From: an uncultured virus (IMG/VR IMGVR_UViG_3300011187_000006)
Taxonomy: Duplodnaviria; Heunggongvirae; Uroviricota; Caudoviricetes
IMG/VR virus record: IMGVR_UViG_3300011187_000006
Coordinates: 1-64,000 of that record
Direction: 5' to 3' (one strand)
DNA: 64,000 nucleotides
Shown: in pieces, positions 1 through 64,000 of the stretch
Position numbering within the stretch: the stretch's first letter is position 1
Layout of the letters: each line of letters begins with the position of its first letter
The notes under the pieces: generated by a model
The model's input: only the letters and a program-made list of their open reading frames with translations
What the model was told of the DNA's origin: nothing
Databases searched by the model: none
Translations under genes and position numbers: made by a program

Positions 1-174
1 TTCTAAGTATCTTCTGTTTAAATATACACCACCATCAACATCAATGCTCAAATCATCATTAATAGTATAGTTCTCTATTCCATACTTATCACACACTTCT
101 ATAACTCCCTCTCTTGTAGTTGGTAAGTTAGGGCTAGTGCTTTCGAATATTTTATAGGGTTTTATATGTTTCAT
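1..174 (-). CDS. 5' part of a third leucine-rich-repeat-like paralog (runs off the window start)
   Basis: Reads MKHIKPYKIFESTSPNLPTTREGVIEVCDKYGIENYTINDDLSIDVDGG, near-identical to the N-termini of 738..1406 and 1408..2079. Confidence 0.85.
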   Translation of the reverse strand, partial: MKHIKPYKIFESTSPNLPTTREGVIEVCDKYGIENYTINDDLSIDVDGGVYLNRRYLE

Positions 175-175
175 T

Positions 176-688
176 TTACTTTTTAATTGTGGTAAACTCT
201 TTTTTTAAGAAGTTATTGAAATTCATAACAGATTTGCCCTTCTTGCTATCATCTTTAACACCATTCTTATCATCTTTTTTCTTCTGATTGAATGAATTTC
301 TAAGAGCTTTTAAATCTATTTTCTTCTCTCTTGACTTCTTACCAGTCATAGCACCATGATTTCTACCCATCGGTACCATTTGGAAAACCCTATTATTACC
401 ACTTGGATTATAAGGTGCTGCCACATCACCAGATCCAGATGTTCCACCATTGCTTGCCCAGCTAGTTCCTATAGTCTGACCACCAAGACCTGATGGTTGT
501 GATGAGACGATAGCTCCTGCACCACCACCTGCTGATGGTCCGCCAGTAGCCGAAGTGTTTTCAGTTAGTTTAGATTCTTCTATTTTTATAGCATCTAAAA
601 CGTTATACATTTTCAAACTACTAAGCTCTCTATTACTTATTAATTTACTCTTTAAATTATAAAGTTGTTCTAAATTAAGATTTTTCAT
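176..688 (-). CDS. Gly/Ser-rich hypothetical protein, possible virion internal protein
   Basis: 170-aa ORF with Gly-rich middle and Lys-rich tail; TATATA promoter-like motif upstream. Confidence 0.6.
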   Translation of the reverse strand: MKNLNLEQLYNLKSKLISNRELSSLKMYNVLDAIKIEESKLTENTSATGGPSAGGGAGAIVSSQPSGLGGQTIGTSWASNGGTSGSGDVAAPYNPSGNNRVFQMVPMGRNHGAMTGKKSREKKIDLKALRNSFNQKKKDDKNGVKDDSKKGKSVMNFNNFLKKEFTTIKK

Positions 689-737
689 ATTCTTTTAAAG
701 CATTTAAAGTATATATAAAAATAAGATAATGTATTAG

Positions 738-1406
738 TTATTCTATTATTTCATAGTGTTTTTTAATTTTATCTAAGTCAGGCATTTCTAAATCATTATC
801 TTTAATAAAAGTTTGGAGTCTATCTAACATAACAGTATCACCATTTCTAACAATCTCATAGTCTACGAAGTCTTCTATCATAAAGCTATCCGCTTTATTG
901 ATAAAGGTATATACTAATAAATTTACTGTGTTTTCCTCTATATCTATAATTCCATTTACTTCTGGGAAGTGTTCTAGGTCTTTTAATTCATTTCTATAAC
1001 AACTAAAATTACCACCTACTGTCTGTGGACCACCCTCTAGTGTTTTTAATTCATTATTATAACAATTAAAATCCCCATTTACCGTTTGTGGACTACCTTC
1101 TAATGTCTTTAATTCATTATAACCACAACCAAAATTACCACCTACTGTTAGTGGACTACCTTCTAACGATACTAATATATTTTCACGACAAAAAAATCCA
1201 CCACTCACATAATTAAATCTAAGAGGTAGATATTTTAAGTCTTGTATATTTAAATATACACTACCACCAACATCGATACTTAAATCATCATTAATAGTAT
1301 AGTTTCCTATTCCATACCTATTACACACTTGTATAACTTCTTCTCTTGTAGTTGGGAAGTTAGGACTTTTATTCTCGAATATTTTATAGGGTTTTATATG
1401 TTTCAT
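738..1406 (-). CDS. Leucine-rich-repeat-like protein (22-aa LxxLEGxPxxVxGxFxCxxN repeats)
   Basis: Internal tandem repeats visible in translation; paralog of the neighbouring gene. Confidence 0.75.
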   Translation of the reverse strand: MKHIKPYKIFENKSPNFPTTREEVIQVCNRYGIGNYTINDDLSIDVGGSVYLNIQDLKYLPLRFNYVSGGFFCRENILVSLEGSPLTVGGNFGCGYNELKTLEGSPQTVNGDFNCYNNELKTLEGGPQTVGGNFSCYRNELKDLEHFPEVNGIIDIEENTVNLLVYTFINKADSFMIEDFVDYEIVRNGDTVMLDRLQTFIKDNDLEMPDLDKIKKHYEIIE

Positions 1407-1407
1407 T

Positions 1408-2079
1408 TTATTCTATTATTTTATAGTGTTTTTTAATTTTTTCCAAATCTGGCATTTCTAAATTATTATCTTTAATGAAAGTTTGGAGTCTATCTAACAT
1501 AACAGTATCTCTGTTTCTAACTATTTCATAGTCGTTAAAATCTTCTATCATAAAGCTATCAGCATTTTCAATAAAGGTATATACTAAGTGATATACTGCG
1601 TTTTTCTTCATACTTATAAACCCATTCACTTCTGGGAAATGTTCTAAGTCTCTTAATTCATTTTTGTAACAATAAAAATTACCACCTACTGTTTGTGGGC
1701 TACCCTCTAATGTCTTTAATTCATTATGAGAACAATCAAAAAAACCATCTACTGTTTGTGGACAACCTTCTAATGTTTTTAATTTATTACTATGGCAATA
1801 AAAATGACCACCTACTGTTTGTGGACTACCTTTTAATGATCTTAATTTACGATTATAAGAACAATTAAAACTACCACTCACATAATTAAATCTAAGTGGT
1901 AAGTATTCTAATTTTTTATTACGCAAAAAAACACCACCATTAACATCAATACTTAAATCATCATTAATAGTGTATTTTCTTATATCATACTTTTCACACA
2001 CTTCTATAACTTCCTCTTTTGTAGTTGGGAAGTTAGTACTAGCACTCTCGAATATCTTATAAGGTTTTATATGTTTCAT
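1408..2079 (-). CDS. Leucine-rich-repeat-like protein, tandem paralog
   Basis: Same repeats and termini as 738..1406; TTAATATATA just upstream on the minus strand. Confidence 0.75.
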   Translation of the reverse strand: MKHIKPYKIFESASTNFPTTKEEVIEVCEKYDIRKYTINDDLSIDVNGGVFLRNKKLEYLPLRFNYVSGSFNCSYNRKLRSLKGSPQTVGGHFYCHSNKLKTLEGCPQTVDGFFDCSHNELKTLEGSPQTVGGNFYCYKNELRDLEHFPEVNGFISMKKNAVYHLVYTFIENADSFMIEDFNDYEIVRNRDTVMLDRLQTFIKDNNLEMPDLEKIKKHYKIIE

Positions 2080-2126
2080 AGAGTATATATTAATTTGTAT
2101 ATTATGTATTAAAATATAAACAAAAC

Positions 2127-2810
2127 ATGTTTCTTATAATATATAAATATAAAGGTAACCACCACCCAATGGATAGAATTAAAGAGTTAGAATTGAAAAA
2201 ACTTATAAAAGAGTTAGATTATATAGAAGAAAACTATAATTATGTATCCGAAATAGTCTCAAATTCTGATGATTTATTCACAAAAGCTATTGATGATGTT
2301 CTAGAAGATAATCCTAGTCTTAAAAAAGCATATAACAATAAATTAGAACAAGCTCTAAATAAAGACTTAGAAAATAAAATAAAAGAACTTAAAAATGAAA
2401 TATCACAAGAAAGTGAAAAGAATGATGATAATAAGGAAGAGAAGGAAAGCATTGAAGAGTCTGTTGGAAAAGTGGATGGTGATATAAAGTTAAAACAATT
2501 ATATAGGTCTATTGCTAAAATAACACATCCAGATAAAGTTAAAGATAAGAAAAAAAATAATACGTATATAAATGCTACTGTTGCATATAAAGATAAGGAT
2601 AGAATAGCTATGTATAGAATATGTGATGGGTTAGATATAAATTATAGCCTAGATGAAAGTGATAAGGATAACATGTTAGGAGTAATAGATTCTTATCGAG
2701 ATAAAACAGTATTTTTGGAATCTACCTTTACCTGGAAATGGTTTAATACAGAGGATAATAAAACAAAAGAAAATATTGTTATGACATTTATTAAAATGAA
2801 GTTAAGATAA
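2127..2810 (+). CDS. J-domain-like (DnaJ-type HPD motif) coiled-coil protein; true start probably 2169
   Basis: LKQLYRSIAKITHPDK motif. Confidence 0.6.
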   Translation: MFLIIYKYKGNHHPMDRIKELELKKLIKELDYIEENYNYVSEIVSNSDDLFTKAIDDVLEDNPSLKKAYNNKLEQALNKDLENKIKELKNEISQESEKNDDNKEEKESIEESVGKVDGDIKLKQLYRSIAKITHPDKVKDKKKNNTYINATVAYKDKDRIAMYRICDGLDINYSLDESDKDNMLGVIDSYRDKTVFLESTFTWKWFNTEDNKTKENIVMTFIKMKLR

Positions 2811-2814
2811 TGCT

Positions 2815-4623
2815 TTATTTACCCAACCAGTCCCATCTACAAGATCCACAATCAAAAATTCTATAATATCCAATTTCATTCATTATTTCTATTTCTGTTT
2901 TATCTGAACTATACCCCATTTTAACAAGCTTGTCCTTCCTCCAGTTAAACCTATGTGTTTTTATACCATCAATAACCCAGTAATAATTAGGTACAGTTTG
3001 ATGATTTCTCTTAAATTTTAATACATCATACAGATTTCCCTTTCCCCTAGACGAATCACTATAACTCATTACATATTCTGGATTATAATTCTTTATGAAG
3101 AAATTAAATAACTTAGATGCACCACCTATAACAGATGTATTTATCTTATTACAGAACCTTAATAACTCCCATCTATTTGCAGAGGATTTATGACCTAAAG
3201 ATTTTCTAAGGCTACCAAAACTTATTAAACTAACTAGTTCTTTCTCAAAAAATAAGCCTATTTTAACTCTAGAACCAACAAATCCCTGTATATGATTGTC
3301 TAATAAAAACTTCTTAACTATAGAGTTATCTTTTATCTCTTTAATAACACACTTTCTAGCAAATATCCTATCTGATTTATTTAACTTATAAGATATAATA
3401 GATTTTACAATATCTTTCTTATAATCCCAATCATCTTCCCAAATGTGTATTAATTGAATATCAACATCTTCACACTCTTTACTTTTGTCTAAATGGTAAC
3501 TCTTGGTCTTAAACAAATCACTATGCCAATAAAGTCCATTAAACTCAAATGCTATTTTTAAAGAAGGTATATATATGTCTAACTCCTTTGATATAATATC
3601 CCTAGCATTTGAAACAATCTTTCCCTTGTATATGCTTTTTATAAAGTCTAATACTTCTAGCTCTTTATTAGATTTACCACTAGATATAGGATTACAATAT
3701 ACACATACACCACTATTTGATTTAATACGAAACCACATAAGTTGTCTATTTATACTAAAATGCTTATCACATGTTTCACACACTAGCTTAAACACAGTAT
3801 CAGTATTGTTATTATTTTGCTTCTTTGATATAAAGGATACTTCTTTTGGTAAAGAATCTATAAGGCTTTTCATTTGTGTATTATTATAAGAATCAATTCT
3901 TTTTTTAGCTATTGTATTTGCCTTAAAGTGATGGTCAACTCCCCATTTTTTCATTGATGATTCTTTTATCTTCTCATTCCTATAGTCATTAAATAATGAT
4001 ATACTACCCCAATTTTCTTCTAGTGTTTTCTTCTTCTTTTCATCTATTAACTTCTTTTCATCTAATGATTTGTCCTTATTAGAATTTGCCCTTGTTCTAA
4101 TTATATCCTCTCTATCTGTGTTGTGTGAAAAGGTACTTATGCTTTTCTTAGATATTAGATTTGATTGCTGAGCCCATTTAACACCATACCTATCATCCAT
4201 AGTGGAGTTAAATCTAGCCTTAACATCATTATTATGCATATAATGCTTACCATCCCATTTCTCTTTAATCTTATATTGTTCTTTATCTTTTATCTCTTTT
4301 GACTTCTTAGGATTGTCTACACCATATTTATCTATACAAGTATTTTTTCTTGATATAACTACACATTCTTTAGAACCACATGTTTTTCTATGTCCATTTT
4401 TAAAGCCTATGAACTTAGTTCTTTGTCCACAAAAACATAGATTCGGTATATTAATTCTATTTATATAATAATATATTTTTTCTGATGTTGTTAAGGGAAT
4501 ATCCATAAATGATTTACCAAGTGAGTCATTTATGTGTTTTAAATACAAAAAATTCTCACTTTTATTCAAAAAGCTACACAATGATCCTATATTGCATGTC
4601 TTTTTTTCTATTAGTTCTCGCAT
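2815..4623 (-). CDS. Hef-like homing endonuclease (KYGVDNP-type repeats, PD-(D/E)xK-like nuclease, C-terminal GNAT-like domain)
   Basis: ELDIYIPSLKIAFEFNGLYWHS, IHIWEDDW and WELLRFC..GGASKL motifs; paralog of 10992..12731. Confidence 0.7.
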   Translation of the reverse strand: MRELIEKKTCNIGSLCSFLNKSENFLYLKHINDSLGKSFMDIPLTTSEKIYYYINRINIPNLCFCGQRTKFIGFKNGHRKTCGSKECVVISRKNTCIDKYGVDNPKKSKEIKDKEQYKIKEKWDGKHYMHNNDVKARFNSTMDDRYGVKWAQQSNLISKKSISTFSHNTDREDIIRTRANSNKDKSLDEKKLIDEKKKKTLEENWGSISLFNDYRNEKIKESSMKKWGVDHHFKANTIAKKRIDSYNNTQMKSLIDSLPKEVSFISKKQNNNNTDTVFKLVCETCDKHFSINRQLMWFRIKSNSGVCVYCNPISSGKSNKELEVLDFIKSIYKGKIVSNARDIISKELDIYIPSLKIAFEFNGLYWHSDLFKTKSYHLDKSKECEDVDIQLIHIWEDDWDYKKDIVKSIISYKLNKSDRIFARKCVIKEIKDNSIVKKFLLDNHIQGFVGSRVKIGLFFEKELVSLISFGSLRKSLGHKSSANRWELLRFCNKINTSVIGGASKLFNFFIKNYNPEYVMSYSDSSRGKGNLYDVLKFKRNHQTVPNYYWVIDGIKTHRFNWRKDKLVKMGYSSDKTEIEIMNEIGYYRIFDCGSCRWDWLGK

Positions 4624-4710
4624 GAGTAAGCATATATGTTTTAGTATATATCAAATATAGCCACTTTCTTAATATCAGAAAATAATATATAAGTAAAATA
4701 CTATTTATTT

Positions 4711-5496
4711 ATGGAAGGAGAAGATTACAAACCATTTCAAGGTGGTCAAACAATAGAAGAGTTTATAGATTCTATACAAACAGAATTAACAATAGCATGT
4801 TCTTTACCTAAGACATTACCAGATGAGGCAATAAGGCTTACAATAGAAAAAAGAGCATTGCCATATTTCTATAGGTCTTATATGTATGCAGTTCAGAAAA
4901 TGTACTTTTTAATAAGAAAGGAAGCCTTTCAGACAGATGAATTTACTAAGTATAACTATGTGACAGTTCCTTGTGAAATACAGTCTGTAACTTACTTATA
5001 TGAAGTTAGAGGGGATTCATTGTTTCAGTTGGGTATTAATACTCCTAATATGTCGGTTAATTTAGGTGTTACAAATCAACCCTACCTATCTTCCTACGTA
5101 ACCACAATCGGTGAGCTTGGGGTGTATAAAACAGTACTAGATAGTATGTCTGATATGCTTAACCAGATGAATAAGTATACATTAAAGCACCAATACAACC
5201 AATTAAACCACAGATTACACATATTGACTAATATTAAGCACAACGTGATTATGGAAGCCTATGCCGATATTCCTAAAGAGAATTTATTTAACGATGACCT
5301 TTTCTTTAAATATGTAGCAGGGTATGCTAAACAACAACTAGGCAACATGGTTGGTAGGTATGACTTCTCATTGCCTGGTGCTGTTAAGATAAATGGAGCT
5401 GACTTGGTATCACAGGGAAAGGAGGAAACTAAGGAGGTTACGGATTATATAGGCGAAATGTCTAATTCATCATTCTTCTTCATGGTTAAAAAATAA
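4711..5496 (+). CDS. Neck/head-completion protein, T4 gp13-like
   Basis: C-terminal AKQQLG...SLPGAVKING resembles the gp13 LPGGVxxNG motif. Confidence 0.65.
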   Translation: MEGEDYKPFQGGQTIEEFIDSIQTELTIACSLPKTLPDEAIRLTIEKRALPYFYRSYMYAVQKMYFLIRKEAFQTDEFTKYNYVTVPCEIQSVTYLYEVRGDSLFQLGINTPNMSVNLGVTNQPYLSSYVTTIGELGVYKTVLDSMSDMLNQMNKYTLKHQYNQLNHRLHILTNIKHNVIMEAYADIPKENLFNDDLFFKYVAGYAKQQLGNMVGRYDFSLPGAVKINGADLVSQGKEETKEVTDYIGEMSNSSFFFMVKK

Positions 5497-5545
5497 AATC
5501 TTTGTTCACCATCTATGGTATCCATATTTTTCTCATATATAATAT

Positions 5546-6370
5546 ATGAAAACAATATGCATATATACACTAGTAGATCCAATAACTAATCAGATAAGGT
5601 ATGTTGGCAAAACCCAATTAAAGGTAAATAAAAGGCTAAATGCACATATAACAACTTCTAAGCTAGGATCAAAATCTCACAAAGCTAATTGGATTAGATC
5701 TCTACTTGAAAAAGATAAAAAACCTACTATAGAAGTTATTGATGAGGTTTCTAGTGAGGATTGGGAGTTTTGGGAAACTTACTGGATAACACAACTAAGA
5801 TGCTGGGGATTTAACCTAACAAACTTAACTAGTGGTGGCATAGGACTCAATGGTTATAAACATAATAAAGATAGTAAGCTAAAAATGAGAAAATCCAAAC
5901 TAGGATGTACTTTGACAAATTCACATAAAGAAGAAATTTCAAAGTCTGTGAAAGACATATACATAGATAGGCCAAACTATAATAGGAGTGGTAATAATAT
6001 TAAAAAAGTAATTGATAAAGACTTACTATACAAATTATATATAACGGATAATCTATCTATACCAAGTATTTCTAAGGAATTAGGTTTTAGTGGAAAGAAA
6101 ATATGGCAGTCTTTACAAGACCATAATATTAAAAAAGAAAAAGAAGTTTGGAAAAAACAACTTAGTAACTCAAAGAAAATTGTGTATCAATATAGTTTAG
6201 ATGGTAACTTTTTAAAAGAATGGGATTCCCCAGCTCAAGTAAATAGAGAACTAGGTTATAATAAAGGCAATATAGCAAATGTGTGTAGGGGTTTGTCAAA
6301 GACAGCAATGGGATTCATATGGAGATATAAAGATGAGTTCATTAAGATTGATTTAGATTTGATAAGATAA
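5546..6370 (+). CDS. GIY-YIG homing endonuclease with NUMOD-type DNA-binding modules
   Basis: CIYTL...RYVGKT, NLTSGG and VYQYSLDG...TAMGFIWRY motifs. Confidence 0.8.
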   Translation: MKTICIYTLVDPITNQIRYVGKTQLKVNKRLNAHITTSKLGSKSHKANWIRSLLEKDKKPTIEVIDEVSSEDWEFWETYWITQLRCWGFNLTNLTSGGIGLNGYKHNKDSKLKMRKSKLGCTLTNSHKEEISKSVKDIYIDRPNYNRSGNNIKKVIDKDLLYKLYITDNLSIPSISKELGFSGKKIWQSLQDHNIKKEKEVWKKQLSNSKKIVYQYSLDGNFLKEWDSPAQVNRELGYNKGNIANVCRGLSKTAMGFIWRYKDEFIKIDLDLIR

Positions 6371-6398
6371 GCAATATTTGTAACTTAATATATACTTT

Positions 6399-6839
6399 AT
6401 GAATCATATTAAAAAATTCGAAAATTATACACCTGAATTAAACTATTCATTAGAATATTATAAAAAATTCAAAGAGTCGGATTTTCCCAAAACTCTAACT
6501 TTTAGTAATCCTAAAGCAACATATAAAAGAGTTGCATTTGTACCAGGATCTAATAAGGTATTTATGGACTATCGTTTAGATAGTAAAGATCCTAATAGGG
6601 ATAATAGTTACGAAGGAAGTATACCAGAGCAAGTTAGATTTAATTTTTCGGTCACATATGATATGACTGATAAGAAAGAGAAAACTAAATGCTTTGTGAA
6701 GATTGAAGCTGGGACACTTACTTGGTTAGAATTTGATTATGAGGATGGTGAAATTGATTACATGGATGTCAAAAGAGCTAAACTAACTACAAAATCATTT
6801 AGTGATATAAAAAAAATACTCAAAAAATACTCAATATAA
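6399..6839 (+). CDS. Hypothetical protein with MNHIKKFE N-terminal motif
   Basis: ORF track; TTAATATATA upstream. Confidence 0.6.
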   Translation: MNHIKKFENYTPELNYSLEYYKKFKESDFPKTLTFSNPKATYKRVAFVPGSNKVFMDYRLDSKDPNRDNSYEGSIPEQVRFNFSVTYDMTDKKEKTKCFVKIEAGTLTWLEFDYEDGEIDYMDVKRAKLTTKSFSDIKKILKKYSI

Positions 6840-6841
6840 TT

Positions 6842-7207
6842 ATGGGAAAAAGAAACAAAAGATTTATAAAAACAATGGCAATGTTTATAAAAGAAAGTGC
6901 TGAAGTGGACGAAACTTATATAGAGACAATTGAATTTGATGATGAAACATTAACTATACACAAAATTGCGGATAGTCCATTAAAAACACAGTTTTATGCT
7001 AATACATTGGAAGGAGAATCTTACATTGATATAAGTAAGATATTATCTGATAACATGTTAATAGATGCTGTGTGGATAGAGAAAGGTGGTGATGAAGAAA
7101 GAATAGCTGATAAAATAGATTGTTTGTCTAAAACAGACAAAACTACTAAGGCTGGTTTTAAAACTTTCATAATGTATAAAATGAACTACCCATTAGCTAA
7201 AGACTAA
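6842..7207 (+). CDS. Hypothetical protein whose 3' end is altered by the IS605 insertion
   Basis: Last codons (MNYPLAKD) come from the IS right end; removing 7181-8959 restores ...IMYKINK-stop. Confidence 0.55.
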   Translation: MGKRNKRFIKTMAMFIKESAEVDETYIETIEFDDETLTIHKIADSPLKTQFYANTLEGESYIDISKILSDNMLIDAVWIEKGGDEERIADKIDCLSKTDKTTKAGFKTFIMYKMNYPLAKD

Positions 7208-8382
7208 TGTGTTTCGGGTTTCACAGAGTGTGCTTCTTCACAGAAGTCTGATTTACTCTCCACCTTTGTATTGGACAGTCCCTGCCCAAATATTTTTAAA
7301 CCTTCTTTTAGAATGTTTTTACTTGCATTTATGTCCCTATCATGAGTTTCACCACAAGGTGAGCAAGTCCATTCTCTGTGTGAAAGTTTTAATCCTTGAT
7401 TTATCCAACCACAACTATTACAAGTTTTTGATGATGGAAAAAATCTACCTATTTTAACAAGTTCTTTTCCATACCAATTACACTTATATTGAAGTAATGT
7501 AACAAAATTACCCCAACTTACATCAGCAATATGTTTAGATAACTTATGATTTTTAATCATACCCTTTACATTCAAATCTTCAACACTTATTAAATCATAA
7601 GATTCGACAAGTTCTCTACTAACTTTGTGTAAGGTATCCAATCTACAACTTGCTATCTTTTCGTGAATTTTAGCAACTTTGAGTCTTTGTTTTTTAAACC
7701 CATTACTACCTTTTTGTTTACGAGATAAATGCTGTTGTACTTTCTTTAATTCTCTAGCATACTTTTTAGTATATTTATTATTTTTATATTTTTTATTATC
7801 TGAGGTAATCACAAAATCTTTGATACCTAAATCAATACCCACTTTTTTACCAGTTTTAGGTAATTGTTCGATTTCTTGTTCGGTGAAAATAGAAACATAA
7901 TATTTACCTGTTGGTGTTTTAGTAATGCTCATTTTACCAATTTTGCCTTTAATTTTTCTCCTATCTAATTTAACTTTAATACCACCTTTAAATTTAGGTA
8001 TAATTATTTTATTTTCTTCTAATCTACCAAACTGAGGAATAGTGAATGTGTTTTTGTTTTTTCTTGATTTAAAATTAGGAAACTGAGCATTACCACGAAA
8101 AAAATTAACATAAGAAGTATCTAAACACCTTAAAGCAAATTGTATAGTCTGGCTATTAACTTCTTTTAACCATTTATAATCTTCATCTTTCTTTAATTCT
8201 GTTAAAGATTTTGCTTGAACATAATAGTTATCTGATTTCTTATCTTTTTGATATTGTTCTTTACGCTCATTAAGAAAATGGTTATATATGAATCTTGAAC
8301 ACCCAAAATGTTTAGACAACAAGATTTCTTGCTCTTTATTTGGGCAAATTCTAAATTCATATGACTTATTAACGACTTTCAT
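7204..8382 (-). CDS. tnpB: RNA-guided endonuclease TnpB
   Basis: RuvC motifs GIDLG, VEDL and DRDINA; Zn finger CxxC...CxxC; HTH N-terminus. Confidence 0.93.
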   Translation of the reverse strand: MKVVNKSYEFRICPNKEQEILLSKHFGCSRFIYNHFLNERKEQYQKDKKSDNYYVQAKSLTELKKDEDYKWLKEVNSQTIQFALRCLDTSYVNFFRGNAQFPNFKSRKNKNTFTIPQFGRLEENKIIIPKFKGGIKVKLDRRKIKGKIGKMSITKTPTGKYYVSIFTEQEIEQLPKTGKKVGIDLGIKDFVITSDNKKYKNNKYTKKYARELKKVQQHLSRKQKGSNGFKKQRLKVAKIHEKIASCRLDTLHKVSRELVESYDLISVEDLNVKGMIKNHKLSKHIADVSWGNFVTLLQYKCNWYGKELVKIGRFFPSSKTCNSCGWINQGLKLSHREWTCSPCGETHDRDINASKNILKEGLKIFGQGLSNTKVESKSDFCEEAHSVKPETH

Positions 8383-8482
8383 AATATTATATATTAAATT
8401 TTTAAAGTCCCTTTTACAAAATCGTGAATTATTTTGTAAAAGTTTCCATCTTTGAGTAAAAAACTTTTAAAAATAATTTACT

Positions 8483-8896
8483 ATGTCTAAAAAATCTAAT
8501 TACAATTCAACAAATCGTTCGAAACATTATCTAAAATGTTATTTAATCTTTGTATGTAAATACCGAAAGAAATTACTTGTTGGTCAATTAAAAGATGATA
8601 TGAAACAATTATTATTAAATATTACTTCTAAAAGTGATTTTGAAATAGAAGTATTTGAAAGTGATATAGACCATATACATTTTTTAATTAGATATATACC
8701 TCGTTTATCTATTACATCAATTGTTAGAAAATTAAAACAAGAATCTACTTATCATATATGGCGTTCTACATATAGAAATTATTTATTTAATCATTTCTGG
8801 AAAGAAAAAACATTTTGGTCAGATGGTTATTTTGTTTGTTCAATTGGAGAAGCTAATCCAAATACCATCAAACAATATATTTTAACACAAGGTTAG
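8483..8896 (+). CDS. tnpA: IS200-type Y1 (HUH) transposase TnpA
   Basis: KYRK, DHIH, FWSDGYF and YI..Q motifs. Confidence 0.93.
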   Translation: MSKKSNYNSTNRSKHYLKCYLIFVCKYRKKLLVGQLKDDMKQLLLNITSKSDFEIEVFESDIDHIHFLIRYIPRLSITSIVRKLKQESTYHIWRSTYRNYLFNHFWKEKTFWSDGYFVCSIGEANPNTIKQYILTQG

Positions 8897-8974
8897 AATT
8901 ACTTTTTGTCAAATTCATCACAGAAGCTAAAGACTTCTGTGTTTTCTTTGGCGAATTATATAAATAAATAAATA

Positions 8975-9003
8975 AAAAAAACCACCTCTAATGTGGTTTT
9001 TTT
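8975..9003. terminator. Bidirectional intrinsic terminator
   Basis: A-tract, ACCAC/GTGGT stem, T-tract between convergent genes. Confidence 0.6.
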
Positions 9004-10064
9004 TATTTATGGAATCTATTAAAAGACATTTGTGATATTTGAATAATCTCTGGTCCGCCTATAAAATCTTCTAGTGTTCTACACCCAGTATATGACATAG
9101 CGGATTTTAAATAATCGCTAAAGTTTTCTACCCATCCGTCCAAAGTATATTCGACCAAGTTATATTTGGTTATACCTTCACCTGTTTTTAAATCTTTTTT
9201 ATTCCAGGCTTTCTGTACTTCTTTTGTTGACATACCTCTATAGTATTTATATACATTATCACCACTTTCAAATAATGTCCTAGCAGTCATATAATCCTTT
9301 TCTACATAAGTATTATCACTAAGCTTAGTATAACTAGTGCTACAACTTTCCATACATTTATTAAAAATACCACCAAGCATAACATAATCAGCACCAACTG
9401 CAATGGCTTTTATAACATCTGAAAAGCTTCTAAAGCCACCGTCTGCTATTATTTTTGTTGGCTTAGCATACAACAATCCTATATCATAACACTCTGATAT
9501 AAGCGATGCCATTGGGTAATGGATAGATACATTGGCAGATGTTGTACAAGAACTTCCGCCACCTATACCAACTCTTATATAATCAACACCAATAGCACAA
9601 TAAGTTTTATATGTTTCTGGGTTGGCTATATTACCAACCATAAGTTCCTTATCATTGCCATACTTATCTTTTATCTTTTTTGATATATTTATAAGTTTTT
9701 CCATATGACCATTAGCAACATCTATTAGTATCCTATTTGGTAATAACAAATCATTATTTACTTTCTCTATAATATCATCAAGTCCATATGAATAGAAATA
9801 CTTCTGTTCACTGCCTTTCTTGAACTTAACATTTCTAGGTAGACAAACGTTTATATCCTTATCGTGAAATGTTTTAGAATTATTCCCATCAATAACTGTA
9901 TCCATTGGTGCAGTGAATAAAGGAAGCATATTATATAAGTCTTTTATAGTAACTTCATTTCTTGAAGATATGCTACTTATAGCCTGTGGTACTAATGATA
10001 TGTCATTCCAATCTAGTTTTATATCTCTCATATTAGTAAAAGATATATCTACCTTGTTCATCAT
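9003..10064 (-). CDS. IMP dehydrogenase/GMP reductase family enzyme
   Basis: APMDTV, DVANGH, RVGIGGGSSCTT, IIADGG, YRGMS and SAMSYTG motifs; no CBS domain. Confidence 0.85.
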   Translation of the reverse strand: MMNKVDISFTNMRDIKLDWNDISLVPQAISSISSRNEVTIKDLYNMLPLFTAPMDTVIDGNNSKTFHDKDINVCLPRNVKFKKGSEQKYFYSYGLDDIIEKVNNDLLLPNRILIDVANGHMEKLINISKKIKDKYGNDKELMVGNIANPETYKTYCAIGVDYIRVGIGGGSSCTTSANVSIHYPMASLISECYDIGLLYAKPTKIIADGGFRSFSDVIKAIAVGADYVMLGGIFNKCMESCSTSYTKLSDNTYVEKDYMTARTLFESGDNVYKYYRGMSTKEVQKAWNKKDLKTGEGITKYNLVEYTLDGWVENFSDYLKSAMSYTGCRTLEDFIGGPEIIQISQMSFNRFHK

Positions 10065-10341
10065 CTATACAATAAATAGAAATGGGGTATAGTTTGACAA
10101 TTCCTTTCTCTTCCTTTACCATAACTCTAATAGTTCCATCTATAATCTCTTGATTACTTATCTTAGCAGTTGAGCCATTAAGACCTTTGAATACAGAAAA
10201 ACTATCACTAGTGCTATATATTTCCATAAAGTTCTCATTACCATTTATCCTACCCTTCATACTTTTGGGATAGGCTTTGTTAATCATACTCAAGATAGAG
10301 TCTTTCTCTGTGATTTCTACTTTTACTTCGTGTTTTGTCAT
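10033..10341 (-). CDS. Hypothetical protein
   Basis: ORF track; overlaps the start of the IMPDH/GMPR gene. Confidence 0.45.
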   Translation of the reverse strand: MTKHEVKVEITEKDSILSMINKAYPKSMKGRINGNENFMEIYSTSDSFSVFKGLNGSTAKISNQEIIDGTIRVMVKEEKGIVKLYPISIYCIDDEQGRYIFY

Positions 10342-10436
10342 TTTAATGATTTTTATTATTTATTATTTATTGTTTTATGCTCAATGTTCTAAAAAGTTTA
10401 ATAAAAGGAGGCTTTGAATAATAATATATACTTTTA

Positions 10437-10525
10437 ACACCGAGGGGCGAATGCCCTTACTTTAGGATCGGTGTAGTTATAACAACTATAAAAAGCCAGA
10501 AATTCGCTACTTCTGGCTTTTATTT
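10437..10525 (+). ncRNA. Candidate small structured RNA ending in a terminator
   Basis: ACACCGA/TCGGTGT stem enclosing GGGC-GAAT-GCCC; TAATATATA upstream; AAAAGCCAGAA/TTCTGGCTTTT hairpin downstream. Confidence 0.4.
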
Positions 10526-10876
10526 TTAAAGATATACTTGCTTTAACTTTAAATTTCTTATAAATGATTTATTTTCTATAGCTTGTGAATCAGTAACTGA
10601 CAATATAAATGTAACTCTAACATCACCGTTTTTGAAAGCCGATGAAATTGTCATTCTTTCTATAGTAGAATTGTATAATACATAAGACACTTTAGGACTA
10701 TTATCATCATATATTATAAATTCAATATCGCCACTAGTTCCTTTAATATCTAAATACACTTTTTTTGGAATGGTGCATGTCATTTTGACCGATTCCCAAC
10801 TTTGCCAGCTATCAGGTCTTATGTTACTAACAATCTTATTACAAATGTAAAATACACTATTGTATATGAATTTCAT
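10526..10876 (-). CDS. Hypothetical protein with C-terminal RxxKL motif
   Basis: ORF track; ends IRNLKLKQVYL; TATATTTG promoter upstream. Confidence 0.55.
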   Translation of the reverse strand: MKFIYNSVFYICNKIVSNIRPDSWQSWESVKMTCTIPKKVYLDIKGTSGDIEFIIYDDNSPKVSYVLYNSTIERMTISSAFKNGDVRVTFILSVTDSQAIENKSFIRNLKLKQVYL

Positions 10877-10991
10877 TTTATTTATTTAAAACAAATATAC
10901 TAAATAATTATATATTGACAACATAATCATTATAAAAAATATATTTTTAGTGTTTTTTGCAAGGAGCGATGGTTTAGATTATATATAGAAA

Positions 10992-12731
10992 ATGGATAAT
11001 AAAACAAGAGAAGAATATAATACATTTATAGAAAAGGTAAGTCAACACTCAGTAAAAGAGTCTTGGGTTAAAAAGAATTTGCCCAATTTTTATGAATTTA
11101 CAAATAATTTAATTGGAATATCATTTACAGAAAAGGTATACTTAATAGAAAATGAAAAAGCTAAGTGTAAATCATGTGATGGTAATGTAAAATTTTTATC
11201 AATAAAAAGGGGATATAGGGAATTTTGTTCTTATAAATGTTCTAATAATAATTTAGCCTTAATTAGTACTAAAATATTATCTTTTAAAAAAAATAGCATA
11301 GATAAATGGGGTGTTGATAATCCATCTAAAAGTGAAGTGGTCAGAGATAAAATCAAAAAAAGTAAATCTATGATAGATTACGATAAAGTGAATGAAAAAG
11401 TGAAAAAGACAAATAATGAAAGATATGGAGTTGATAACGTATCGCAAATAGATGAAATAAAGGCAAAGAAAAAAATAACAACTAAACATAACTTTGGTGT
11501 TGATAATCCTTTTGAGTCAGAGGAAATTAAAAATATAATAAAGAAGCAAAATATGGTAAAATATGGTGTCACACATCATATGAAGTTGGGAAAAGTGATT
11601 GATAAACTTAAAAAAGACAATATAAATAGATGGGGTGTTGATAATTATACAAAAACTAAAATGTATAAAGAATTAATGTTTGAGAAATATAGAGGTTGTG
11701 ATATTAGAACTAACTTAAATACTAGTACGAATTATATGAATTACTTAGGTTTGGGAAAACATGAGATGTATTGTGATAACAAAGAAAACCACACATTTAT
11801 TACCAATTCTAGTTTATACCATTTTAGGAATAGACTAAATAATAAGCAATGCACTACATGTTTCCCAGTTATGAGTACTTCGTTTAAGGAATTAGAATTG
11901 TATAACTTTATAAAGAGCATATATAATGGACAAATTATACAATCCTATAGAGATGGTCTAGAAATAGACATATATTTACCTGAATTAAAAATTGGATTTG
12001 AGTTTAATGGATTATACTGGCATAGTGAATTATTCAAAGATAAAAACTATCACCTAGACAAAACCAAGCATTTTAACAAAAGGGATATAAGAATTATACA
12101 TATTTGGGAAGATGATTGGTCAGATAGAAGGGATATCTTAGAAAGTCAGATAAAAAATTGGATTGGATTAACGGATAATAAAATATATGGTAGAAAATGT
12201 GTTATAAAAGAAATAGATGATGTTAGTGAATATAGAAACTTCTTAAATAATAACCATATACAGGGATATGTATCTGCATCTTTAAAAATAGGACTATATT
12301 ACAATGATGAATTGGTGTCCTTGATGACATTTGACCATTTTGAAGGACGTAAGAAGATGTTAGACTCTGAATGGAATTTGTCAAGGTTTTGTAATAAAAT
12401 AAATACTAGTGTTATAGGAGGTGCTAGTAAATTAATATCATATTTTAATAAAACATATAAACCAACTCGTGTCATATCATTTGCAGATAAATCATGGTCA
12501 ACTGGTAATTTGTATACTAATCTAGGATTTTATATTAAAAATATCACATATCCCAATTATTCATATATAGTTAATAAAAATAGATCAAATAAACAAAAGT
12601 GGACTAAGAAAAAGCTTATTAAGATGGGTTATGATAAAAATTTATCAGAATCCAAAATAATGGAAGATAACCTTGGTTCTTATAAAATATTTGATTGTGG
12701 ACAGATAAAGTTTGAAAAAATATATAGATAA
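10992..12731 (+). CDS. Hef-like homing endonuclease
   Basis: Repeated (W/Y/F)GVDN, EIDIYLPELKIGFEFNGLYWHS and WEDDW motifs. Confidence 0.7.
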   Translation: MDNKTREEYNTFIEKVSQHSVKESWVKKNLPNFYEFTNNLIGISFTEKVYLIENEKAKCKSCDGNVKFLSIKRGYREFCSYKCSNNNLALISTKILSFKKNSIDKWGVDNPSKSEVVRDKIKKSKSMIDYDKVNEKVKKTNNERYGVDNVSQIDEIKAKKKITTKHNFGVDNPFESEEIKNIIKKQNMVKYGVTHHMKLGKVIDKLKKDNINRWGVDNYTKTKMYKELMFEKYRGCDIRTNLNTSTNYMNYLGLGKHEMYCDNKENHTFITNSSLYHFRNRLNNKQCTTCFPVMSTSFKELELYNFIKSIYNGQIIQSYRDGLEIDIYLPELKIGFEFNGLYWHSELFKDKNYHLDKTKHFNKRDIRIIHIWEDDWSDRRDILESQIKNWIGLTDNKIYGRKCVIKEIDDVSEYRNFLNNNHIQGYVSASLKIGLYYNDELVSLMTFDHFEGRKKMLDSEWNLSRFCNKINTSVIGGASKLISYFNKTYKPTRVISFADKSWSTGNLYTNLGFYIKNITYPNYSYIVNKNRSNKQKWTKKKLIKMGYDKNLSESKIMEDNLGSYKIFDCGQIKFEKIYR

Positions 12732-12834
12732 ACAAGTCTTATATTAATATAAGTTAAACCTATCAAAAAATATCTAGAAATAACTAAACATAGTAGAGTT
12801 ATAATGATATATATAGTAAACAAAATTTAATTAT

Positions 12835-13803
12835 ATGAGCAAACAAGAAGAACCAATTTTAAAGGAAAATCCAAATAGATTTGTAATATTTCCATTACAA
12901 CATAACGATATTTGGCAAATGTATAAAACAGCAGAACATTCATTTTGGACTGCCGAAGAAATTGACCTATCACAAGATATGGACGATTGGGAAAATAAGT
13001 TAAATGATGATGAAAGATTTTATGTTAAGAATGTCTTGGCTTTCTTTGCGGCAAGTGACGGGATAGTTAACGAGAATTTAGCTGAAAATTTCTTAACTGA
13101 AGTTCAGTATGCAGAGGCTAAATTCTTTTATGGCTTCCAAATCATGGTAGAAAATATTCACTCGGAGACTTACTCTCTATTAATTGATACTTACATCAAA
13201 GATAATGAGGAGAAAGACCGCTTGTTTAATGCACTAGAGACTGTGCCTTCTGTGAAAAAGAAAGCAGATTGGGCTTTACAATGGATTGAATCAGATTCAT
13301 TTGCTGAGCGTTTAATTGCTTTTGCAGCAGTTGAGGGTATATTTTTCTCTGGATCATTTTGTTCTATCTTCTGGTTGAAGAAAAGAGGTTTAATGCCAGG
13401 TCTTACATTTTCAAATGAACTTATATCAAGAGATGAAGGCTTACATTGTCAATTTGCAACTATGATACATAACGATCATGTTATAGACCAAGTTCCAAAA
13501 GAAAGAATTAAGGCTATATTATGTGATGCTGTTGAAATTGAGAAAGAATTCGTATCAGAATCTTTACCAGTTGCACTTATTGGTATGAACTCAGACCTTA
13601 TGAAGCAGTATATAGAGTTTGTTGCAGACTTCTGGTTATTAGAACTAGGTTGTGAAAAAGTTTATAATTCTGAAAATCCATTTGATTTTATGGACATGCT
13701 TTCTTTACAAAACAAAACCAACTTTTTCGAAAAAAGAGTGGGTGAATATCAAAAAGTATCTGATAAAGCTATTGATTATGATGACCTTGATGAAGATTTC
13801 TAG
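12835..13803 (+). CDS. nrdB: Ribonucleotide reductase class Ia beta subunit
   Basis: [35 protein letters not shown] and NFFEKRV motifs. Confidence 0.97.
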
Positions 13804-13824
13804 AAATTTATATTTCATTTTAAT

Positions 13825-13856
13825 AAAAACCCATAATTATATTATGGGTTTTTTTA
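13825..13856 (+). terminator. Intrinsic terminator after nrdB
   Basis: AAAACCCATAAT/ATTATGGGTTTT stem plus T-tract. Confidence 0.75.
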
Positions 13857-13903
13857 TTTAATATATAACGTAAGTGATAAACTTAAAATGAGTAAAATAA
13901 ACT

Positions 13904-14452
13904 ATGAAATATTTAAGCAAATTCAGTGAAGTAGAAGTAATAAATGAATCTTTACCTAGGCAAAAAAGTGTAGACCAGCTGGAAAGAGTTATGAAGTTAT
14001 CTTCTAAGACAGATATAGGGAATAGAATATCAGATATGAGTAAGGAAGGTGCTAATATTGTGTATATTAGAAATCCTATTGAGAATGGATTAGAGTCATA
14101 TGAAGATTTTGAAAAAAAGAATAAAAAGTTTATACCATCATGGAACTTAAAACACTTAATGTCTCCTTTTAACGAAAGCTTTGAGTATGATAAAGATTCT
14201 AGAGGTAATACAGATCACACCGAGACAGAAAAAATAGCAACTGAAATACTTCCTCGTTTAGAAAAAATGAGAAGTGATGGTGAATCTGTAACAGTAAGAG
14301 TATTGGATAAGATGTTAGATAAGCTAGATATACACAAAAGTAAATTTGACTCAGTAATGCACCATGTTGTTGATAAAGGATTCGACCTTGATATGGAACA
14401 AGATTTAGGTGCAGATGAAGATGAAAGCTACTTAGATATTAAGATTAAGTAA
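13904..14452 (+). CDS. Hypothetical protein, possible head-internal protein
   Basis: MKYLSKFSE...INE N-terminus; TTAATATATA upstream. Confidence 0.55.
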   Translation: MKYLSKFSEVEVINESLPRQKSVDQLERVMKLSSKTDIGNRISDMSKEGANIVYIRNPIENGLESYEDFEKKNKKFIPSWNLKHLMSPFNESFEYDKDSRGNTDHTETEKIATEILPRLEKMRSDGESVTVRVLDKMLDKLDIHKSKFDSVMHHVVDKGFDLDMEQDLGADEDESYLDIKIK

Positions 14453-14684
14453 TTACCTAAGAACCATATACTTAATACCATTAACTATTTTAGTTTCATA
14501 CTTACTACCATCATTTACTTTTTTCTTAGTTGACTTTTTAGTAGACGAAGCGGTTTTTTTATTCTTTTCTGGTTCTCCATACTTATTTTTAAGAAGTTCT
14601 TTCATTGAAAATTTTTCCATAGCAGTTGTTTTTTTTACAAATATAATATTTTAATATATATATAAATTAAAAATAAGTAAAAAT

Positions 14685-15218
14685 ATGATAATTACAAGCT
14701 ATTCATTGTTCATCAATGAGAAAAACGAAACCAAAGAAGAAAAAATATATGAATATGGATGTGCTATGTTATACTTCAATGTTAAGAACTGGGAAGAAAT
14801 AACTAGCTTTATAGACAAAGAGGATATAGGTGAAGATGGTTTGGAAGATGAGCCTCACTTAACACTTCTATTTGGACTTCATAAAGATGAAGTTAGCATA
14901 GATGACGTGAAAAAGGCATTTGAAGGTTATACTTCTATTGATATAGAATTAGAGTCAGTTGATTTATTTGAGAATGATAAGTTTGATGTTGTTAAATTCA
15001 AAGTTAAAAAAACTAAAGAATTGTTAGATATTAATGAAAAATTATCTATATTGCCACATACTACAGACTTCCCTGATTATAATCCACATATCACAATAGC
15101 TTATGTGAAGAAAGGTAAGGGTAAAAAGTATGTTGTTGATAATTACAATGCTACTCTATCATCTAAAAAAGTTATGTACTCGGCAGATGAAAAGACTATG
15201 TTTAAACTAGAAGAATAA
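14685..15218 (+). CDS. 2H phosphoesterase, Acb1 (T4 57B)-like putative anti-CBASS nuclease
   Basis: Two HxT motifs (PHLTL; DFPDYNPHITIAY). Confidence 0.7.
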   Translation: MIITSYSLFINEKNETKEEKIYEYGCAMLYFNVKNWEEITSFIDKEDIGEDGLEDEPHLTLLFGLHKDEVSIDDVKKAFEGYTSIDIELESVDLFENDKFDVVKFKVKKTKELLDINEKLSILPHTTDFPDYNPHITIAYVKKGKGKKYVVDNYNATLSSKKVMYSADEKTMFKLEE

Positions 15219-15234
15219 CCTTAAAATAAATAAA

Positions 15235-15975
15235 ATGAATTACAAGTCAATACCAGAAATGCTTAGTTGGTTAGAAAATAAATCTGAAATAAATTGGATT
15301 TTACTGGACACTGAAACCACAGGACTCAAAGGTTCTAAAATAGAGCAACTAACTCAAGTGTCTGCTAAGTTAGTTAAATATGATTATTTAGAAAATAAAT
15401 TCTTATACAAGGCAGAATTTGATGAAAAAATATTATTAACCGCTGAAACAATTAGGCGTTATGATATAGTTAAGCCTATATTAGAGTTTAATCATTATGA
15501 TGATGGTGATTATGTGTATAAAAATGAAAATATTGTACTAGATAGTTTTTTTGAATTTATAAAACAAAATACTCCTAGTCTATTAGTTGCACAAAACGCA
15601 CCGTTTGATGTTGATATGTTAACTGGTAGGTATAATCATAAAATAGTTGAAGAAGTTTTTGATACTAAAATGCTTATTAGGTTATATTTAATACCTATTT
15701 TCCAAAAATTATCTGAAACTGATAACCATTATAAAGAACTCCTAAATAAAATTGGAACATCTGATAGAGACAATGGTCTTATATCATCTTCTTTGTCCAA
15801 AATCGGTCCAGCACTAGATATAGATATGAAAGGATACCATGATGCACTTACAGATTGTGTATTAATGGGTGAGATGTGTATAAGTATATTTAGAACTATG
15901 AAAGATAACCATTCTTTAGACATAGAGAAGTATCAGCTAGATAGAGTGAATGTTATAAAGACTAAGAAACAATGA
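15235..15975 (+). CDS. DEDDh 3'-5' exonuclease (DnaQ-like)
   Basis: LDTETTG, AQNAPFD and YHDALTD motifs. Confidence 0.85.
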   Translation: MNYKSIPEMLSWLENKSEINWILLDTETTGLKGSKIEQLTQVSAKLVKYDYLENKFLYKAEFDEKILLTAETIRRYDIVKPILEFNHYDDGDYVYKNENIVLDSFFEFIKQNTPSLLVAQNAPFDVDMLTGRYNHKIVEEVFDTKMLIRLYLIPIFQKLSETDNHYKELLNKIGTSDRDNGLISSSLSKIGPALDIDMKGYHDALTDCVLMGEMCISIFRTMKDNHSLDIEKYQLDRVNVIKTKKQ

Positions 15976-16175
15976 AATTAGATACAACAGATAAAACAAC
16001 AAGACCAGATTCCAAGCTATTTGAAGGTTGTTTAGTGTTTTGGGAATATGAGGAAATGGTATATCTTAGAGTATATAATAAAGAAGCAGAAACTGGGATA
16101 ATATCTTTCAAAAACCTTGATAAACCATATTTAGAAGTTCCTTTAGTTGAACTATCTATTATTTGGACACAGTGA
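15972..16175 (+). CDS. Small hypothetical protein
   Basis: ORF translationally coupled to the exonuclease gene. Confidence 0.5.
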   Translation: MKLDTTDKTTRPDSKLFEGCLVFWEYEEMVYLRVYNKEAETGIISFKNLDKPYLEVPLVELSIIWTQ

Positions 16176-16377
16176 ACTTTAGATAGATAGGGTGAATATG
16201 TTAAATAAATACTAAAAAATAAACAAACAGTAATATTGCTTATATAAAGATTCAGTATTATAAAGTGTCGAGAAATAAAGAAAAATAAATAAAAATAAAT
16301 CTAAACTTTTCAGACCTTTTTAATATAACATATATCAACAATTAAGTTGAATATAAAAATAAATAAAAAGCAATATT

Positions 16378-17352
16378 ATGGAAGAATTAGATCAATTATT
16401 TGACGGAAGTCTAGACACGAAAATGGACTTCTTAGAGGAAAAAAAGACCTCAAACAACGATGGAATTTATCGTGTTGACTTGACAAAGGTTAAGGACACT
16501 AAAAGAGGATATCGTTCAGTTGTTAGGTTTTTACCTAACCTAACAGAGGAAGGTAAATTAGGACAAGTAGCACTTGAAAAGATTTCACACTATGTAGAAA
16601 TTAAAGAACCAAGAGAATTAGGTGGTTATTATGACTCTCCTAAAAACTTTGGAGAACCATGTCCACTTACAAATCTTTTTTACCAGATGAAGAACTCTAA
16701 GAATGCAGTTCTTGTTGAGAAGGCGAACGTTCTTAACTACTCTAGAAAGTACTACTCTTATGTATTAGTACTTGAAGATGAGCAACAACCAGAGTTAGTT
16801 GGTAAGATTATGGTTATGCAGTATGGTAAGACAATTAAGGACAAGATTTCGGCAGAAAAGAATGGAGAAATCTCTGGTGAACCTTGTAATGTGTTTGAAC
16901 TAGCAGATGGTAAGGACTTTGTATTAATCGTAAAAGAAATCTCTACAGGAGATGCAACTTACCCTGATTACAAAATGAGTATGTTTAAGCAACAAACTAC
17001 ATCTCTACCAATCTACTTTAAAGAAACTAAAGAGTTTAAGAATGTACCTTTAGATGAAAATAACAAAGTAAGTCAAAAGGCACAAGGAAAGATTAAAGGA
17101 TTTTTATTAGATAGAGATCATAATGTAGAAGACTTCGGTCCTAAGCCACTTACTGACGAACAACATTCGAAAATTTCAGAAATTACGAATATATTACTTG
17201 GTAAGTCGTCTAATAGCTTTAATAGTGCTAATTCAACTAGTGCTTCTGAACAAAAGCCCGAATCAAGCGACTTCGATTTCGAGAATAACTTCACGGAAGG
17301 TAAAGAAGAAGCAGTTAGTACTGACGAAGATGACTTTTTTGACGACCTCTAG
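16378..17352 (+). CDS. Single-stranded DNA-binding protein, T4 gp32-like
   Basis: VVRFLP, CPL, GKDFVL and PDY motifs; acidic C-terminal tail DEDDFFDDL. Confidence 0.8.
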   Translation: MEELDQLFDGSLDTKMDFLEEKKTSNNDGIYRVDLTKVKDTKRGYRSVVRFLPNLTEEGKLGQVALEKISHYVEIKEPRELGGYYDSPKNFGEPCPLTNLFYQMKNSKNAVLVEKANVLNYSRKYYSYVLVLEDEQQPELVGKIMVMQYGKTIKDKISAEKNGEISGEPCNVFELADGKDFVLIVKEISTGDATYPDYKMSMFKQQTTSLPIYFKETKEFKNVPLDENNKVSQKAQGKIKGFLLDRDHNVEDFGPKPLTDEQHSKISEITNILLGKSSNSFNSANSTSASEQKPESSDFDFENNFTEGKEEAVSTDEDDFFDDL

Positions 17353-17367
17353 TAGATAGTTAATATT

Positions 17368-17403
17368 AAAAAAGCACACATTATACAATGTGTGCTTTTT
17401 TTT
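17368..17403 (+). terminator. Intrinsic terminator
   Basis: AAAAAGCACACATT/AATGTGTGCTTTTT hairpin. Confidence 0.75.
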
Positions 17404-18495
17404 GTTGTATTATTAAACAAATTAATATTTAAGTATATAATAATAAATAATAAAAGTGTTTTGATAGAATATTTAAACAAAATTATTAAAACAATAAAAA
17501 ATAAAATAAATAACATGACTTTAGCTAACAAAACTTTTAGAAACAATAAGACAGGAGAAACTATAAGAGTTTTAGATAATTTTGGGGATACTGTAGTTTT
17601 AGAAAACAAGACTAAGATTGATAAGAGTGTATTATTAGATACATCTAAATACTCGGAACAAATAGATCCTAGTTCTTTTTTAGATACATCTAGTGCCTTT
17701 TCTAGTGTGCTTAATGACATCAAAAATCTAAAAACAGATGATATGATTGATGAAAATGTTAGTTTTGATAGAGATGACTCTTTTAAACCTTCTAGTAATG
17801 AGAGTGCAATCATACAATCTAGCGAAGAGGAAGAAAGAGCAGCATTAGCTAAAAAGTATGGTGCTGAGGTTGATGTTTCTGATAGTGTGAATAAGCAGAA
17901 TGAAGCTATGAATAGAATCATAAACGGTGATGATACCCCTAGTGAAAATCCTAGTAATGCTAGAAAATCACAAGATATATCTTATGATACTAAACAAACT
18001 AGCGAAACTAGGGAAACTACAACAAGACAATCTAATGCAGAACCTATACAACAAACACAGAGGATAGATGAAGATCCGATTATAGCAATGTTTAAAAATG
18101 TCAAGAAGAATGTACCGTTTACTTTTGATTTAGAGATAGATAGGAAAATACCTCGTCTAGATTTTATAGAGATGATGGAGGATTCATATAATGTATCTAT
18201 TATTGATTTTTTAGCTGAGGAATTCACTAGAGAATTATTACATAATCCATCCTTAGTAAAAGATAGAATTAAGAGAGAAATTGAGATAAAAGTCTATGGC
18301 GAATCTAAATCTGATAAGAAAGAATCTAAACCTAAAGCTAAAGCTAAATCTAGTAAAAAGCCTAGTGCAAGTGATAGGGTTAAATCGATATCTAAGTTAG
18401 AAACAGTAGAAGAAATTGGTGTAGCTTTAAAAGGCGAGACTGCTAAGACTGTAAAAGAAGCGGGTAAGAAAAGAATTAGTGAACTAAAAAAATAG
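17392..18495 (+). CDS. Hypothetical protein (likely start ~17515, MTLANKTF)
   Basis: Long ORF; the upstream part overlaps a terminator. Confidence 0.65.
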   Translation: MLFFVVLLNKLIFKYIIINNKSVLIEYLNKIIKTIKNKINNMTLANKTFRNNKTGETIRVLDNFGDTVVLENKTKIDKSVLLDTSKYSEQIDPSSFLDTSSAFSSVLNDIKNLKTDDMIDENVSFDRDDSFKPSSNESAIIQSSEEEERAALAKKYGAEVDVSDSVNKQNEAMNRIINGDDTPSENPSNARKSQDISYDTKQTSETRETTTRQSNAEPIQQTQRIDEDPIIAMFKNVKKNVPFTFDLEIDRKIPRLDFIEMMEDSYNVSIIDFLAEEFTRELLHNPSLVKDRIKREIEIKVYGESKSDKKESKPKAKAKSSKKPSASDRVKSISKLETVEEIGVALKGETAKTVKEAGKKRISELKK

Positions 18496-18502
18496 ATATA
18501 AT

Positions 18503-18898
18503 ATGATTCAAGAAAATTTATTACAATCAGCAGTAACTATAAGACAAGAGTATTTAAAGGTTTCATCTAATATAGAACTATATCACAAAAGATCAAAAGA
18601 AATAGTATCTATTCTAGATAAGAATATAGAGAGTCTAGATAAGCTACAAAAAGACATCAAGAGTAAGAAGGTAACTGATCCAGAGAAGTCAATATCTAAG
18701 CTAATGGAGGTTATTAAAGAGGTAGAGGTAGAGGGAAATAAGCTAGAAACACTTATGGCACCCATGAATAAAGAGATTGAGAAACTACAAAAGGAAGAAA
18801 ATGAGTTATTTAGAACATTAAAAGAAAAAAACCCAGAATTATCTGATGATCAGATAATTAAAGAGGTTGGGGATAGGCTTAGACAAGAAAATTTATAA
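18503..18898 (+). CDS. Coiled-coil hypothetical protein
   Basis: ORF track. Confidence 0.6.
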   Translation: MIQENLLQSAVTIRQEYLKVSSNIELYHKRSKEIVSILDKNIESLDKLQKDIKSKKVTDPEKSISKLMEVIKEVEVEGNKLETLMAPMNKEIEKLQKEENELFRTLKEKNPELSDDQIIKEVGDRLRQENL

Positions 18899-18979
18899 AT
18901 TCTGACTATGTAAAATAATCGATTACTGTATTATCTCATAATAAAAGTAAAAAACTACATTTTAATAGAATATGTTTTG

Positions 18980-18987
18980 TATATTTG
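18980..18987 (+). promoter_or_regulatory. Bacteroidota-type -7 promoter box upstream of the cas operon
   Basis: TATATTTG matches TAnnTTTG, 30 nt before cas7. Confidence 0.55.
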
Positions 18988-19017
18988 TCAAAATAATATA
19001 AACTTAAAACATAAATT

Positions 19018-20103
19018 ATGAGTAATTCACCAGTAAGTGGTATTCTAGTAGACTTTAAATTAGAAGGAAGTGGTATTGTAAACTTTGATTCAACAGATCA
19101 GAAGTTCATGTTCTTCAAAGATGCTAATAAAAAAGATGATGATAGAATGCCAAAAGTAAAAGCATTGGCACAGATTAACGATAATTGTAACTATTCTAAA
19201 AAGAATTTCTTCTATAACGAGAAAGGTCAGTTAGATTTTAAGGTTAAGATATCAGCAGAATGTTTTAACAAGGCACTGTTTAAAGAAGATTACGTAGAAG
19301 ATAACCCAAGAGCTTTATATGATAAGAATACTCTTTATAACTACCTAGGATCTACACATGCAATCCTAAAGGGTTATTTGAAAGCAACAAAGGGTGAAAG
19401 TTTAAAAAGAAAAGGTCCAATAACCACAGGCAATATCCAACAGACATGTACTGCACTACCTACTTTACCACAAGCAGTTAAAGCAGGTAGTAAAAAGTCT
19501 CCAATCTCTGGAAAGGGTAGTACAAGCTTGTTTCAATATGAGTCTTTAGGAGATATAAAATATAGTGGTACTTCCTTTATAGACATTGGACAATTACAAT
19601 TTTTATCTTGTGATGCAGCTTTCGATAGATATGGATTTAATCCAGATAATGCTGAGATATTGATAAAGTCTTTGAATATGAATCTTAATAGCACTGATAC
19701 AAAGTTGGCATATTACAAATTATCAACATCATGTCTAGATCTTGCAGAATATGGTATTAAGCTGAATGATGATAATGTTGTATATTTGGTAAAAGAATAT
19801 ATATACCGTTTGTTAAAAACACAAATAAAAAGAAGTAATGCTAGTGCTGATGTAATTAGCGTTAGAATAAAGCTAGTAAGAGATCCTTATGTAGATACTA
19901 TGAGAAATCCAGAAGGTTGGGATGATATAAAAAATATGAAAGATATTAAAAATATCTCGTTTAAACCCTTTGATTTTTATGAGGAAGTTAGTGGTGTTAT
20001 AGTTGAAAAAACAGAAGAAAGAATTAATAAAGGTATCGAAAAAGAAAAGGCTATAATCAAAGAGGCGGCTGAAGAGAAAGCATTAAAGTCTAAAAAGAAA
20101 TAA
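19018..20103 (+). CDS. cas7: Divergent Cas7-like Cascade backbone protein
   Basis: First gene of the operon before cas6 and the array; N-terminal beta strand plus GIVNFD and KISAECF pattern of the Cas7 RRM; 361 aa. Confidence 0.65.
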   Translation: MSNSPVSGILVDFKLEGSGIVNFDSTDQKFMFFKDANKKDDDRMPKVKALAQINDNCNYSKKNFFYNEKGQLDFKVKISAECFNKALFKEDYVEDNPRALYDKNTLYNYLGSTHAILKGYLKATKGESLKRKGPITTGNIQQTCTALPTLPQAVKAGSKKSPISGKGSTSLFQYESLGDIKYSGTSFIDIGQLQFLSCDAAFDRYGFNPDNAEILIKSLNMNLNSTDTKLAYYKLSTSCLDLAEYGIKLNDDNVVYLVKEYIYRLLKTQIKRSNASADVISVRIKLVRDPYVDTMRNPEGWDDIKNMKDIKNISFKPFDFYEEVSGVIVEKTEERINKGIEKEKAIIKEAAEEKALKSKKK

Positions 20104-20112
20104 AAATAATTT

Positions 20113-20982
20113 ATGGAATATCTTAAACTAATATTCAAAGATGCCAAATTATTTAGGTATAATAAAGGCACTAAAGACAAGTCTATATATTCTGGACCTA
20201 AAGTTCATAGAGTTAATAGAAATAACTTATTTTCTTATGTAGAGCCAATAACACATCATCAATTGTCTAATTCAATTCATGTACTTCTAGGTGAGAGACC
20301 TGTTCCTCTTCATAGAAAAGTCTTTTATAAGAGAATAAGTGAAATTGATGACTTGGTGTCAAATTCACTTATTCGTGTAGAAACTGTGTTTAAACCTGTT
20401 TTTAAAAACAATAAGGTCAATAAGTATCTAGAGACTATATCAACTAAGAAAGCTTTCTACAATTCATTTAATCCATCAATTAAATTGAATTGGGAACTAG
20501 TTAGAAAATATATGACTTATAATAAAGGTCTAGCCTGGGGGTATTTTGTAAAGGAGTTTTCAAAAATACTTAAAAAGAACATTCTAGAATATAACTACAA
20601 AGACATAGAGTCAGAGATAAGAAATATAAAAGATGACACAAAAGTCAAAGCTGTTTTTGTAGCTATTTCTAGACTTGGTAAAACAGCATTGGTTAGAACT
20701 ATCCAGACTGGTAAAAATACTGTAACTTCATCAATACAAGATGGAAGTCCTATATTGGTAAATAGTGGTATTGAGAAGTTTGAAATATACAATGGTGAAA
20801 TATTAATACCAGTAAATGACTTTTTACGAGAAAGGGAGAGTGTGATGAAGCCATTTTCAACTATATTAGATGGTGGTATTGTATTTATTGATGGCATCAT
20901 TGATGAAGAAGATATAAGTAGCAGAGAGTTTGATAAATACAAAAAAGTATCTGATATATCAAATCAAATTATTAACCATTAA
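20113..20982 (+). CDS. cas5: Divergent, enlarged Cas5-like protein
   Basis: Lies between cas7 and cas6; YLKLIFKDAKLF N-terminal strand and C-terminal LDGG loop; 289 aa. Confidence 0.55.
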   Translation: MEYLKLIFKDAKLFRYNKGTKDKSIYSGPKVHRVNRNNLFSYVEPITHHQLSNSIHVLLGERPVPLHRKVFYKRISEIDDLVSNSLIRVETVFKPVFKNNKVNKYLETISTKKAFYNSFNPSIKLNWELVRKYMTYNKGLAWGYFVKEFSKILKKNILEYNYKDIESEIRNIKDDTKVKAVFVAISRLGKTALVRTIQTGKNTVTSSIQDGSPILVNSGIEKFEIYNGEILIPVNDFLRERESVMKPFSTILDGGIVFIDGIIDEEDISSREFDKYKKVSDISNQIINH

Positions 20983-20992
20983 AACATAAAAC

Positions 20993-21697
20993 ATGAGAAT
21001 TAAAATTAGTTTTACTCCAAACACTGAACCATTAATTAATAACCAGAAAATAGTAAATGGATTTATACATAAATGTCTAGGCAAGAACAACAAATATCAT
21101 AACTCTGTATCAGATTATACAATATCAAACCTAGAAGGTGGTGTGTTTATAAATGGTGGACGAGATGTAAATTTTCCAAATGGTGGCTTTATTGTTGTGA
21201 GTTCGTTGAAAGAAGATTTTATCGGTAAAGTCATAAATGGATTACATTTAGATGGTAATCTAGGAAAGGGTATGAAAGTAAATGGTATTGATTACATATC
21301 TGGAAATTTTTATAGTGGATATAATCATTTTAAAACACTTAGGAATGGTATTCTTCTAAAGACAAAATTAGGATTTTTAACATTAAAAGATAGTGGATTT
21401 GAAAAAGCTTTAGAAGAACAAACTAGATCCAAGTTTTCTAAGATAAATAAAGGATTAAGTTTCAAAGACTTCAAAATTGAAATTGGTCATAATAACAAAT
21501 CAAACAGAACTATAAATGTTTATGTAAATAACATCAGAAACAAATCTAGCTATTGTCCACTCACTATATATGGTGATAGAAGTCTTATTGAACATATATA
21601 TAATTATGGATTGGGTAATAGCACTGGTTCGGGGTTTGGGACTCTAATTAGAACTGATAATATTAGCAAATACCATCCAAAAGAAGAGCTATTTTAG
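20993..21697 (+). CDS. cas6: CRISPR RNA endoribonuclease Cas6
   Basis: C-terminal Gly loop GLGNSTGSGFG; adjacent to the array. Confidence 0.92.
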   Translation: MRIKISFTPNTEPLINNQKIVNGFIHKCLGKNNKYHNSVSDYTISNLEGGVFINGGRDVNFPNGGFIVVSSLKEDFIGKVINGLHLDGNLGKGMKVNGIDYISGNFYSGYNHFKTLRNGILLKTKLGFLTLKDSGFEKALEEQTRSKFSKINKGLSFKDFKIEIGHNNKSNRTINVYVNNIRNKSSYCPLTIYGDRSLIEHIYNYGLGNSTGSGFGTLIRTDNISKYHPKEELF

Positions 21698-21719
21698 TAG
21701 TTTTTATATCCTAAATGAC

Positions 21720-21754
21720 ACTTATATATCTAGCTGAAAGCTAGATATATAAGT
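21720..21754. promoter_or_regulatory. Perfect 16-bp hairpin in the array leader
   Basis: ACTTATATATCTAGCT-GAA-AGCTAGATATATAAGT, 3 nt before the first repeat. Confidence 0.6.
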
Positions 21755-21757
21755 TAG

Positions 21758-22520
21758 GATAGTAATCATATTAATACGCAAGGTAATCACAACGAACTTG
21801 TAATTCCGAACACGGAAAGCCTAGATAGTAATCATATTAATACGCAAGGTAATCACAACTATTCTCTACATTAGTATGCCCCAAAATACGATAGTAATCA
21901 TATTAATACGCAAGGTAATCACAACACTTATAGCTAAACGAATTATACCGTTTTTGATAGTAATCATATTAATACGCAAGGTAATCACAACACTTACAAC
22001 GCAAGCTAGAAAATCTTGCAAGATAGTAATCATATTAATACGCAAGGTAATCACAACTCGATAATTAATATTTTGAATGAGCGTAAAGATAGTAATCATA
22101 TTAATACGCAAGGTAATCACAACCATATAACCTTTAGTCGCTTGTTAATCATAGATAGTAATCATATTAATACGCAAGGTAATCACAACGATAGCGACTC
22201 TGATGCCTACGTAAAGAACGATAGTAATCATATTAATACGCAAGGTAATCACAACAGATACTCTCAAGTTAATAACTGAATTAGTGATAGTAATCATATT
22301 AATACACAAGGTAATCACAACCACAAATCAAAGTTCCAACAACTCGATTATGATAGTAATCATATTAATACGCAAGGTAATCACAACCCATAAAAATTTG
22401 TAGCAAAAGACCTCCTAGATAGTAATCATATTAATACGTAAGGTAATCACAACGGTAGCTTAATAAGTAGCTTCATCATTCTTTGATAGTAATCATATTA
22501 ATACGTAAGGTAATTATCTA
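21758..22520 (+). CRISPR. CRISPR array 1: 12 repeats (GATAGTAATCATATTAATACGCAAGGTAATCACAAC, 36 nt), 11 spacers of 30-31 nt
   Basis: 66-nt periodicity read directly; first 8 repeats identical, last one degenerate. Confidence 0.97.
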
Positions 22521-22533
22521 CATAGATAAAAAT

Positions 22534-22546
22534 AGTTCTTTGACAT
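22534..22546 (+). promoter_or_regulatory. boxA-like antitermination motif between the two arrays
   Basis: AGTTCTTTGACAT resembles the boxA consensus (GYTCTTTAACA / GTTCTTTGA). Confidence 0.4.
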
Positions 22547-22618
22547 TTTAAAACAAACCACTAAATAATTAAATGTAGTAATTACAACACTTTATTGACA
22601 TATGCTTTAATAGCACTA

Positions 22619-23511
22619 TATAGAAATCATATTAATACATAGGGTAATCACAACCTTAACACAAATATCTACCAAAAGGCTTAGATAGTGATCATATTAA
22701 TACGTAAGGTAATCACAACGAGATGAGAAGAAATGTTTCTGAGGTGATTGATAGTAATCATATTAATACGTAAGGTAATCTCAACTGGTAATTATTTTAT
22801 AAAGCATGGTAGCATGATAGTAATCATATTAACACGTAAGGTAATCACAACAATATAGATGATGTTCTGCCTCCTACTTTAGATAGTAATCATATTAATA
22901 CATAAGGTAATCACAACTAAATACACGTTTAAACTGTCTGAATATGAAATATTAATCATATTAATACGCAAGGTAATCACAACGAATAGTACTTTAGATG
23001 TTTCTTAACTTCTGATAGTAATCATATTAATACGCAAGGTAATCACAACATCCAATCAACTACTAAAAAAAGTCCATTTGATAGTAATCATATTAATACA
23101 CAAGGTAATCACGACACAATTTCAGCCATTATCATAGCTTCTGTTGATGGTGATCATATTAATACGCAAGGTAATCACAACTACTCTTCTCCCAGGAGTA
23201 AAAGTTATGTAGATAGTAATCATATTAATACGTAAGGTAATCACAACAGAAAGTTTATTAATCGTCCAAAAAACTTTGATAGTAATCATATTAATACATA
23301 AGGTAATCACAACCAAAAATAGGGTGAAAGTAATACTAAGCTAGATAGTAATCATATTAATACGTAAGGTAATCACAACTACGAAGTAGACTTAACACCC
23401 CTTTTTGGAGATAGTAACCATATTAATACATAAGGTAATCAAAACCGACCTTCGCAACAATCGAAGCTAATTATTAGTAGTAATCATATTAATACATAAG
23501 GTAATCATAAA
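22619..23511 (+). CRISPR. CRISPR array 2: 14 more variable repeats, 13 spacers of 29-30 nt
   Basis: Same repeat family with point variants; terminal repeat degenerate. Confidence 0.97.
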
Positions 23512-23565
23512 TATATATAGCAATTGTTTTTTTTTATTAGTATATTCGCAGTCTAAAATATTAAT

Positions 23566-25815
23566 ATGATAGTAGCAAAGTCGAATAATGGTAATAATAT
23601 ATCATTAGAGGAACATTCAAAGGAAGTCAGTGATAAGGCTGTGAAAGAATTAAAAAAATTACCAAATGTGAAAGAACACTTAATGGTAAACATAAAGGTA
23701 GCTTCTCTATTGCACGATATTGGGAAGTCAACAGACTCTTTCCAAAAACATATAAATGGAGAGAAAGTAGATAAGAAACATAAAAACAAGTACTTACATC
23801 AACAAGTTTCATGGGCTTTTGTAGATACTTATTTCGATTATGTAAATTATTTCAAAGACAACGAAATAAAGAATTGTGTTGGTAAAAACATAATACCCAA
23901 TCTAATATATTGGCATCATGGTATCTTGGACAATGAGGGGATTTGTGCCAAAGATGTTTTAGGTAGTATACCATCTAGTGATATAGATACCATGAAGAAA
24001 GAGCTTGGTAAACTAATTGACAGTAAGTATATCATTAATAATCCTAAAAAAAATAACAATACTAGACCTGATTACTTTTTATTTAACAAAGATAGGAAAG
24101 AAAAAACAGACAACCTCAACCGAGATATAACATTAATTAGAATGATATTAGTTTATTCTGATAGAACTATATCTGGTGCTGATGATATAAATCTTAAAAA
24201 AGCAAACAAGTTCTTATTTGAAGTTTGTCACTTCCCTGACGACAAAAGATTCAAAGAGCAAAAAAAGATTATAAATGATATTAAGGATGAGGATAAAACT
24301 ACAATAATTAAAGCACCTACAGGATTTGGTAAAACTATGTTAGGTCTTATGTGGAGTGAGAAGTCAGATAAAAAGTTATTGTGGGTATGTCCTAGAAATA
24401 ATATAGCAATATCAACATACTATTCTATTGTAAAAGAATTAGAAGACTCTGAAAAGAAAGTAAATATAGAACTAAGGTATGCTGGGAAGGTTCAAAAGTC
24501 AAGCTTTAATGGAGAAGGAAAAGAAGCAGATATCATTATTACAAACATTGATTATTATCTAAGACCATATAGTAATGCTGGTAAAGACATGTCTCTTATG
24601 TATTTTATAATACATAGTGATGTTATATTTGATGAGTATCATGAAAATGTAACTGATTTACCTATATTTAGCCTCTTTATAAACCTTATGAGAGTTAGAA
24701 ACATAAAGACAGATTCTAGAACTTTGTTATTAAGTGCTACACCCATCGATATAAGCCATTTGTGGACTACTAATTCAAACAAAACTAAGATTATACCCAA
24801 TGATAAAAATCACTTACCTTCTATACATAATAAAAAATATAATGTTAATATTGTAAATAAGATACCTAATACAATATCAAACAATGAGATATTATTTGTT
24901 AATTCAATAAAAGAATCACAAGAAATTGCAAAGAAATTAACAAATGCTATATTAATACACTCTAATTTCATAGAAGGTGATAAATCAAAGATGTTTGATA
25001 AATTGTTAAATGATTATGGTAAGGATTCTAAAACAACTAACAGAAAGCCTTACATATCAACACTTATTTTACAAGCGGCTCTTGATATATCTTTTAATAA
25101 TCTATATGAGATACCATTATCCCCAGAATCCACATTACAACGGATAGGAAGATGTAACAGATGGGGTCGGAATAAAACTGCTACTATAAATATTATAGAC
25201 ACTTGTCCCACCACATCAAATGGCTATGTCGTTGATATAAAATATAATGAGAGTTTAAGAAAACTTTGGGTTGATCATTTAAAATTATTGAGTGGTAGTT
25301 CCTTAACACTTGACGAGATATATGTACATTATAATGATTTTAATATTACAAATAATACTGAAATAGTAGATTACATAGATGACAGTCTTCATCAAAGTAA
25401 TGAAAGTTCGAGTAACAATATATACCCAGTCAAGCATTATAACACAACACCACCAAGTTATATGTCGGCAAATTCTAACCCACTTAGAAGCAACGGTTCA
25501 GAAGTATTTTTTATAGTACAGGACGTTAAAGGCAAATGGGTTGGTCCATTCACCAAGAGCATGTACGATAGTTTTGATAAAGATTTTAATGAAGGTGGTA
25601 CCGCCATTTCGGTAGGTAAGATGATAAAAATAATAAAAAATATATCATCACCTACTTCTGGGTATAAATATAATTATGGTATAAATAGTAATAAACATTA
25701 TAAAAATATTAAAATAGACGATCTTAGAAGAAAAGCTAGGTTAGATAAATCACCCTATATAGCTATTAATTTCTCTTACGACTATAGGCTAGGGATAATT
25801 AAAAAGATTATTTAA
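23566..25815 (+). CDS. cas3: Cas3 HD nuclease-SF2 helicase
   Basis: EEH, HDIGK, WHHG and SD HD motifs; APTGFGKT, DEYH, SATP and QRIGRCNR helicase motifs. Confidence 0.95.
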   Translation: MIVAKSNNGNNISLEEHSKEVSDKAVKELKKLPNVKEHLMVNIKVASLLHDIGKSTDSFQKHINGEKVDKKHKNKYLHQQVSWAFVDTYFDYVNYFKDNEIKNCVGKNIIPNLIYWHHGILDNEGICAKDVLGSIPSSDIDTMKKELGKLIDSKYIINNPKKNNNTRPDYFLFNKDRKEKTDNLNRDITLIRMILVYSDRTISGADDINLKKANKFLFEVCHFPDDKRFKEQKKIINDIKDEDKTTIIKAPTGFGKTMLGLMWSEKSDKKLLWVCPRNNIAISTYYSIVKELEDSEKKVNIELRYAGKVQKSSFNGEGKEADIIITNIDYYLRPYSNAGKDMSLMYFIIHSDVIFDEYHENVTDLPIFSLFINLMRVRNIKTDSRTLLLSATPIDISHLWTTNSNKTKIIPNDKNHLPSIHNKKYNVNIVNKIPNTISNNEILFVNSIKESQEIAKKLTNAILIHSNFIEGDKSKMFDKLLNDYGKDSKTTNRKPYISTLILQAALDISFNNLYEIPLSPESTLQRIGRCNRWGRNKTATINIIDTCPTTSNGYVVDIKYNESLRKLWVDHLKLLSGSSLTLDEIYVHYNDFNITNNTEIVDYIDDSLHQSNESSSNNIYPVKHYNTTPPSYMSANSNPLRSNGSEVFFIVQDVKGKWVGPFTKSMYDSFDKDFNEGGTAISVGKMIKIIKNISSPTSGYKYNYGINSNKHYKNIKIDDLRRKARLDKSPYIAINFSYDYRLGIIKKII

Positions 25816-25816
25816 T

Positions 25817-25875
25817 AAGTGTTCATTATTTTATCCTGTTCAGTGACACTGAACACTTTAAAATAATGAACACTT
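25817..25875. repeat. Long nested inverted repeat downstream of cas3
   Basis: AAGTGTTCATTATTTTA/TAAAATAATGAACACTT (17 bp) enclosing TGTTCAGT-GAC-ACTGAACA. Confidence 0.8.
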
Positions 25876-25932
25876 TAAAACAACTTAATTAGAGCAACTA
25901 CCATTTAATATATATGTAAAACAATTACATTA

Positions 25933-27882
25933 ATGGCTAAAATCTCTAAATTTGTAAAATTAAATAAAGATATATTATTAGAATATATTTATAATGATGC
26001 TAACCTACTGAGTGAACCATATAACATATTGGTTAACTCAAAAGATAGGACAACTGGATATTTTTCAACAAGTACATCATCCACTAGCAATACAAAAACA
26101 AATCAATTATTTAGACTAGATCCAATAGAATCTAAATGGGGTAAGGTAGATGAAAGTAATTATACATTTTTACAAGAAAAAAACTATACTGCATCCTCAC
26201 CACTAAGACATGATACAGTTAAAATACATTTACCTATAAATTGGACATTTGGACAATACTTAGGATTTTATGTTAGAATATATGCATTTGATAGGTTAAA
26301 TCAAACACAACATGATTTATCAAATTTCTATTTTGATATGACAGATGTTGAACAACAGTATTTACTTAATTTTTCATCACCACCACTTCTATTCCAAGAG
26401 AAACTTTGGGGTAAGAATATTGTATTAGATATACCAGCTTTAAGTGAGGTTTCTACACAATTAACAAATCAAGAACCAACTGAAAATAGTCTTAACTCTG
26501 TTCTTACTAATGGTCTTGGTTTAAATATAAATTCCCCTGTATTTATAGATTTTCATTTTATAAATAAAACTCAGAGAATAAATCAAATAAAGACATATTT
26601 ATTAGAAAGTGCAATTACTACAACAATTCCACAGACACCAGAATTTGAAAAACTAGGTCTTAAAATAGAAAACTCCCCTAATGGTGACTTTTTTGAGATT
26701 TATGGAACATACAATGGTAATATAGCCGAATTTAAAAGGTTTATAGATGATGCAATACCATTGGGTAACAGATACTATGTACAATACAATATAACGATAT
26801 ATGAGCAAAATATAAGGGGTAAAACAACTACTATAACACTTACTAATAACTTCAATGAGACTGTTGAATATAGACCTATTATAAAGTACTCAACCACGAC
26901 TGCTATTATAGATGTAGAACTTAGACTTATAGACTCTGTTGACCAGTCTTATATAATAAGAAGGGCATCATATGGTATGTTACAAGATGAGGTATCTAAG
27001 TATTCTCTTAGAATGACTAAAATAAATATAGCTAATGCATCCAAGCCAAAGGTGTATAATATAAAATCTTCAATAAATCCAGATTTAGTTGGAGTTGCTA
27101 ACTCTTTTGGTGTTATACCAATAAACAACACTCCTAAATCACCTATTAGACCTAGAATAACACTAGATGAATTAAATTCAAATAATAACAATAGTAATAA
27201 TGGTGGCAATGGTGGCGTTATTGTAGAACAAGTTAAAGTACCATTCCCTGTTTTGGTAGATAGGTTTAATATAATGGCTAAATCAGAAAGTTCAGTATTG
27301 GACGAAAGTAGGTTCTATGGATTTGGTAAAATACAAATACTTTTATATCCGTTTGATAATGTAATATCATTCACAATAGCTTCTGGTACTAATGAAAAAC
27401 CAAAATACCTAGATTTAACAGGTTATTCTGAAATTCTATTTACCATAAAGAACGACAAAACATCAATATCATTCTCTCCTTTTATAGAATCTGGTGAAGT
27501 AGACCTAGCAAATGGTATAGTTGTATTTAAAATAACACAAGGTAAATTCAGTCAAATAAAACAAATATTTACTAGTGGTATAAACGTTTTTTATATAACT
27601 GGTACTAATTCATCAACTACTTCAGTTGTCTATACTGGGTTGTTTAAAATATATGATGATATGAACAATGTTGGAGAATTAAATGATGACATAGAAAATG
27701 GTGGGGTAGAACAAGATGTTGTAACTGAACCAGAGAAGGAAACTGCAATAGTAACTAGAAGAGTTATTAGTGATGACAACAGACCAATTAAAAAGTCTAG
27801 TTCTGCTAATACACCCAATACTAATAGCAGACCAAATGATGTTAGATTTAGGGATTCTGGTGATGATATATTCAATGAATAA
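25933..27882 (+). CDS. Large hypothetical protein, probably virion structural
   Basis: 649-aa ORF with beta-rich composition; TTAATATATA upstream. Confidence 0.55.
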   Translation: MAKISKFVKLNKDILLEYIYNDANLLSEPYNILVNSKDRTTGYFSTSTSSTSNTKTNQLFRLDPIESKWGKVDESNYTFLQEKNYTASSPLRHDTVKIHLPINWTFGQYLGFYVRIYAFDRLNQTQHDLSNFYFDMTDVEQQYLLNFSSPPLLFQEKLWGKNIVLDIPALSEVSTQLTNQEPTENSLNSVLTNGLGLNINSPVFIDFHFINKTQRINQIKTYLLESAITTTIPQTPEFEKLGLKIENSPNGDFFEIYGTYNGNIAEFKRFIDDAIPLGNRYYVQYNITIYEQNIRGKTTTITLTNNFNETVEYRPIIKYSTTTAIIDVELRLIDSVDQSYIIRRASYGMLQDEVSKYSLRMTKINIANASKPKVYNIKSSINPDLVGVANSFGVIPINNTPKSPIRPRITLDELNSNNNNSNNGGNGGVIVEQVKVPFPVLVDRFNIMAKSESSVLDESRFYGFGKIQILLYPFDNVISFTIASGTNEKPKYLDLTGYSEILFTIKNDKTSISFSPFIESGEVDLANGIVVFKITQGKFSQIKQIFTSGINVFYITGTNSSTTSVVYTGLFKIYDDMNNVGELNDDIENGGVEQDVVTEPEKETAIVTRRVISDDNRPIKKSSSANTPNTNSRPNDVRFRDSGDDIFNE

Positions 27883-27926
27883 GAGATTTTCATAAGTTAA
27901 TATATACTATAAATACATATAATTGA

Positions 27927-28526
27927 ATGAGACTTAGTTCGCAATCATCACAGTTCATCTTTAACCTACCACAATCATTTCTTCCAAATGAATTGATAGA
28001 GAGTTATCAACCTATATTGGAAAAAAACTGGGTTCAGTATGAAAACGTCATAGACTATATAAATTCTACAATCTTGTCAGTGAATTTTCCAGGTATATCT
28101 TTTGATATGCCAGAGCAGATAAGAATGAGGGGTAAGAAAAGAAATTTCAAACCTTCTAAGAATCCACAAGATATAGTATCTACTAGAGAACTTCAAATAA
28201 CTTTTAGATCAGTTGATGCTTATCTTAATTATTGGCTATTATTTGATATTATAAACAAGCATTATATAGATGTTGAGAATTCTTTTCTGGATCCATTTAC
28301 TATAACATCATTGGACATACACAGAGATGCTATATACATAATTAAATTTGGTGAGATAATTCTTAGGAGTTTATCAGATGTCAATTTCAATTACTCCCAA
28401 CAAAGAGTTACTGGTAAAGAATTTACACTAACGTTTAGTTTCAACTTCTATGACATAGAATTTTTATTAGATAAGAGTAAGGTATTAGAGACAAAGAATA
28501 TTACTACTATAATACAAAAAATATAA
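27927..28526 (+). CDS. Putative tail tube/tail-completion-fold protein
   Basis: SVNFPGISF start and FTLTFSFN end pattern; late promoter motif upstream. Confidence 0.4.
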   Translation: MRLSSQSSQFIFNLPQSFLPNELIESYQPILEKNWVQYENVIDYINSTILSVNFPGISFDMPEQIRMRGKKRNFKPSKNPQDIVSTRELQITFRSVDAYLNYWLLFDIINKHYIDVENSFLDPFTITSLDIHRDAIYIIKFGEIILRSLSDVNFNYSQQRVTGKEFTLTFSFNFYDIEFLLDKSKVLETKNITTIIQKI

Positions 28527-28530
28527 CTAT

Positions 28531-28809
28531 ATGGAATATTTAAAAGAATGGAAAGAGTTCAATCCTGTATTAGATTTAAAAGTAAAGGAGTATGTGAGTA
28601 TGAATAAGTACAACCTACCAGATTTATGGAACAAGAGTTTGTCTGAGGACGAAAATGTAGATTCTATGATTGAGTACTTTACTAAGTATCCAAATGAAAT
28701 GGTACATTCTATAAGCAATGATAACATAAGAAAAGCGAGTCAGAAATCTAACTCGCTTGAATATGTGCCTATTCTACAGAATATAGGGGGTCATTCTTTC
28801 GAAGCCTAA
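28531..28809 (+). CDS. Hypothetical protein (MEYLKEWKEF N-terminus)
   Basis: ORF track. Confidence 0.55.
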   Translation: MEYLKEWKEFNPVLDLKVKEYVSMNKYNLPDLWNKSLSEDENVDSMIEYFTKYPNEMVHSISNDNIRKASQKSNSLEYVPILQNIGGHSFEA

Positions 28810-30947
28810 ATTTCTTCGTCCTTGGGCTTAGAAACTCTCTTCTTTCTTTTCTTACCAAGACTAACTACTGACTCATCCAAATCTTTATCATAGCTAATTG
28901 TTAGTGTAGAACCCTCTTTAGGACTTTCTTGGATGATAAACTCTGTTACATAATCATCAATCCAAGTCTGTAAAGCTCTTTTAAGAGGTCTAGCACCACT
29001 ATCTAAGTTATAACCAACATCTAGAAGGTGTTCCTTCAATTCATCTGTTACAATTAGATTATATCCAATATCAGAACCTCTTTTAAGTGTCTTAGTAATT
29101 TCAAGTTCAACAATCTTCATAATGTCATCTCTGTCCAAATCTTTGAAGTAGATAATATCATCTAATCTATTGATAAACTCTGGTGGAAAAGCCACACTTA
29201 ATTCCTTTTGTAAAATAGCTTTAACTTTATTGTGTTCTTTCTCAACTGATGTTTTTGTTGAGAAGCCTAGTCCAGTTCCAAAACTCTTAACCTTTCTAGT
29301 ACCAACGTTTGATGTCATCAGAATAACACAATTCTTAAAAGATACTTTTCTTCCATGTGAATCTGTTACAACTCCATCATCTAACATTTGTAAAAATAGA
29401 TTGACAACATCAGGGTGGGCTTTCTCAATTTCATCAAAAAGAATAACAGAGTAAGGCTTTCTCCTTACCTTATCCAATACATTACTATCTTCATATCCAA
29501 CATACCCAGGTGCAGAACCTTGGATTCTAGTAAGGGAGACTTTCTCCATGTATTCAGACATATCTAAACGAATAATAGAATCCTCTGAGTCAAACATATA
29601 CTTAGCAATTTGTTTAGCCAATTCAGTTTTACCAACTCCACTATTACCAATTAGTATTCCTGAGAAAATTGGCTTGTTAGGATCTTTCATACCAACTCTA
29701 CCTCTCTGTATAGCTTGTACTACTTTTTTAACTGCTTTGTCTTGACCAACAACGTTATTTGAAATAACATCAAACATTTTGGCTAATTTAGAATTTTCTT
29801 TTTGCCCAACCTTACTAACAGGAACTCCAGTTATCATAGATACTACTTGTGCAACATCTTCTTGTGACACAACTTGTGGGTTATTTTTAGTATCTTCTTC
29901 CCACTTATCTCTAGCCAATTCTAATTCGGCATCAAGTTCTTTCTCAACATCTCTAAGTCTAGCAGCTTGTTCATATTTTTGAGACCTAATTACTTTTTTC
30001 TTTTCTTCTTTAATATCCTCAATCTTTTTCTCGATTTCAGTTATCCTTTTAGGAACAACTATATTTGAGATATGAACTCTTGATCCTGCCTCATCTAATG
30101 CATCAATTGCTTTGTCTGGTAAGAATCTATCACTCATATATCTGACTGTAAGATCAACACAAGATTCAATTGCCTCTTGTGAGTAAACCACATTATGATG
30201 CTTCTCATATTTATCTTTGATGTTTCCTATGATTTGTAAAGTTTCCTCTGGTGTGGCAGGTTCTACGATTACTTTTTGAAATCTTCTTTCCAAAGCAGCA
30301 TCTTTCTCAACATGCTTTCTGTATTCGTCTAATGTTGTTGCACCAATTATCTGAATTTCACCACGTGCTAATGCTGGTTTGAACATATTGGAGGCATCTA
30401 GGCTACCAGATGCTCCACCAGCACCAACCATAGTATGAATTTCATCGATAAAAAGAATAACATTTGGCTCATCTTCTATTTCACTCATAAGAGCCTTAAC
30501 TCTTTCTTCAAATTGACCCCTATATTTAGTACCAGCTACCATAGATGCTAAGTCTAACATAACAATTCTTTTATCAAAAAGAACTCTACTTACCTTTCTC
30601 TGTACAATTCTAAGTGCTAGACCTTCTGCAATAGAAGATTTACCAACACCAGCTTCACCAATGAGAATAGGATTGTTCTTTTTTCTCCTAGATAAAATTT
30701 GAGAAACACGTTCTATTTCTTTATCTCTACCAACAATAAGATCTAGCTTACCATCTTCTGCCATATTAGTAAGATCTCTACTATATGTATCAAGGACAGG
30801 AGTCTTAGATTTACCATTCTTCTTGTCAGGGACTTTAAAATCTTCATCTGGTGGTCCATCATCTGCAATAGAGTTTTTCACATCGATAGTTTTTCTTAAG
30901 TAATCTTTCCCTTCTTTGTCTTTTTGCATAATTTGATTTTTATTCAT
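28806..30947 (-). CDS. clpC: ClpC/ClpB-family AAA+ ATPase lacking the N-terminal Clp repeat domain
   Basis: Two Walker A motifs (GEAGVGKS, GNSGVGKT), FIDEIH, FDEIEKAH, UVR-type middle domain, PGYVGY. Confidence 0.9.
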   Translation of the reverse strand: MNKNQIMQKDKEGKDYLRKTIDVKNSIADDGPPDEDFKVPDKKNGKSKTPVLDTYSRDLTNMAEDGKLDLIVGRDKEIERVSQILSRRKKNNPILIGEAGVGKSSIAEGLALRIVQRKVSRVLFDKRIVMLDLASMVAGTKYRGQFEERVKALMSEIEDEPNVILFIDEIHTMVGAGGASGSLDASNMFKPALARGEIQIIGATTLDEYRKHVEKDAALERRFQKVIVEPATPEETLQIIGNIKDKYEKHHNVVYSQEAIESCVDLTVRYMSDRFLPDKAIDALDEAGSRVHISNIVVPKRITEIEKKIEDIKEEKKKVIRSQKYEQAARLRDVEKELDAELELARDKWEEDTKNNPQVVSQEDVAQVVSMITGVPVSKVGQKENSKLAKMFDVISNNVVGQDKAVKKVVQAIQRGRVGMKDPNKPIFSGILIGNSGVGKTELAKQIAKYMFDSEDSIIRLDMSEYMEKVSLTRIQGSAPGYVGYEDSNVLDKVRRKPYSVILFDEIEKAHPDVVNLFLQMLDDGVVTDSHGRKVSFKNCVILMTSNVGTRKVKSFGTGLGFSTKTSVEKEHNKVKAILQKELSVAFPPEFINRLDDIIYFKDLDRDDIMKIVELEITKTLKRGSDIGYNLIVTDELKEHLLDVGYNLDSGARPLKRALQTWIDDYVTEFIIQESPKEGSTLTISYDKDLDESVVSLGKKRKKRVSKPKDEEI

Positions 30948-31076
30948 AATGTTTATAGTGATTGATAAGTATTTTGTTTCTTAAATATGGACAAATATAC
31001 AAAATAGTTTTAATTAAATTGTTATAATTTGCTCAATAATTTTTTTAGTTTTTATAACCAACTGATTCATTGTGTT

Positions 31077-31433
31077 TTAATGAAGTATTTTTTTTAATTT
31101 GTAGCTTCTTATTTCTTGTTTGCTTAATCTTACAAAGTGATCACTGCAAAAAGTAATATGCATTGATTTAGAATTGGGATTATATCCATACGTAACATTT
31201 TTAACAAATGTGTTATAAAAATTAAACACATTGCTATTAACATTAAATTTGTACATATTTTTTAGTTTATTCAATAGATCCAAATCCAAATTTGTAATAA
31301 TTGACCAATCTATAGAAGGTATTACATCAGTGTATGTTGTATATGAATTTGATAGAGTGTTAAAATCAGTAACTTCTATTATTTCAGTAACTTCTATTAT
31401 TCCTATCCCCTCTATATTAATTTCAGTTATCAT
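31077..31433 (-). CDS. Hypothetical protein with C-terminal RxxKL motif
   Basis: Ends IRSYKLKKILH. Confidence 0.55.
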   Translation of the reverse strand: MITEINIEGIGIIEVTEIIEVTDFNTLSNSYTTYTDVIPSIDWSIITNLDLDLLNKLKNMYKFNVNSNVFNFYNTFVKNVTYGYNPNSKSMHITFCSDHFVRLSKQEIRSYKLKKILH

Positions 31434-31927
31434 GCTAGTCTAAGTGGATATAGTAAATTTCTTATAAATACATTTTCCTCACCACCTATTGTATCAACCC
31501 ATTCTTCATAAGATTGACCACCAAGAATGTCAGCGTCATATTCAGGATATTTTTTCCTATTAAAAACTCTCTCGTCTATTATTAGACAAAAGGCAGTTAA
31601 TTGATCTCCGAGATCTGGTTCGTAAAAATCACTTGTTAGGATACCTCTATCAGTTAACATCTTGTGATAATTATTGAGACTACCTAGACAATTACCATCA
31701 ATACCTTTTCTGATGTTAGTAGTACCACCATTTAATATAACAAAAGTTTCGTGATTATCTGCCCAATCTATATACTGTTTATGATATTTATTAAAGGAAT
31801 TGAGTTTAGTAACATTTCTTCCATATCTAACTACGGAGTGTCCAAACTGTATTCCCTTTTGTATGTCCGATATATTATAAGGGACTAGTCCATACATTCT
31901 TAATTCTAGATTTTCTTCCTTTTTCAT
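31430..31927 (-). CDS. Peptidyl-tRNA hydrolase 2 (Pth2)-like protein
   Basis: MYGLV...IQFGH...FYEPDLGDQLTA pattern. Confidence 0.55.
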   Translation of the reverse strand: MKKEENLELRMYGLVPYNISDIQKGIQFGHSVVRYGRNVTKLNSFNKYHKQYIDWADNHETFVILNGGTTNIRKGIDGNCLGSLNNYHKMLTDRGILTSDFYEPDLGDQLTAFCLIIDERVFNRKKYPEYDADILGGQSYEEWVDTIGGEENVFIRNLLYPLRLA

Positions 31928-31946
31928 AATTTTTTAATTAAATTAA

Positions 31947-31977
31947 AAAAGTTTATCTTTAAAAGATAAACTTTTTT
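31947..31977. terminator. Hairpin terminator
   Basis: AAAAAGTTTATCTT/AAGATAAACTTTTT. Confidence 0.55.
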
Positions 31978-32059
31978 ACAAAGGGCTATGATTTTATCCT
32001 TCGAGATGGGAAGGGCTTATCACAATTAAGCTTTGCCTATTATACTAGCACCCAATTAG

Positions 32060-32147
32060 CGAGAGAGGATAGGATTCGAACCCCGAAGTCTGTTAAGACA
32101 CTCATATTACTTTATATAAGCCCATTTGACCACTCTGGAACTCTCTC
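32060..32147 (-). pseudogene. tRNA-Ser-like element with aberrant anticodon loop and mismatched T stem
   Basis: GAGAGAG/CTCTCTC acceptor, AGTGG D loop, GTCT/AGAC variable arm, TTCGAAT; no 7-nt anticodon loop. Confidence 0.55.
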
Positions 32148-32152
32148 ATATT

Positions 32153-32392
32153 CTATACTTTTTCAAATCCACATCTTTTAAGATAGTCTTGTCCAACTTC
32201 TGTACCTAACCATTGTACAGTAGAATTTACAATTTTTAATTCTCTTTTTGTTAGTATTTCATACTTAGAATTAAAATCACCAAAAACTCTTGATTCTATT
32301 TCTGCTAAGTTTACTTCCTCTGAGAACTCATCTACCATTTTTTTCTCTAATAAATTTCTTTCAAATCTATGATTTTTAAATGTGTCTGCCAT
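32153..32392 (-). CDS. Hypothetical protein
   Basis: ORF track; TATATTTG upstream. Confidence 0.55.
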   Translation of the reverse strand: MADTFKNHRFERNLLEKKMVDEFSEEVNLAEIESRVFGDFNSKYEILTKRELKIVNSTVQWLGTEVGQDYLKRCGFEKV

Positions 32393-32461
32393 GGTTATAG
32401 TTTTAGTTTATGGTTTTGTTTAAACAAATATACGAATAAATAATTGATTTGTATATATTTT

Positions 32462-33163
32462 TTATTTTATTGTGAATAGTTTTTCTGTGGCTCTTAACTT
32501 TTTATCTGTTATCCCATTCCCACTTGATGATATTTCTTTTTCCCACACACATTCAAAATCATCAGGAGCATTATATTCACTTATAAATACTTGATGACCT
32601 TCATTTGATGCCTTTCTACACCAGTCCCAAAACATATTATGATTAATTTTATTATCACCAATATAAGGTCTAGCACCTCTATAAGGTGGATCGCAATAAA
32701 TAAGACTGTTTGGTGGTATATCTAGACACTCATAGCTACAACAAACAAATTCAACATCTGTTAGATTTGGTTGTTGTTTCATAACATTATTATATGCTTC
32801 AATATCATAGTCTCTATTTCCTTTGTTATCTCTTCTATAAGAGCCGAACCACACACTACCGAATACTAGTTGTGTAGCAAAGTAACCAACCATTTCAAGT
32901 GGATAATCATCTCTGTTATCCTTCAAATGTAGATATTCTTCCTTAGACACATTCTTTGGTGGTATCCAGCCTTTTTGTAAAGCTTTGTGTAGTGCTATCA
33001 TATATTTATTACTATCAGAACCAATTCTATTGCCACCAACTTTATCAATTGTGTTCCCACCACCCACAAAAGGCTCGACATAATATTGTCCATTAGTTCT
33101 ACCTTCTAGTATAATTGGCAATATGTACTTAGATATTCTATTCTTACTCCCTAAATACTTCAT
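32462..33163 (-). CDS. DNA adenine methyltransferase (Dam/D12 family)
   Basis: YLGSK, YVEPFVGGG and YCDPPY motifs. Confidence 0.88.
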   Translation of the reverse strand: MKYLGSKNRISKYILPIILEGRTNGQYYVEPFVGGGNTIDKVGGNRIGSDSNKYMIALHKALQKGWIPPKNVSKEEYLHLKDNRDDYPLEMVGYFATQLVFGSVWFGSYRRDNKGNRDYDIEAYNNVMKQQPNLTDVEFVCCSYECLDIPPNSLIYCDPPYRGARPYIGDNKINHNMFWDWCRKASNEGHQVFISEYNAPDDFECVWEKEISSSGNGITDKKLRATEKLFTIK

Positions 33164-33175
33164 TTATATTTTTAT

Positions 33176-33694
33176 TTATTTTTCAACGGTAACTACTATA
33201 TCAAATTTATCTTCCTCATTAATAATTGCGTATTTTTCTAACATATCCTTTAATACTGTTAAGGAGATATGCTTTTTTTCTTCTCGTTTTCTTTTATCAT
33301 TTCTAATAGTATACTTTTCATCATCTAACAAAGGGAATAAAATAGCTACTCTAGTATAATCTTTTTTAAAATAGTTAAGAGTGTTTTTTCTTTTTTTAGA
33401 CATATTAGTCATATCAACAATAGCACATCTTCTATTTTTGTTAGATTCTATGAGCCTTTCTCTTAATAGTGTATTTACTTCTTTCTCATCAACTTCTGAA
33501 TAAGACTTATTATAATCATCACTACTTGATAACTCCATAATTATATCATCTCTAGATATAATATCAATATTTTCATAACCTTTCATATTTAGTATATTCT
33601 CTTTAATCCAAGTGGTTTTGCCAGATAGTGGTAATCCAATCAACATTATGATAAATGGTGTCTTTAATTCGGATATGTTTAAGGCTGGCTTCAT
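33176..33694 (-). CDS. P-loop kinase (AAA_33/PNK-like)
   Basis: GLPLSGKT, ISRDD and VDMTN motifs. Confidence 0.75.
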   Translation of the reverse strand: MKPALNISELKTPFIIMLIGLPLSGKTTWIKENILNMKGYENIDIISRDDIIMELSSSDDYNKSYSEVDEKEVNTLLRERLIESNKNRRCAIVDMTNMSKKRKNTLNYFKKDYTRVAILFPLLDDEKYTIRNDKRKREEKKHISLTVLKDMLEKYAIINEEDKFDIVVTVEK

Positions 33695-33732
33695 TTTGCA
33701 AATGTAGTAATTATATTTAATATATACCTTAT

Positions 33733-34770
33733 ATGATTAAAAATTATTTAAGTTTTAAAAACCATTCTATTATGGAAAAGTTAATAACAGAATCTGTTGT
33801 GTATTACTCACCAAATTTTAGAAATACTATATCAATAATTGGTGGTGATATATCAGATGCATTACTTTCATTAGAAGGCGAGGATATAAACCCAGATATA
33901 ACTTTTATTGATAACGGTAAAAAAGAAGGATATGTTAGTTTTACAACAATGAATAGTGCTATTAGAAAAGTTAATAATAATGTCAGAGTACCCATAACTA
34001 AATTTGATGAGTTTAGTGAAGAATTGGCAGATGAGATACACAATAATGATGTTGGTGGCATATACAAAGGGAATAGAAGTGAGTTTAAAATAGGCAAATT
34101 TATTAATAGAGCATTCCCGAGTCGATTTAGTAAAGAAGAAGTTGAAAATTTTGTAAATAAATATAAATCAAACTCAAATTATTCAGAAGCACACATTGAA
34201 ATAGTATCTGGTGATGAAATACCAGAGTGGTATGACGCGGACAAACACTTTATACAAAAACGAACTGGTACACTAGGGAAGTCTTGTATGGTAGGCGTTG
34301 ATTCTAATTTGTTTAAAATGTTTGTAAATAATAAAGATGTTTGTAGCCTAGCAATATTAGTTAAAGATGGTAAGTTATTAGCTAGAGCTTTAGTATTTAA
34401 ACTAAATGGTATTAATACTATAAGTGATGAACTTGGGGATCTAGAATATTATATGGATAGAAGATATTATTTCACTGATTCAGATGGTGATAAGTTAGTT
34501 AAATATGCTAAGGATAATGGTTGGGGTTACAGAACTCACAATAGTATTAAAAACATGGATTTAATGAACTATGGTGATAAGACATATAGAGTTAATATGA
34601 ACATAAAGTTAGAAGGTGATTATAATGCTTATCCATTTATGGATACTTTCAGAAATTACGATAAGGAAAGAAAAATTTTATATAACAATAATGTAGAATA
34701 TGAGGGATACTATCTACTTGATAGCACATGTGGTGGATATAACACTAGAGGTGGTGATTTGGGCCTTTAA
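33733..34770 (+). CDS. Hypothetical phage protein
   Basis: 345-aa ORF; GTLGKSCM and YMDRRY motifs; TTAATATATA upstream. Confidence 0.6.
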   Translation: MIKNYLSFKNHSIMEKLITESVVYYSPNFRNTISIIGGDISDALLSLEGEDINPDITFIDNGKKEGYVSFTTMNSAIRKVNNNVRVPITKFDEFSEELADEIHNNDVGGIYKGNRSEFKIGKFINRAFPSRFSKEEVENFVNKYKSNSNYSEAHIEIVSGDEIPEWYDADKHFIQKRTGTLGKSCMVGVDSNLFKMFVNNKDVCSLAILVKDGKLLARALVFKLNGINTISDELGDLEYYMDRRYYFTDSDGDKLVKYAKDNGWGYRTHNSIKNMDLMNYGDKTYRVNMNIKLEGDYNAYPFMDTFRNYDKERKILYNNNVEYEGYYLLDSTCGGYNTRGGDLGL

Positions 34771-35125
34771 ACTGCTCAACAACCCTAACATAGTTATGTA
34801 GTATGCTATTTATATTATGAGCACCAACTGTGTTGTCAGAATGTACATACCATTTAGGCATTTTTAAACTATTATCTAAACATATCTCTATTAAATAATT
34901 GGCAGCATCTTTACCAGTGTATTCTTTACTATCTTTATATGAAGCTATGTCGTGATCAAATGATATAAGTGTTATATTTTCTATATTATCATCTAAGAAT
35001 TTAATGAAAGAAAAATAATCTCTTATTATAATCCATTTATTAGAATCAGAATATTCATTACCTAATCCTTTAGTTTTATTATGTGACATATTTGGTTCTC
35101 TTATATCATCTAAGAATATATTCAT
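34745..35125 (-). CDS. Cyclic-phosphate-processing receiver-like domain protein
   Basis: FLDDIR, ISFDHD and VHSDNTVG motifs. Confidence 0.6.
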   Translation of the reverse strand: MNIFLDDIREPNMSHNKTKGLGNEYSDSNKWIIIRDYFSFIKFLDDNIENITLISFDHDIASYKDSKEYTGKDAANYLIEICLDNSLKMPKWYVHSDNTVGAHNINSILHNYVRVVEQFKGPNHHL

Positions 35126-35574
35126 ATTTTATATGAGTTTAAAAAGTATTTTTCATTTTCTGTTAGATTATCAATTCCTACGCTAGATATCCTATCTAAT
35201 ACAAAGTCTATATCTAATTTTCCAAGAACCCATTCATTTAGGCAAATAATGAAGTCTTCAAAGTCTTCACAATTTTCCTTATTGATGTTATGTCTTAAGT
35301 TATCTTCTAGATTAACAGTTGAATTTAATATTCTATCGGAAAAATCTTTAACATATATATTTATTTTGTTTTTATCCATAACACCCACGTAAGTTCTCAT
35401 CTCTACCTCAGTAGTTATTAAATAACATACATAGTTACCTTCTTCGTGAAAATAGAAATATGCCTCAGCCTCTAACTCTTCAACATCATCTAGGTCTTCA
35501 TCAGAGAAATACATAAATAGGTCATCTAACTCTTCATCAGTAACATCAAACTTAATTTTATATATACGATCCAT
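35122..35574 (-). CDS. Acidic hypothetical protein
   Basis: Ends LDRISSVGIDNLTENEKYFL. Confidence 0.55.
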   Translation of the reverse strand: MDRIYKIKFDVTDEELDDLFMYFSDEDLDDVEELEAEAYFYFHEEGNYVCYLITTEVEMRTYVGVMDKNKINIYVKDFSDRILNSTVNLEDNLRHNINKENCEDFEDFIICLNEWVLGKLDIDFVLDRISSVGIDNLTENEKYFLNSYKI

Positions 35575-35711
35575 ATACTATATATTCAAATATAACAGTT
35601 TAGTTTGAATTATATGTTGTTTTTTGTGTTAATTTTTTTTGTTGCTTATTAACAACAAAAAGTGCTAAAATGTTGCTTATTAACAACATTTAGTTTTAAC
35701 TATAATTTTTG

Positions 35712-35784
35712 TCGAAGATGTCCGATTCGAACAGCAATTCGATGTCCCAAACATCGTGTGTTACCAGATTACACTACACCCTCG
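35712..35784 (-). tRNA. tRNA-Pro(TGG), imperfect T stem
   Basis: Anticodon arm CGATG-TTTGGGA-CATCG. Confidence 0.7.
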
Positions 35785-35793
35785 CTATACTTG

Positions 35794-35867
35794 TTACCCC
35801 AGTAGGGTTCGAACCTACAATCTCCTGGACCAAAGCCAGACGTGTTAACCAATTACACTATAGAGCA
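35794..35867 (-). tRNA. tRNA-Gln(TTG)
   Basis: Cloverleaf; TCTGG-CTTTGGT-CCAGG. Confidence 0.88.
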
Positions 35868-35873
35868 TTTTTG

Positions 35874-35945
35874 CAGTCCATAGGGGATTCGAACCCCTAT
35901 CTTCCGAGAGACAGTCGGAAATGATAACCTTTACACTAATGGACT
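35874..35945 (-). tRNA. tRNA-Asp(GTC)
   Basis: Cloverleaf; TCCGA-CTGTCTC-TCGGA. Confidence 0.88.
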
Positions 35946-35957
35946 ATTAAAAATTTG

Positions 35958-36031
35958 TCGAGAAGACAGGAATCGAACCTGCTAACTGATGCCTCCAATG
36001 CACCCGTGCTTATAACCTTAGTCACTTCTCG
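35958..36031 (-). tRNA. tRNA-Pro(TGG)
   Basis: CGAGAAG/CTTCTCG acceptor; GGTGC-ATTGGAG-GCATC. Confidence 0.78.
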
Positions 36032-36040
36032 ATTAACTTG

Positions 36041-36114
36041 TTACCCCAGCAGGGTTCGAACCTGCAATCTTCTGGACCAAAACCAGATGTGTTAGCCAAT
36101 TACACTATGGGGCA
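36041..36114 (-). tRNA. tRNA-Gln(TTG)
   Basis: Cloverleaf; TCTGG-TTTTGGT-CCAGA. Confidence 0.9.
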
Positions 36115-36126
36115 ATTTAATATTAG

Positions 36127-36199
36127 CAGCTCTGATGGGAATCGAACCCACTCCGTTACGTGAGACAGACGTACATCTTAACCATTTGACCTCAGAGCT
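36127..36199 (-). tRNA. tRNA-Asp(GTC)
   Basis: Cloverleaf; TACGT-CTGTCTC-ACGTA. Confidence 0.88.
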
Positions 36200-36207
36200 A
36201 TATAAAC

Positions 36208-36246
36208 AAAAAAACTCGGTTAATCTAAAAGACTAACCGAGTTTTT
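36208..36246 (-). terminator. Attenuator terminator upstream of the Asp/Gln/Pro tRNA cluster
   Basis: AAAACTCGGTTAGTC...GATTAACCGAGTTTTTTT on the minus strand. Confidence 0.85.
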
Positions 36247-36264
36247 GTTTTTATTATTTAAATA

Positions 36265-36369
36265 TCAACTTAAATTTAAAACATAGTTAGCACCTTTCGT
36301 ATCAGAATCCTGATCGATATCAACTTGGGGTTGAGGGTTAACTACTATGTTTAAGTTTAAATTTTTCAT
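36265..36369 (-). CDS. Leader peptide MKNLNLNIVVNPQPQVDIDQDSDTKGANYVLNLS
   Basis: 34-aa ORF between promoter and terminator; P/Q/D block matches the downstream tRNAs. Confidence 0.8.
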   Translation of the reverse strand: MKNLNLNIVVNPQPQVDIDQDSDTKGANYVLNLS

Positions 36370-36530
36370 TATGTTTTATATATTAACTTTTATTTCTCTC
36401 TATGGTTATTTATAGACTTTTTTTTTATAAAAGTTTAGAATTATATTATTTCTATGCAAATATAATATAAATAAATGGTTTATACAAGGTTTTTTTTAAA
36501 TTAAAATAATCTTTTTTAATATATAGAGTT

Positions 36531-38756
36531 ATGGTAAATATAAACTCAGATTTTGAGAAAGGAATAATAACTATATCAGATGAATATGACGTGATGGCAA
36601 CTGGTGTTGAAGATGAAACTCCTTATCTAAATTCTATCAATGATGAATACATATTATCTTTTGATAAGTTAGATAATGTGGAAAAGTTCAAAAGATTTAC
36701 ATACGATAGTTTAGGTCTTAAACAAGATAGATTTCTCTTACAATATTATAGAGTTTCCAGAGATGGTAACACATGGTCTGAGTGGTTAGACTTAAATATT
36801 AATATAACCAACTTCCCAGTTGTTGATACACTAGATAGTATGTACCTTGAAATTAAATGGGTGAGAAAGGGAACTTCTGAAATAGGTAGTATAAGAATAC
36901 TAGAATATAAATTAGAAGGTATTATAGATAGACAAGAAATACAATTCAATGGTGAACAAGCATTTTATATAGAGCCAGGTGATTCTAAGATAGTAAAAGC
37001 ACCTTTCATATATAAAGTTTTTAAATTAGAAGATATACAAATCATTAATATAACTAGTTTAGATGACATAAGTATAAAGTATAGATTCTCACAAGATAAC
37101 TCTAGAACTTGGACTGAATGGGAACCATTGACTAAAGAAAATATAACAACCAAAAGGATAAACCCTATACGTTTCTTTGAAATAGAATATCTTATTGATA
37201 ACAAATCGGGATCAGTGTCTAGGTTTCAAGACATAAATTTAGTAGGAGATTTTCAAAATGTTAAGGAAGATTATAAAAAGAGTAATCTATTTGGGATAAG
37301 AGAATGTTGTAAATCCAACCAGATAGGCTATATAAACAGTGAAGGTAAGTATATAATGAATGATAATTTAAACACAACAGGTAACAACTGTGAAGGTGAG
37401 AATGATGCATTTAAACCAATGACAGATACAGACAAGGCTCAGTTATATAATCCTTATGAACAAACACAAGCTACTCAACTATATGAAAAATTAAGTACAG
37501 ACTCTGAACAAGTACTAGGACATAAAGTAACTTATTATGCAACTGATCCAGATGCCAATGGTCAAGACCACACACTTAATGAATATCAATTATATAATGT
37601 TGTGTGTGAGGGAGATTTAAAAATATCTATTGATGGTAATAATTTTCCAGACTCACAGATTAAGATGAACATATTCGATTTAGGATTATTTGATTCAATG
37701 GAAGCACATATAACAAAGAAACAATTTAAGGAAATGTTTGGTGTCCAGAGAAGACCTTCTAAAGAAGATTTTATACATTTTTGTCAAGTTAATAGAATGT
37801 ATCAAGTTGACCATGCTCAACAGTTTAGAAATTTTAATAATGCGGCTGTTTATTATAAACTTATTCTCAAAAAATATTCTCAAAAATCAAATGTTCAGAC
37901 AGATATTCCAGAAATTTCTAATAGCATTAGTGAGTTAACAAAGAATACTACTATTGATGAACTATTTGGAAAGGAGATAGAACAAGATAAGAAGTCAATT
38001 GCTAATAAGAAGGAACAACAACCTTTATCTAGAGATCCTATTAGACTTGAGTATTTTTCTGAAGTTGATAAAGAACTTATTGAAAACTCAACAACCATAA
38101 TATCTAAATATTGTTATGATTTATCAACAGTAGAATATAATGGTTTGGCAGTTCAATACAAGAACTTTAATTCTATACTTGATGTATCTGACAACATATC
38201 ATTACAAGTTTGGTTTAGTATAAATAACTACATAAAAGATGAAGTTTATAAATTTATGGACGTTTATGACAATGGGATTAATAAAGGATGGAAGTCTAGT
38301 CTAAAGAATGATAGCATTACAGTTACTATGAATGAAGAAGAATATATATTTGAGTTAAATGATGGGGAAAGTGATGCATTAGAGGAAGATACTTGGTATT
38401 GTTATGTGCTAAATTTAAACCAACGTCAAAGGTATATTGAAAATTATATATATAAGAGAAATGTAGATATAGAAGATGATGCAAAAATGCTTAATAGTAC
38501 AATTTTGAGAAAAGAGTATTATAATAAACAAGACATAGAACCTATTCAGTATAATATTGATAAAAATCCTAAGATATTAGCATCTGATATGAAGGTTACT
38601 AACATAAGACTTTTTAGTGATGTTATCCCAGAGGAAGCTCATAATAAAGTATTGAATCAATATATATTGGGTGATGACTCTAAATATTTAATATTTGGTG
38701 ATAATGCCAATGATAAAATTTATCTAAAGAATTTTCCATTAAACGAAAATTTCTAA
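36531..38756 (+). CDS. Virion protein with a T4 gp14-like (neck/head closure) domain
   Basis: Central GHKVTYY...PSKEDFIHF..NRMYQV pattern; TTAATATATA upstream. Confidence 0.5.
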   Translation: MVNINSDFEKGIITISDEYDVMATGVEDETPYLNSINDEYILSFDKLDNVEKFKRFTYDSLGLKQDRFLLQYYRVSRDGNTWSEWLDLNINITNFPVVDTLDSMYLEIKWVRKGTSEIGSIRILEYKLEGIIDRQEIQFNGEQAFYIEPGDSKIVKAPFIYKVFKLEDIQIINITSLDDISIKYRFSQDNSRTWTEWEPLTKENITTKRINPIRFFEIEYLIDNKSGSVSRFQDINLVGDFQNVKEDYKKSNLFGIRECCKSNQIGYINSEGKYIMNDNLNTTGNNCEGENDAFKPMTDTDKAQLYNPYEQTQATQLYEKLSTDSEQVLGHKVTYYATDPDANGQDHTLNEYQLYNVVCEGDLKISIDGNNFPDSQIKMNIFDLGLFDSMEAHITKKQFKEMFGVQRRPSKEDFIHFCQVNRMYQVDHAQQFRNFNNAAVYYKLILKKYSQKSNVQTDIPEISNSISELTKNTTIDELFGKEIEQDKKSIANKKEQQPLSRDPIRLEYFSEVDKELIENSTTIISKYCYDLSTVEYNGLAVQYKNFNSILDVSDNISLQVWFSINNYIKDEVYKFMDVYDNGINKGWKSSLKNDSITVTMNEEEYIFELNDGESDALEEDTWYCYVLNLNQRQRYIENYIYKRNVDIEDDAKMLNSTILRKEYYNKQDIEPIQYNIDKNPKILASDMKVTNIRLFSDVIPEEAHNKVLNQYILGDDSKYLIFGDNANDKIYLKNFPLNENF

Positions 38757-38773
38757 AAAAAAAAAGAATAATA

Positions 38774-39409
38774 ATGAAACATTTAAAAAAGTTTAATGAG
38801 GCAATAATAGATTGGAAGTCTGATAATTTAGAAAAGTTTATAAAAGAGGTCGAGGCTGAGTGGAGTATTGGTGTTGATGAATTACAAAGAATTGGTACAA
38901 AAAATGATATAGAGGTTGTTTATTACAGAACATTCTATGATGAATTACCAACTGATAAAATGAGGGAAGATGCACCACCAAATGGTATGAAAGTATTTGG
39001 TTTATTAAACCCAGTTACTAAAAAGCCTAGATTGGTTCTTGCTAATAATGTAAGATATCTTGAGAGTAATGATATCAGTTTTGCTATCCACGTATTAAAG
39101 CATGAAAATATACATTTAAAACAAGGTTTGAGACGACCAGCTGATTTAAATTTTGAATTTTTAGGAAACATTTCAGATCAAAAGGCTTATTTTTCGAATA
39201 AAGATGAGGTAATGGCTTTTTCACAATCTATAACAGACCTAATAATGGAAAGAAATCCAAATGATATAAAAGATGCATTTTCTAAATTAAAAAGTATTGG
39301 TCTATGGATGGGAATATCAAGGGCGGTGAGTGATGATATTAAGAAAAGGTATAAAAAATACATTTATCTTTATTTAGAAAAAGAGTTTGAAGAAATAAAT
39401 GGTAAATAA
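38774..39409 (+). CDS. Hypothetical protein with HExxH motif and MKHLKKFNE N-terminus
   Basis: LKHENIH...EVMAF; possible zincin-like domain. Confidence 0.55.
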   Translation: MKHLKKFNEAIIDWKSDNLEKFIKEVEAEWSIGVDELQRIGTKNDIEVVYYRTFYDELPTDKMREDAPPNGMKVFGLLNPVTKKPRLVLANNVRYLESNDISFAIHVLKHENIHLKQGLRRPADLNFEFLGNISDQKAYFSNKDEVMAFSQSITDLIMERNPNDIKDAFSKLKSIGLWMGISRAVSDDIKKRYKKYIYLYLEKEFEEINGK

Positions 39410-39427
39410 AAATTAATATATAAGAGT

Positions 39428-39859
39428 ATGATAAAAAAATATAAAGACTTTAACAATAAAAAAGTGAGCGAAGCAGTAACTGCAAAAGCTAAAAAGACAG
39501 AGATATTTGGTGTTGATAGAAAACCATCTAATGTTATGTCTAGGGAGGAGCAAGATTTCTATGACTACTATACTAGAAAGAAATTTAGAGGTATGTCAAA
39601 ATATGAACTTAATAGTAAAGTATTCGATTTGGCACAAAGAGATGATGATTTAGCAGTGTTGGCACAATTCTGTTTGCAAATAGAAAGAGAAAGTATCGCT
39701 GGTGATGATTACATCGCTAAAGAAATAGATAAAGGGATAGAAGATGTTATTCCTGTAGTAACAGATAATACTGGTGATGCTGGTAAAGATTTAGATGATA
39801 TATCTTTAGATGATATAGATGAGATAAGGGATGATATAGAAAGTCTTAAAAATAAATAA
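39428..39859 (+). CDS. Hypothetical protein (MIKKYKDF N-terminus)
   Basis: ORF track; TTAATATATA upstream. Confidence 0.55.
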   Translation: MIKKYKDFNNKKVSEAVTAKAKKTEIFGVDRKPSNVMSREEQDFYDYYTRKKFRGMSKYELNSKVFDLAQRDDDLAVLAQFCLQIERESIAGDDYIAKEIDKGIEDVIPVVTDNTGDAGKDLDDISLDDIDEIRDDIESLKNK

Positions 39860-39871
39860 AACAAATAATAT

Positions 39872-39912
39872 AAAAAAGAGGGGATATAATTAATTATATC
39901 CCCTCTTTTTTT
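39872..39912. terminator. Bidirectional terminator ending the tRNA operon
   Basis: AAAAAAGAGGGGATATAAT/ATTATATCCCCTCTTTTTT. Confidence 0.85.
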
Positions 39913-39913
39913 G

Positions 39914-39999
39914 TACCGCTAGTTGGACTTGAACCAACAATAAGATTTCTCTAACTTGGATATGAGCCAAGCACAATTACCACATCTGTTCATAGCGAT
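39914..39999 (-). tRNA. tRNA-Met(CAT) (or Ile2) with a long variable arm
   Basis: CTTGG-CTCATAT-CCAAG; variable region TTAGAGAAATCTTAT. Confidence 0.75.
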
Positions 40000-40003
40000 T
40001 TAG

Positions 40004-40093
40004 TACACCAGGTGGGATTTGAACCCACGTTGTTCACCTCAAAGGGTATCAGATTTTAAGTCTGATGCGTTTCATCCACTTCGCCACTGGTGC
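40004..40093 (-). tRNA. tRNA-Leu(TAA)
   Basis: TCAGA-CTTAAAA-TCTGA; long variable arm. Confidence 0.88.
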
Positions 40094-40103
40094 ATTTTTT
40101 TAG

Positions 40104-40177
40104 AGCTGACAGAGGGATTCAAACCCACAACTTTTTGATTACAAATCAAAATGCTCTACCAATTGAGCTATGTCAGC
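40104..40177 (-). tRNA. tRNA-Thr(TGT)
   Basis: TTTGA-TTTGTAA-TCAAA. Confidence 0.85.
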
Positions 40178-40184
40178 ATATTAG

Positions 40185-40256
40185 AGTACCTAGAGGGATT
40201 CAAACCCCCGTACGATGGGTTGCAGCCACCTACCTAAATCACTCGGTCATAGGTAC
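40185..40256 (-). tRNA. tRNA-Cys(GCA)
   Basis: GGTGG-CTGCAAC-CCATC; U discriminator. Confidence 0.85.
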
Positions 40257-40262
40257 ATTTTG

Positions 40263-40336
40263 TAGTTCTGGTTGGATTCGAACCAACGACTTCTTCCTTG
40301 TAAGGGAAGCATTCTGAACCCCTGAATTACAGAACT
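40263..40336 (-). tRNA. tRNA-Val(TAC)
   Basis: CTTCC-CTTACAA-GGAAG. Confidence 0.88.
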
Positions 40337-40345
40337 TTTTATTTG

Positions 40346-40426
40346 TACCCTAGATAGGACTCGAACCTATATTTTCAGCTTCCAATTACCCTTAATTGTT
40401 TAGAAGACAATCGGGACTACTAAGGC
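40346..40426 (-). tRNA. Non-canonical tRNA-Arg(TCT) lacking a D arm
   Basis: GCCTTAG/CTAGGGT acceptor; ATTGT-CTTCTAA-ACAAT only ~8 nt after it; long variable region; normal T arm. Confidence 0.7.
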
Positions 40427-40436
40427 ATTTATTTTG

Positions 40437-40526
40437 TACCAGTGGTCGGACTCGAACCGACAATGTTTACCTCTTGGGTACTAGTTCCTAAGACTAGCGT
40501 GTTTCATCCAATTTCACCACACTGGT
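40437..40526 (-). tRNA. tRNA-Leu(TAG)
   Basis: CTAGT-CTTAGGA-ACTAG; long variable arm. Confidence 0.88.
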
Positions 40527-40532
40527 ATTTAT

Positions 40533-41273
40533 TTATATTTTACTATGTATTTCTCTATGACAATTAGAACATAATAAAATACATTTATCAACTTCTTTTT
40601 TTAACCTTTCAAGTGACCAAGACTTTCCGCCGATACTAAAATCTTTTTCATTAGGATCTAAATGATGAAATTCTAAAGCACTTATACATTTAGAATATCC
40701 ACATTTTTCACATTTACCACCTTTATATTCTAGTAGTTCGACTTTCTTTCTTTTTCTCCAAGATACTACATATATTGCTTTTTCTTTCTTTATTTCATCT
40801 TTTGTCATTTTTTTTCTTTTTTTAAGTGTTACATATTTTCGTATAGTACGAAAAGAATGTCCCATTTCTTTACTAACTTTCTTAATACTACCCAACTTAT
40901 CATATTGTGTTCTTATTTCATCTATCTCTGTTTCTGATAATTTACCATATTTACCACAATTTACCAAATCGTGCATTCTACATATTTTAGATATGGACTT
41001 TATTGAAATATTTGTTTTTTCTTTTATATCAGAATAACTTAATTTATTTTTCCTTAATTTTATTACCTCACCAATATCATAGTTTTCTATTAAAAATGAT
41101 TTATCTTTAAACTGTTTCTTATTTTTTTCAATTACATTTTTCAATTTTATTTTATTATTAGATTTTATTTTAGAGCAATGATAAGATACTGTTGATTTAG
41201 AACAGTTTAATTCTTCACATATTGTTTTATAGCTATGTCCCATTTTTCTTAGTTCTAATATTCTTTCTTTCAT
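40533..41273 (-). CDS. HNH endonuclease with N-terminal HTH repeats, inserted in the tRNA cluster
   Basis: CEKCGY...LEFHH...LCSNCHREIH. Confidence 0.88.
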   Translation of the reverse strand: MKERILELRKMGHSYKTICEELNCSKSTVSYHCSKIKSNNKIKLKNVIEKNKKQFKDKSFLIENYDIGEVIKLRKNKLSYSDIKEKTNISIKSISKICRMHDLVNCGKYGKLSETEIDEIRTQYDKLGSIKKVSKEMGHSFRTIRKYVTLKKRKKMTKDEIKKEKAIYVVSWRKRKKVELLEYKGGKCEKCGYSKCISALEFHHLDPNEKDFSIGGKSWSLERLKKEVDKCILLCSNCHREIHSKI

Positions 41274-41344
41274 ACTATTTATTTTTTATAGTATATATAA
41301 ATATTAGAACTCACCCCTAAACATACATGTCATTTATCTAAAAG

Positions 41345-41426
41345 TCGGCACAGTAGGACTCGAACCTACGTTTTCAACTTACCAACTACAGTTCTCCAAG
41401 GTATCAGCTTGGGCTGGTATGTGCCG
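41345..41426 (-). tRNA. Non-canonical tRNA-Ile(GAT) lacking a D arm
   Basis: CGGCACA/TGTGCCG acceptor; CCAAG-CTGATAC-CTTGG 7 nt after it; long variable region; normal T arm. Confidence 0.7.
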
Positions 41427-41434
41427 ATTATTTG

Positions 41435-41508
41435 CTCCTCCCACGAGATTTGAACTCGTAACCTTCTGATTAACAGTCAGATGCATCTGCCAGTTGAGCT
41501 AGAGAGGA
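41435..41508 (-). tRNA. tRNA-Asn(GTT)
   Basis: TCTGA-CTGTTAA-TCAGA. Confidence 0.9.
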
Positions 41509-41520
41509 TTGTAATATCTG

Positions 41521-41605
41521 TACTAATGATGAGATTTGAACTCATATAATCATTTCTGATTAAAGGATTTTGAATCCCTCGTGTCTACCATTCCACCACA
41601 CTAGC
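41521..41605 (-). tRNA. tRNA-Leu(CAA)
   Basis: AGGGA-TTCAAAA-TCCTT; long variable arm. Confidence 0.88.
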
Positions 41606-41612
41606 ATAAAAC

Positions 41613-41648
41613 AAAAAAACCCCTAGAATTTTCATTTCTAGGGGTTTT
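41613..41648 (-). terminator. Attenuator terminator upstream of the 10-tRNA cluster
   Basis: AAAACCCCTAGAA...TTCTAGGGGTTTTTTT on the minus strand. Confidence 0.88.
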
Positions 41649-41671
41649 AGTTATTTGTATTTTTTATTTCA

Positions 41672-41791
41672 CTATGTCATAAGATGAAATTTATTAAATA
41701 CACTAGAACCCCTAGATGGTCTATTACATAACATAATATTCACCACATTGAGCGTTAAGTTTCTATTTGTATTTAGGTTTAAATTTTTCAT
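41672..41791 (-). CDS. Leader peptide MKNLNLNTNRNLTLNVVNIMLCNRPSRGSSVFNKFHLMT
   Basis: 39-aa ORF; codons 3-24 use only amino acids of the downstream tRNAs. Confidence 0.82.
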   Translation of the reverse strand: MKNLNLNTNRNLTLNVVNIMLCNRPSRGSSVFNKFHLMT

Positions 41792-41936
41792 CGCTATTAT
41801 ATATTAAATTTTATTTCTTCCTTTGGTTATTTATATTCTTTTTTTACTAAAAGTTTAAATTATTTTAGGTTCTGTGCAAATATATAACTAATATTTGTTT
41901 CTCACAAGTGTTTTTTAAAAAGATTTAAATTTATTT

Positions 41937-42158
41937 TCATATGAGTTCTAATTCAACTTCACTATCATGACTAAACGTATAGTATTGGTCATGGTTTAAG
42001 TTTATATCAATCCCACTTTCGATAGTATCTATACGCCTATCGGATTTATCGCTTACATCTAGTCGCTTAACAACACTATCATTGTCATAATCCTTAATCT
42101 CGATATACTTAAAAAGAGGTACATTAGTATCTATAATAGAATTATTGTCTTTATTCAT
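41937..42158 (-). CDS. Small hypothetical protein
   Basis: ORF track. Confidence 0.5.
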   Translation of the reverse strand: MNKDNNSIIDTNVPLFKYIEIKDYDNDSVVKRLDVSDKSDRRIDTIESGIDINLNHDQYYTFSHDSEVELELI

Positions 42159-42223
42159 TGTTTTATTATTATTATTGTGTAAATATAGAAGCTAATAGCC
42201 AAAAAATTTATAAAAACATTTAA

Positions 42224-42490
42224 CTAGGCTTGTGATTCGCTTTGTTCTTTTGTCCATTGTGTGAAGTGTAGCATATATGCTGGTTCAAATCCGTTTGTTT
42301 TAAGTGGGTGGTCGCTATTCATTATTACATCAATCGCACTTTTTGGTAGTATTTTAGCCTTTTGGTCATCATTTAATTTGCTATCCAAGTACTTGTGAAA
42401 TTCAATTCCGATTTCATCAATATCCTCATTGCTTATTTCGCCAATCTCAGAGAAGTTCTTTCTGATGAAGTATCTAAATGTATCTTTCAT
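42224..42490 (-). CDS. Small hypothetical protein
   Basis: ORF track; co-oriented run. Confidence 0.5.
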   Translation of the reverse strand: MKDTFRYFIRKNFSEIGEISNEDIDEIGIEFHKYLDSKLNDDQKAKILPKSAIDVIMNSDHPLKTNGFEPAYMLHFTQWTKEQSESQA

Positions 42491-42493
42491 AAT

Positions 42494-42841
42494 TTAAAAG
42501 TTGTTTGTTATTAATTTGGTCTGTAATTTCTTATGTCTTGCCAATCTCCAGTTCTCTAAATACACCATATCCTTTTTAGTCCTCCAAGAGTAACCACTTT
42601 GAAACCCAGTATTAATATTAATTAAGCCAAGGTTTTTAATAAGTTCAGTTGCTTGTTCACATGATATCGTTAGCTTTATCTCGGTATTTTGAGAGTCTTT
42701 TCTAATATATTTGACTATTTTCCAAGAATTGTCTACTTTCCACTCAGCAAGCATCCATAAATGATTCCACTTGTCTGTGACTAAGTCAATATCTATATCG
42801 TTAATATCAGTATATTTGAATGTTCCTTTTGTTATTTTCAT
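42494..42841 (-). CDS. Hypothetical protein
   Basis: ORF track; co-oriented run. Confidence 0.5.
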   Translation of the reverse strand: MKITKGTFKYTDINDIDIDLVTDKWNHLWMLAEWKVDNSWKIVKYIRKDSQNTEIKLTISCEQATELIKNLGLININTGFQSGYSWRTKKDMVYLENWRLARHKKLQTKLITNNF

Positions 42842-42842
42842 T

Positions 42843-43037
42843 TTAATACGTGCGTTTATTAATTAAATAATTTTCTTCTGCTAGTATTCTTAGGTTGTGT
42901 TTCAAATCAGATAAATTACAATCAATTACTTTACCAAACTTTGCACCACCTATTCTACATCCAAACTTTAGATTGCCAAAGTATGCAGTTCTAAGTGTTG
43001 TATTTATGTACAAGGTATACATTTTTCTAATTAACAT
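42843..43037 (-). CDS. Small hypothetical protein
   Basis: ORF track; co-oriented run. Confidence 0.4.
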   Translation of the reverse strand: MLIRKMYTLYINTTLRTAYFGNLKFGCRIGGAKFGKVIDCNLSDLKHNLRILAEENYLINKRTY

Positions 43038-43049
43038 AGTTCATTTTAT

Positions 43050-43325
43050 TAATTATGTCGTAAAATACATCGGTCTTCAGCCGATGTGATGTTAGACATA
43101 GGCAAATATACAAATAAAATTTATAATACCAATAGGGAAGGCAGACTTATTAATATATATGTTAATGGATGCCTACCTTAACTGGATGTGTTAGTCTTAA
43201 TTAAATAAATAAATATATGGTAAGGGACTTGCCATTACAAAGGTGGAGAATAAATCAGACTTTAGTGATAAAGCACATTCTATGAAACCCGAAACACATT
43301 AGTCTTTAGCTAATGGGTAGTTCAT
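43050..43325 (+). mobile_element. Non-autonomous IS605-derived MITE carrying a TnpB right-end (omega) RNA scaffold
   Basis: Left hairpin ACATCGG-TCTTCAG-CCGATGT followed by GATG; 43217-43325 closely matches the reverse complement of 7181-7290. Confidence 0.75.
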
Positions 43326-43432
43326 TAGCCTATTTTCTGTAGCTACTAGGAAAACATTTAGAACTACTGACAATATCCCATTAGTTTCTTTTTTATTAGA
43401 TTCCATAGTGTATAGTTTTATATTTATTACAT

Positions 43433-43669
43433 TTATTTTTTGGAAGTTTTCCAACCGTTCTTTTTATCAAATATAATTATAGTTCCTCTTTTTACAGAAT
43501 CTTTAAAAGTTTGTTTATCTGGGTCATCACAACTACATTTATTAGTGTGTCCACAATAACATAATTTTTCACCATGTCTATCTTTTGATTCTTCTCTTAT
43601 TTTTAGCCAGTAGTAGTGAGCAAGGTTAGTAATTGATAAATTTCTAAACCATTTTTTAATATTTTTCAT
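43433..43669 (-). CDS. Small Cys-containing hypothetical protein
   Basis: CYCGH...CSC motif. Confidence 0.5.
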   Translation of the reverse strand: MKNIKKWFRNLSITNLAHYYWLKIREESKDRHGEKLCYCGHTNKCSCDDPDKQTFKDSVKRGTIIIFDKKNGWKTSKK

Positions 43670-43779
43670 AATAACTTCTTTGTTTGTTCACAATACTATT
43701 ATCTGTAGTAAATTATATGATACAAACATACTGAATATATTTCGAATTATTAAAGTATTTATGAAATATTTTATTAAAT

Positions 43780-43938
43780 TTATTCCTTTTTCTTATTTCT
43801 CCATCCTTCTAAATCACGCTCAATGAACTTTCTAATCCTTTTTGATATGTTTATTGAGTTCTCATCACACATTTCGTGATATTCTTCTAATAATTTTGGT
43901 GGTATTCTAAATGAAAACATTTTATTCTTTGTACCCAT
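43780..43938 (-). CDS. Small ribbon-helix-helix-like DNA-binding protein (52 aa, not in ORF track)
   Basis: MGTKNKMFSFRIPPKLLEEYHEMCDENSINISKRIRKFIERDLE... Confidence 0.6.
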   Translation of the reverse strand: MGTKNKMFSFRIPPKLLEEYHEMCDENSINISKRIRKFIERDLEGWRNKKKE

Positions 43939-44025
43939 GATTTTTTATATTTTATTATATATATAAAAGTATATATCTCCCCTGTTGTATATATCAAATA
44001 AAAAGGTTATATTTGTTTAATATAT

Positions 44026-44577
44026 ATGACAACTATGAAAACTAAAAAAGAAACAAAGCTAAGAAAGGCTCTATTATTTATGATAGAGGCACACGATGGA
44101 CAGTTTAGAAAATTTTCTGGCAAAGAATATGCATGGCACCCAATTGCAGTAAGCAAAATAGTTAGGGAGGTCAAGGTGAGTAAAAATAAGGAGCTAATTT
44201 GTATTGCGGCATTACTTCACGACACTGTTGAAGATTGTGATGTTACTATTAGTAATATAGAAGAAGAGTTTGGAAAAATGGTCAGTAGTATAGTAGAAGA
44301 ACTTACATCTGATAATAACAAAATAGAGAAGGTAGGTAAATCACAGTATTTATTAAATAAAATGCTAAATATGACTAGTTATGCTCTTGTTATAAAGTTA
44401 GCTGATAGATTACACAATTGCTCAGATTTAGAACAAGGTAGTGATAAATTTGTCAGCAAGTATGTGACAGAAACTAGATTTATTTTAGATGGTTTAGTAT
44501 CAAGGAATCTATCACAAACACACAATGAATTGATGTCTTTGATAGATTCTAAGATAAGTCCATTTGAGAATAACTAG
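44026..44577 (+). CDS. Small alarmone hydrolase, (p)ppGpp HD-domain (Mesh1/SpoT-like)
   Basis: AHDGQFRK, YAWHP, LLHDTVED and KLADRLHN motifs. Confidence 0.85.
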   Translation: MTTMKTKKETKLRKALLFMIEAHDGQFRKFSGKEYAWHPIAVSKIVREVKVSKNKELICIAALLHDTVEDCDVTISNIEEEFGKMVSSIVEELTSDNNKIEKVGKSQYLLNKMLNMTSYALVIKLADRLHNCSDLEQGSDKFVSKYVTETRFILDGLVSRNLSQTHNELMSLIDSKISPFENN

Positions 44578-45014
44578 TCATTAGAATCATCTAATAATTT
44601 CCTTAGCTTTCTTGTCCTGATATGAAAGTCATTGTAAAGAGTTTTCTCTTTTAAAAGCCTATCTATTTTTTTATCAATTTCAACTAATCCATAGTCTATA
44701 TTTATCTTGTGCACATCATGTGAATCTGCTTCAATGGTATCATTTTCTAGATTAAATTTAAATTTAATTTTTAAATCTTTTACAAGCGTTTTAGAAAATT
44801 TACTAGAATCAATGTCTTTAAAGTTATTATCCTTTATTATTCTTATAAGCAATTTCTCTTTAGTGTTTAAATCTCCTTCACCAGTTACCATCATTATGCT
44901 ATTACTTGCAATACCAATTATTTCTACAAGTGAACCATAGTAATGGACTGAACGACCATTATCATAATGTGATGTAAATAAAAATAAATCTCCTTTTGTG
45001 ATTTTTTCTCCCAT
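44574..45014 (-). CDS. Hypothetical protein with C-terminal RxxKL motif
   Basis: Ends IRTRKLRKLLDDSND. Confidence 0.55.
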   Translation of the reverse strand: MGEKITKGDLFLFTSHYDNGRSVHYYGSLVEIIGIASNSIMMVTGEGDLNTKEKLLIRIIKDNNFKDIDSSKFSKTLVKDLKIKFKFNLENDTIEADSHDVHKINIDYGLVEIDKKIDRLLKEKTLYNDFHIRTRKLRKLLDDSND

Positions 45015-45016
45015 AT

Positions 45017-45688
45017 CTAATGTTTATAATGTTTATATAGTTTAATCCCAGCATCAATTGATGATGAAACATCTGATTCGCAGTATTTTACAACTGAATC
45101 TAAATTACCAGACCAGTATGCTTTATGGACTTTAGAACCATCTAGTTCATTCTTAGGGGATTCCACACCTAATTCATAACACATTTCATCAAAGGTATGT
45201 GATAATAAGTAACCAGTTTTCCAATCATCAGACATATCAGCTACTCTCATCTCCCATGGTTTCTTATCATATACATATATCATATCAACTGGCTCTATAC
45301 CATATTTATGTAATTTGTGTAATATCCAAGGAATATCAAAATGTTTTATCCTGAATCCACATAAATGAAAAGCTTTTTTTTCTATGTATTTTAGAGATTC
45401 ATTGAACTTATTGACTAAATCCTTTTCATTATCAGAGTATAACGATTTTATTCTTTTTTCTCCGTTAACGGTAAATCCAAATGATATACATATTATCTTA
45501 CCATATGTTGATATTATCCCACCATTTTCAATGTATGCTTGCTCTATACTCCCACACTTTTCTATCCAATTCATTTTTTTGCATTTGGCTTCAAATAAAG
45601 CTGATCCCCTCTCATCGTTTTCCTTAAATGATTCGAAGTTTTCATACTCACTTGTGGTTTCTATATCAAAATGTAATAACTCTACCAT
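45017..45688 (-). CDS. PolB-type 3'-5' exonuclease (DEDDy)
   Basis: FDIET, HFDIPW and YCESDV motifs. Confidence 0.82.
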   Translation of the reverse strand: MVELLHFDIETTSEYENFESFKENDERGSALFEAKCKKMNWIEKCGSIEQAYIENGGIISTYGKIICISFGFTVNGEKRIKSLYSDNEKDLVNKFNESLKYIEKKAFHLCGFRIKHFDIPWILHKLHKYGIEPVDMIYVYDKKPWEMRVADMSDDWKTGYLLSHTFDEMCYELGVESPKNELDGSKVHKAYWSGNLDSVVKYCESDVSSSIDAGIKLYKHYKH

Positions 45689-45804
45689 AGTTTCTTTATT
45701 AATATATACATACCTATGGAAAAGTTTATATAAAAAGGATACTTTAACATTTGTATCTGTTTACTATGTAAATATTTAATATATAAGTAAATAAATAAAT
45801 TATA

Positions 45805-46146
45805 ATGATACATCTTAAAAAGTTTTTAGAACAGAATGAAGAAACAGAGGAGGTAAATGATAACTCTCAGCTAATAGATGATGTTAATAGCTGTATAGAG
45901 TTACTAAATAAGTCAATGGAAAAGACTAAAGTTAAAGCCTTTTCAGTAGACCTAGGAGAGTTTATTAAGATATGTGAAGCTTTTGTGTATGCACTTGAGA
46001 ATAAATCACACCATCTCTCTAATATATCGGATTTGGTATTTGAAAGTTCTGTTTATTGTGCTGATAGGTGTTTAGAGTTTAAACACGAAGAAACTGCAAA
46101 GGCTTGTATAGCACTATCAGAAACAGCAGAAGATATTGTGGAATAA
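45805..46146 (+). CDS. Hypothetical protein (MIHLKKFLE N-terminus)
   Basis: ORF track; TTAATATATA upstream. Confidence 0.55.
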   Translation: MIHLKKFLEQNEETEEVNDNSQLIDDVNSCIELLNKSMEKTKVKAFSVDLGEFIKICEAFVYALENKSHHLSNISDLVFESSVYCADRCLEFKHEETAKACIALSETAEDIVE

Positions 46147-46147
46147 A

Positions 46148-46522
46148 CTACCACTTACCCTCTTCTAATAATCCTTTGTGTGTTTCTAGTTCTTCTCTAG
46201 TACATACCCAATGATTCCAGTTATTTTTCAATTTACGATGGTCATAATTAAGTGCAGATCCATTATTTCTACCTATATGTGACATTATAGATTCTGTCAC
46301 AATACTAAAGTTTCTGTATTGGTTTTCACCACAGCCACAACCAGTAGAAGATCCATTATTAAATTCCCATATAAGTGGCTTTAAATCACAAATTGGACAA
46401 TTCAACCAATGCTCAACGTCTTTTGGTATTTTGTATGCTGATATACATTTATATCTATTATTAACTATATCAATTTTAATACCTCTTATAATGTCTTTAA
46501 TATTTGTATCCATGCTTTCCAT
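46148..46522 (-). CDS. Zn-finger-like hypothetical protein
   Basis: CPIC...CGC...WN pattern. Confidence 0.5.
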   Translation of the reverse strand: MESMDTNIKDIIRGIKIDIVNNRYKCISAYKIPKDVEHWLNCPICDLKPLIWEFNNGSSTGCGCGENQYRNFSIVTESIMSHIGRNNGSALNYDHRKLKNNWNHWVCTREELETHKGLLEEGKW

Positions 46523-46532
46523 AGTGTATTAA

Positions 46533-46949
46533 TTATTTTAAATTTAATTCTTTTAAGTGAGTTAGTTCAACATTTCTTAGCCCTAGGTTATTTCTATAGT
46601 AGTATCTTGATGTAAGACTTGTGTTTATCCTAAATGGTTTTGTAGTTGGTATTATATTAACAAAGTCAGTCGAACTAATTTTGTTAATAATAAATTGAAA
46701 ATTTTTGTAGTTATTCTCACTAACTAGGTTTATACACTTCCTTGCACTTTCTGAACTTCTAAAAAATAAGGCAAAGTATATATTATTTTGGGGTTCGATA
46801 TATCCCCTAGGTCCATTATAGTAAAGGGTCTCTAATGTTTCTGTTTGATGAGACAACACTTGAGCAATCCTTAATCTTCTATATTGTACAAGTGTGTACA
46901 TTTCTATATAATATAGATATCTAATTCGTGTCTTATTTTGATTATTCAT
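46533..46949 (-). CDS. Hypothetical protein, paralog of 46942..47379
   Basis: Shared YIE(M/V)Y...R..(R/K)(I/L)..V and NIY...F patterns. Confidence 0.5.
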   Translation of the reverse strand: MNNQNKTRIRYLYYIEMYTLVQYRRLRIAQVLSHQTETLETLYYNGPRGYIEPQNNIYFALFFRSSESARKCINLVSENNYKNFQFIINKISSTDFVNIIPTTKPFRINTSLTSRYYYRNNLGLRNVELTHLKELNLK

Positions 46950-47379
46950 TAATGTTGTCTATTTCCCTACACTTTAATGTTTCCATATATGCTTTCTCAT
47001 CACGCACAATGCCTATATTAATTATGTATAATCCCATATCCCATTTTGAACACTCTGGTACTTTTAGCGGTATTAATTTTATAAACTCTAATCTATTAAT
47101 TTCGATTATTTCCATAGTTAGATTCTTTTTATCACACTTTTCTTTCATAGCAGCCTTTTGGTTGATAGCACTTTGTTTCTTCTTCCAAAAGCTAGAAAGA
47201 TATATATTCTTTATAGAAGTATTTCTACTTAGTGTATTAAAATAGGTGGGTCTTATGTTATTATCTAATCCCATTACTTTATTTAGTTTTTTACTCCTAA
47301 GTGCTGCTATATCATATACTTCAATGTAGAAAAATGTATTTAATCTATAACGTTTTCTTTTCTTTTTAAGTTCTGCCAT
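46942..47379 (-). CDS. Hypothetical protein
   Basis: ORF track; paralog of 46533..46949. Confidence 0.5.
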   Translation of the reverse strand: MAELKKKRKRYRLNTFFYIEVYDIAALRSKKLNKVMGLDNNIRPTYFNTLSRNTSIKNIYLSSFWKKKQSAINQKAAMKEKCDKKNLTMEIIEINRLEFIKLIPLKVPECSKWDMGLYIINIGIVRDEKAYMETLKCREIDNINE

Positions 47380-47438
47380 AACTAATTACATATATCTATT
47401 TAATTCCTAATTTTTTTAATCTGTTTTTTCTAATTTCA

Positions 47439-47675
47439 CTAATTGGAGTTTTCACTAATTGGAGTTAGCTTTATCTCTCTCATTTCGTACCTTATGCCAT
47501 TTTGTGAAATTACATATGAATCTATAGGATAATAAGCTTTATTTATAAATTCTTGTATAGTTAAACCTACTGGCTCAACGAGTTTTATTATCTTATCAAA
47601 TTTAGGATTCTTATCATATCCAGACATGTATACAAAATGCATACCAATAAGGCTATCTTCTTTATTAAATTTCAT
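47439..47675 (-). CDS. Hypothetical protein truncated by a 16-bp tandem duplication
   Basis: TTCACTAATTGGAGTT occurs twice at 47435-47466. Confidence 0.55.
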   Translation of the reverse strand: MKFNKEDSLIGMHFVYMSGYDKNPKFDKIIKLVEPVGLTIQEFINKAYYPIDSYVISQNGIRYEMREIKLTPISENSN

Positions 47676-48581
47676 CTATGAATACAATTTGTCTAGTTTG
47701 ACAGATCGATTATGTGTCTTTATAATGGATTTTTCTTCACCATCTAACCATTCTGATTCTGATTCTAAATCATTAATGATTAGATTATTTATTTCTTTAT
47801 TAAATTTGTATCTATATAAATCATCACCTTCTTGTGATCCATATAAGCTTGGTCTCAATAATACTTTCAATTCATTTGTCATCGTTGAAATAAGATTATA
47901 TTGTTTAATTATATAGTCTTTAAATATTAAATCAATTGGTAGCAATTCAAACATATTATATTGCCATAATGATTGAATATATGTCTTTTTTCTTGTAGTT
48001 TGTTTTCTTATTAAATCAAAAAACTCTTTCGAAATTTCTTCTGTAATATCAGCTTCTGTCATACTTTCAATATATGATATTCTTTCTGATATGTTTGTTA
48101 TGTTATAATCATCAATACCATCTAAAATACTTTTTATGTAAGCACCTCTAGTATATTCTTCGGGGTTGTCAATATTTATATCTAGGCTTCCATTGTCTAT
48201 GTAGTCAATGACTTCTGTTCTAAAAAAAGATATGAACAAATTGTCAATTATGTCTGTGTTTTTAACCTCTTCATCATAAGTTCTACTACTAGAATGTATT
48301 AGATTAAGTAATTCATATATATTTATGTTAAAGAATTTTTCTAACATTTCTACATTTATGTCATTTTCTATATGTCTTAATCTTCCATAGCTATCATATC
48401 GACCATTTATTGGAAACCCAAATGGTGAGAAGAACTCTTGTGTACCACTTTCTGATACAATTATGTTCTTATGTGAATTGAAATTTTCACTTCCACCAGG
48501 GACTAATATCTGAATACTTGCTCTATCGCCGTCACTTATGACTGTATTAGATATTGAACATATTATATTAAAACTACCCAT
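47676..48581 (-). CDS. Hypothetical phage protein
   Basis: MGSFN..C..S and GRYDSYG motifs; C-terminal RSVKLDKL. Confidence 0.6.
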   Translation of the reverse strand: MGSFNIICSISNTVISDGDRASIQILVPGGSENFNSHKNIIVSESGTQEFFSPFGFPINGRYDSYGRLRHIENDINVEMLEKFFNINIYELLNLIHSSSRTYDEEVKNTDIIDNLFISFFRTEVIDYIDNGSLDINIDNPEEYTRGAYIKSILDGIDDYNITNISERISYIESMTEADITEEISKEFFDLIRKQTTRKKTYIQSLWQYNMFELLPIDLIFKDYIIKQYNLISTMTNELKVLLRPSLYGSQEGDDLYRYKFNKEINNLIINDLESESEWLDGEEKSIIKTHNRSVKLDKLYS

Positions 48582-48843
48582 TTTTACATTTTTTATGATG
48601 AATAAAATCCTTGATACCGATGTATAAGGTCAAGATGCCTACTAATGCCCAAACTATTGTAAAATATGGACTGTGTAGTAAATCTGAAAATAAACCACTG
48701 TGATTTGTTGGTGTGTCTTGTAGTTCTATAGATGCCTTTACAAGCATAAAAGATTGAACAAATTGAAATATATGAAGGCTAGCATGTAGTATGTTAAGTA
48801 CGCCAAGTCCTATTATAATAAATGATTTCTTAAAAGTTTTCAT
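48574..48843 (-). CDS. Two-transmembrane-helix protein
   Basis: Two hydrophobic segments. Confidence 0.55.
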   Translation of the reverse strand: MKTFKKSFIIIGLGVLNILHASLHIFQFVQSFMLVKASIELQDTPTNHSGLFSDLLHSPYFTIVWALVGILTLYIGIKDFIHHKKCKNG

Positions 48844-48902
48844 ATTATTTTTTTACAAATATACAAATAAAAAATATTATACAAGTATTTTATGGTATTT
48901 AA

Positions 48903-49130
48903 TTAATCTACTTCGTAATCCCAAAAATCAATACCTATTGTAACTTCTTCTTGATAGCTATTTCTTAGCTTATCTAGCAGATGTTCTTTAATATCATTTT
49001 TAAAATCAGATACATTATTTTCTATTTGTAATTCGTTCAACCTATTATAGTCATTGCAAGAATTAATCTTTACTTTAACTTTAAGTGTTACCTCGATTTC
49101 CTTATCTATTTTATAGTTTCTATTTGACAT
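48903..49130 (-). CDS. Small hypothetical protein
   Basis: ORF track. Confidence 0.45.
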   Translation of the reverse strand: MSNRNYKIDKEIEVTLKVKVKINSCNDYNRLNELQIENNVSDFKNDIKEHLLDKLRNSYQEEVTIGIDFWDYEVD

Positions 49131-49139
49131 TATTTTGTT

Positions 49140-50375
49140 TTAACTATCAACAAATTCTTGTTTGATTATTTTTATTATCTTCTCAATAGTCACATCCTCT
49201 AAATCTGTCATATTTACAAGTTCACTAAAACCATAAGATAGTAATGATTTAGCAGTATCTATACCAGCTTTTTTAAATTCATTTATTACCCATAAATCAA
49301 CTTCATCAGAAAATTCCATAAGATCTATATCTTCCTCTGTAGCTTGCTCATCATTTATAAGATTTATTTCTAGACCAGTAAGTAAGCTAGTTAATCTTAT
49401 ATTAGAACCTTTCTTACCAATAGCCTTACCAATATCTTCACCATTTAAATGAACGTCAGCTTTACCATCTTCTACCTTTATAAATTTAACAACGGCTGGT
49501 TTTAACGACCTAGTTATATATAAATCCATATTATTTGTGTAGCTTATGATATCTATACTCTCACCATTTAGCTCTCTAGTAACTGCCATTATTCGACTTC
49601 CTCTACTACCAACACAAGTTCCAACAGGATCAATTCTATCATCATATGTTTCCACTGCTACCTTAGCTTTAATACCAGGTACTCTAACTATGTTCTTTAT
49701 ATTTATTAGACCATCGAATATTTCAGGTATTTCTTGTTCCATTATTCTTTCTAGAAACTTACTTGATGTTCTTGATGCAATAATGTATGGCTTATTGTTT
49801 CTAATTTCAGCTTCTTCTACCACAAATGATATTGTATCACCTTTTCTGTAAAACTCACCAGGTATCTGATTATCTTTTGGTAAACAAATTTCAATACCCT
49901 CATCATCTAGTAATATAACCATATTTCTTTTTATGTGATGGACTTCGGCATTGAAAATATATCCAATCATATCTTCAAACTTCTCTATTGTTGATTTATT
50001 TTCGTAGTCTTTTATTCTAGCCTTTAGATTCTGTCTTAAACTTAATATAGATCTTCTTCCTAATTCTGATATTTTGAATTCTTGTGGATATTCTTCCCCT
50101 ATTTCAAAATCTGACTCCACCTTAAGAACTTCTGAAATTTCTATTTCAGTATTGTGGTTTTCAACCTCGCCATCTTGTACAACGATTTTGTTTTGCCATA
50201 TTTCTAAATCTCCGTTATCTGGGTTTAGAATTATATCAAAGTTTTCATCTGTATCATATTTTTTTCTAAACTCAAATCTAAAAACAGAGTCTAGGATTTC
50301 CATTATCTCTATTTTATTAATCATTTTGTCTGACTTAAGCTCAGTAAATGAATCTATAATTGATGTGTTATTCAT
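49140..50375 (-). CDS. nusA: Transcription termination/antitermination factor NusA
   Basis: S1 and KH domains: EIPEIFDG, RIDPVGTCVGSRGSRI and AIGKKGSNIRL. Confidence 0.95.
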   Translation of the reverse strand: MNNTSIIDSFTELKSDKMINKIEIMEILDSVFRFEFRKKYDTDENFDIILNPDNGDLEIWQNKIVVQDGEVENHNTEIEISEVLKVESDFEIGEEYPQEFKISELGRRSILSLRQNLKARIKDYENKSTIEKFEDMIGYIFNAEVHHIKRNMVILLDDEGIEICLPKDNQIPGEFYRKGDTISFVVEEAEIRNNKPYIIASRTSSKFLERIMEQEIPEIFDGLINIKNIVRVPGIKAKVAVETYDDRIDPVGTCVGSRGSRIMAVTRELNGESIDIISYTNNMDLYITRSLKPAVVKFIKVEDGKADVHLNGEDIGKAIGKKGSNIRLTSLLTGLEINLINDEQATEEDIDLMEFSDEVDLWVINEFKKAGIDTAKSLLSYGFSELVNMTDLEDVTIEKIIKIIKQEFVDS

Positions 50376-50632
50376 ATATTTAATTTATTATTTTTTATTT
50401 TCTATTTTCTAGTATATGCTTTTATTAAAATTGATTGTTTGTGATATTAGAAGTTTATCATAAGTAGCACTTACACACTTATACTTACAAACAGATAATA
50501 AGTTGTATTTTTTATATAATTAATACTACTCATCTCATAATTAAATTAATAACCTACTCTGCACAACAATGTATAAAATTACCTAATTTTTAAAGTCCCT
50601 TATTTAATAGATATTTGGGACATTATCATAGT

Positions 50633-50854
50633 CTATTTTTCTGTTTTTACACTTTTTCTAGTATTTAAATCCACTTTAAATATTTCTCCACACTTACAAG
50701 TATGGGGTGAATGTCTGTTTACACCTACTAGTATATCATATGGGCAGTTTTCTAAATCAACTACTTCTAAAAAACCATCACCACTCTTACTTTGAAAATC
50801 TTTCTTCTCACCACATGAAGGGCAAGGTACTTTTACTGTATCGTATAGTCCCAT
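50633..50854 (-). CDS. Small Zn-ribbon protein
   Basis: MGLYD...CPSCG..FQSKSG...CKCG. Confidence 0.55.
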   Translation of the reverse strand: MGLYDTVKVPCPSCGEKKDFQSKSGDGFLEVVDLENCPYDILVGVNRHSPHTCKCGEIFKVDLNTRKSVKTEK

Positions 50855-50985
50855 AATTTATTTTTAAATAATTATCATTTCATAATCAGAATTAAGTAAA
50901 GCACTATTATTCTCATTAAGATATCCTCTCATTGTGGTTGCTATAGTCTTTCTTAATTTCATTGTTTTTCTCTTATATATAAATA

Positions 50986-51414
50986 TCAGTCATTCAATAA
51001 CATTTGAATATTTAAGTATCTTTTGTTTTCTTTCTTCATCATCCATTGATCCTTACAACTATTTATTGATGGGTGTAAACCATTATATTCTTCTTTGTTT
51101 ATCTTATTTTCATCAATATAAGGAATAATTTTATTAACTACAGACGTTATATTAGCTTCCCTTAGTGGAACTGAATTTAATTCTAGAATTATATAATATA
51201 TTGATGTTGTATTTTTATCAGTAACACCCCATATTTTAGTCCAAGTATCCAACTTAACACTTTTGGTTATATTATTATTTTCAATATCAGTTCCTATATG
51301 GAGTATCCACTTTTCTCTAAGATAGCTTGGTGATAGATGTAATATATCAATACCACATTCAGTGCTAATATTGAAATAAAAGTTAATTATATTATTTGTT
51401 TGAATTGTGGTCAT
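50986..51414 (-). CDS. Hypothetical protein
   Basis: ORF track. Confidence 0.5.
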   Translation of the reverse strand: MTTIQTNNIINFYFNISTECGIDILHLSPSYLREKWILHIGTDIENNNITKSVKLDTWTKIWGVTDKNTTSIYYIILELNSVPLREANITSVVNKIIPYIDENKINKEEYNGLHPSINSCKDQWMMKKENKRYLNIQMLLND

Positions 51415-51542
51415 ATAGATTTGTATTATTAAGTGATTAGTGTTGTTAATTCATCTAAAAACATGCAACATCATGATATATAGTAAAATAATATTATAAT
51501 TTTTCTTTCTTTTAGAATTCTTACTATGCAAATATATACTAA

Positions 51543-52298
51543 TTAAATTACTCTTAAAGACTTTATCCAATTTTTAACATTAAAAGATGGACATGCTTTT
51601 GATGAAAATTCATTATGTCCATGAAATGTTATTCTAGGTAATTTATGTTTAAAAGCTCTATAAATGGTTTCATAGACATCCTTTTGCTTTTTAGTTATAT
51701 TATCCAATGCTCTACCATTTCGGTCAACACCACCAATATATGATATATTTATAGTAGTAGAATTGATACCACGAACACCATTAGAGACTCTGTTAAAGTC
51801 TAGTAGTTGATTCCAAGTTCCATCTGGCCTAACAATTATATGATAACCTGGTGAACGCCACCCAAGTGTATTCTTCCAATAATTCACAATGGCAGATACA
51901 GTAGCTTTTTGAGATGTTGCAGTACAATGGAAAACAAGCCTTTTTATATTCCTAGTAATATCACTAGATTCTATTAGGTTTATAAGTTCCCTTGTACTAG
52001 GGGACAAAGGTTGTGTTTCCTCAATATCTTCTACACAGAACATACACTCTGGATCAGATACAGAATCTTCTTCGTTTAGATCAACATCGTAAATTGGTCT
52101 TATTCTATTCTTATCGTTTTTTACTAAAACAGACCAAGTATTAGGACCAACTATACCATCTACGCTTAATCCATTATCTCTTTGAAAATTCTTCAAAGCT
52201 TTCAAAGTGTTAGGACCAAATATACCATCAGGTTTTAGTCCTAACAAGTTTTGTAAATCCTTAACTTTTTCTCCTCTACTTCTAAATCTTATAATCAT
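51543..52298 (-). CDS. Endolysin: peptidoglycan-binding domain plus N-acetylmuramoyl-L-alanine amidase (T7 lysozyme-like)
   Basis: DGIFGPNT/DGIVGPNTW; FHCTAT, GYH, YIGG and GHNEF..KACPSF. Confidence 0.9.
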   Translation of the reverse strand: MIIRFRSRGEKVKDLQNLLGLKPDGIFGPNTLKALKNFQRDNGLSVDGIVGPNTWSVLVKNDKNRIRPIYDVDLNEEDSVSDPECMFCVEDIEETQPLSPSTRELINLIESSDITRNIKRLVFHCTATSQKATVSAIVNYWKNTLGWRSPGYHIIVRPDGTWNQLLDFNRVSNGVRGINSTTINISYIGGVDRNGRALDNITKKQKDVYETIYRAFKHKLPRITFHGHNEFSSKACPSFNVKNWIKSLRVI

Positions 52299-52591
52299 AA
52301 TAATATGTACATTTTCTCTATATATATATTATTAATATGTTTCTAAGAAATCTCCATTAATGAATCACCACCATAAACTATCACATCTACTGAATTTGTT
52401 AGCTTAGAAATCGGTGACATGTCCACAATATCAACAACTCACCTATCTATAGTGAAGCTTTGATATTTTCTAGCCTGATGATTTTTAGACAACTTCTCCA
52501 ATTCATCTGATGCAAATTTAGTAATTACTCCTCTCTCTATCTATCTCGCACTCAAATCTTCTATAATTATTGTTTTTTTTTAATTAAGCTG

Positions 52592-52669
52592 TGGAGGATA
52601 TCGGATTTGAACCGATGTATGACACAGCTTGCAAAGCTATCGCTTACGACCAGACTGAGCTAATCCCCC
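52592..52669 (-). tRNA. tRNA-Ala(TGC)
   Basis: G3:U70 acceptor pair; ATAGC-TTTGCAA-GCTGT. Confidence 0.85.
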
Positions 52670-52677
52670 CATTAATG

Positions 52678-52751
52678 AGCAAATGATAGGATTCGAACCT
52701 ACAACTTTCTGAATGGAAATCAGACACTCTAGCCAATTGAGCTACATTTGC
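52678..52751 (-). tRNA. tRNA-Gly(TCC)
   Basis: TCTGA-TTTCCAT-TCAGA. Confidence 0.87.
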
Positions 52752-52762
52752 ATTTTATATCG

Positions 52763-52836
52763 AGCAGGTAATCGGGATCAAACCGATTCTATTCTAGCTT
52801 GGAAGGCTAGTGCACCATCACTTATGCGTTACCTGC
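52763..52836 (-). tRNA. tRNA-Gly(TCC)
   Basis: CTAGC-CTTCCAA-GCTAG. Confidence 0.8.
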
Positions 52837-52844
52837 TTATTTTG

Positions 52845-52918
52845 TTGGTATGATGGGTATCGAACCCACTATCTCATGGATATAAGCCATGTGCTTTTAC
52901 CATCTAAGCTACATACCA
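52845..52918 (-). tRNA. tRNA-Ile(TAT)
   Basis: CATGG-CTTATAT-CCATG. Confidence 0.85.
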
Positions 52919-52932
52919 ATTTATAATAAAAT

Positions 52933-52961
52933 AAAAAACCCAGTCATTTCTGACTGGGTTT
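52933..52961 (-). terminator. Attenuator terminator upstream of the Ile/Gly/Gly/Ala cluster
   Basis: AAACCCAGTCA-GAAA-TGACTGGGTTTTTT on the minus strand. Confidence 0.88.
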
Positions 52962-52984
52962 ATGATAATTTATAATTAAATTAA

Positions 52985-53059
52985 TTACATAACAATTCCC
53001 AGCCAATGAGTTTTCCCTTTGCCTATCGCTATTATTGCTATGTTATTAATTGTTCTCAT
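52985..53059 (-). CDS. Leader peptide MRTINNIAIIAIGKGKTHWLGIVM
   Basis: 24-aa ORF; ATA GCA ATA ATA GCG ATA GGC AAA GGG block. Confidence 0.8.
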   Translation of the reverse strand: MRTINNIAIIAIGKGKTHWLGIVM

Positions 53060-53106
53060 AATTGTTATATTACACTATATATTAAAAGTTTACTCTCCCT
53101 CTTAAA

Positions 53107-53325
53107 TTAATCTGTATTTTCTAAAATTTTAATCTGTATTTCTGTTCCTTCATAATCAAATCCTCTCTGATAGGTAGGATTTAGATAGTCTTCAAAACTA
53201 TTAAAAGATACTTCTCTAAATATCCCTTTATGGTAAGTTTTCAGTCTTGGTCGATTACCTCGATGTAACAAATCATGTTTTATGTCGAATTCGCCAATTC
53301 CTTCTATCTCTATTTTTAAAACCAT
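53107..53325 (-). CDS. Small hypothetical protein
   Basis: ORF track. Confidence 0.5.
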   Translation of the reverse strand: MVLKIEIEGIGEFDIKHDLLHRGNRPRLKTYHKGIFREVSFNSFEDYLNPTYQRGFDYEGTEIQIKILENTD

Positions 53326-53578
53326 AATAATTTATTTTTGTAATTCAATTTCTTTTAATATCCTTTTCGGATAAAAAAACGAAAAATGTGTCTTAGCTTG
53401 CTCAACATTGTAGGCTTTAAATACACATTTATGTATTTTTTTACCAGTCTTATAAACATATACACACTTAAAATCTTGTATTGTGTTTTTTTCCATTTAA
53501 AAGCTTTTTAAAATTAAATAATAGGCAAATATAAGCATTATATTATTATAATCCTATTTTAAACAATATTTAAATTAG

Positions 53579-53651
53579 TACTCCGTGGGAGAATTGAACT
53601 CCCGTTACCAAGTTGAAAGCCTGGGGTCCTAGTCCACTAGACGAACGGAGC
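53579..53651 (-). tRNA. tRNA-Glu(TTC)
   Basis: CCAGG-CTTTCAA-CTTGG. Confidence 0.88.
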
Positions 53652-53661
53652 ATGTACTAAG

Positions 53662-53744
53662 TGGGCGTAGTGGGACTCGAACCCACAATACCTTTCGGAA
53701 TCGGTTTTACAGACCGACATGACTACCTGTGCCATATTACCCCC
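53662..53744 (-). tRNA. tRNA-Tyr(GTA)
   Basis: TCGGT-CTGTAAA-ACCGA; variable arm CC-GAAA-GG. Confidence 0.82.
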
Positions 53745-53757
53745 ATATTTTTAAAAC

Positions 53758-53794
53758 AAAAAACCCAGTCTATATTACTAGACTGGGTTTTTTT
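53758..53794 (-). terminator. Attenuator terminator upstream of the Tyr/Glu tRNAs
   Basis: AAACCCAGTCTA...TAGACTGGGTTTTTT. Confidence 0.88.
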
Positions 53795-53810
53795 TATACT
53801 ATAATTTAAT

Positions 53811-53894
53811 TTACATTATAGACATCAAAAGACTAGCCGAGCGTTTTCGTTCAGATTCTTCATAATAATATTCTATGTTAGTAAAAGTATTCAT
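53811..53894 (-). CDS. Leader peptide MNTFTNIEYYYEESERKRSASLLMSIM
   Basis: 27-aa ORF; GAA TAT TAT TAT GAA GAA TCT GAA block. Confidence 0.82.
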   Translation of the reverse strand: MNTFTNIEYYYEESERKRSASLLMSIM

Positions 53895-53914
53895 TTTATT
53901 TATTTATTTATTTG

Positions 53915-53987
53915 TAGCGGGAGTTGGACTCGAACCAACGACCTCTAGGTTATGAGCCTAGCGAGCTACCTACTGCTCTACCCCGCG
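53915..53987 (-). tRNA. tRNA-Met(CAT), initiator-like
   Basis: CGCGGGG start with unpaired position 1:72; CTAGG-CTCATAA-CCTAG. Confidence 0.88.
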
Positions 53988-54122
53988 ATTTATGTTTATA
54001 TACTATATATTAAAAAAGTTTTGTCTCTTTTGATATTTATTATACAAATATATGAAATGTATTAATTTAACACACTATTTTTAAGATATAATTAACAAAG
54101 ATATTATTTTAATATATATGGT

Positions 54123-54455
54123 ATGAGAGCTACTACAAGACAAATAGAAGGACAAAGAGTTGAAAGTGAAAGGGAAGTAACTGGACAAGAGGCAGAGGAA
54201 CTACTAAGAAAGTACGGTTACTCTGATAGACAAGATACTATAAGAGATAATAGTGTAAATAAATCAGATAATCTAACATTTGAGGAAATGCTTAAAGAAA
54301 AAGAGGAAAAGGATAAGCAAAAGATGCATGGTGCTAAACCAATAACATTTCATTCTGATAATGGATATCACTCTGAGACTAAGTATGGTTCTGATGAAAG
54401 CACAGGACTTGGATTTAAGATTGAAGTAACAAGTGATATGAAATTACCTAAATAA
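54123..54455 (+). CDS. Hypothetical protein
   Basis: ORF track; TTAATATATA upstream. Confidence 0.55.
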   Translation: MRATTRQIEGQRVESEREVTGQEAEELLRKYGYSDRQDTIRDNSVNKSDNLTFEEMLKEKEEKDKQKMHGAKPITFHSDNGYHSETKYGSDESTGLGFKIEVTSDMKLPK

Positions 54456-54458
54456 CAA

Positions 54459-54980
54459 TTATCTTAATATGGAATTTATCTTTAAATGTCTTATCTTTTC
54501 TTTAGTTTTATGGAACCACCAAGTTTTATCATATGCTTTTCTCATTTGTTTCCAGTCAGGTTTTTTGTCCCAAACGTCATAAACAAATAAACTATCTTGC
54601 CATAATATAAGAGTACTAATCTCACTAGGAAAATCATACATTAACATCTCACTATCATCATTTGTTACACTTATATTATATTCCCATGTTCTTCTATAAT
54701 CATACCATTCCAACTCAAAGGTCTGATCTATTGGTATTGTATTTAAAAACACACCCATTTCTGGATAACATATAAGACTACTATTTCCTTTACTTCTTTT
54801 GTATAAATATTTCTCGTATAAAAAATGTTGTCCAATCTCCAATTGCTTAGACATATTGAAGATATCATATTCTTTATAGTGGCTTGTGAATTTTCTTCCA
54901 TTATCTATTTTCTCATAAATATCAAGAGTTTTTTTCTTGAAATCTCGTACTTCTTTAACTGATTTAAAATTCCGTGTCAT
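54459..54980 (-). CDS. Hypothetical protein with C-terminal RxxKI motif
   Basis: Ends IRHLKINSILR. Confidence 0.55.
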   Translation of the reverse strand: MTRNFKSVKEVRDFKKKTLDIYEKIDNGRKFTSHYKEYDIFNMSKQLEIGQHFLYEKYLYKRSKGNSSLICYPEMGVFLNTIPIDQTFELEWYDYRRTWEYNISVTNDDSEMLMYDFPSEISTLILWQDSLFVYDVWDKKPDWKQMRKAYDKTWWFHKTKEKIRHLKINSILR

Positions 54981-55157
54981 ATGAAAGCATATTTACTTAT
55001 ATATTAAAATTACTACATTAAGTTTAAAAGCAATTGTGAAATTAAATATATATAGTATAATAAAAAATATTATAACGTATGGTATTAGTATACTTTCAAA
55101 AAAAAATAACAATAGACTAAGCAATTGCTCCTGAGCCAGGTGGTTATGTAATAGCAT

Positions 55158-55592
55158 ATGACCGAGATAATTATTTTAGGAGGTGGTAAAATAAATATGA
55201 ATGGTGGTAGTATATTATCAACACAAGGAAGTGATGATATAAAAATGGAATCTAGTGGTCTAAGTTATTCTAATCTAATATATGATTCAGAAAATAACTA
55301 TTTAGGATTTAGTGGTACATCATCATCAGTATTTTCATCAACACCAGAGTACTTTGCATTAGCATTTGATGAAGAAGGTGTACTATACAGTAACGCTAGT
55401 AATGGCACTAGTAGTAGTACTTGGTCAAGATATTTAACAGTTGATGATGCTACTCCACTAGAATATGTTTCTATACCAACAAACAGTACATCTTCGGGTG
55501 TTCAAGGACAAAGAGATTCAGACGACTTATTTATTTACGAATGTATATCAACAGACAATTGGGTTAGATACGAAATCGATCAAAATTTTTAA
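55158..55592 (+). CDS. Hypothetical protein with a tail-fibre-like C-terminal module
   Basis: PTNSTSSGVQGQ...FIYECISTDNWVR. Confidence 0.45.
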   Translation: MTEIIILGGGKINMNGGSILSTQGSDDIKMESSGLSYSNLIYDSENNYLGFSGTSSSVFSSTPEYFALAFDEEGVLYSNASNGTSSSTWSRYLTVDDATPLEYVSIPTNSTSSGVQGQRDSDDLFIYECISTDNWVRYEIDQNF

Positions 55593-55694
55593 AAAATAAA
55601 AAGAAGTGGCTATAACATAAAAATCTAAAGACTTACGAACACACCGTTTCCTTGTGGAATATATCTTATTATGCTTAAATAGATATAGTTGTGT

Positions 55695-56111
55695 TTATTG
55701 GTTATAAATTTCTCTAAAATATTTAGACACTAACTTCTTATCTGCTGGTAATTTACTAAACTTTTTCATAATACCACCTATGTTATCAACACCATCTTTT
55801 ATAAATTGTGAAACTTTCTCTTTTATCTCAATTTCGCTCATTTCTTTAGGAAGATACTTAGATATAATCTCAAGTTCTTCTTTAGCTACTTCATCACCAT
55901 TTGATAAGCTTTCCTTTAAAGATTTAGTCATCTTATTTAAAATTTTAGTAACTTCCTTATCAGATAGTGTTTCTACTCGCATATTCTTCTCTAATGTTTG
56001 AATTTCGCCTTTGACTACTGATAGAAGCTTTTTATCTAAATCTTTTCTAGCTTTAAAAGCCATCATGTAATCTTTACTGATTTCTTCCTTTAATGATAAT
56101 TTGTTTGACAT
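55695..56111 (-). CDS. GatB/YqeY domain protein
   Basis: LKEEI..D...AFKAR, ELEIISKYLP and IGGIMK motifs. Confidence 0.85.
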   Translation of the reverse strand: MSNKLSLKEEISKDYMMAFKARKDLDKKLLSVVKGEIQTLEKNMRVETLSDKEVTKILNKMTKSLKESLSNGDEVAKEELEIISKYLPKEMSEIEIKEKVSQFIKDGVDNIGGIMKKFSKLPADKKLVSKYFREIYNQ

Positions 56112-56142
56112 CTTATAGTTATTTAGTTATTTATTATTAAAA

Positions 56143-56297
56143 AATATGAGAGACAAAAGCTTTTGTTAAGTGTGGACGGAAGCCTAGAACTCTAGTGTAC
56201 TTAACTTTTAGTGATCTAATCACTTGGGCTTACCTTTTAATGGTCTTGTGACCTTCTTTAAGCGTTGCTAAAACACTCATTTTAAGTCTCTCATATT
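56143..56297. ncRNA. Candidate ~155-nt multi-stem structured RNA
   Basis: 12-bp closing stem AATATGAGAGAC/GTCTCTCATATT with several internal hairpins. Confidence 0.5.
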
Positions 56298-56575
56298 CTG
56301 GATATTGTTATTAATATAATACACACCAGAAATATATTACATACTTTTTTATCATATATTTATATATATACGGGGTAGTTCATTGATTTTTATCAAAAGT
56401 AAAAAATTATTTGTCAACTACTTACTACCATAATTCCATTCATTCTACATACTTATACGTTATCGTATATTTTAAGTAATTGTATAAATGGCTCTAACAT
56501 AAAACTATCTTCAATTCAATTGTATCTACTAAGTTATGATTTTGGACTATCACATTTAAAATAAACAATTTGATA

Positions 56576-56791
56576 TTATTTAGAATTTCTGCACAAGATA
56601 TCCAATTTAGAACTAAGTTCATCATCAATTAATGTCTTGTCTGGTAGTTTTCTCCAATTCCAATAACCACAAGAGTATTCCTCTGTTGCTATGAATTTTA
56701 CCTGTTGTTTAAACAATCCAAGAAGAACAGAGTCTTGACAAGTTAATACTATGTTATTTTTTTTATTAATTTCTTTTTTAATTACCCTCAT
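56576..56791 (-). CDS. Small hypothetical protein
   Basis: ORF track. Confidence 0.45.
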   Translation of the reverse strand: MRVIKKEINKKNNIVLTCQDSVLLGLFKQQVKFIATEEYSCGYWNWRKLPDKTLIDDELSSKLDILCRNSK

Positions 56792-57501
56792 CGTACTTTA
56801 TTTATTACTTTTTTGTTAATTGTCTCTTCTAAACTAATGTCTATTTCTGATATTTCACAATATATGTTTTTTTCGTTACATACTTTTAGAGTAGTACCAC
56901 TTCCCCCAAATGGATCATAGACCTTTCTTACATTAGGTAAGCTCTCTAAAATGTTTGAAACTATTTCATCTGGCATAACAGCAATATGGCCTTCTTTTTT
57001 TCTTTTATGAGTAGGGACACATCGCCAAACATCACTCAATTTATTTTCATTGTATAATTTTGTTTTGGGATTTTTAACCAACCAATAGATTCTTTCTGAA
57101 AATGGAAAAAATCTAATCTTATCACAATTGGCACTTTTACCCATATCCCAGACAATTTCTTGTTTTAATAAAAAATTGCTTTTTAATATCCAAGATAGGG
57201 GATGTGTTGCAACTCCATTTTTTATTCTAACCTTATGATTGTAGAACATGCTCCCACCATCCTCAAGTATTCTATAACATCCATTCAGTATTTCTATTTG
57301 CCATTCTTGATAAGCACCTTCGCTCATATCATTATTCGCATAAGTGCCAAACTGTAAATTATTACTATGCATTTTACCAATATTGTAAGGTGGTGATGTT
57401 ATAATAGTGTCAAAACTACCATCTTCAAACCTAGGCATCGTTTCTTCACAAGGTTCTAAATGTATCATGTGTTTTTTTCGATTATTTTTAATATATTTCA
57501 C
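56788..57501 (-). CDS. DNA methyltransferase (N4C/N6A, beta class)
   Basis: ITSPPYN precedes YDPFGGSGTT. Confidence 0.88.
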   Translation of the reverse strand: MKYIKNNRKKHMIHLEPCEETMPRFEDGSFDTIITSPPYNIGKMHSNNLQFGTYANNDMSEGAYQEWQIEILNGCYRILEDGGSMFYNHKVRIKNGVATHPLSWILKSNFLLKQEIVWDMGKSANCDKIRFFPFSERIYWLVKNPKTKLYNENKLSDVWRCVPTHKRKKEGHIAVMPDEIVSNILESLPNVRKVYDPFGGSGTTLKVCNEKNIYCEISEIDISLEETINKKVINKVR

Positions 57502-57766
57502 TCAATCTATTGTTTATATCTTTTTTTAATGCTTCTCTAGAATCCGTTGTATCTTCAATATAATAGCTTATTATATTTCTTTGGGATCTATATTTTCCAC
57601 CAAAACCAAAGTGTCCACAAAATCTCCATTCAGAACAACCGTTTTCACCACTACAATGGTTATAAACAAAGTCTTGTCTGTCAGACTCATTCGCACCTGC
57701 TAATTCTACTAATACATCATATACTGAATTAGCTTTTTTTGTTTGTAAAAATTCGTTCATAATCAT
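57488..57766 (-). CDS. Hypothetical protein
   Basis: EWRFCGHFGFGGK motif. Confidence 0.5.
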   Translation of the reverse strand: MIMNEFLQTKKANSVYDVLVELAGANESDRQDFVYNHCSGENGCSEWRFCGHFGFGGKYRSQRNIISYYIEDTTDSREALKKDINNRLSEIY

Positions 57767-57811
57767 ATTTAAAATATTTTGGCAAATATACTTATTTAAT
57801 ACAATACAAAG

Positions 57812-58246
57812 TTATGTATTTCTAGATATTTCTCTTTTTAAATCTTTTTCTTTTAAATCTTTTCTTTTATCATACAGTTTTTTACCCTTGCCAAGTCCTA
57901 TCTTTACTTTTATCTTATTAGATTTAATAAACACTTTTAAAGGCACACACGTATTTCCTTTATCTTTTAGAAATTTCTGTATCTTCTCTATTTGTTTTTT
58001 TGTCAAAAGTAGCTTTTTATCCCTATCTTCTATATGTACAACAGATGGGTGTGCATGGCTATATTTGCTTACTCTAAAGCTTTTAATATAGACCTCAGAG
58101 TTAGATATGAATATAAAAGAATCATTCATAGACACATTACCATCCCTAATGCTTTTAACCTCACCACCTTCTAACATTATACCACAGTCAAATTCCTCTA
58201 ATATATTAAAATCAAAATATGCTCTTTTATTTTTTATAGTTTTCAT
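57812..58246 (-). CDS. smpB: SsrA-binding protein SmpB
   Basis: NKRAYFD, GIML.GGEVKSIR, R.KKLLL and GKGKKLYDKR motifs. Confidence 0.93.
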   Translation of the reverse strand: MKTIKNKRAYFDFNILEEFDCGIMLEGGEVKSIRDGNVSMNDSFIFISNSEVYIKSFRVSKYSHAHPSVVHIEDRDKKLLLTKKQIEKIQKFLKDKGNTCVPLKVFIKSNKIKVKIGLGKGKKLYDKRKDLKEKDLKREISRNT

Positions 58247-58247
58247 T

Positions 58248-58733
58248 TTAGACGTATCTATTTTTTACACTAGTTATTATATTATTTTCTATATTACATC
58301 CAAAACTAGAACTATATAAGATTTTTCTATCTATACTTGTGATATTATTATTATTTAAAACTGTGAATATTAAGTTGTATTTGCTTGTTCTAACATACCT
58401 TAATATATCTAACAAATCCTTGCCTCTCTTAACAAATGAAGAATATGAATATCCATGAATTTCATTTATATGAATTACAAAGGTGTCTACATCTTTCTCT
58501 CTGGGTATTTTACTATTATTTATGTTCTCACTACCTAATAACTCTTTTATTCTAAGATTGCGGATTGATGATTTAATACCATATTTAGTGAACTCATTAA
58601 TGTATTTGATGTGTGTTTCTTTTGTGGTTAAATATTTGAACACATCTATGCTATGAGTATCATACTCTATAAAGGATATTTTCGACATACGCATAAAACG
58701 AGTAGTTTCCTCTATTGATATTGAATCTCTCAT
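58248..58733 (-). CDS. Hypothetical protein
   Basis: ORF track. Confidence 0.5.
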   Translation of the reverse strand: MRDSISIEETTRFMRMSKISFIEYDTHSIDVFKYLTTKETHIKYINEFTKYGIKSSIRNLRIKELLGSENINNSKIPREKDVDTFVIHINEIHGYSYSSFVKRGKDLLDILRYVRTSKYNLIFTVLNNNNITSIDRKILYSSSFGCNIENNIITSVKNRYV

Positions 58734-58741
58734 ATCTTAAT

Positions 58742-59062
58742 TTATATGTGCTTATCTAGTTCGGTGATTATATCTTTCTTAGACAACACGGCTGATGTTC
58801 TTGATACTATTTCACCATCTTTGTATACTAGTATAGTAGGAATACTCCTTATACCTAATAGTGCTGGTATCTTGCTATTATTATCAACATTTAGCTTACC
58901 AACTCTAATTTTGTTGAGGTATTCGCTAGAAATTTCATCTATTATTGGTGATAAAGATTTGCAAGGTGCACACCAATCAGCATATAAATCTATTAATACT
59001 ATCCCTTTCTTGACAAAATTATCAAAAGTATTATCTTTTAAATCTGTAATATAAGCTACCAT
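58742..59062 (-). CDS. trxA: Thioredoxin
   Basis: WCAPC and IRSIPT motifs. Confidence 0.92.
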   Translation of the reverse strand: MVAYITDLKDNTFDNFVKKGIVLIDLYADWCAPCKSLSPIIDEISSEYLNKIRVGKLNVDNNSKIPALLGIRSIPTILVYKDGEIVSRTSAVLSKKDIITELDKHI

Positions 59063-59075
59063 AATTCATTTATTT

Positions 59076-59681
59076 TTAAGAATACATTTTATCTATTTTA
59101 TCGAAATTGTTTTCACATATGTCAATTAAAAGCATACGACCATTTCTAATCTGTGATTTTATAGTGGACAAGTTTTTACCAAGATCACTAGAGATGTCTT
59201 TATAAGACATCTTTCTAATCTCTCTCATTTCAATAACTGTTCTATAAGGCTCTTTTAACCTATATATCGAATCTTTCATTAACTTAGCCTTTTTATTAAT
59301 AACAATATACTTAGACTCATCTTCATCTTCATCATTTGATATGAAGCTTTTCATTGTTGTACCATCATTGTCATATTCAACATCGAGTGATATAGACTTT
59401 TTGCTTTTTTTCACATCTTGATAAGATAAATTTTTAGCTATTGTAAATAACCATGTAGAAAATTGTGCCTTTGATTTATCATAAAGTTCTATTTTATTAA
59501 ATGCTACTATGAAAGAGTCAGTAGATATATCCTCTGCCTTTTTTCTATCATTACATATCTTAGATGTGAAGTATATTAGTTTAGGATAATACTTTTTATA
59601 TAGAAATGTAAAATCTTTACCAGTTCTTTCTTTAAATAATTTCTCTTTTTCCGAGAAATAGCTTTCTTGTTTTATTTCCAT
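59076..59681 (-). CDS. ECF-type RNA polymerase sigma factor
   Basis: AEDI...FSTWLFTIAKN (region 2); SYKDIS...TIKSQIRNGR (region 4). Confidence 0.9.
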   Translation of the reverse strand: MEIKQESYFSEKEKLFKERTGKDFTFLYKKYYPKLIYFTSKICNDRKKAEDISTDSFIVAFNKIELYDKSKAQFSTWLFTIAKNLSYQDVKKSKKSISLDVEYDNDGTTMKSFISNDEDEDESKYIVINKKAKLMKDSIYRLKEPYRTVIEMREIRKMSYKDISSDLGKNLSTIKSQIRNGRMLLIDICENNFDKIDKMYS

Positions 59682-59759
59682 TTATTGCCTTTTATTTTTA
59701 GTTATTAAACACTAATAGTTATATATTATATTTGTAATAAGTTGTGTATATATTAAGTA

Positions 59760-60173
59760 TTATTTTAATACAGTTTTTAGCTTTTCACTTCGTTGAAACC
59801 TTATATCATCATCCAAAAATATTATAGCATCCGATTCTACCCAAGAACCATCTATCATTTCCATTATTTTAGAAATATTTTCCTTTGATGATGCTCTACT
59901 ATTGTTAATATTAATATCATCAACTCTTATTTTAGAAATCATAGTACCTGAATTATTTTTAACAACCTTAAGTTCTGTTATTTCAAAAACAACACCAAAA
60001 TGATATTCATCATTAGGACTATAAACCATTGTAAATTCTTTTTGATATATGCCACGTCTTGAGTTAATATAAGGATCTAGTTTCTTTTTTTTTAAAAAAA
60101 ACATAACATAATTATATAAAAAAATTATCCCCATCCCTATCCCTATTCCAATTAATAATGATATCATGTCCAT
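59760..60173 (-). CDS. Membrane-anchored hypothetical protein with C-terminal RxxKL motif
   Basis: N-terminal TM segment; ends QRSEKLKTVLK. Confidence 0.55.
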   Translation of the reverse strand: MDMISLLIGIGIGMGIIFLYNYVMFFLKKKKLDPYINSRRGIYQKEFTMVYSPNDEYHFGVVFEITELKVVKNNSGTMISKIRVDDININNSRASSKENISKIMEMIDGSWVESDAIIFLDDDIRFQRSEKLKTVLK

Positions 60174-60174
60174 A

Positions 60175-62043
60175 TTATATTTCGTTTAAGATTTTTTCCA
60201 ATCCCTCTACACTCAAAATCTCTATTCCTAAACTAGTAGCCTTCACCTCCTTTGAAGAACCGCTTCCTAATTCCTTCACTACTAAGTATGTAGTGTTCTT
60301 AGAGACAGATGTGCTTACCTTACCACCATTAGATTCGATTATTTCATTTAAATCTTTTCTTCTTACACCAGTAAAAACAAATGACTTTCCTTTAAGATTT
60401 TCAGATTCAATATTCTTATCTTCATAACTTATAGTTACTGGTAGGTCTTTAATAAATTCAAAAAACACATCAAACGAATCTACATATACATTAGCACTAG
60501 TGTCTGCAAAGCCTTCTAATGCTTTAACTTCTTCAACACTTGGTCTATGTTTAAAATGTTCTAGAAGTGCTAGCTTCTTAGACCCTAAGCCTTTGAATAT
60601 ACCAGTGGCATGTTGCAATTTGCTAAGCCTAACATCAGTAACTGATTTTTTAAAAGAATTATATACTTTTTCAGCTTTTTTCTTGCCAAATCTATCAATT
60701 TGTAATAAATCATCTATTGATAGGCTTAGAACATCTTTAATACTTCTATAATTAGCATCCCATAGTTGTCTAATAGTACCATCAGATACATTATCAGTAC
60801 CTAGTATTTCAAAAAATGCTATAATTTTTTTAATTTTTTGCTCATCAGTTTCAGTCTTCGTAATAAGTTCTATCCCATTTTCATCCCATTCAAGTTCGCT
60901 GCCTTCTATTAGAGGTATTTCAAAATCAACTCTTTCTAATACATCAACTATAAGAGGTATAACCATACCACTTCTTTTAATGGTTATAACTGCACCTATG
61001 CCTATACCCATTTCCTTTACAAATCTTGCATTATTACCAGTTACATTAGATACTTTAACACCATCAAGTTGAACAGGGTTTATATTTACAATAGGTTTTA
61101 CTAAGCCATGTTTTGAAACATTCCAAGTCATGTCTAATACTTGTGTTGTGGCAGTCTGTTCAAAACTATTATGCTTAAATGCTCTAGCAAAGACTGGATT
61201 TTTAGAAGAAGTCTCTCTACCCAAAACTCTTTGGTGGTTCAAATCATTTACCTCTATTATAATACCATCAATTTCAAATTCTTCAGACCATTCTTTGAAT
61301 AACTCAATCATTAAATCCTCTGTTATGTCGGATATCCTACATATTTTATATTTAACTTTTGATTCTTGGTTTTTATTTAAGAATTCTATAACTTGCTTTT
61401 TACTTTGAAAGTGTGGTCTAAATTCATTAGATATCCCATACTTTATATATTTACAATCTTTTAATTTATCAGTAGGTGTTTTAGAATTTAATAATCCAGC
61501 AACTAGATTTCGTGGATTTGCAAACTGTGTCGAGTACTTATCAGTGAATACTCTTTTGGCTATCATCACCTCACCATAAGTATATTGAAATAAACTTTCA
61601 TTAGATATAAGCTTATTTCCTATGAGGTCATAGTGTTCGTTTGACTTTTGACCAACAATACCATCCCCTCTTGTGTATGCATCCCCATTACTCTCGTCAA
61701 CACAAAGTGCTAGACCATCATATTTAGGGGTTAGTATAACCAATGTAGATTTGGGGACATCCCTAAGTCTAGACCAATCGTCAATATCTTCTATTGTTTT
61801 TATCTTATTCATAGATGCCATTACAATAGGAAGTTTTTGCTTTCGACTTTCATCTTCTGTTGCGTGTCCTATCTTTGTAAGTAATTCATCACTTGGTGAT
61901 AGTTTACTTAATTCATCAACTAAACCATCATATACTTTATCCGACATAATAGGAACACCTAATCGATAAGCATCATTGGCTTCTACAATTCTTTTTTTAA
62001 GATTACTAATCATATTTTTTTTATTTTGAACAAATATAAGCAA
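60175..62043 (-). CDS. ligA: NAD-dependent DNA ligase
   Basis: KYDG adenylation motif, TRGDG, NPRN, HhH repeats and BRCT domain. Confidence 0.95.
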   Translation of the reverse strand: MLIFVQNKKNMISNLKKRIVEANDAYRLGVPIMSDKVYDGLVDELSKLSPSDELLTKIGHATEDESRKQKLPIVMASMNKIKTIEDIDDWSRLRDVPKSTLVILTPKYDGLALCVDESNGDAYTRGDGIVGQKSNEHYDLIGNKLISNESLFQYTYGEVMIAKRVFTDKYSTQFANPRNLVAGLLNSKTPTDKLKDCKYIKYGISNEFRPHFQSKKQVIEFLNKNQESKVKYKICRISDITEDLMIELFKEWSEEFEIDGIIIEVNDLNHQRVLGRETSSKNPVFARAFKHNSFEQTATTQVLDMTWNVSKHGLVKPIVNINPVQLDGVKVSNVTGNNARFVKEMGIGIGAVITIKRSGMVIPLIVDVLERVDFEIPLIEGSELEWDENGIELITKTETDEQKIKKIIAFFEILGTDNVSDGTIRQLWDANYRSIKDVLSLSIDDLLQIDRFGKKKAEKVYNSFKKSVTDVRLSKLQHATGIFKGLGSKKLALLEHFKHRPSVEEVKALEGFADTSANVYVDSFDVFFEFIKDLPVTISYEDKNIESENLKGKSFVFTGVRRKDLNEIIESNGGKVSTSVSKNTTYLVVKELGSGSSKEVKATSLGIEILSVEGLEKILNEI

Positions 62044-62161
62044 AATAATTAATACAATAACAAGAATTATATAAATATTTAAATATTAATAAGGTTTTTG
62101 TCATTGCATTAATTATATGAAATGGAATAGTTTTAATATATAAATAAAATATAATTATAAT

Positions 62162-64000
62162 ATGTCTATAAATAGTAGCTTTCCAAAAGTAGCAGATCAA
62201 GTTATAAGTTTCAACAAAAATTTGGTAGATACTTTATCAAAGATAAACACGTTGACAACAACAACATCATCATCTGTTGATATCCAGATATTTGACGAAG
62301 AGGGTGTTCTGAGAAATTATACATTGCCTTCTTTTGTATCCCTAAAGGGTGAGATAGACAGGTTGAATAATAACATAAATTCACTATACAGCATAGATGC
62401 TAATGGATCTATGATTCAACAAAGTGGTAGCAACAAATTTAAAAAAATAATAACAGTTGATTTAAACAGAGATCCAATACCAGTATCTGATTTGGGTGTG
62501 GTTATTGATTTCAAGACAAAGGCTAATTGGTTCTTTGATTCAATGATAGATCCTATGTTACAAGTGGAATTTGATCTATCTTCTAAAATAGATAACAATG
62601 TTAGTAAATGCTTAGTCAGAAGGTATATTATAGAGTTTGAAAGAACTAATGACGATGTCCTAACACCAAACGGACAGTCTGCTTTAAATAGCTTTAATCA
62701 AACATTTAGGGGACAGACTGATATAACCATTATTGAGTTTAATAAATGGACAGAAACCACACCAGGTGTATCTAATCCAAGAAATGTTAGATTTGATGAA
62801 GAAAAATTTGAACTAGAGCCTAATACTATACGCTTTGATGGTGAGTTTACTGTACTTAAAACTGATGAAGATAGGCTTAATAGAAAGCTTTGGTATGTAC
62901 TTAACACACTAAACTACATAGATATGAGTAATAATGATGAAGTTCTTGAACTATCTATAGATGATGATGTCATTATAAATACTACTAAATCATCCACTAG
63001 ATATCGAGTTTTAGAAATATCAAAGAGTGATTCTAATCCACGTGTTAGATTCGAAAGAGTTGAGGGTATAGAACCTATTGCAATTGGCAAAGGAACACTT
63101 AAAATATATTCACCAGTTGTATATAACAAATCTGTAAGAGTAAGCATAGGATATAATGAAAGGAATGTTATTTTTCTAAAACCAATAAATACTGATAATA
63201 ATCTAGTTGCTAAAAAATGGAGCAAAGGGACTGGGTTTTTTACTAATGATTTAAGAATGTCATCAGATGATGATACTGATGGTTTGACAATGGAGCAATT
63301 TTATACAGAATATGTTAATGACTATGGTGTGGTTTTACAGGATTTAGTTTCTAAGAAAATACCAAATAAATTAGGTGCTACACCAGTTGCTCCTATATTA
63401 GATATAAACAATTTTAAAGTTGCTCAGGTGAATAAGCACTTGACAAATACGTCTAATAACTCTGAATTGAAACAAAAGAGTAACTATCAATCTAGCCTTA
63501 AATCAGAAGTCAGACAAATAGAGAAAGCTATTTCTGATAGAAACAAAAAGATAAAAATAACTAGATTCAAATCTGAATCAGAAAAGAAACAAGCTAGTTT
63601 AGAATTAAAAGACCTCACATCTAAGAAAGAAACTAGAAGTAGGTTATTAAACACAGTCACAAAAGAGATAATTGATATTTCTAGAAGTGTGGATACCAAA
63701 TCAGAACCCAAATATAGACTAAGAGGATTCTGGGAATTCCCAACTGCTATATCTAAGCGTGGAACACTCCCACAGGAAGTTATACAGTTTAGAATACAGT
63801 ATAGGTATGTTAGTGTTGATGGAGAGGAGACCCCAATAGAACAGTATAAAATAGAAGGTACAAAAGCTAGTTTTTCAAATTGGAAAACTACAAAAACGGA
63901 TATAAGGGAAAGAATTTTTGATACACAAACTGGTCAATATTTATGGAAAGATGAAGATTTGTCTAATCCTGATGTACCAAATATAAATAGTCTAGATATA
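62162..64000 (+). CDS. 5' part of a large, probably structural protein (runs off the window end; absent from the ORF track)
   Basis: Starts MSINSSFPKVADQVISFNKN after TTAATATATA; appears open to the window end (not every codon checked). Confidence 0.7.
   Translation, partial: MSINSSFPKVADQVISFNKNLVDTLSKINTLTTTTSSSVDIQIFDEEGVLRNYTLPSFVSLKGEIDRLNNNINSLYSIDANGSMIQQSGSNKFKKIITVDLNRDPIPVSDLGVVIDFKTKANWFFDSMIDPMLQVEFDLSSKIDNNVSKCLVRRYIIEFERTNDDVLTPNGQSALNSFNQTFRGQTDITIIEFNKWTETTPGVSNPRNVRFDEEKFELEPNTIRFDGEFTVLKTDEDRLNRKLWYVLNTLNYIDMSNNDEVLELSIDDDVIINTTKSSTRYRVLEISKSDSNPRVRFERVEGIEPIAIGKGTLKIYSPVVYNKSVRVSIGYNERNVIFLKPINTDNNLVAKKWSKGTGFFTNDLRMSSDDDTDGLTMEQFYTEYVNDYGVVLQDLVSKKIPNKLGATPVAPILDINNFKVAQVNKHLTNTSNNSELKQKSNYQSSLKSEVRQIEKAISDRNKKIKITRFKSESEKKQASLELKDLTSKKETRSRLLNTVTKEIIDISRSVDTKSEPKYRLRGFWEFPTAISKRGTLPQEVIQFRIQYRYVSVDGEETPIEQYKIEGTKASFSNWKTTKTDIRERIFDTQTGQYLWKDEDLSNPDVPNINSLDI

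Follow-up and report, generated by a model that had tools for sequence, protein, structure and literature searches.

The reason for the presence of tRNA genes in phages has been debated for decades, and to our knowledge almost nothing is known about the regulation of these genes. The DNA analysed here, a stretch of 64,000 nucleotides referred to below as the window (IMG/VR record IMGVR_UViG_3300011187_000006, positions 1 to 64,000), comes from a huge lake phage. Groups of its tRNA genes lie behind short open frames and hairpins, which raises the question of whether their transcription could be controlled through translation of these frames.

Organization of the tRNA Operons and Their Leaders

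All 19 tRNA genes found by ARAGORN lie on the minus strand; Rfam added three weaker tRNA matches (marked in Table 1). With introns allowed and thresholds lowered, ARAGORN gave spurious or ambiguous calls for four degenerate tRNA-like elements; the anticodons of these elements were read by hand and were left out of the main statistics.

Four minus-strand units, A, C, D and E, were recognized, in each of which an ATG frame of 24–39 codons is followed by a G+C-rich hairpin with a T-run and then by tRNA genes (Table 1). The hairpins start 23–27 nt beyond the leader stop codon, have predicted energies of −13.0 to −15.2 kcal/mol and end in runs of 6–7 T. The first tRNA gene begins 7–14 nt after the T-run, so that there is no room for a separate promoter behind the terminator, and 66–67 nt after the leader stop codon in all four units. 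Apart from one inserted HNH homing-endonuclease gene, only tRNA genes were found behind the leader terminators, and no enzymes of amino-acid supply or tRNA charging.

Table 1. Positions of leader, terminator, tRNA and start-site features in the window.
Feature	Position	Strand	Remarks
Leader frame A	36265..36369	-	34 codons (34 aa) + stop
Leader frame C	41672..41791	-	39 codons (39 aa) + stop
Leader frame D	52985..53059	-	24 codons (24 aa) + stop
Leader frame E	53811..53894	-	27 codons (27 aa) + stop; begins 20 nt 3' of tRNA-Met
Sensor block A	36301..36336	-	codons 12-23; Pro/Gln/Asp = 9/12
Sensor block C	41720..41785	-	codons 3-24; Asn, Leu, Thr, Val, Met, Cys, plus Arg and Ile
Sensor block D	53015..53041	-	codons 7-15; Ile, Ala, Gly; best scoring window 7/7
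Sensor block E	53850..53873	-	codons 8-15; Glu/Tyr = 7/8
Candidate antiterminator segment A	36282..36294	-	codons 26-30; weak
Antiterminator segment C	41707..41716	-	codons 26-29; predicted
Antiterminator segment D	52998..53005	-	codons 19-21; predicted
Candidate antiterminator segment E	53829..53837	-	codons 20-22; marginal
Terminator A	36208..36241	-	stem 36241..36215, T-run to 36208; scanner-called
Terminator C	41613..41644	-	stem 41644..41620, T-run to 41613; scanner-called
Terminator D	52933..52958	-	stem 52958..52939, T-run to 52933; scanner-called
Terminator E	53758..53787	-	stem 53787..53764, T-run to 53758; no scanner call
Terminator at end of operon C	39872..39911	-	scanner-called
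Operon A tRNAs	35711..36199	-	Asp, Gln, weak tRNA-like element (Rfam, 35958-36031), Asp, Gln, Pro
Operon C proximal tRNAs	41344..41605	-	Leu(CAA), Asn, tRNA-like element 41344-41432
HNH homing-endonuclease gene	40533..41273	-	inserted in operon C
Operon C distal tRNAs	39913..40526	-	Leu(TAG), tRNA-like element (Rfam, 40346-40426), Val, Cys, Thr, Leu(TAA), Met
Operon D tRNAs	52591..52918	-	Ile(TAT), weak tRNA match (Rfam, 52763-52836), Gly(TCC), Ala(TGC)
Operon E tRNAs	53578..53744	-	Tyr(GTA), Glu(TTC)
tRNA-Met	53914..53987	-	no leader of its own; ARAGORN
Unit A TTAATATATA gene-start motif	36377..36386	-	7 nt before ATG
Unit C TTAATATATA motif	41798..41807	-	6 nt before ATG
Unit D TTAATATATA motif	53076..53085	-	16 nt before ATG
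TTAATATATA motif before tRNA-Met	54004..54013	-	17 nt upstream of tRNA-Met
Unit A TAnnTTTG box	36457..36464	-	87 nt before leader ATG; host-type, Bacteroidota-like
Unit C TAnnTTTG box	41877..41884	-	85 nt before ATG
TAnnTTTG box upstream of tRNA-Met	54045..54052	-	beyond TTAATATATA motif

Two distant relatives with genomes of 635–642 kb carry eight units each, which adds 16 units of the same design, and the design is conserved across these three genomes and seven more homologues. The leader frame is open in 20/20 units of the three genomes and stops 22–36 nt before the hairpin, while shuffled frames of the window remained open in 2–12% of trials (292/5000 in the case of frame A). In unit C, the leader is the sole sense frame of at least 10 codons. 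An alternative genetic code was considered and rejected, the long frames being open under table 11. Intrinsic terminators were recognized in all four units of the window and in 18/20 units overall; an independent scanner called those of A, C and D and missed E (3/4), and two Lys mini-leaders in the relatives have the hairpin without the T-run.

The cluster downstream of the HNH gene has no leader of its own; it belongs to operon C as the distal portion and was separated from the rest by that gene. The HNH gene is absent from a sister contig, which carries a tRNA-Leu(TAA) gene at this position, and from some metagenome contigs, and one contig of run X4 joins 40533 directly to 41339. The four runs compared consist of DNA contigs, and a search for RNA runs covering 35600–42000 listed none. 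The earlier note had described one layout for four of four tRNA clusters: the order of frame, hairpin and tRNA genes does recur in four units, but not before this distal cluster, and the decamer TTAATATATA, which was part of the proposed layout, does not stand just before the frame of unit E.

The same note took TTAATATATA for the promoter of every unit, and this did not hold. The motif immediately precedes the frame in A, C and D only, E being located behind the tRNA-Met gene that carries it. Among its 22 sites, 13 precede ordinary long frames, with which three of the four window leaders thus share their start context; by its distribution, TTAATATATA is a general gene-start motif that is not specific to attenuators. 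Two candidate promoters were found for the leader units, and the TAnnTTTG box seen in Table 1 is one that, by its consensus, may be a Bacteroidota-like promoter. A scan for sigma-70 promoters returned 112 sites compared with 138.5 in shuffled sequences and is uninformative for this phage. No Shine–Dalgarno sequence was found before the leaders.

The neighbouring gene for a 741-aa protein, used as a route to further relatives, led to five loci, two of which belong to the same phage and three of which are ~54% identical over the gene. Two of the ~54% loci were scanned; they are identical to each other and have no tRNA gene within 6 kb, and hence no leaders. In LR756504.1, of which 24 kb were scanned, there were two tRNA calls and no leader-like unit. 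The tRNA array of Bacteroides phage crAss001 lies behind a plain promoter, with neither leader nor terminator, which indicates that carrying a tRNA array does not by itself bring about this layout.

Correspondence Between Leader Codons and tRNA Sets

Each leader includes a codon block rich in the amino acids that the tRNAs encoded behind it carry (Table 1). In the longest, block C, 19/21 codons fall within the ARAGORN tRNA set of the operon, and 22/22 do so when two tRNA-like elements are counted with their hand-read anticodons. All four Ile codons of block D are the codon read by the Ile(TAT) tRNA of operon D. In the window, all 14 kinds of amino acid carried by the tRNAs of an operon are present in its own leader; the corresponding counts in the two relatives are 20/21 and 18/18.

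As the earlier note had stated, the blocks fit their own clusters and not the others. The own tRNA set gave the top score for all four leaders of the window, and for 7/8 leaders in each of the relatives; the true assignment of leaders to tRNA sets was the single best of 24 in the window and, in the test against shuffled pairings that the note had proposed for related phages, the single best of 40,320 in each of the two relatives. The misfit in both relatives is a Pro/Asp leader that scores higher with a Gln set than with its own, and a Gln operon lies just downstream. Random peptides of the same length reached the scores of the window leaders 0, 0, 0 and 1 times per 3000.

At the level of codons, 145/163 in-set block codons can be read, under strict wobble, by the anticodons of their own operon, where genome codon usage would give 133.3 (sd 3.5). 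This excess of about 3 sd is modest.

Predicted Alternative Pairing of the Leaders With the Terminators

Between a leader segment 3–5 codons beyond the block and the 5' arm of the terminator, pairing is possible. Such complementarity, which had been claimed for three leaders, exceeded that of shuffled sequences clearly in C (reached by 0/200 shuffles) and D (1/200), was marginal in E (21/200), and was not above shuffles in A (167/200). For the homologues of the unit A antiterminator in the relatives, shuffles reached the observed value in 0/200 and 32/200 cases, and in 11/18 units the antiterminator pairing was reached by at most 2/200 shuffles.

When the leaders were folded with a ribosome footprint, pairing with the 5' arm was worth 5–15 kcal/mol as long as the A site was in or before the block, and fell to approximately zero a few codons past it, in nearly all of the 18 units tested. 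Without a ribosome, the 5' arm of the terminator is predicted to be free in units A, D and E. For unit C and its homologues, pairing of the arm is predicted both without a ribosome (−8.9 kcal/mol) and with one at the stop codon (−7.9 kcal/mol). As the unit C antiterminator is thus predicted even when no ribosome is present, an "off" state of this unit needs a kinetic argument.

The antiterminator helix of unit C could be followed through 10 homologues: 91.1% of cells were paired, compared with 29–60% in slid controls, three pairs had changed on both sides, and the covariation score was reached by 0/500 shuffles. The terminator stems of these homologues occur in three versions, each fitted by its own leader segment, and none of the 34 cross-group duplexes was as stable as the leader's own. 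Leader C of the sister contig (G001) is identical to that of the window and therefore provides no covariation at the strain level.

Probable Attenuation and Competing Explanations

A leader whose codons specify the amino acids of the tRNAs behind it, together with a stop signal that can be switched, suggests that each tRNA set is probably made when the matching codons are read slowly. We therefore regard the units as ribosome-mediated (leader-peptide) attenuators that give feedback control of phage tRNA supply, and put the probability of this reading at roughly three in four. The case is built on the anatomy of the units, the match between codons and tRNAs, its conservation, and the predicted and covarying alternative helices; translation of the frames, stalling, the direction of the switch and the natural cause of tRNA scarcity are inferred. 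An architecture of the trp/his/thr/pheST type, as proposed in the earlier note, is supported by the open frames, the specific blocks, the terminators, which leave too little space for a promoter downstream, and, in some of the units, the predicted alternative pairing, which covaries in the ten homologues of unit C.

In the proposed mechanism, transcription would begin upstream of the short frame, which ribosomes would translate at once. If the matching charged tRNAs were scarce, decoding would be slow and the ribosome would wait on the block, leaving the downstream segment free to pair with the terminator's 5' arm, so that the hairpin could not form and the tRNA genes would be transcribed. With fast decoding, the ribosome would cover the segment, and the terminator would form 7–14 nt before the first tRNA gene and stop transcription. 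Each operon would regulate itself, since its product, tRNA, would relieve the signal, slow decoding. In leader C, as many as eight amino acids would be monitored together.

The leaders could also be translated and control the terminators while reporting general translation capacity or timing, with the codon blocks secondary; in variants of this idea, tRNA synthesis would be shut off once ribosomes are loaded, or would be linked to the NusA-like factor of the phage. A NusA homologue, SmpB and a sigma factor are encoded near the operons, unit C is predicted to read through without a ribosome, and the codon-level excess is modest, all of which would suit a general sensor. Such a sensor would, however, have no need of blocks that fit their own operons (1/24 and 1/40,320) and that are kept in relatives whose leader peptides differ, and we consider it unlikely.

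It is more doubtful still that the short frames encode small functional peptides or remain untranslated, the hairpins being leaky terminators or processing or insulating elements and the tRNAs being made by constitutive readthrough. The N-terminal residues of the leaders are alike across units, and TTAATATATA precedes ordinary genes as well, as this explanation would allow. The peptides, however, are poorly conserved, in contrast to block composition, spacing and the pairing with the terminator arm, and the explanation offers no reason why a small protein should be made up of the amino acids that the next tRNAs carry.

Direct, ribosome-free sensing of tRNA, as by a T-box, with the block acting as a series of specifier codons for pairing with anticodons, would have the same output logic, in which tRNA status acts on a terminator, and would account for codons that match the anticodons. 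Against it, Rfam found neither a T-box nor any other known cis-regulatory family in the leaders at E up to 1, and the T-box covariance model had no match at that threshold within 34000–56000; moreover, a gene-like ATG context, open frames in 20/20 units and stop codons 22–36 nt before the hairpin would be needless in an untranslated leader. We find this explanation very hard to credit. Chance, in the form of AT-rich short frames and terminators that happen to precede tRNA genes, can practically be dismissed: several single leaders of the relatives are individually weak, with random peptides matching their scores in up to 129/3000 trials, but the joint pairing tests, the conservation over three genomes and seven homologues, and the covariation contradict it.

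Relation to Known Systems and Possible Role

Leader-peptide attenuators are familiar from the enterobacterial trp, his, phe and leu operons and, in multivalent form, from thr, ilvGMEDA and ilvBN. The phage units resemble them in the short frame with regulatory codons (translated there, predicted to be so here), in the intrinsic terminator, and in a predicted antiterminator that shares the 5' arm of the terminator and would be freed by a waiting ribosome; in units A, D and E, the leader hairpin is likewise predicted to leave the terminator free when the frame is not translated. They differ in that their targets are tRNAs and not enzymes, so that the product would be the sensed molecule, in addressing up to eight amino acids per leader, and in being borne by a phage. 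In addition, their starts have no Shine–Dalgarno sequence and lie 6–16 nt after the phage gene-start motif, and termination by default is not predicted for unit C.

Attenuators of aminoacyl-tRNA synthetase genes, such as pheM-pheST of E. coli and the predicted leuS and trpS leaders, likewise apply leader-peptide attenuation to a translation component and read the supply of charged tRNA. Those systems control the charging enzyme, whereas here the tRNA genes themselves, several species together, would be controlled. PMC4833913 cites a comparative study that covers operons for amino acids and for aminoacyl-tRNA synthetases. T-box riboswitches also let tRNA status choose between terminator and antiterminator before translation-related genes, but their ligand is uncharged tRNA itself, and they lack a translated frame.

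In PMC10264068, phage tRNA arrays are viewed either as compensating for codon usage or as countering host defences that target tRNAs. That work shares with ours the question of why phages carry many tRNA genes, and describes a setting in which tRNA synthesis on demand would be useful; as far as the opening of its abstract shows, it deals with tRNA sequence and function and not with regulation by leader frames. Among openly accessible full texts, we found no publication on attenuators or leader frames before tRNA genes; the earlier note was likewise not aware of any for such genes.

Somewhat less firmly than attenuation itself, we think it probable that the units stand for an entire class of product-sensing attenuators, carried by huge phages with Bacteroidota-type hosts. 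Their tRNA operons would be closed feedback loops that open only on shortage and keep translation running when the AT-rich codons of the phage are poorly served by host tRNAs or when defences that target tRNAs destroy these, with the initiator tRNA kept outside the switch. Host anticodon nucleases as the trigger, an example given in the earlier note, are speculation. Against the reading, amino-acid starvation, in which extra tRNA is of no help, would trigger such a switch as well.

The leaderless tRNA-Met is the candidate initiator. By hand reading, its positions 1 and 72 are unpaired, which suggests an initiator-like tRNA. That the tRNA without a leader looks like an initiator would make sense, because sensing at the A site is not possible for an initiator.

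If this reading is correct, decoding speed would feed back directly on tRNA supply, and the logic of attenuation would widen from enzymes to the molecules of decoding. A multi-amino-acid test frame with its terminator may then serve as a compact sensor of tRNA availability, and the leaders would form a record, readable from sequence, of the codons that a phage finds limiting in its host. Against the reading, natural variation in a block was seen in contigs of two runs, where variants at position 36321 alter one Asp codon of block A.

Layout of the tRNA units

We judge it likely, at about three chances in four, that the tRNA units of the window work by the classical leader-peptide attenuation mechanism, in which a leader segment past a sensor block of codons (the antiterminator) would pair with the 5' arm of a terminator in response to the translating ribosome. 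ARAGORN called 19 tRNA genes in the window, all on the minus strand, and Rfam gave three further, weaker tRNA matches in the array gaps. In units A, C, D and E, a short ATG frame (the leader), identified by strand reading and scripted extraction, is followed by a G+C-rich hairpin 23–27 nt past its stop (−13.0 to −15.2 kcal/mol), by 6–7 T directly after the hairpin, and by the tRNA operon. The T-run ends 7–14 nt before the first tRNA, and the distance from the leader stop to this tRNA is 66–67 nt in all four units. Of the four terminators, a separate pattern scanner called three (A, C and D) and missed that of unit E; it also called an extra one where operon C ends, immediately past its last tRNA.

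The earlier note had ascribed this layout to every tRNA cluster, which holds for these four units and not for the cluster at 39913–40526, which has no leader of its own. This cluster is the distal half of operon C, cut off by an HNH endonuclease gene. A sister contig of the same phage carries a tRNA-Leu(TAA) gene where the window has the HNH gene, and in one metagenome contig (run X4) the insert is absent, 40533 being joined directly to 41339. Four degenerate tRNA-like elements fill array gaps of about 90 nt; three of them reach the Rfam tRNA threshold, none was called by ARAGORN at default settings, and the operon A element, at least, is conserved in a relative. Their putative, hand-read anticodons (Pro, Arg, Ile and Gly) agree with the leaders.

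The window covers the first 64 kb of a phage contig that is 78.7 kb long and has about 29% G+C; the long frames of this contig are left open by table 11. As the 141.5 kb sister contig is rated only about 20% complete, the full genome is probably several hundred kb long. The nearest named records are the uncultured phages LR745206.1 and LR756502.1 (635 and 642 kb), with 66–69% DNA identity in a neighbouring gene.

Features of the window and their positions
Feature	Position	Strand	Remarks
Leader frame A	36369..36265	-	34 codons, ATG
Leader frame C	41791..41672	-	39 codons, ATG
Leader frame D	53059..52985	-	24 codons, ATG
Leader frame E	53894..53811	-	27 codons, ATG
Predicted partner segment A	36294..36282	-	footprint folding
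Predicted partner segment C	41716..41707	-	footprint folding
Predicted partner segment D	53005..52998	-	footprint folding
Predicted partner segment E	53837..53829	-	footprint folding
tRNA-Met	53914-53987	-	both promoter-like motifs; no leader
Degenerate tRNA-like elements	35958-36031, 40346-40426, 41344-41432, 52763-52836	-	
HNH homing-endonuclease gene	40533-41273	-	HTH domains; inside operon C
NusA homologue	49140-50375	-	NusA_N and KH domains; between tRNA operons
SmpB	57812-58246	-	
YqeY-like protein	55695-56111	-	
Sigma-70-family factor	59076-59681	-	
Cyclic-phosphate receiver domain gene	34745-35125	-	directly downstream of operon A
AAA_33/KTI12-like kinase gene	33176-33694	-	
2H phosphoesterase gene	14685-15218	+	LigT/Acb1-like
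Cas6-like gene	20993-21697	+	
Cas3-like gene	23566-25815	+	
TnpB/IS200 pair	7204-8896		

Leader codons and tRNA sets

Each leader was scored against the ARAGORN-called tRNA sets only, with the 81 long frames of the contig as the amino-acid background. In the best windows of the sensor blocks, the amino acids of the operon's own tRNAs account for 9 of 12 codons in A (Pro, Gln, Asp), 19 of 21 in C (Asn, Leu, Thr, Val, Met, Cys), all 7 in D (Ile, Ala, Gly) and 7 of 8 in E (Glu, Tyr), and all 14 tRNA amino-acid kinds occur in their own leader. Block C would reach 22/22 with the hand-read Arg and Ile anticodons of two degenerate elements, which ARAGORN failed to confirm and which were therefore excluded from the statistics. 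In a leader-by-tRNA-set matrix of the four units, the own set gave the top score for each leader, the true pairing was the single best among 24, and among 3000 random peptides per leader, equal to it in length and composition, none scored as high as leader A, C or D and one as high as leader E. The proposal that each block fits its own tRNAs and not those of the other clusters is borne out. At window position 36321, an Asp codon of block A is replaced by an Asn codon in contigs of two lake/salt-lake runs.

The same concordance was found when the tRNA regions of the two relatives, with 61 (LR745206.1) and 50 (LR756502.1) Rfam tRNA matches, were compared. Each has eight units built in this way. 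Four are homologues of A, C, D and E. In the other four, His, Phe and Trp tRNAs follow a His/Phe/Trp leader; three or four Lys tRNAs follow a leader of nine codons, four of which are Lys; Arg and Ser tRNAs follow a Ser/Arg leader; and three or four Gln tRNAs stand behind a row of Gln codons. In the two Lys mini-leader units the hairpin has no T-run. Against shuffled pairings, the check suggested in the earlier note, the true pairing was the single best of 40,320 in both relatives. The own set was the row maximum for 7 of 8 leaders in each, the exception in both being the Pro/Asp leader, which also contains Gln codons and has the Gln operon behind it. Certain leaders of the relatives are weak when taken singly, random peptides equalling their score in as many as 129 of 3000 trials. 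Of the 163 in-set block codons in the 20 units together, 145 are readable by anticodons of their own operon under strict wobble rules, versus 133.3 (sd 3.5) expected from genome codon usage. Several blocks contain genome-rare G-ending codons (0–12% of their synonymous family) readable by the operon's U-starting anticodons, which may have been selected as slow, sensitive codons.

Folding and covariation of the proposed switch

For each of the 18 units with a terminator, we folded the sequence as far as the terminator loop, placing a ribosome footprint of 30 nt at every codon in turn, and read out the stability added by pairing of the terminator 5' arm. In nearly all of them, the arm was predicted to be paired (5–15 kcal/mol) with the A site in or before the block, and to be free a few codons later, mostly up to the stop. 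The predicted partner in most units is a leader segment beginning 1–5 codons past the block. Of 200 spacer shuffles, at most 2 equalled the observed value in 11 of the 18 units; in the window the numbers were 167 (A), 0 (C), 1 (D) and 21 (E). Complementarity between leader and 5' arm, proposed before for three leaders, is therefore supported in C and D, marginal in E and not above chance in A. With no ribosome, leaders A, D and E are predicted to pair internally, and the terminator then remains free, as with untranslated leaders in classical attenuators. Unit C differs from these in that the antiterminator is predicted without a ribosome and also when one occupies the stop codon; an 'off' state of this unit would therefore need a kinetic basis.

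A degenerate search pattern based on leader C retrieved seven further homologues in IMG/VR contigs of 55–508 kb, all with the same leader/terminator/tRNA layout. In an alignment of ten unit C homologues, 98.8% of cells are paired in the terminator helix and 91.1% in the antiterminator helix, with 5 and 3 pairs, respectively, changed on both sides; one sequence is out of register in the alignment used for the antiterminator and counts against that helix. None of 500 shuffles equalled the antiterminator covariation score, and sliding the partner by 1–3 columns left 29–60% paired. The homologues have three stem versions, each matched by its own leader segment (mean duplex energy −16.5 kcal/mol, versus −9.2 across groups), and none of 34 cross-group duplexes was as stable as the leader's own.

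Candidate promoters and tRNA-Met

The motif TTAATATATA occurs at 22 sites in the window, versus 3.4 expected. Since most of them (13/22) lie at most 24 nt before frames of at least 100 aa, many 4–7 nt from the ATG, it is a general gene-start signal and not specific to attenuators. It is probably a promoter giving very short 5' ends, its spacing suggesting a phage promoter for leaderless or nearly leaderless mRNAs. Three other sites precede leaders A, C and D, and one lies 17 nt before tRNA-Met. The presence of this motif before each leader, as claimed earlier, stands for A, C and D and fails for E, which has no motif of its own and comes after tRNA-Met on the same strand. Further upstream at units A and C and at tRNA-Met is a TAnnTTTG box, which resembles the Bacteroidota −7 promoter element. 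As both candidate promoters are upstream of the leaders, the logic of the switch does not depend on which is used. The tRNA-Met gene precedes leader E in the window phage and both relatives. In our hand reading its positions 1 and 72 are unpaired, a mark of initiator tRNAs, which makes it a putative initiator. Elongation cannot sense an initiator, and a position outside the proposed switch would agree with this.

Comparison with other systems and neighbouring genes

Among known systems, the nearest to these units are the multivalent thr and ilv leaders and pheM-pheST. What is new is the target class, as the regulated genes encode the sensed molecule, tRNA, itself; new, too, are the breadth, with one leader covering up to eight amino acids, and the carrier, a phage. 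Full-text literature searches found no description of leader-peptide attenuation of tRNA genes, and the leaders matched no Rfam cis-regulatory family. The layout is not universal, since the tRNA array of Bacteroides phage crAss001 lies directly behind a plain promoter, with no leader or terminator. In Prevotella phage Lak-B1 (MK250020.1, 8063-8285), a 37-codon frame and a T-tailed hairpin directly precede tRNA-Trp and a scattered array; of the frame's 36 residues, 22 are amino acids carried by the next nine ARAGORN-called tRNAs (p ~0.002, one look). As a lead and not a result, the codon-matched layout may extend to Lak megaphages.

NusA modulates hairpin pausing and termination, so the phage NusA homologue could tune the switches. 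SmpB is the ribosome-rescue partner of tmRNA, and ARAGORN found no tmRNA in the window. The RNA-repair-type domain genes (cyclic-phosphate receiver, kinase and 2H phosphoesterase) would suit conditions in which tRNAs are damaged and repaired, which is only a guess. The Cas6-like and Cas3-like genes form a phage-borne CRISPR-Cas remnant or system.

Follow-up and report, generated by a model that had tools for sequence, protein, structure and literature searches.

The leader attenuators of enterobacteria include the thr leader (Thr/Ile) and the ilvGMEDA leader (Leu/Val/Ile), as well as trpL, hisL, leuL and pheL. Classical attenuators of this kind sense the charging of tRNA. In Escherichia coli, the attenuator of pheST (phenylalanyl-tRNA synthetase) controls a gene of the translation apparatus through a leader peptide written in cognate codons, and T-box leaders also sense tRNA. 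To our knowledge, it is not settled why phages carry tRNAs and how the expression of these tRNAs is controlled.

Multivalent leader-peptide attenuators of enterobacterial amino-acid operons are the subject of PMC1183508 and PMC3082878, and a preprint presents mycobacterial polycysteine leaderless short ORFs as cysteine-responsive attenuators (bioRxiv 10.1101/834739). The openly accessible literature that was searched, including passages of PMC2965389 and PMC7162821, yielded no leader-peptide attenuators on tRNA genes.

Here we report three codon-matched leaders, leader B and the two paralogous modules A and E, in a 64,000-nucleotide stretch of an uncultured virus (positions 1 to 64,000 of the 78.7-kb record IMGVR_UViG_3300011187_000006; hereafter the window). 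Judged from their sequence and predicted folds, they are likely to be leader-peptide (trp/his-style) transcription attenuators whose regulated genes are tRNAs, and which would provide feedback on decoding capacity. As in the thr and ilvGMEDA leaders, a short codon-rich ORF is combined with mutually exclusive antiterminator and terminator structures, the position of the ribosome would decide between the two, and several amino acids are read per leader. Unlike the enterobacterial leaders, the phage modules would regulate tRNA genes (plus one HTH-HNH ORF) and not biosynthetic enzymes or synthetases, as many as eight amino acids share a single leader, the ORF itself contains the antiterminator strand, the 1:2 helix of class B is weak or dispensable, and several paralogous leaders in one phage partition the tRNA repertoire.

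The regulated tRNA genes set the phage modules apart from ordinary leader-peptide attenuators. Whereas pheST attenuation controls a synthetase for one amino acid, the phage modules act on the tRNA genes themselves. T-box riboswitches likewise use a terminator/antiterminator switch to report the state of a specific tRNA, but they bind the uncharged tRNA directly (specifier codon and T-box sequence) and without translation, whereas the sensor proposed here is a translating ribosome. The polycysteine ORFs, as far as the abstract of the preprint describes them, likewise have a high content of one type of codon, lie near the 5' end and tune downstream expression; they belong to protein-coding operons and respond to a single amino acid, whereas the phage leaders precede tRNA genes and have a terminator/antiterminator design.

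Table 1. Coordinates of the leader modules, tRNA clusters and associated elements in the window
Feature	Position	Strand	Remarks
Promoter-like box TATATTTG, TAnnTTTG type	41877..41884	-	Motif scan; upstream of leader B
TAATATATA motif	41798..41806	-	6 nt 5' of leader B ATG
Leader ORF B	41791..41672	-	39 codons; reads MKNLNLNTNRNLTLNVVNIMLCNRPSRGSSVFNKFHLMT
Regulatory block, codons 3-24, NLNLNTNRNLTLNVVNIMLCNR	41720..41785	-	Only N/L/T/R/V/I/M/C codons
Region 1, UAAAUACAAAUAGA	41762..41775	-	May pair with the 3' part of region 2, as in the minimum-free-energy fold
Inner hairpin P1, UAUUAU-GUUAU-GUAAUA	41722..41738	-	Minimum-free-energy fold; candidate pause hairpin
Region 2, antiterminator strand	41695..41716	-	Core UCUAGGGGUU at 41716..41707
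Intrinsic terminator (regions 3 + 4) and T-run	41611..41648	-	13 pairs, 5 G-C, loop of 7
tRNA cluster B	39913..41605	-	Leu CAA, Asn, Ile-like, [HTH-HNH ORF], Leu TAG, Arg TCT, Val, Cys, Thr, Leu TAA, Met CAT
Leader ORF A, MKNLNLNIVVNPQPQVDIDQDSDTKGANYVLNLS	36265..36369	-	P/Q/D block at 36336..36301
Terminator of leader A	36208..36246	-	Candidate region 2 (GCUAACUAUGU) at 36291..36281
tRNA cluster A	35711..36199	-	Asp, Gln, Pro-like, Asp, Gln, Pro
Leader ORF E, MRTINNIAIIAIGKGKTHWLGIVM	52985..53059	-	Ile(ATA)/Ala/Gly-rich; block at 53041..53015
Region 2 of leader E, GGCUGGGAAU	53004..52995	-	
Terminator of leader E	52933..52961	-	
tRNA cluster E	52591..52918	-	Ile TAT, Gly TCC (Rfam only), Gly TCC, Ala TGC
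Contrast cluster Met CAT-Tyr-Glu	53578..54012	-	Has TAATATATA motif; without leader ORF or terminator

All features of the leader B locus are on the minus strand (Table 1). A preliminary description of the locus had claimed that the MK at the start of the ORF is followed by 22 codons exclusively for N, L, T, R, V, I, M and C, and that most of these codons fit the anticodons of ten tRNAs downstream. The run is present as described, and 21 of its 22 codons can be read by the downstream anticodons under strict wobble rules; the exception is CTC, and the leader is devoid of any TTG codon for tRNA-Leu(CAA). When the whole record was scanned in six frames, the block was the sole stop-free 22-codon window with 22/22 in-set residues and also the sole window with at least 19 of 22 codons decodable by cluster B. 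Over the whole ORF, 26 of 38 codons match the cluster (background 0.296; P = 8.7e-7). Lysine is the commonest residue (9.9%), yet it occurs only once in the 24-codon head of the leader. Neither the leader peptide nor the upstream 73-aa ORF had a match in Pfam.

Eight of the ten tRNAs were identified with ARAGORN (Leu CAA, Asn GTT, Leu TAG, Val TAC, Cys GCA, Thr TGT, Leu TAA, Met CAT), and Rfam added one at 40346-40426 (39 bits), whose anticodon loop, read by eye, is TCT (Arg). The putative Ile(GAT) tRNA at about 41340-41425 was missed by both ARAGORN and Rfam, even at E<=5; the sequence can be aligned to Ile(GAT) tRNAs from relatives, yet it is devoid of a D arm and is possibly a pseudogene. 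The Ile and Arg inputs depend on non-canonical tRNAs, which make up two of the ten. Since a leader predicts the tRNAs that follow it, it can flag non-canonical tRNAs that are missed by the programs and may serve as an annotation tool.

The leader ORF is preceded by a promoter-like box of a type that we take to be the Bacteroidota promoter consensus, and the pattern TTTG-N~20-TAnnTTTG is found at the equivalent place in relatives. The host of the phage is probably a member of the Bacteroidota. A scan for sigma-70 promoters gave no excess (20 found vs 23.3 expected). The TAATATATA motif also precedes 17 ORFs of at least 100 aa, all three leaders in the window and a leaderless tRNA cluster. The genome has a G + C content of 28.7%, and N, L, I and K are common residues.

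The T-run of the terminator ends at 41611 and tRNA-Leu(CAA) starts at 41605, which leaves a gap of 5 nt and hence no room for a promoter of the tRNA's own; the tRNAs of cluster B would therefore be made only via read-through. The 10 nt TCTAGGGGTT (41716..41707) are identical to the 3' arm of the terminator (41627..41618) and consequently form a perfect complement of the 5' arm AACCCCTAGA at 41646..41637, which confirms a further point of the preliminary description. This copy, the core of region 2, lies inside the leader ORF, 11 codons ahead of the stop. There are three exact copies of TCTAGGGGTT at the leader B locus, the only ones that matter; TCTAGGGGTT-like words with one mismatch are not more frequent than by chance (5 vs 2.85 expected, a number reached by 18 of 100 shuffles). 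The predicted fold of the 181-nt leader B has a free energy of -39.7 kcal/mol (z = -3.7), which was equalled by 1 of 200 shuffles. It pairs UAAAUACA..UAGA (41775..41762) with UCUA.UGUAUUUA (41707..41695), so that the 1:2 pairing comprises only the 3' extension of region 2 and leaves its GGGG core uncovered.

This arrangement suggests the following mechanism. Transcription would begin upstream of the 39-codon leader ORF, whose first 24 codons would nearly all be decoded by tRNAs encoded just downstream. Region 2, located in the ORF right past the block, would pair with region 3 and thereby block the terminator hairpin 3:4. If decoding is fast, the ribosome would cover region 2 while the polymerase makes regions 3 and 4, the terminator would form, and transcription would stop 5 nt before the first tRNA. 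If a shortage of charged tRNA slows decoding at any of the matched codons, the ribosome would lag behind, region 2 would be free to form the 2:3 helix, and the polymerase would read through into the tRNA cluster. The decoding capacity for eight amino acids would thereby come under a joint negative feedback. Translation of the leader ORF, its coupling to transcription with the necessary timing, and the direction of the response are inferred.

The same arrangement occurs at the two paralogous modules of the window. The block of leader A is the sole 12-codon window in the record with at least nine P/Q/D codons (six-frame scan). Leader E has four ATA codons that match tRNA-Ile(UAU), and 9 of its 23 codons match its cluster (P = 2.8e-4); a six-frame scan of the 78.7 kb with the E set returned two loci, one of which is leader E. 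The best windows for the B set and for the P/Q/D set are each unique and each located directly upstream of the matching cluster. The Met CAT-Tyr-Glu cluster is likewise leaderless in four relatives. Tandem attenuators in one operon were also found (class D followed by class G), as was the leaderless Met-Tyr-Glu cluster followed by E. Another ORF of the window (31945-32105, minus strand) that had been flagged as a leader was rejected because of its overlap with a tRNA-like sequence. With paralogous leaders that each use the codons of the tRNA block behind them, this phage and its relatives would split the tRNA repertoire into separately sensed regulons.

Orthologs of leader B, with ORF, reading frame, in-set composition and terminator all preserved, are present in a 634-kb phage, in IMG/VR contigs and in metagenomes, with 28 unique class-B sequences in total; the leader in LR745206.1 is 71% identical to leader B, and the class-B block was found at five IMG/VR loci. 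Scans with the promoter pattern yielded 11 viral and 114 metagenome stretches. Of the promoter-pattern loci, 68 have a tRNA within 450 nt, and a complete leader ORF was located by script at 66 of them; at one of the other two, the ORF is present but was missed by the script (L061), and at the other it is truncated (L116). Leader counts leave out 17 matches to the promoter pattern that had at least 600 nt of downstream sequence without a tRNA. The resulting 82 unique leader-terminator sequences include 73 that were assigned to classes (B, 28; D, 30; A, 13; E, 1; F, 1) and nine unclassified ones that, by eye, comprise five of class G, three E-like sequences and one that is not a leader. The 24 sequencing runs listed as containing the locus (39850-42250) are all of DNA, with no RNA run among them, and all stem from lake or salt-lake metagenomes. 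A single match of the class-D block in contigs of cellular genomes (a cyanobacterial MAG) was dismissed as chance, being inside a coding region with no tRNA nearby.

The codon content of the leaders follows the tRNAs downstream. Among the listed loci with tRNA calls, class-B leaders are followed by Asn/Ile/Arg(TCT)/Leu/Val/Thr, class-D leaders by Phe/His/Trp/Lys, and class-A leaders by Gln/Asp/Pro. Beyond the classes of the window, related huge phages and metagenome contigs contain His/Phe/Lys/Trp, Ser/Arg and Tyr/Glu/Gly/Arg classes. In a permutation test of six class representatives against six tRNA sets, the true pairing ranked first of 720, with a log-likelihood sum of 32.1 vs 2.2 for the best full mismatch. 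The match extends to isoacceptors (ATA with Ile(UAU), AGA with Arg(UCU), CGC/CGA with Arg(ACG)). The head codons of 19 distinct B peptides are in-set in 403 of 410 cases vs 99 of 267 in the tail, which is a proportion and not a P value as the sequences are related. With small sets, whole-ORF enrichment is weak (class A, P = 0.014-0.066; class D, 0.006-0.28 at codon level), and for a few leader codons of relatives no tRNA was detected downstream (Cys in W01-B, Met in G001-B and G003-B, Trp in G001-D).

The same attenuator might respond to amino-acid starvation or to general translation stress (ribosome-targeting toxins, host shut-off), with a codon match that merely samples residues. The mechanism cannot distinguish an uncharged from a missing tRNA, and the N-terminal part (MKNLNLN, MTTN, MKTIN) is common across leader classes. 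Extra tRNA, however, would give no relief of amino-acid starvation, and a general stress sensor would need neither a match at isoacceptor level nor a separate matched leader for each cluster, which makes this reading unlikely. We infer that the physiological signal is the supply of tRNA and not that of amino acids.

A second alternative is an arrest peptide comparable to TnaC or the Erm leaders, which stalls on a small molecule or factor and for which codon identity is secondary. The cores of class B (NLTLNVVNI[TM]LCN(I)R) and class D (FSKS..KWFS) are indeed strongly conserved as peptides; their overlap with RNA helices (P1, region 1) accounts for the conservation at the nucleotide level. An arrest peptide is made very unlikely by the existence of at least six classes with unrelated cores, each matching its own tRNA set, and by the variable positions of class B, which swap residues yet remain in-set in the proportion given above. 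The class-B core is nearly invariant in nucleotides, so that codon, peptide and RNA constraints are inseparable there.

That invariance would also agree with an RNA-only switch that binds tRNA or a protein directly, for which T-box leaders are a precedent and the ORF would be incidental. The leader ATG is invariant, however, and the indels in the ORF part of the 28-sequence class-B alignment, as read, are multiples of three; the stop is kept 24-39 codons downstream in 82 of 82 sequences, collected with a finder that required an ORF. Moreover, codon content varies by class in step with the tRNAs, and no Rfam family reached its threshold. The T-box family (RF00230) was not matched anywhere in the window at its gathering threshold, nor even at E<=5 in 41300-41900, and the scores of His_leader (RF00514; 26.4 bits vs a threshold of 49) and Phe_leader (RF01859; 19.1 vs 55) stem from the terminator part only. 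An RNA-only switch is thus highly improbable, and we return to the leader-peptide attenuator.

Base pairing in the relatives argues for the two helices that this attenuator needs. The class-B 2:3 helix has 11 pairs, with 89% of the cells paired and three pairs changed on both sides; together with P1, 92% of the cells are paired vs 27-48% in slid controls. Few events underlie this co-variation, namely those of the window lineage and one pair in seven sequences. The class-B terminator is 94% paired with four compensatory pairs, and P1 is 98% paired over the 28 class-B sequences with one compensatory pair; it may act as a pause hairpin. The RNAalifold consensus of class B contains the terminator and a 3-bp stem only, and neither P1 nor 1:2. 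The 6-bp 2:3 core of class D is invariant, and its flanking pair is A-T in 18, G-C in four, G-T in three and unpaired in five of the 30 sequences, counted directly from the sequences as a 3-nt gap misplaces the pair in the alignment. Class-A terminators and antiterminator pairing were read by eye. The 1:2 helix has no both-side changes in either class B or class D, with 81-98% of the cells paired.

An unremarkable small gene ahead of a leaky terminator, with a residue overlap due to AT-rich composition and chance, would gain from the low G + C content (28.7%), the commonness of N, L, I and K, and the number of TCTAGGGGTT-like words (5 vs 2.85 expected). This explanation is disfavoured, and we regard it as extremely improbable: lysine occurs once in the 24-codon head despite its frequency of 9.9%, the six-frame windows are unique, the true pairing is the best of 720, three arms co-vary, and Pfam is blank for the leader peptide.

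Folding with ribosome footprints masked, a check suggested in the preliminary description, was applied to ten leaders of four classes and predicts antitermination when the ribosome is on the matched codons. With the A site in the matched block, the 5' arm of the terminator pairs upstream with a probability of about 0.7-0.9; the first or last few block codons give less in some leaders (G000-A, G002-D, G003-D). With the A site on region 2, upstream pairing mostly drops to 0.0-0.3 (0.3-0.6 in two class A leaders from outside the window and in G003-D). The antiterminator of leader B is predicted at 0.80 without a ribosome and likewise with a ribosome at the stop codon; termination would therefore require well-timed occupancy of region 2 by a ribosome, which would imply pausing of the polymerase. 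The 1:2 helix is predicted to be effective in the window leaders A and E (0.02 and 0.22) and not in B (0.80), and truncated folds retain it in 3 of 11 leaders with a script-located terminator. From the original 1:2, 2:3, 3:4 scheme, co-variation thus upholds 2:3 and 3:4, whereas the sequestration of region 2 by region 1 is doubtful for leader B, where 1:2 shows no co-variation, misses the GGGG core and is predicted to lose to the antiterminator in the absence of a ribosome. The broader proposal of a multivalent attenuator that mirrors the downstream tRNAs is strengthened by the orthologs, the 2:3 and 3:4 co-variation, the paralogous leaders, the first rank among 720 pairings and the masked folding.

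On this model, a lake-dwelling giant phage probably makes more of a set of tRNAs only when ribosomes read the matched codons slowly. More tentatively, and with doubt and confidence almost in balance, the modules may form a codon-by-codon homeostat of decoding capacity, in which the whole elongator tRNA repertoire is arranged in regulons, each with its own stalling sensor composed of precisely the codons it serves. If so, the phage would gauge the usable tRNA pool of its host, including losses to host shut-off or tRNA-cleaving defence, and top up only those tRNA sets that are limiting for translation; the cluster that begins with an initiator-like tRNA would be unregulated because an elongation sensor cannot read such a tRNA.

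The module of about 180 nt would make a compact synthetic part that reports decoding speed for chosen codons. Attenuation of the trp/his style, a 50-year-old paradigm, would extend from amino-acid supply to tRNA supply. Each leader would spell out the codons that the phage treats as limiting and the tRNAs that belong to one regulon, and the modules would show that the transcription of tRNA genes is under feedback control by the ribosome itself.

Three leader modules (A, B and E) are present in the window. The window covers positions 1-64,000 of a virus record that is 78.7 kb long and has a completeness rating of 11% and a G + C content of 28.7%. Leader B, a 39-codon open reading frame (ORF) followed by a terminator, precedes a cluster of 10 tRNA genes (cluster B), and leaders A and E are its paralogs (see table below). 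Relative to the codon usage in 49 long ORFs (17,034 codons), leader B was rich both in codons decodable by the tRNAs of its cluster (26/38; background 0.296; P = 8.7e-7) and in the corresponding amino acids (28/38; background 0.425; P = 9.6e-5). The preliminary description had pointed to 22 consecutive codons drawn from this amino-acid set, and when all six frames of the record were scanned, leader B indeed emerged as the single window of 22 stop-free codons in which 22/22 residues were in-set and as the single window with at least 19/22 decodable codons. Lysine, the commonest residue (9.9%), has no tRNA in cluster B and occurs once in the first 24 codons of the leader; the match between leader codons and tRNAs is imperfect in places. 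In leader A, the stretch PQPQVDIDQDSD holds at least nine P, Q or D residues within 12 codons, as no other window of the record does, and leader E, which contains four ATA codons, is one of two loci in the record with at least 7/9 codons decodable by its own tRNA set.

Coordinates of leaders, tRNA genes and associated features (locus labels precede positions outside the window)
Feature	Position	Strand	Remarks
Leader B ORF	41791..41672	minus	product MKNLNLNTNRNLTLNVVNIMLCNRPSRGSSVFNKFHLMT
Leader B terminator	41648..41616	minus	13 pairs (5 G-C), loop of 7, then T-run
tRNA-Leu(CAA), first of cluster B	starts 41605	minus	5 nt beyond T-run
TCTAGGGGTT, copy in leader B ORF	41716..41707
TCTAGGGGTT, terminator 3' arm	41627..41618
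TCTAGGGGTT, opposite-strand copy			terminator 5' arm
Leader A ORF	36369..36265	minus	reads MKNLNLNIVVNPQPQVDIDQDSDTKGANYVLNLS; then terminator; upstream of Asp-Gln-(Pro-like)-Asp-Gln-Pro
Leader E ORF	53059..52985	minus	reads MRTINNIAIIAIGKGKTHWLGIVM; then terminator; upstream of Ile(UAU)-Gly-Gly-Ala
Leaderless Met(CAT)-Tyr-Glu cluster	53987; 53914-53987	minus
Arg(TCT) tRNA	40346-40426	minus	long variable arm; Rfam only; anticodon loop read by eye
Ile(GAT)-like element	~41340-41425	minus	CTGATAC loop; no D arm
Pro(TGG)-like element	35958-36031	minus	Rfam
Second Gly(TCC)	52763-52836	minus	Rfam
tRNA-like sequence	32061-32147	minus	7-bp acceptor stem and T arm
HTH-HNH ORF	40533-41273	minus	246 aa; in tRNA operon B
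Class G leader	L009:2631-2758	plus	class absent from window
Class G leader	L026:3028-3156	plus	class absent from window
Class F leader	L089:1296-1455	minus	class (I/A/R/E/G/Y) absent from window

Eight tRNAs of cluster B were called by ARAGORN. The ten-tRNA list of the preliminary description was right by anticodon loops, with two non-canonical members (Ile-like and Arg). ARAGORN misses both of these as well as the Pro(TGG)-like element and the second Gly(TCC); Rfam scores for Arg(TCT), the Pro(TGG)-like element and the second Gly(TCC) were 30-44 bits, and the Ile(GAT)-like element can be aligned with Ile(GAT) tRNAs from relatives and had no Rfam match even at E <= 5. The tRNA-like sequence at 32061-32147, for which ARAGORN makes no call, matched solely the tRNA-Sec model, below threshold (18.9 bits vs. 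47). The ORF in operon B, which combines an HTH at its N terminus with an HNH endonuclease domain at its C terminus, looks like a homing endonuclease insertion; at its site, the near-identical relative G004 instead has approximately 95 nt with tRNA-Leu(TAA), and the class B cluster of G001 is likewise interrupted by an HNH-like ORF.

The Met(CAT)-Tyr-Glu cluster shares the upstream motif TAATATATA with the leaders, yet has neither ORF nor terminator. This sole leaderless type of cluster (found also at loci L010, L019, L020 and L022) begins with a CAT-anticodon tRNA starting with CGCGGGG or TGTGG, which is presumably an initiator tRNA. A sensor of elongation stalls would be blind to such a candidate initiator tRNA at the cluster head.

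Related leaders were found by blastn in an uncultured phage of 634,780 bp (LR745206.1; 71% identity) and with a conserved-block pattern at five IMG/VR loci; a promoter-region pattern matched 11 more viral and 114 metagenome stretches. Five related records, whose cluster regions were retrieved, carry 22-61 tRNAs each in tRNA searches. Among the 68 loci where a tRNA lies no more than 450 nt from the promoter pattern, a complete leader ORF was detected by script in 66; the exceptions are L061, where the ORF is present and had been overlooked, and the metagenomic locus L116, where a class A leader reduced to 10 codons (MKNLNLNIRM*) leads directly into tRNA-Asp with no terminator. The only match in a cellular record, to the class D block in a cyanobacterial MAG scaffold (L150), was rejected as a chance match because it falls within coding sequence and has no tRNA in its vicinity. 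A separate finder yielded 82 unique leader-plus-terminator sequences, of which its rule placed 73 (B 28, D 30, A 13, E 1, F 1); the nine others were assigned by eye (five G, three E-like, and one hit in the window that was rejected as not being a leader). Class G leaders are located within the His/Phe/Lys operons of class D, forming putative tandem attenuators.

Leader classes and the tRNA genes that follow them
Class	Unique	Leader	tRNAs
B	28	N, L, T, V, I, M, C, R	Asn, Ile, Arg(TCT), Leu, Val, Thr
D	30	e.g. MTTNSTHKNFSKSHKWFS...	His, Phe, Trp, Lys x4
A	13	P, Q, D	Gln, Asp, Pro
E and E-like	4	I(ATA), A, G	Ile(TAT), Gly, Ala
F	1	...IAIRRAERGYAYEGY...	Tyr, Glu, Ile(TAT), Gly, Arg
G	5	...SKSSSRSS... 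(Ser/Arg-rich)	Arg(ACG), Ser(TGA)

For one representative of each of the six classes, scores were calculated against all six tRNA sets; of 720 permutations, the true pairing ranked first, with a log-likelihood sum of 32.1 vs. 2.2 for the best complete mismatch. Binomial P values per class were uneven (B 9e-6, G 3e-5, E 3e-4, A 0.014, F 0.016, D 0.063). In class B, 403/410 head codons were in-set, with varying residues, vs. 99/267 in the tail (19 distinct peptides); these figures are proportions only, since the sequences are related.

The 181-nt leader B had a folding energy of -39.7 kcal/mol (z = -3.7). TCTAGGGGTT has exactly three exact occurrences in the window, all at this locus, and its copy in the ORF is the 10-nt complement of the terminator arm reported previously. 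The scheme proposed there, a competing helix (1:2), an antiterminator (2:3) and a terminator (3:4), was supported in part. Across the 28 class B sequences, 2:3 (11 pairs, 89% of cells paired) and 3:4 (13 pairs, 94%) had three and four pairs, respectively, changed on both sides, and the inner hairpin P1 (8 pairs, 98%) had one, whereas the two 1:2 helices (5 and 4 pairs; 90% and 81%) had none. Together, 2:3 and P1 reached 92% of cells paired vs. 27-48% in slid controls. In the window lineage, CUGAGGG is replaced by CUAGGGG in regions 2 and 4 with a matching change in region 3, and at another 2:3 pair, 18 sequences have U-A and 7 have C-G; few independent covariation events underlie the helix support. 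RNAalifold on class B returned the terminator alone. In class D (30 sequences), the 2:3 core (6 pairs, 100%) is invariant and 1:2 (11 pairs, 98%) has no pair changed on both sides; a pair flanking the core is A-T in 18, G-C in 4, G-T in 3 and unpaired in 5.

For ten leaders of classes A, B, D and E, the sequence ending at the terminator loop was folded under a 28-nt mask placed around every possible A-site codon, along the lines suggested by the preliminary description. When the A site lay in the matched block, upstream pairing of the terminator 5' arm had a probability of approximately 0.7-0.9 (lower for a few codons at one or the other end of the block in G000-A, G002-D and G003-D), and with the ribosome on region 2 the probability was mostly 0.0-0.3 (0.3-0.6 in the two class A leaders from outside the window and in G003-D). 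Without a ribosome, it was 0.80-0.91 in B leaders, 0.02 in leader A and 0.22 in leader E of the window, and 0.3-0.6 in D leaders. Based on these modeled probabilities, leader B resembles a switch with three parts, whereas leaders A and E resemble the classical attenuator with four. Leader B would terminate only with a ribosome on region 2 while the polymerase makes regions 3 and 4, and would thus require polymerase pausing, possibly at P1, that keeps ribosome and polymerase in step.

The motif TAATATATA lies 6-7 nt ahead of the ATG in leaders B and A and 16 nt ahead in leader E. It occurs at 32 sites (e.g., 36517+, 39414+, 44018+, 8396-), at 17 of which an ORF of at least 100 aa starts with an ATG no more than 25 nt away (spacing 4-8 or 18-24 nt). 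Judged by this placement, it is a gene-start motif of the phage, and it may be a promoter giving very short 5' leaders. Relatives have TTTG-N~20-TAnnTTTG farther upstream, which we take to be the Bacteroidota promoter consensus. Bacteroidetes are given as the predicted hosts of the phage genomes larger than 634 kb (PMC7162821), a set that may include LR745206.1.

The overall design is shared with the leader-peptide attenuators of trp, his, thr and ilv, but the genes that would be regulated are tRNA genes, so that one defining feature of that family is absent. At the leader locus, there was no Rfam match to a T-box and none of the Rfam leader families reached threshold; His_leader scored 26.4 bits (gathering score 49), with a match confined to the terminator part. 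The portions of the full-text literature searched contained no description of leader-peptide attenuation of tRNA genes. The short leader of L116 represents a natural attenuator-deleted variant and thus a ready-made comparison. On logical grounds, the signal would be tRNA supply rather than amino-acid supply, and the sequences indicate that the tRNA repertoire of the phage and its relatives is partitioned among several codon-matched leader classes.

Follow-up and report, generated by a model that had tools for sequence, protein, structure and literature searches.

The leader-peptide attenuators of the amino-acid operons (trpL, hisL, leuL, thrL, ilvL and pheL) combine a short leader containing regulatory codons with alternative 1:2, 2:3 and 3:4 helices and a hairpin followed by a U-run. 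The pheST synthetase operon also carries a leader-peptide attenuator, and the thr and ilv leaders are multivalent, each covering several amino acids. T-box riboswitches (RF00230) sense the status of tRNA and switch between a terminator and an antiterminator in front of translation-related genes. In the model of pheL attenuation, as outlined in the literature, segments 1 to 4 form alternative helices and a ribosome stalled at the regulatory codons frees segment 2 (PMC3082878; PMC1183508).

The tRNA operons described here resemble the leader-peptide attenuators in their build, and it appears from their sequences that a textbook leader-peptide switch controls the tRNA genes themselves. They lie in a window of 64,000 nucleotides (the whole stretch of DNA that was analysed) belonging to a 78.7-kb virus contig of 28.7% G+C with a completeness rating of about 11%, whose nearest relatives in public data, of 635-642 kb, are uncultured phages. 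The leader region of the tRNA-Ile(UAU) operon has matches in 24 DNA runs from lake and salt-lake metagenomes; no RNA run is among the run matches listed. Quite probably, this leader unit would act as a ribosome-mediated transcription attenuator gating a four-gene operon (Ile-UAU, Gly-UCC twice, Ala-UGC).

The leader ORF and its surroundings

The anatomy of the Ile(UAU) leader unit can be read directly from the DNA, all of its features being on the minus strand. Upstream of the tRNA genes lies a short start-to-stop ORF (53059..52985) of 24 codons plus the stop, beginning with ATG and encoding the peptide MRTINNIAIIAIGKGKTHWLGIVM. Its codons are ATG AGA ACA ATT AAT AAC ATA GCA ATA ATA GCG ATA GGC AAA GGG AAA ACT CAT TGG CTG GGA ATT GTT ATG TAA. 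Codons 7-15 form the sensor block (53041..53015; ATA GCA ATA ATA GCG ATA GGC AAA GGG), in which the regulatory codons are clustered and cognate to what the operon supplies: eight of the nine specify Ile, Ala or Gly. In the sensor window of this leader, nine of 16 codons are cognate to these three amino acids, against a background of 0.17 (p = 4e-4). The match has its irregularities. GGC is present although the downstream Gly genes are Gly(UCC) only, and AAA occurs twice, on either side of the GGG, although tRNA-Lys is absent downstream. The sequence-only reading was right that ATA encodes all four Ile residues of codons 7-15; it omitted the two ATT codons outside the block, at positions 4 and 22. 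Homologous leader ORFs, in frame, precede the tRNA-Ile(UAU) operons of five other genomes or contigs (L001, L008, L013, L027 and L032).

Comparison of four DNA runs yielded strain variants only, among them a 1-nt deletion at 53011 in the strains of runs X6 and X14. It falls within the AAAA loop of the 1:2 hairpin (see below), changes the tail of the peptide to LIGWELLCN and moves the stop 4 nt further on, while the sensor block and segment 2 are unchanged. Since the deletion changes the whole tail and spares the sensor and segment 2, it suggests that conservation is not directed at the peptide sequence as such. Such a variant would fit an element that acts through translation and folding, and not through its peptide.

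A candidate promoter-like motif, GGGAGAGTAAACTTTTAATATATAG (53075..53099), is found 16 nt upstream of the leader ATG. In L001 and L005 the homologous leaders are likewise preceded by motifs of this kind (GGGAG..AAACTTTTT.ATATATA), and so are the tRNA-Met genes of the window and of L001. A sigma-70 promoter scan gave no more sites than it did in shuffled sequences.

The first gated gene had been read as tRNA-Ile(TAT), and this holds: the gene at 52918..52844, which starts 8 nt after the T-run of the terminator, is called with anticodon tat by ARAGORN and scores 67.3 bits with the Rfam tRNA model, as a cloverleaf tRNA with anticodon UAU. It is followed on the same strand by a divergent, Gly-like tRNA with anticodon UCC (52836..52763; Rfam 44 bits; anticodon loop CUUCCAA, T-loop UUUGAUC), by tRNA-Gly(UCC) (52751..52677; ARAGORN, Rfam 70.5 bits) and by tRNA-Ala(UGC) (52669..52591; ARAGORN, Rfam 50.2 bits). 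The divergent gene brings the operon to four and was omitted from the earlier account; ARAGORN does not call it, low thresholds included. The same arrangement is seen in a second operon of the window: both this gene and that at 36031..35958 (minus strand) are second, divergent tRNA copies having the same anticodon as their canonical neighbour, the duplicated anticodons being Gly UCC and Pro UGG (the latter assigned by eye).

Several neighbouring genes may be mentioned. The gene immediately 3' of tRNA-Ala (51543..52298, minus strand) encodes a peptidoglycan-binding N-acetylmuramoyl-L-alanine amidase, and that of a YqeY-like protein (52.7 bits; 55695..56111, minus strand) lies upstream of the tRNA region. 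A NusA homologue (NusA_N 82 bits, NusA-like KH 85 bits) is encoded at 49140..50375, on the same strand as the Ile(UAU) operon and 2.2 kb downstream of it. NusA influences pausing and hairpin termination, and the phage homologue could serve attenuators.

Alternative pairings of the leader RNA

A predicted intrinsic terminator (52961..52927) separates the ORF from the tRNA genes. Its hairpin (52961..52936; segments 3 and 4) begins 23 nt past the leader stop and has arms AAACCCAGTCA and TGACTGGGTTT closed by a GAAA loop, forming 11 pairs, five of them G-C (-17.1 kcal/mol), and it is followed by a T-run. Segment 1 (UAGGCAAAGGG, 53015..53025) coincides with the end of the sensor block and pairs with segment 2 in the minimum-free-energy folds of the ribosome-free RNA. 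Segment 2 (CUCAUUGGCUGGGA, 52997..53010) has as its core UUGGCUGGGA, the antiterminator strand, at ORF codons 18-21. That a segment of the ORF, UGGCUGGG (53005..52998), can pair with the terminator arm CCCAGUCA had been proposed from the letters alone, and it does so. The best antiterminator duplex, UUGGCUGGGA with ACCCAGUCAG, has an energy of -14.4 kcal/mol (z = -4.1), compared with -7.4 +/- 1.7 kcal/mol in dinucleotide shuffles, two of 300 shuffles reaching this value. The UGGCUG of segment 2 is present in all homologues, though CTG makes up 1% of Leu codons. The energies of the 1:2, 2:3 (as a hairpin) and 3:4 helices are -6.4, -10.5 and -17.1 kcal/mol, respectively, which is the order expected for an attenuator. 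The leader ORF is thus predicted to have the 1:2 / 2:3 / 3:4 layout of a leader-peptide attenuator.

Equilibrium folding invariably favours the terminator, whether or not a ribosome footprint is masked. The switch must therefore be kinetic, which is assumed here as it has been for classical attenuators. Because the equilibrium folds never removed the terminator, the switch was judged on nascent RNA, folded up to the terminator loop with the 3' arm absent and the ribosome footprint masked. With the A-site on any of codons 3-15, seven or eight nucleotides of the terminator 5' arm pair with segment 2. The number drops to 0-6 for positions between codon 16 and the stop (0-2 from codon 18), and a ribosome that has come to the end of the leader is predicted to occlude the pairing that excludes the terminator. 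In ribosome-free nascent RNA, segment 2 is tied up and the 5' arm of the terminator left free; the 1:2 helix that would hold segment 2 is present in the minimum-free-energy fold of the nascent RNA, albeit weak (-6.4 kcal/mol). The earlier proposal of a translated leader that gates the tRNAs through a terminator/antiterminator switch is supported computationally, by the duplex energy, the helix energies and the simulation on nascent RNA.

In the attenuator model, transcription would start just upstream of the ORF and a ribosome would translate the 24-codon leader. If codons 7-15 (ATA, GCA/GCG, GGC/GGG) were decoded fast, the ribosome would move to the tail and the stop and cover segment 2 (UUGGCUGGGA); the terminator hairpin would then form and RNA polymerase would halt 8 nt short of tRNA-Ile. 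If charged cognate tRNA were scarce, whether because the host supplies little, the phage demands much or tRNAs are damaged, the ribosome would stall on the sensor block. Segment 2 would then be free to pair with the terminator's 5' arm as it emerges, and the polymerase would read into the tRNA genes. The new tRNAs would speed up decoding and close the switch, which would amount to a negative feedback on decoding capacity. If the leader were not translated, segment 1 would hold segment 2 and the terminator would form. Anatomy, complementarity, conservation and statistics are what the sequences show; that the ORF is translated, that transcription ends at the hairpin and that a stall acts as described are the steps that we infer in this model. 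Its consequence would be that the phage probably makes the Ile, Gly and Ala tRNAs only when ribosomes read the matching codons slowly.

Two other accounts of the hairpin have to be weighed. According to the first, it is an ordinary terminator of the upstream genes (53496..53107), the tRNA genes are expressed on their own and the short ORF is a small frame that is there by chance or for unrelated reasons. This would agree with the persistence of the terminator in every equilibrium fold and with the finding that, at most of 28 loci, hairpins of this sequence class are plain terminators, in many cases bidirectional, with no tRNA behind them. However, the 8 nt between the T-run and tRNA-Ile leave no room for a promoter, and the leader codons discussed below speak further against it. 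According to the second account, the translated leader does sense decoding speed but acts through Rho access, through RNase P or RNase E processing, or through the stability of the precursor. The same 8-nt spacing makes it conceivable that folding of the leader affects 5' processing, and the phage-encoded NusA hints at altered elongation control. Yet the G+C-rich hairpin, the T-run and the mutually exclusive pairing are conserved and co-vary, and these are needed by a switch based on intrinsic termination and not by control of processing; we consider this second account unlikely.

Codon content of the sister leaders

The Ile(UAU) unit is one of four leader-gated tRNA blocks in the window, and each of the four is preceded by a codon-matched leader. 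The only ungated tRNA gene is tRNA-Met (53987..53914), which has a 1:72 mismatch and lies upstream of the Tyr/Glu leader. The other three units are likewise on the minus strand. In the first (53759..53894), the leader MNTFTNIEYYYEESERKRSASLLMSIM (53894..53811), whose peptide carries EYYYEESE, and a terminator (53792..53759) precede tRNA-Tyr and tRNA-Glu. In the second (41616..41791), the leader MKNLNLNTNRNLTLNVVNIMLC... (41791..41672) and a terminator (41648..41616) precede ten tRNA genes split by an HNH gene, with NLNLNTNRNLTLNVVNIMLCNR ahead of tRNAs for Leu, Asn, Ile, Arg, Val, Cys, Thr and Met. Here 22 of 23 sensor codons are cognate, and the antiterminator duplex has an energy of -17.3 (z = -5.2). 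This ten-tRNA leader had been cited as using ATT for its Ile(GAT); its sole Ile codon is indeed ATT, and the Ile(GAT) gene itself (41426..41345) has no D-arm and scores 28.8 bits in Rfam, just below the cut-off of 29. In the third unit (36210..36369), the leader MKNLNLNIVVNPQPQVDIDQDSD... (36369..36265) and a terminator (36246..36210) are found with PQPQVDIDQDSD ahead of tRNAs Asp, Gln, Pro-like, Asp, Gln and Pro.

The content of the leader codons tracks that of the tRNA operon across genomes. In relatives of the phage, the leader HKHFSKSSKWF precedes Phe, His, Lys and Trp tRNAs, SKSSSSRSSR precedes Arg and Ser tRNAs, and QYQQQQQ precedes a Gln tRNA. L047 has the leader IGYIAEGGYEAG ahead of Glu, Tyr and Gly tRNAs, and L013 has a fused leader, IACYYEGG, ahead of a Tyr-like gene, recognised by eye alone, and of Ile(UAU), Gly and Glu tRNAs. 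Homologous leaders differ in length by whole codons. Leaders of unrelated operons begin alike, with M-(K/N/R/T)-(N/T)-x-x-N-I at the N-terminus and AAC ATA in the DNA, and two leaders of the window (b and c) have their first seven codons and upstream motifs in common. This suggests that the leader family may have arisen by duplication, with the sensor block rewritten.

The operons contain a number of unusual tRNA genes, whose anticodons were taken from Rfam alignments or by eye, as ARAGORN at low thresholds did not resolve them. One conserved tRNA-like class comprises window genes 41426..41345 and 40426..40346 (minus strand) and L008 8666-8744, L013 5312-5390 and L017 2712-2792. Its acceptor and T arms are normal, its D-arm is nearly absent (4 nt versus 15 in the Rfam model), its anticodon hairpins read GAU, UCU and UCG, and an extra region of about 23 nt contains the D-loop-like AGTTGGTA. 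Members are missed by ARAGORN, score 28.8-39 bits in Rfam and have anticodons that fit the ATT and AGA codons of the leaders. Other tRNA matches, of 106-124 nt with long insertions past the anticodon region (L001 3701-3824; L012 699-811, 1459-1564 and 2225-2346), may represent intron-bearing tRNA genes of the relatives. HNH endonuclease genes with HTH domains also occur inside tRNA operons, at 40533..41273 (minus strand) in the window, where one splits the ten-tRNA block, and from about 4813 onward in L001, where one splits the Ile/Gly...Ala block of that relative.

Twenty-two leaders, drawn from four genomes, together contain 417 sensor codons; at the amino-acid level, 221 of these are cognate to the downstream tRNAs. 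When the tRNA sets were swapped among leaders within a genome, the mean was 84 and the maximum 163, and none of 20,000 permutations reached 221. Counted in frames 0, +1 and +2, the cognate codons number 221, 84 and 56 of 417, respectively. An enlarged set holds 64 terminator-plus-tRNA units, of which 11 have no ORF by the rule used; this leaves 53 leaders, 46 of them unique. Among the latter, downstream tRNAs are matched by 469 of 903 sensor codons and 89 of 443 tail codons.

The antiterminator pairing beats its own shuffle mean in 21 of the 22 leaders, with means of -11.7 for the leader's own terminator arm and -7.8 for the arm of another. The exception is the Tyr/Glu leader of the window, for which no convincing antiterminator was found (-4.4 versus a shuffle mean of -5.7). 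In the ten-tRNA leader family a compensatory change is seen, the window having UCUAGGGGUU paired with AACCCCUAGA and the relatives CUGAGGGUU with AACCCUCAG. A codon match that is far beyond chance, specific to the reading frame and follows operon content across genomes, together with significant segment 2 complementarity between sensor and stop in 21 of 22 leaders, is not what an ordinary terminator of the upstream genes predicts, and we judge that account highly improbable.

It may also be asked whether tRNA anticodons themselves read the codon run, as in a T-box, without a ribosome. The position of the leaders before genes of the translation apparatus, and the fact that tRNA is the relevant ligand, would suit such a reading. 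At the gathering cut-offs, however, Rfam finds nothing but tRNA matches in the window and no leader families; for the leader region, no T-box match (RF00230) is listed up to an E-value of 10, and Thr_leader (RF00506; 14.6 bits, cut-off 55) and Trp_leader (RF00513; 14.5 bits, cut-off 41) score far below their thresholds. The leader region thus matches neither the T-box nor any other leader family. Moreover, the runs are framed by ATG and stop, are frame-specific and string together many different codons one after another, and among homologues their lengths differ in steps of whole codons. Direct reading by anticodons seems the least probable of the alternatives, with hardly any likelihood left to it.

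Whether the match extends beyond the amino acid to the codon is a separate matter. The use of ATA had been taken to point to sensing at the isoacceptor level. This part of the argument does not stand for the Ile(UAU) leader by itself: in the contig's long ORFs ATA is the codon used for 61% of Ile residues and makes up 5.5% of codons overall, the chance of four ATA out of four in the block is 0.61^4, or about 0.14, and the whole leader ORF, with four ATA and two ATT, is at background. Because ATA is the phage's commonest Ile codon, its choice in this leader alone is not beyond chance; in addition, the ATA at codon 7 is part of the AAC ATA motif common to leaders whatever tRNAs follow. The claim is carried instead by the comparison of relatives. 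Sensor windows of the six unique leaders of Ile(UAU)-only operons contain 17 ATA and six ATT/ATC, whereas those of the 11 unique leaders of Ile(GAU) operons contain no ATA and 21 ATT/ATC (Fisher 1.6e-7, uncorrected for shared descent). ATA is not simply avoided in the leaders of Ile(GAU) operons, since their tails hold three ATA to one ATT/ATC. A similar contrast is found for Arg, with 13 AGR to one CGN where the tRNAs are UCU/CCU versus two to seven where they are ACG/UCG (p = 0.001). The p-values for both amino acids overstate independence because each contrast compares two homologous leader families, and the operon contents behind these counts are blurred by locus ends and by tRNAs that ARAGORN missed.

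For Gly and Ser the match stops at the amino acid. Gly leaders followed by UCC tRNAs only have five GGR and five GGY, Ser leaders for which only TCN readers were found have ten AGY and ten TCN, and among Gly, Ser, Leu, Glu and Lys no codon-level match was found where the test was informative. The comparison of leader sequences thus supports tuning of the clade's leader codons beyond the amino acid for Ile and Arg, with ATA accompanying a UAU tRNA and ATT/ATC a GAU tRNA. For Ile in particular, codon-level tuning in this phage clade is a reading towards which we lean, though with moderate conviction.

The sensor windows of the 22 leaders also show a strong excess of the rare G-ending codons GTG, GCG, ACG, CCG and GGG, plus GGC. 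In the four-fold boxes, GTG accounts for eight of eight codons, GCG for four of five, ACG for five of 14 and CCG for four of 12, and GGT is absent from these windows though it makes up 57% of the contig's Gly codons. Such rare codons could sharpen the sensitivity of the leaders or serve RNA structure.

AUA decoding and comparison with known systems

As described in the part of the literature that bears on this point, many bacteria read AUA by means of the lysidine made by TilS, whereas in M. mobile AUA is read by an unmodified UAU tRNA (PMC3575796). According to the same source, such a tRNA is a poor substrate of E. coli IleRS and does not tell AUA from AUG on the ribosomes of that species; both its charging and its reading of AUA versus AUG depend on IleRS and the ribosome (PMC3575796). 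The sequence-only reading had supposed that a UAU tRNA would bypass the host's TilS. This idea is weakened by the poor charging noted for E. coli IleRS (PMC3575796) and by the genes of the relatives. Two of these (G001 and LR745206.1) encode a protein of 195 aa consisting of the TilS N-domain only (105 and 108 bits, cut-off 93.6), and the genes lie near the tRNA operons; the TilS/IleRS loci are L124 331-918, L125 306-893 and L126 248-2455. LR745206.1 also encodes an IleRS of 735 aa (674 bits, cut-off 621) that aligns to model positions 2-803 of 861 and seems to be without the C-terminal end. In L001 and L032 the Ile(UAU) operons also include Met(CAT) genes, which might be lysidine-type Ile tRNAs. 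Judging by the TilS-like and IleRS genes, the lineage seems not so much to bypass TilS as to bring along several components of AUA decoding. The M. mobile tRNA-Ile(UAU) resembles the phage gene in having a UAU anticodon that needs no lysidine, but in that organism, according to the passages concerned, IleRS and the ribosome are adapted to the UAU tRNA (PMC3575796), whereas in the phage clade a TilS N-domain is found in two relatives and an IleRS in one.

These observations can be drawn together in a broader proposal, which we put forward tentatively and hold to be somewhat short of an even chance. The giant-phage clade might run a codon-resolved bank of attenuators as a decoding homeostat, each tRNA operon being switched separately by slow reading of its own codons, with isoacceptor resolution for Ile (AUA versus AUY) and Arg (AGR versus CGN). 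Such a bank could detect and repair gaps in the host tRNA pool, including those caused by tRNA-cutting defences, and the AUA module, together with the TilS-like protein and IleRS of the relatives, would make AUA decoding self-contained. If the tRNA operons are indeed controlled by their leaders, this would account for how tRNA-rich phages keep from producing superfluous tRNAs and would provide a direct sequence-level readout of the codons for which a phage anticipates limitation in the host. The leaders would then be natural, compact, codon-specific sensors of decoding speed, which, as the contrasts of ATA with ATT/ATC and of AGR with CGN suggest, can tell isoacceptors apart.

No description of leader-peptide control of tRNA genes, in phages or in cells, was found in open-access PMC and bioRxiv. 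An attenuator-like, Phe-rich leader ahead of the tRNA-Phe genes of E. coli was considered as a precedent and rejected: the K-12 regions upstream of pheV and pheU contain no such ORF or terminator. T-box riboswitches read tRNA through a specifier loop, whereas the phage leader would do so through a ribosome on an ORF. The attenuators of the amino-acid operons gate enzymes, whereas the units described here gate tRNAs, occur in a phage and have no sequence match to the Rfam leaders, and the phage leaders mix up to eight amino acids each to fit their operon. Since the gated genes are tRNAs, the product is also the sensed molecule, and the loop would close on decoding capacity, not on amino-acid supply.

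Follow-up and report, generated by a model that had tools for sequence, protein, structure and literature searches.

The amino-acid operon attenuators of E. coli and Salmonella (trpL, hisL, pheL, leuL, thrL, and ilvL) place a terminator behind a small ORF in which regulatory codons are clustered, and ribosome stalling at these codons is the signal. In E. coli pheM-pheST, a leader peptide controls an aminoacyl-tRNA synthetase operon and senses one amino acid. The T-box riboswitch, likewise a terminator/antiterminator switch, responds to the condition of one particular tRNA, but it works without translation, by binding uncharged tRNA through a specifier codon and the T-box sequence. To our knowledge, all described leader-peptide attenuators control genes for amino-acid biosynthesis or for aminoacyl-tRNA synthetases; the control of tRNA genes is, as far as we know, generally ascribed to promoters, growth-rate control, and processing.

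The tRNA-Tyr/tRNA-Glu module of an uncultured phage shares with the trpL/hisL-type leaders an ORF with regulatory codons, a terminator right behind it, a segment predicted to pair with either the codon region or the terminator 5' arm, and a proposed stall signal. Unlike those leaders, which regulate biosynthetic enzymes, the phage modules would regulate tRNAs, and the phage sensor would therefore read the activity of its own product. In addition, each phage leader combines codons for two to seven amino acids, in keeping with the mixed tRNA set behind it; a tRNA gene lies between promoter and leader in the Tyr/Glu module; and many phage relatives are predicted to form the antiterminator even when there is no translation. 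With pheM-pheST, the module would have in common the leader-peptide attenuation of a translation-apparatus gene serving the sensed codon, although pheM-pheST is cellular and regulates a protein (PheRS) in response to one amino acid, whereas the phage module is viral and would regulate tRNAs. The likeness to the T-box lies in a switch reporting on a specific tRNA, but the phage element is an ORF. No described leader-peptide attenuator known to us has tRNA genes as its target, and no description of leader-peptide attenuation of tRNA genes was found in the full-text literature searched, most subscription journals lying outside it. The phage modules have no sequence similarity to Rfam leader families: at gathering score, Rfam finds only tRNAs in the window and no leader family (Thr_leader, His_leader, Trp_leader, or others). 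T-box (RF00230) gives no match either at gathering score or at E-values up to 1, where the only hits are sub-threshold and driven by the terminator hairpin. The best leader match is Thr_leader (23.6 bits, cut-off 55), on the opposite strand.

The window, meaning the whole stretch of DNA analysed, covers positions 1 to 64,000 of a 78.7-kb virus record (IMGVR_UViG_3300011187_000006) with an estimated CheckV completeness of 11%, and its G+C content is 28.7%. The phage encodes Cas6-like and Cas3-like proteins, ClpB, ribonucleotide reductase, gp32, and an NAD-dependent ligase. It also encodes a sigma-70-family factor and NusA, the latter from a gene 3.4 kb from the Tyr/Glu module, which fits the use of a host core RNA polymerase that would be responsive to intrinsic terminators. 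Beyond tRNA similarity, its sole relatives in the phage collection are the uncultured phages LR745206.1, LR756502.1, and LR756504.1 (635-642 kb), and the window is therefore part of a huge phage genome. Every tRNA gene that ARAGORN finds in the window is on the minus strand. At relaxed thresholds, ARAGORN makes no call for three of four odd tRNA-like elements and a doubtful call for the fourth. There is no need to invoke an alternative genetic code: table 11 leaves the long ORFs uninterrupted, and TAA is the stop codon of the leader.

The features of the module, along with the leaders of other modules in the window and in relatives, are given in Table 1.

Table 1. Features of the Tyr/Glu module (window positions, listed in the direction of transcription) and leaders of other modules with the tRNAs that follow their terminators
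Feature	Position or source	Strand	Remarks
TATATTTG box, upstream candidate promoter	54045..54052	-	Fits TAnnTTTG, presumably a Bacteroidota-type -7 element
TTAATATATA motif, candidate phage gene-start or promoter motif	54004..54013	-	16 nt 5' of tRNA-Met
tRNA-Met(CAT), initiator-like, 5' of terminator	53914..53987	-	ARAGORN; Rfam RF00005 62.7 bits
A/U-rich spacer AAATAAATAAATAAATAAA, 19 nt, putative translation-start context of leader	53895..53913	-	
Leader ORF MNTFTNIEYYYEESERKRSASLLMSIM, 27 codons + TAA	53811..53894	-	Conserved in relatives
Regulatory codons 8-15: GAA TAT TAT TAT GAA GAA TCT GAA	53850..53873	-	
Region C (GGCUAGUCUUUU)	53827..53838	-	Two alternative predicted partners; folding
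Spacer hairpin (53824-53815 : 53805-53795)	53795..53824	-	Predicted inside antiterminator helix; takes in stop codon
Terminator hairpin core CCCAGUCUA / loop GUAAUA / UAGACUGGG	53764..53787	-	Folding and relatives
Terminator U-tract	53758..53763	-	U6, then G and U4
tRNA-Tyr(GTA), first putatively gated gene	53661..53744	-	ARAGORN; 13 nt 3' of U-tract
tRNA-Glu(TTC), second putatively gated gene	53578..53651	-	ARAGORN; Rfam 55.6 bits
Leader MKNLNLNIVVNPQPQVDIDQDSD... (NPQPQVDIDQDSD)	Window		Asp, Gln, Asp, Gln, Pro
Leader MKNLNLNTNRNLTLNVVNIMLCN... (NLNLNTNRNLTLNVVNIMLC)	Window		Leu, Asn, then past inserted HNH gene Leu, Val, Cys, Thr, Leu, Met
Leader MRTINNIAIIAIGKGKTHWLGIVM (IAIIAIGKG)	Window		Ile(TAT), Gly(TCC), Ala(TGC)
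Leader MKMITQQQQQNN...	Relatives		Gln x3
Leader MTTTQQIQQQQINQTD	Relatives		Gln x3
Example of a run: QQQQQ	Relatives		Gln x3
Leader MTTITTYTGKQYPQGKQTPTG...	Relatives		Pro, Gln, Tyr, Thr
Leader MTTNSTHKNFSKSHKWFSNQSF...	Relatives		His, Phe, His, Phe, Trp, Lys x4, Arg, Ser
Example of a run: HKNFSKSHKWFS	Relatives		His/Phe/Trp/Lys/Ser
Leader MKTINNTSKSSSRSSS...	Relatives		Arg, Ser
Leader MNTLIYIGYIAEGGYEAG...	Relatives		Glu x3, Tyr x2, Gly x3, Ile

The module layout and codon run reported in a preliminary description of this DNA are, as a whole, confirmed. Seven of the eight leader codons from 8 to 15 are indeed TAT or GAA, and the tRNAs behind the terminator, located by ARAGORN, are those for Tyr and Glu with the anticodons that had been named. 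The tRNA-Tyr falls below the gathering score of Rfam RF00005; against the tRNA-Sec model it scores 33.9 bits (cut-off 47). The tRNA-Met begins with CGCGGGG and has a C1xU72 mismatch and two G-C pairs adjoining the anticodon loop, as read from the sequence; its label as initiator-like comes from comparison with what we take to be the hallmarks of initiators. The leader stop codon is separated from the terminator hairpin by 23 nt.

Such a codon run is highly improbable by chance. Tyr and Glu together account for 12.0% of the residues in the 49 long ORFs of the record, and a 26-codon peptide has a probability of 3.4e-5 of containing at least seven Tyr/Glu residues in any eight-residue window. The long ORFs, with 16,740 windows, have none of this kind, and the only one among the 414 small ORFs of the 78.7-kb record is that of the Tyr/Glu leader. 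The RNA is also unusually structured: the 164 nt from tRNA-Met to tRNA-Tyr fold with -36.3 kcal/mol, compared with -19.1±3.5 for shuffled sequences (z = -4.9; matched by 0 of 200). A chance ORF is ruled out, since both the geometry and the codon content are kept across all of the modules described below.

The Tyr/Glu module is one of a family. All four tRNA clusters of the window consist of a leader, a terminator, and matching tRNAs. The match can extend to the codon, as in the MRTINNIAIIAIGKGKTHWLGIVM run, whose Ile codons are ATA, read by anticodon TAT. A pattern scan of IMG/VR with the terminator stem as pattern yielded at least 120 stretches. Together with the tRNA clusters of LR745206.1, these provide at least 28 distinct modules, and four more placed by coordinates bring the collection to at least 32; beyond these, LR756502.1 has two more. 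Synteny is evident in LR745206.1, where a promoter motif, an initiator-like tRNA-Met, a leader MNTITNIASYESYYEEGNLVRRNNYVVM, and a terminator precede Glu and Tyr tRNAs, and an adjoining MKNLNNISIAVIGNGAGAIREWLSYGI leader and terminator precede Ile/Gly/Met/Gly tRNAs. In this phage, 53 of the 61 Rfam tRNA hits are located behind such modules; the eight outside are two in a tRNA-Met region at 419.8-420.3 kb, a tRNA-Met at 364870, single Met, Cys, and Arg tRNAs, and a Gly/Ala pair. The leader N-termini resemble each other, M-(K/N/T)-(T/N)-x-(T/N)-N-I, and the rest of each peptide varies freely save for the run that tracks the tRNA set. In 23 modules, the leaders contain 179 codons for amino acids served by the tRNAs behind them, compared with 106±10.7 (maximum 151) when the tRNA sets are permuted, and none of 20,000 permutations reaches 179. 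This test errs on the side of caution, since module types recur within the set and some tRNA chains are truncated where a locus ends or a gene has been inserted.

To date, at least nine distinct leaders with a Tyr/Glu run have been collected (the window, L001, L025, L077, L098, L102, L023, L020, and L070), and a mixed leader with such a run is also present in LR756502.1. The runs differ among the relatives (YYYEAYEE, SYESYYEE, AYYYEGE, YYYEAEG, SYYYEE), and all of these leaders precede Glu and Tyr tRNAs; in L098, the 630-nt locus has room for only two Glu tRNAs. Between near-identical leaders, synonymous changes are present within the run, TAT to TAC (L020 versus L070) and GAA to GAG (L102 versus L023), and the frame is always kept. 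The preliminary description had placed the initiator-like tRNA-Met between the promoter and the leader. This order is seen relative to the promoter motif in the window, and a tRNA-Met no more than 350 nt upstream is kept in seven of the eight Tyr/Glu modules that can be assessed (the window, L001, L020, L070, L098, L102, and L023). The eighth, L025, has no upstream tRNA-Met, and the locus of L077 begins too near the leader to be assessed. The four tRNA-Met genes that were read (the window, L001, L020, and L102) have the initiator-like start (C/T)G(C/T)GGGG. Among related lake metagenome contigs the Tyr/Glu region is nearly invariant; over 501 nt, contigs from four DNA metagenome runs differ at just two places, by I26M in the leader and by an A-tract shorter by one A, and neither difference is informative on structure or coding.

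Sequence motifs suggest where transcription of the module begins. The TATATTTG box, for which we take TAnnTTTG to be the relevant Bacteroidota -7 consensus, is also present 5' of window leaders 1 and 2, and at 16 of its 38 sites in the record, an ORF of at least 60 codons starts no more than 80 nt downstream (19% for random positions). The TTAATATATA motif also marks gene starts: in 18 of 32 sites, the ATG of such an ORF lies within 45 nt, often at 4-8 nt (11% for random positions), and four further sites precede the other three window leaders and the tRNA-Met of the Tyr/Glu module. A scan for sigma-70 consensus promoters returned 9 sites, compared with 10±3 in shuffled sequences, and this consensus is thus uninformative for the phage. 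Neither TATATTTG nor TTAATATATA is found in the 13 nt between the terminator U-tract and tRNA-Tyr. Without a promoter motif there, transcription of tRNA-Tyr and tRNA-Glu would need readthrough of the hairpin. In five of the relatives (L001, L102, L023, L098, and L025), a TATATTTG- or TATCTTTG-like box is located just 5' of the leader, between tRNA-Met and leader where a tRNA-Met is present, and the leader may have a promoter of its own. For the window and L020, with spacers of just 19-20 nt, the leader must share a transcript with tRNA-Met.

The leader thus sits behind a tRNA on the same transcript, and ribosome loading at this position is assumed. The Tyr/Glu leader has no Shine-Dalgarno sequence. 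The AAATAAATAAA sequence is found outside the leader at 11 sites in the record; at six of them, an ORF of 113-368 codons begins 11-21 nt further on, and two of those genes start with the same AAATAAATAAAATGAA as the leader does at its ATG. Along with the synonymous changes in the run and the narrow range of distances from stop codon to terminator, this shared start context points to a genuine coding frame.

The terminator hairpin has a predicted stability of -14.6 kcal/mol for the core and -21.9 kcal/mol when the flanking A:U pairs are included, and in an RNAalifold analysis of nine Tyr/Glu leaders it is the sole consensus structure, with compensatory changes in two of 11 pairs. In every module, the terminator follows the stop codon by 21-30 nt. 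A simple consensus terminator scan listed the cluster-3 terminator and missed the Tyr/Glu hairpin, probably because pairing between the A-tract and the U-tract lengthens the stem into the T tail. Elsewhere, at locus L130, a tRNA-Met lies about 30 nt behind the terminator of an ordinary gene; this arrangement indicates that a tRNA right after a terminator is possible without a leader.

Folding predicts three states for the RNA between leader and terminator. With no ribosome, the regulatory codons (7-14) pair with region C in the minimum free energy structure (-14.4 kcal/mol), and the terminator 5' arm is free. When a ribosome is masked over codons 9-15, region C is freed and pairs with the 5' arm, giving -11.8 kcal/mol with the enclosed hairpin; this antiterminator would consist of GCUAG:CUAGU, CU:AG, and UUU:AAA, closing over the spacer hairpin. 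The GCUAG/CUAGU and CU/AG pairing named in the preliminary description thus does appear in the fold, once the ribosome is in place. Moving the mask to the stop codon releases the 5' arm once more. Of its nine bases, the number expected to be paired upstream is 2.4 without a ribosome, 5.2 with a ribosome at codons 9-15, and 2.3 with one at the stop codon, as calculated with a crude ribosome model, a fixed 30-nt mask around the A-site. Because the terminator is more stable than the antiterminator (-11.8 kcal/mol), the choice between them would have to be kinetic; in classical attenuators, the terminator is likewise thermodynamically favoured and the choice kinetic.

The antiterminator of the Tyr/Glu module is, as had been observed, weaker than those of the other three window modules (core duplex of -6.6 kcal/mol by RNAduplex, versus -12.0, -17.3, and -14.4). 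It is indeed the weakest of the 32 modules collected, the others having values from -8.5 to -17.3 kcal/mol. Five of 31 non-cognate arms pair better with the Tyr/Glu leader than its own arm does, and a partition-function test finds 23% of shuffled spacers equally good at sequestering the 5' arm. In the same test, 15 of 28 modules of the family outperform 95% or more of their shuffles. In the set of 32 modules, the 3' part of the leader pairs with its own terminator 5' arm at a mean of -12.65 kcal/mol and with non-cognate arms at -8.97 kcal/mol, and the cognate mean is reached by 0 of 20,000 permutations. Region C and the variable part of the arm co-vary, with compensatory changes: GUCUGAC:GUCAGAC in L001/L077, CAGUCUUAU:GUGAGACUG, and CCAGUCC:GGACUGG are examples, and the corresponding pair in the window module is AGUCUAGU:GCUAGUCU, with GCUAG:CUAGU in place of the GUCAGAC:GUCUGAC of L001/L077. 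In a MAFFT alignment of the nine Tyr/Glu leaders, region C is out of register; pair counts from the alignment were therefore not used for the antiterminator, and alignment-free duplex energies were used instead.

The three-state prediction is cleaner in the Tyr/Glu window module than in most modules. For 28 modules taken together, the simple mask model predicts no clean switch: in 10 of the 28, a ribosome at the stop codon leaves most of the 5' arm (at least 6 nt) paired; in four of the 28, the chosen stall position covers region C itself; and with no ribosome at all, the 5' arm is paired in most modules, unlike the logic of trp. These predictions suggest that the family may depart from strict trp-type logic and require full translation of the leader for termination.

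The reading that we consider probable is ribosome-stall (leader-peptide) transcription attenuation that feeds back on tRNA supply. Transcription would start upstream of tRNA-Met, and tRNA-Met would be made whenever the promoter fires. A ribosome would load on the A/U-rich spacer behind tRNA-Met and translate the 27-codon leader. When Tyr-tRNA and Glu-tRNA are plentiful, the ribosome would pass codons 8-15 and leave the leader, and region C would then re-pair with the Tyr/Glu codon stretch or lie under the ribosome; the terminator would form, and transcription would stop 13 nt before tRNA-Tyr. When decoding of TAT and GAA is slow, the ribosome would stall at codons 8-15 and free region C to pair with the loop-proximal part of the terminator 5' arm. 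The hairpin would fail, and RNA polymerase would read into tRNA-Tyr and tRNA-Glu. The net effect would be a negative feedback on the supply of precisely these two tRNAs. Candidate triggers are a mismatch in codon usage, late-infection demand, amino-acid starvation, and loss of host tRNA. What the sequences themselves show is the anatomy, its improbability by chance, and the conservation and co-variation among relatives, with the alternative folds as predictions; that the leader is translated, that ribosome and polymerase are coupled, that stalling permits readthrough, and what triggers the switch physiologically are what we infer. The earlier proposal that the Tyr/Glu leader is a gate on these tRNAs is supported comparatively, by the match of codons to tRNAs, the placement of tRNA-Met, and the lack of a later promoter motif. 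Being 5' of the terminator, tRNA-Met would escape its control. It is reasonable to suppose that the initiator tRNA is left ungated since an elongation sensor cannot report on it, and its conserved placement is consistent with this idea.

Other explanations make different use of the same elements. The gate might depend on translation without any RNA antiterminator, operating through ribosome position, through factors such as NusA, or by affecting how the precursor is processed or how stable it is; termination efficiency could be set, for instance, by the phage NusA or by a ribosome that completes the leader 23 nt ahead of the hairpin. The weakness of the antiterminator in the Tyr/Glu module and its showing against shuffled spacers would agree with this, as would the proximity of the NusA gene and the narrow range of the stop-to-terminator distance in all modules; the abstract of PMC4824070 reports that the efficiency of a terminator depends on its distance from the end of the upstream gene. 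Nevertheless, a mechanism free of pairing has no need for leaders that are specifically complementary to their own 5' arms, as found by permutation in the 32 modules, and we regard it as unlikely. Less likely still is that the Tyr/Glu ORF no longer acts as a sensor, so that a leaky terminator simply ends the tRNA-Met unit and a constant low readthrough supplies the Tyr and Glu tRNAs. Such a loss would account for an antiterminator that is the weakest of its family, and the tRNA-Met behind an ordinary terminator in L130 shows a comparable arrangement without a leader. The Tyr/Glu run, however, is complete and unlikely to have arisen by chance; nine Tyr/Glu-type relatives keep the ORF, the spacing, and the terminator; the lake contigs hardly vary in this region; and the three-state fold is cleaner here than elsewhere.

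It is very improbable that the small ORFs encode functional peptides, or that the modules are protein-independent RNA elements of the T-box type, with the codon match as a by-product. The similar N-termini would suit a functional peptide, but the remainder of each peptide is free to vary outside the run, and no Rfam family, T-box included, is matched by the modules at threshold. Moreover, a single tRNA-binding specifier would not account for leaders with codons for as many as seven different amino acids.

If stall-dependent attenuation of tRNA genes is correct, a ribosome would report the shortage of a tRNA and switch on its gene, a new layer in the control of the translation apparatus that would help to explain how huge phages manage 20 to 60 tRNA genes. 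It would also give a testable handle on why phages carry tRNAs at all, whether for codon-usage compensation, replacement of degraded host tRNAs, or escape from anticodon nucleases. Because the modules are about 140 nt long, are programmable by codon choice, and exist in many natural variants, they could act as codon-specific sensors of decoding capacity. A broader idea, which we offer tentatively and hold to be possible rather than likely, is that nearly the whole tRNA repertoire of the huge phage is arranged in about five to seven stall-gated operons grouped by amino acid, with the initiator ungated, and that this arrangement detects the loss of host tRNAs as a form of counter-defence. If so, the removal of tRNA-Tyr or tRNA-Glu by host defence nucleases or by phage-induced decay would stall the leader and bring forth replacement tRNAs on demand, and the device would be both a counter-defence and a controller of translation supply, going beyond mere economy.

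Across all the putative tRNA-gating modules, in which a short leader ORF rich in the codons of the downstream tRNAs is followed by a terminator hairpin, the leader stop codon lies 21-30 nt from the terminator stem. Many modules also share AACATA as leader codons 6-7, a widely conserved element, and in many Ile/Gly leaders a UAUGUU close to the stop codon is complementary to it. The Ile/Ala/Gly leaders, in the window and in five relatives' loci (L001, L016, L054, L074, and L102), favour codons that are rare in the long ORFs of the phage: GCG makes up 3% of Ala codons there, and GGC and GGG make up 7% and 9% of Gly codons. The Ile codon of these leaders is ATA, matching tRNA-Ile(TAT). This choice of codons may raise the sensitivity of the proposed sensor.

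In LR745206.1, a related uncultured huge phage with many such modules, second gates lie inside two of the tRNA clusters (L126 and L128), each with a terminator of its own. Thus, sub-sets of a single tRNA array are predicted to be gated separately. Cluster 2 of the window is interrupted by an HNH endonuclease ORF, which splits Leu/Asn from Leu/Val/Cys/Thr/Leu/Met, and one leader precedes both groups. HNH-like ORFs likewise break up the tRNA clusters of a relative's locus, L055.

Clusters 1-3 each contain one odd tRNA-like gene that scores 30-44 bits against Rfam RF00005, and ARAGORN makes no call for these three genes in the window. A fourth element has an acceptor-like stem at its ends. Read by eye, the putative anticodon loops of these elements are TGG, TCT, and TCC. 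Comparable elements that escape detection lie behind the Tyr/Glu terminator in L001, L023, L025, and L098.

Features of the window and of two LR745206.1 loci
Feature	Position	Strand	Remark
Cas6-like ORF	20993-21697
CRISPR-like array	21759-22541
CRISPR-like array	22621-23532
Cas3-like ORF	23566-25815
Odd tRNA-like gene, cluster 1	35958-36031	-	Rfam RF00005
Odd tRNA-like gene, cluster 2	40346-40426	-	Rfam RF00005
HTH + HNH endonuclease ORF	40533-41273	-	mid cluster 2
Fourth tRNA-like element	about 41340-41433	-	ARAGORN, relaxed settings only
NusA, full	49140-50375	-	NusA_N + KH domains
Odd tRNA-like gene, cluster 3	52763-52836	-	Rfam RF00005
Ile/Ala/Gly leader	52985-53059	-
Sigma-70-family factor	59076-59681	-
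TTAATATATA, examples	2093, 6385, 8397, 33717, 36516, 39413, 54109
Internal gate MKTINNTSKSSSRSSSMSEIRLYS	L126 1931-2058		LR745206.1; before Arg/Ser
Internal gate MTTTQQIQQQQINQTD	L128 1439-1555		LR745206.1; before Gln x3

Elsewhere in the window, two CRISPR-like arrays share a 66-nt period (a repeat of ~34 nt and a spacer of ~32 nt) and are flanked by a Cas6-like ORF on one side and a Cas3-like ORF on the other, which marks the phage as having a predicted CRISPR-Cas system of its own. Other ORFs resemble TnpB/IS605 OrfB (7204-8382, -), a 2H-phosphoesterase or Acb1 (14685-15218, +), possibly an anti-CBASS function, and a RelA/SpoT-type hydrolase (HD_4; 44026-44577, +).

The phage also encodes a sigma-70-family factor and a full NusA. 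Throughout the whole record, the motif TTAATATATA is found 5' of the ATG of many genes, and in clusters 1 and 2 the leaders share this geometry, with 6-7 nt between motif and ATG. Because the motif lies only 4-8 nt from these start codons, its placement suggests a phage promoter that would give leaderless or nearly leaderless mRNAs. The NusA gene and the predicted attenuator modules are 3.4 kb apart and, speculatively, hairpin-dependent pausing or termination at these modules could be tunable by the phage's own NusA.
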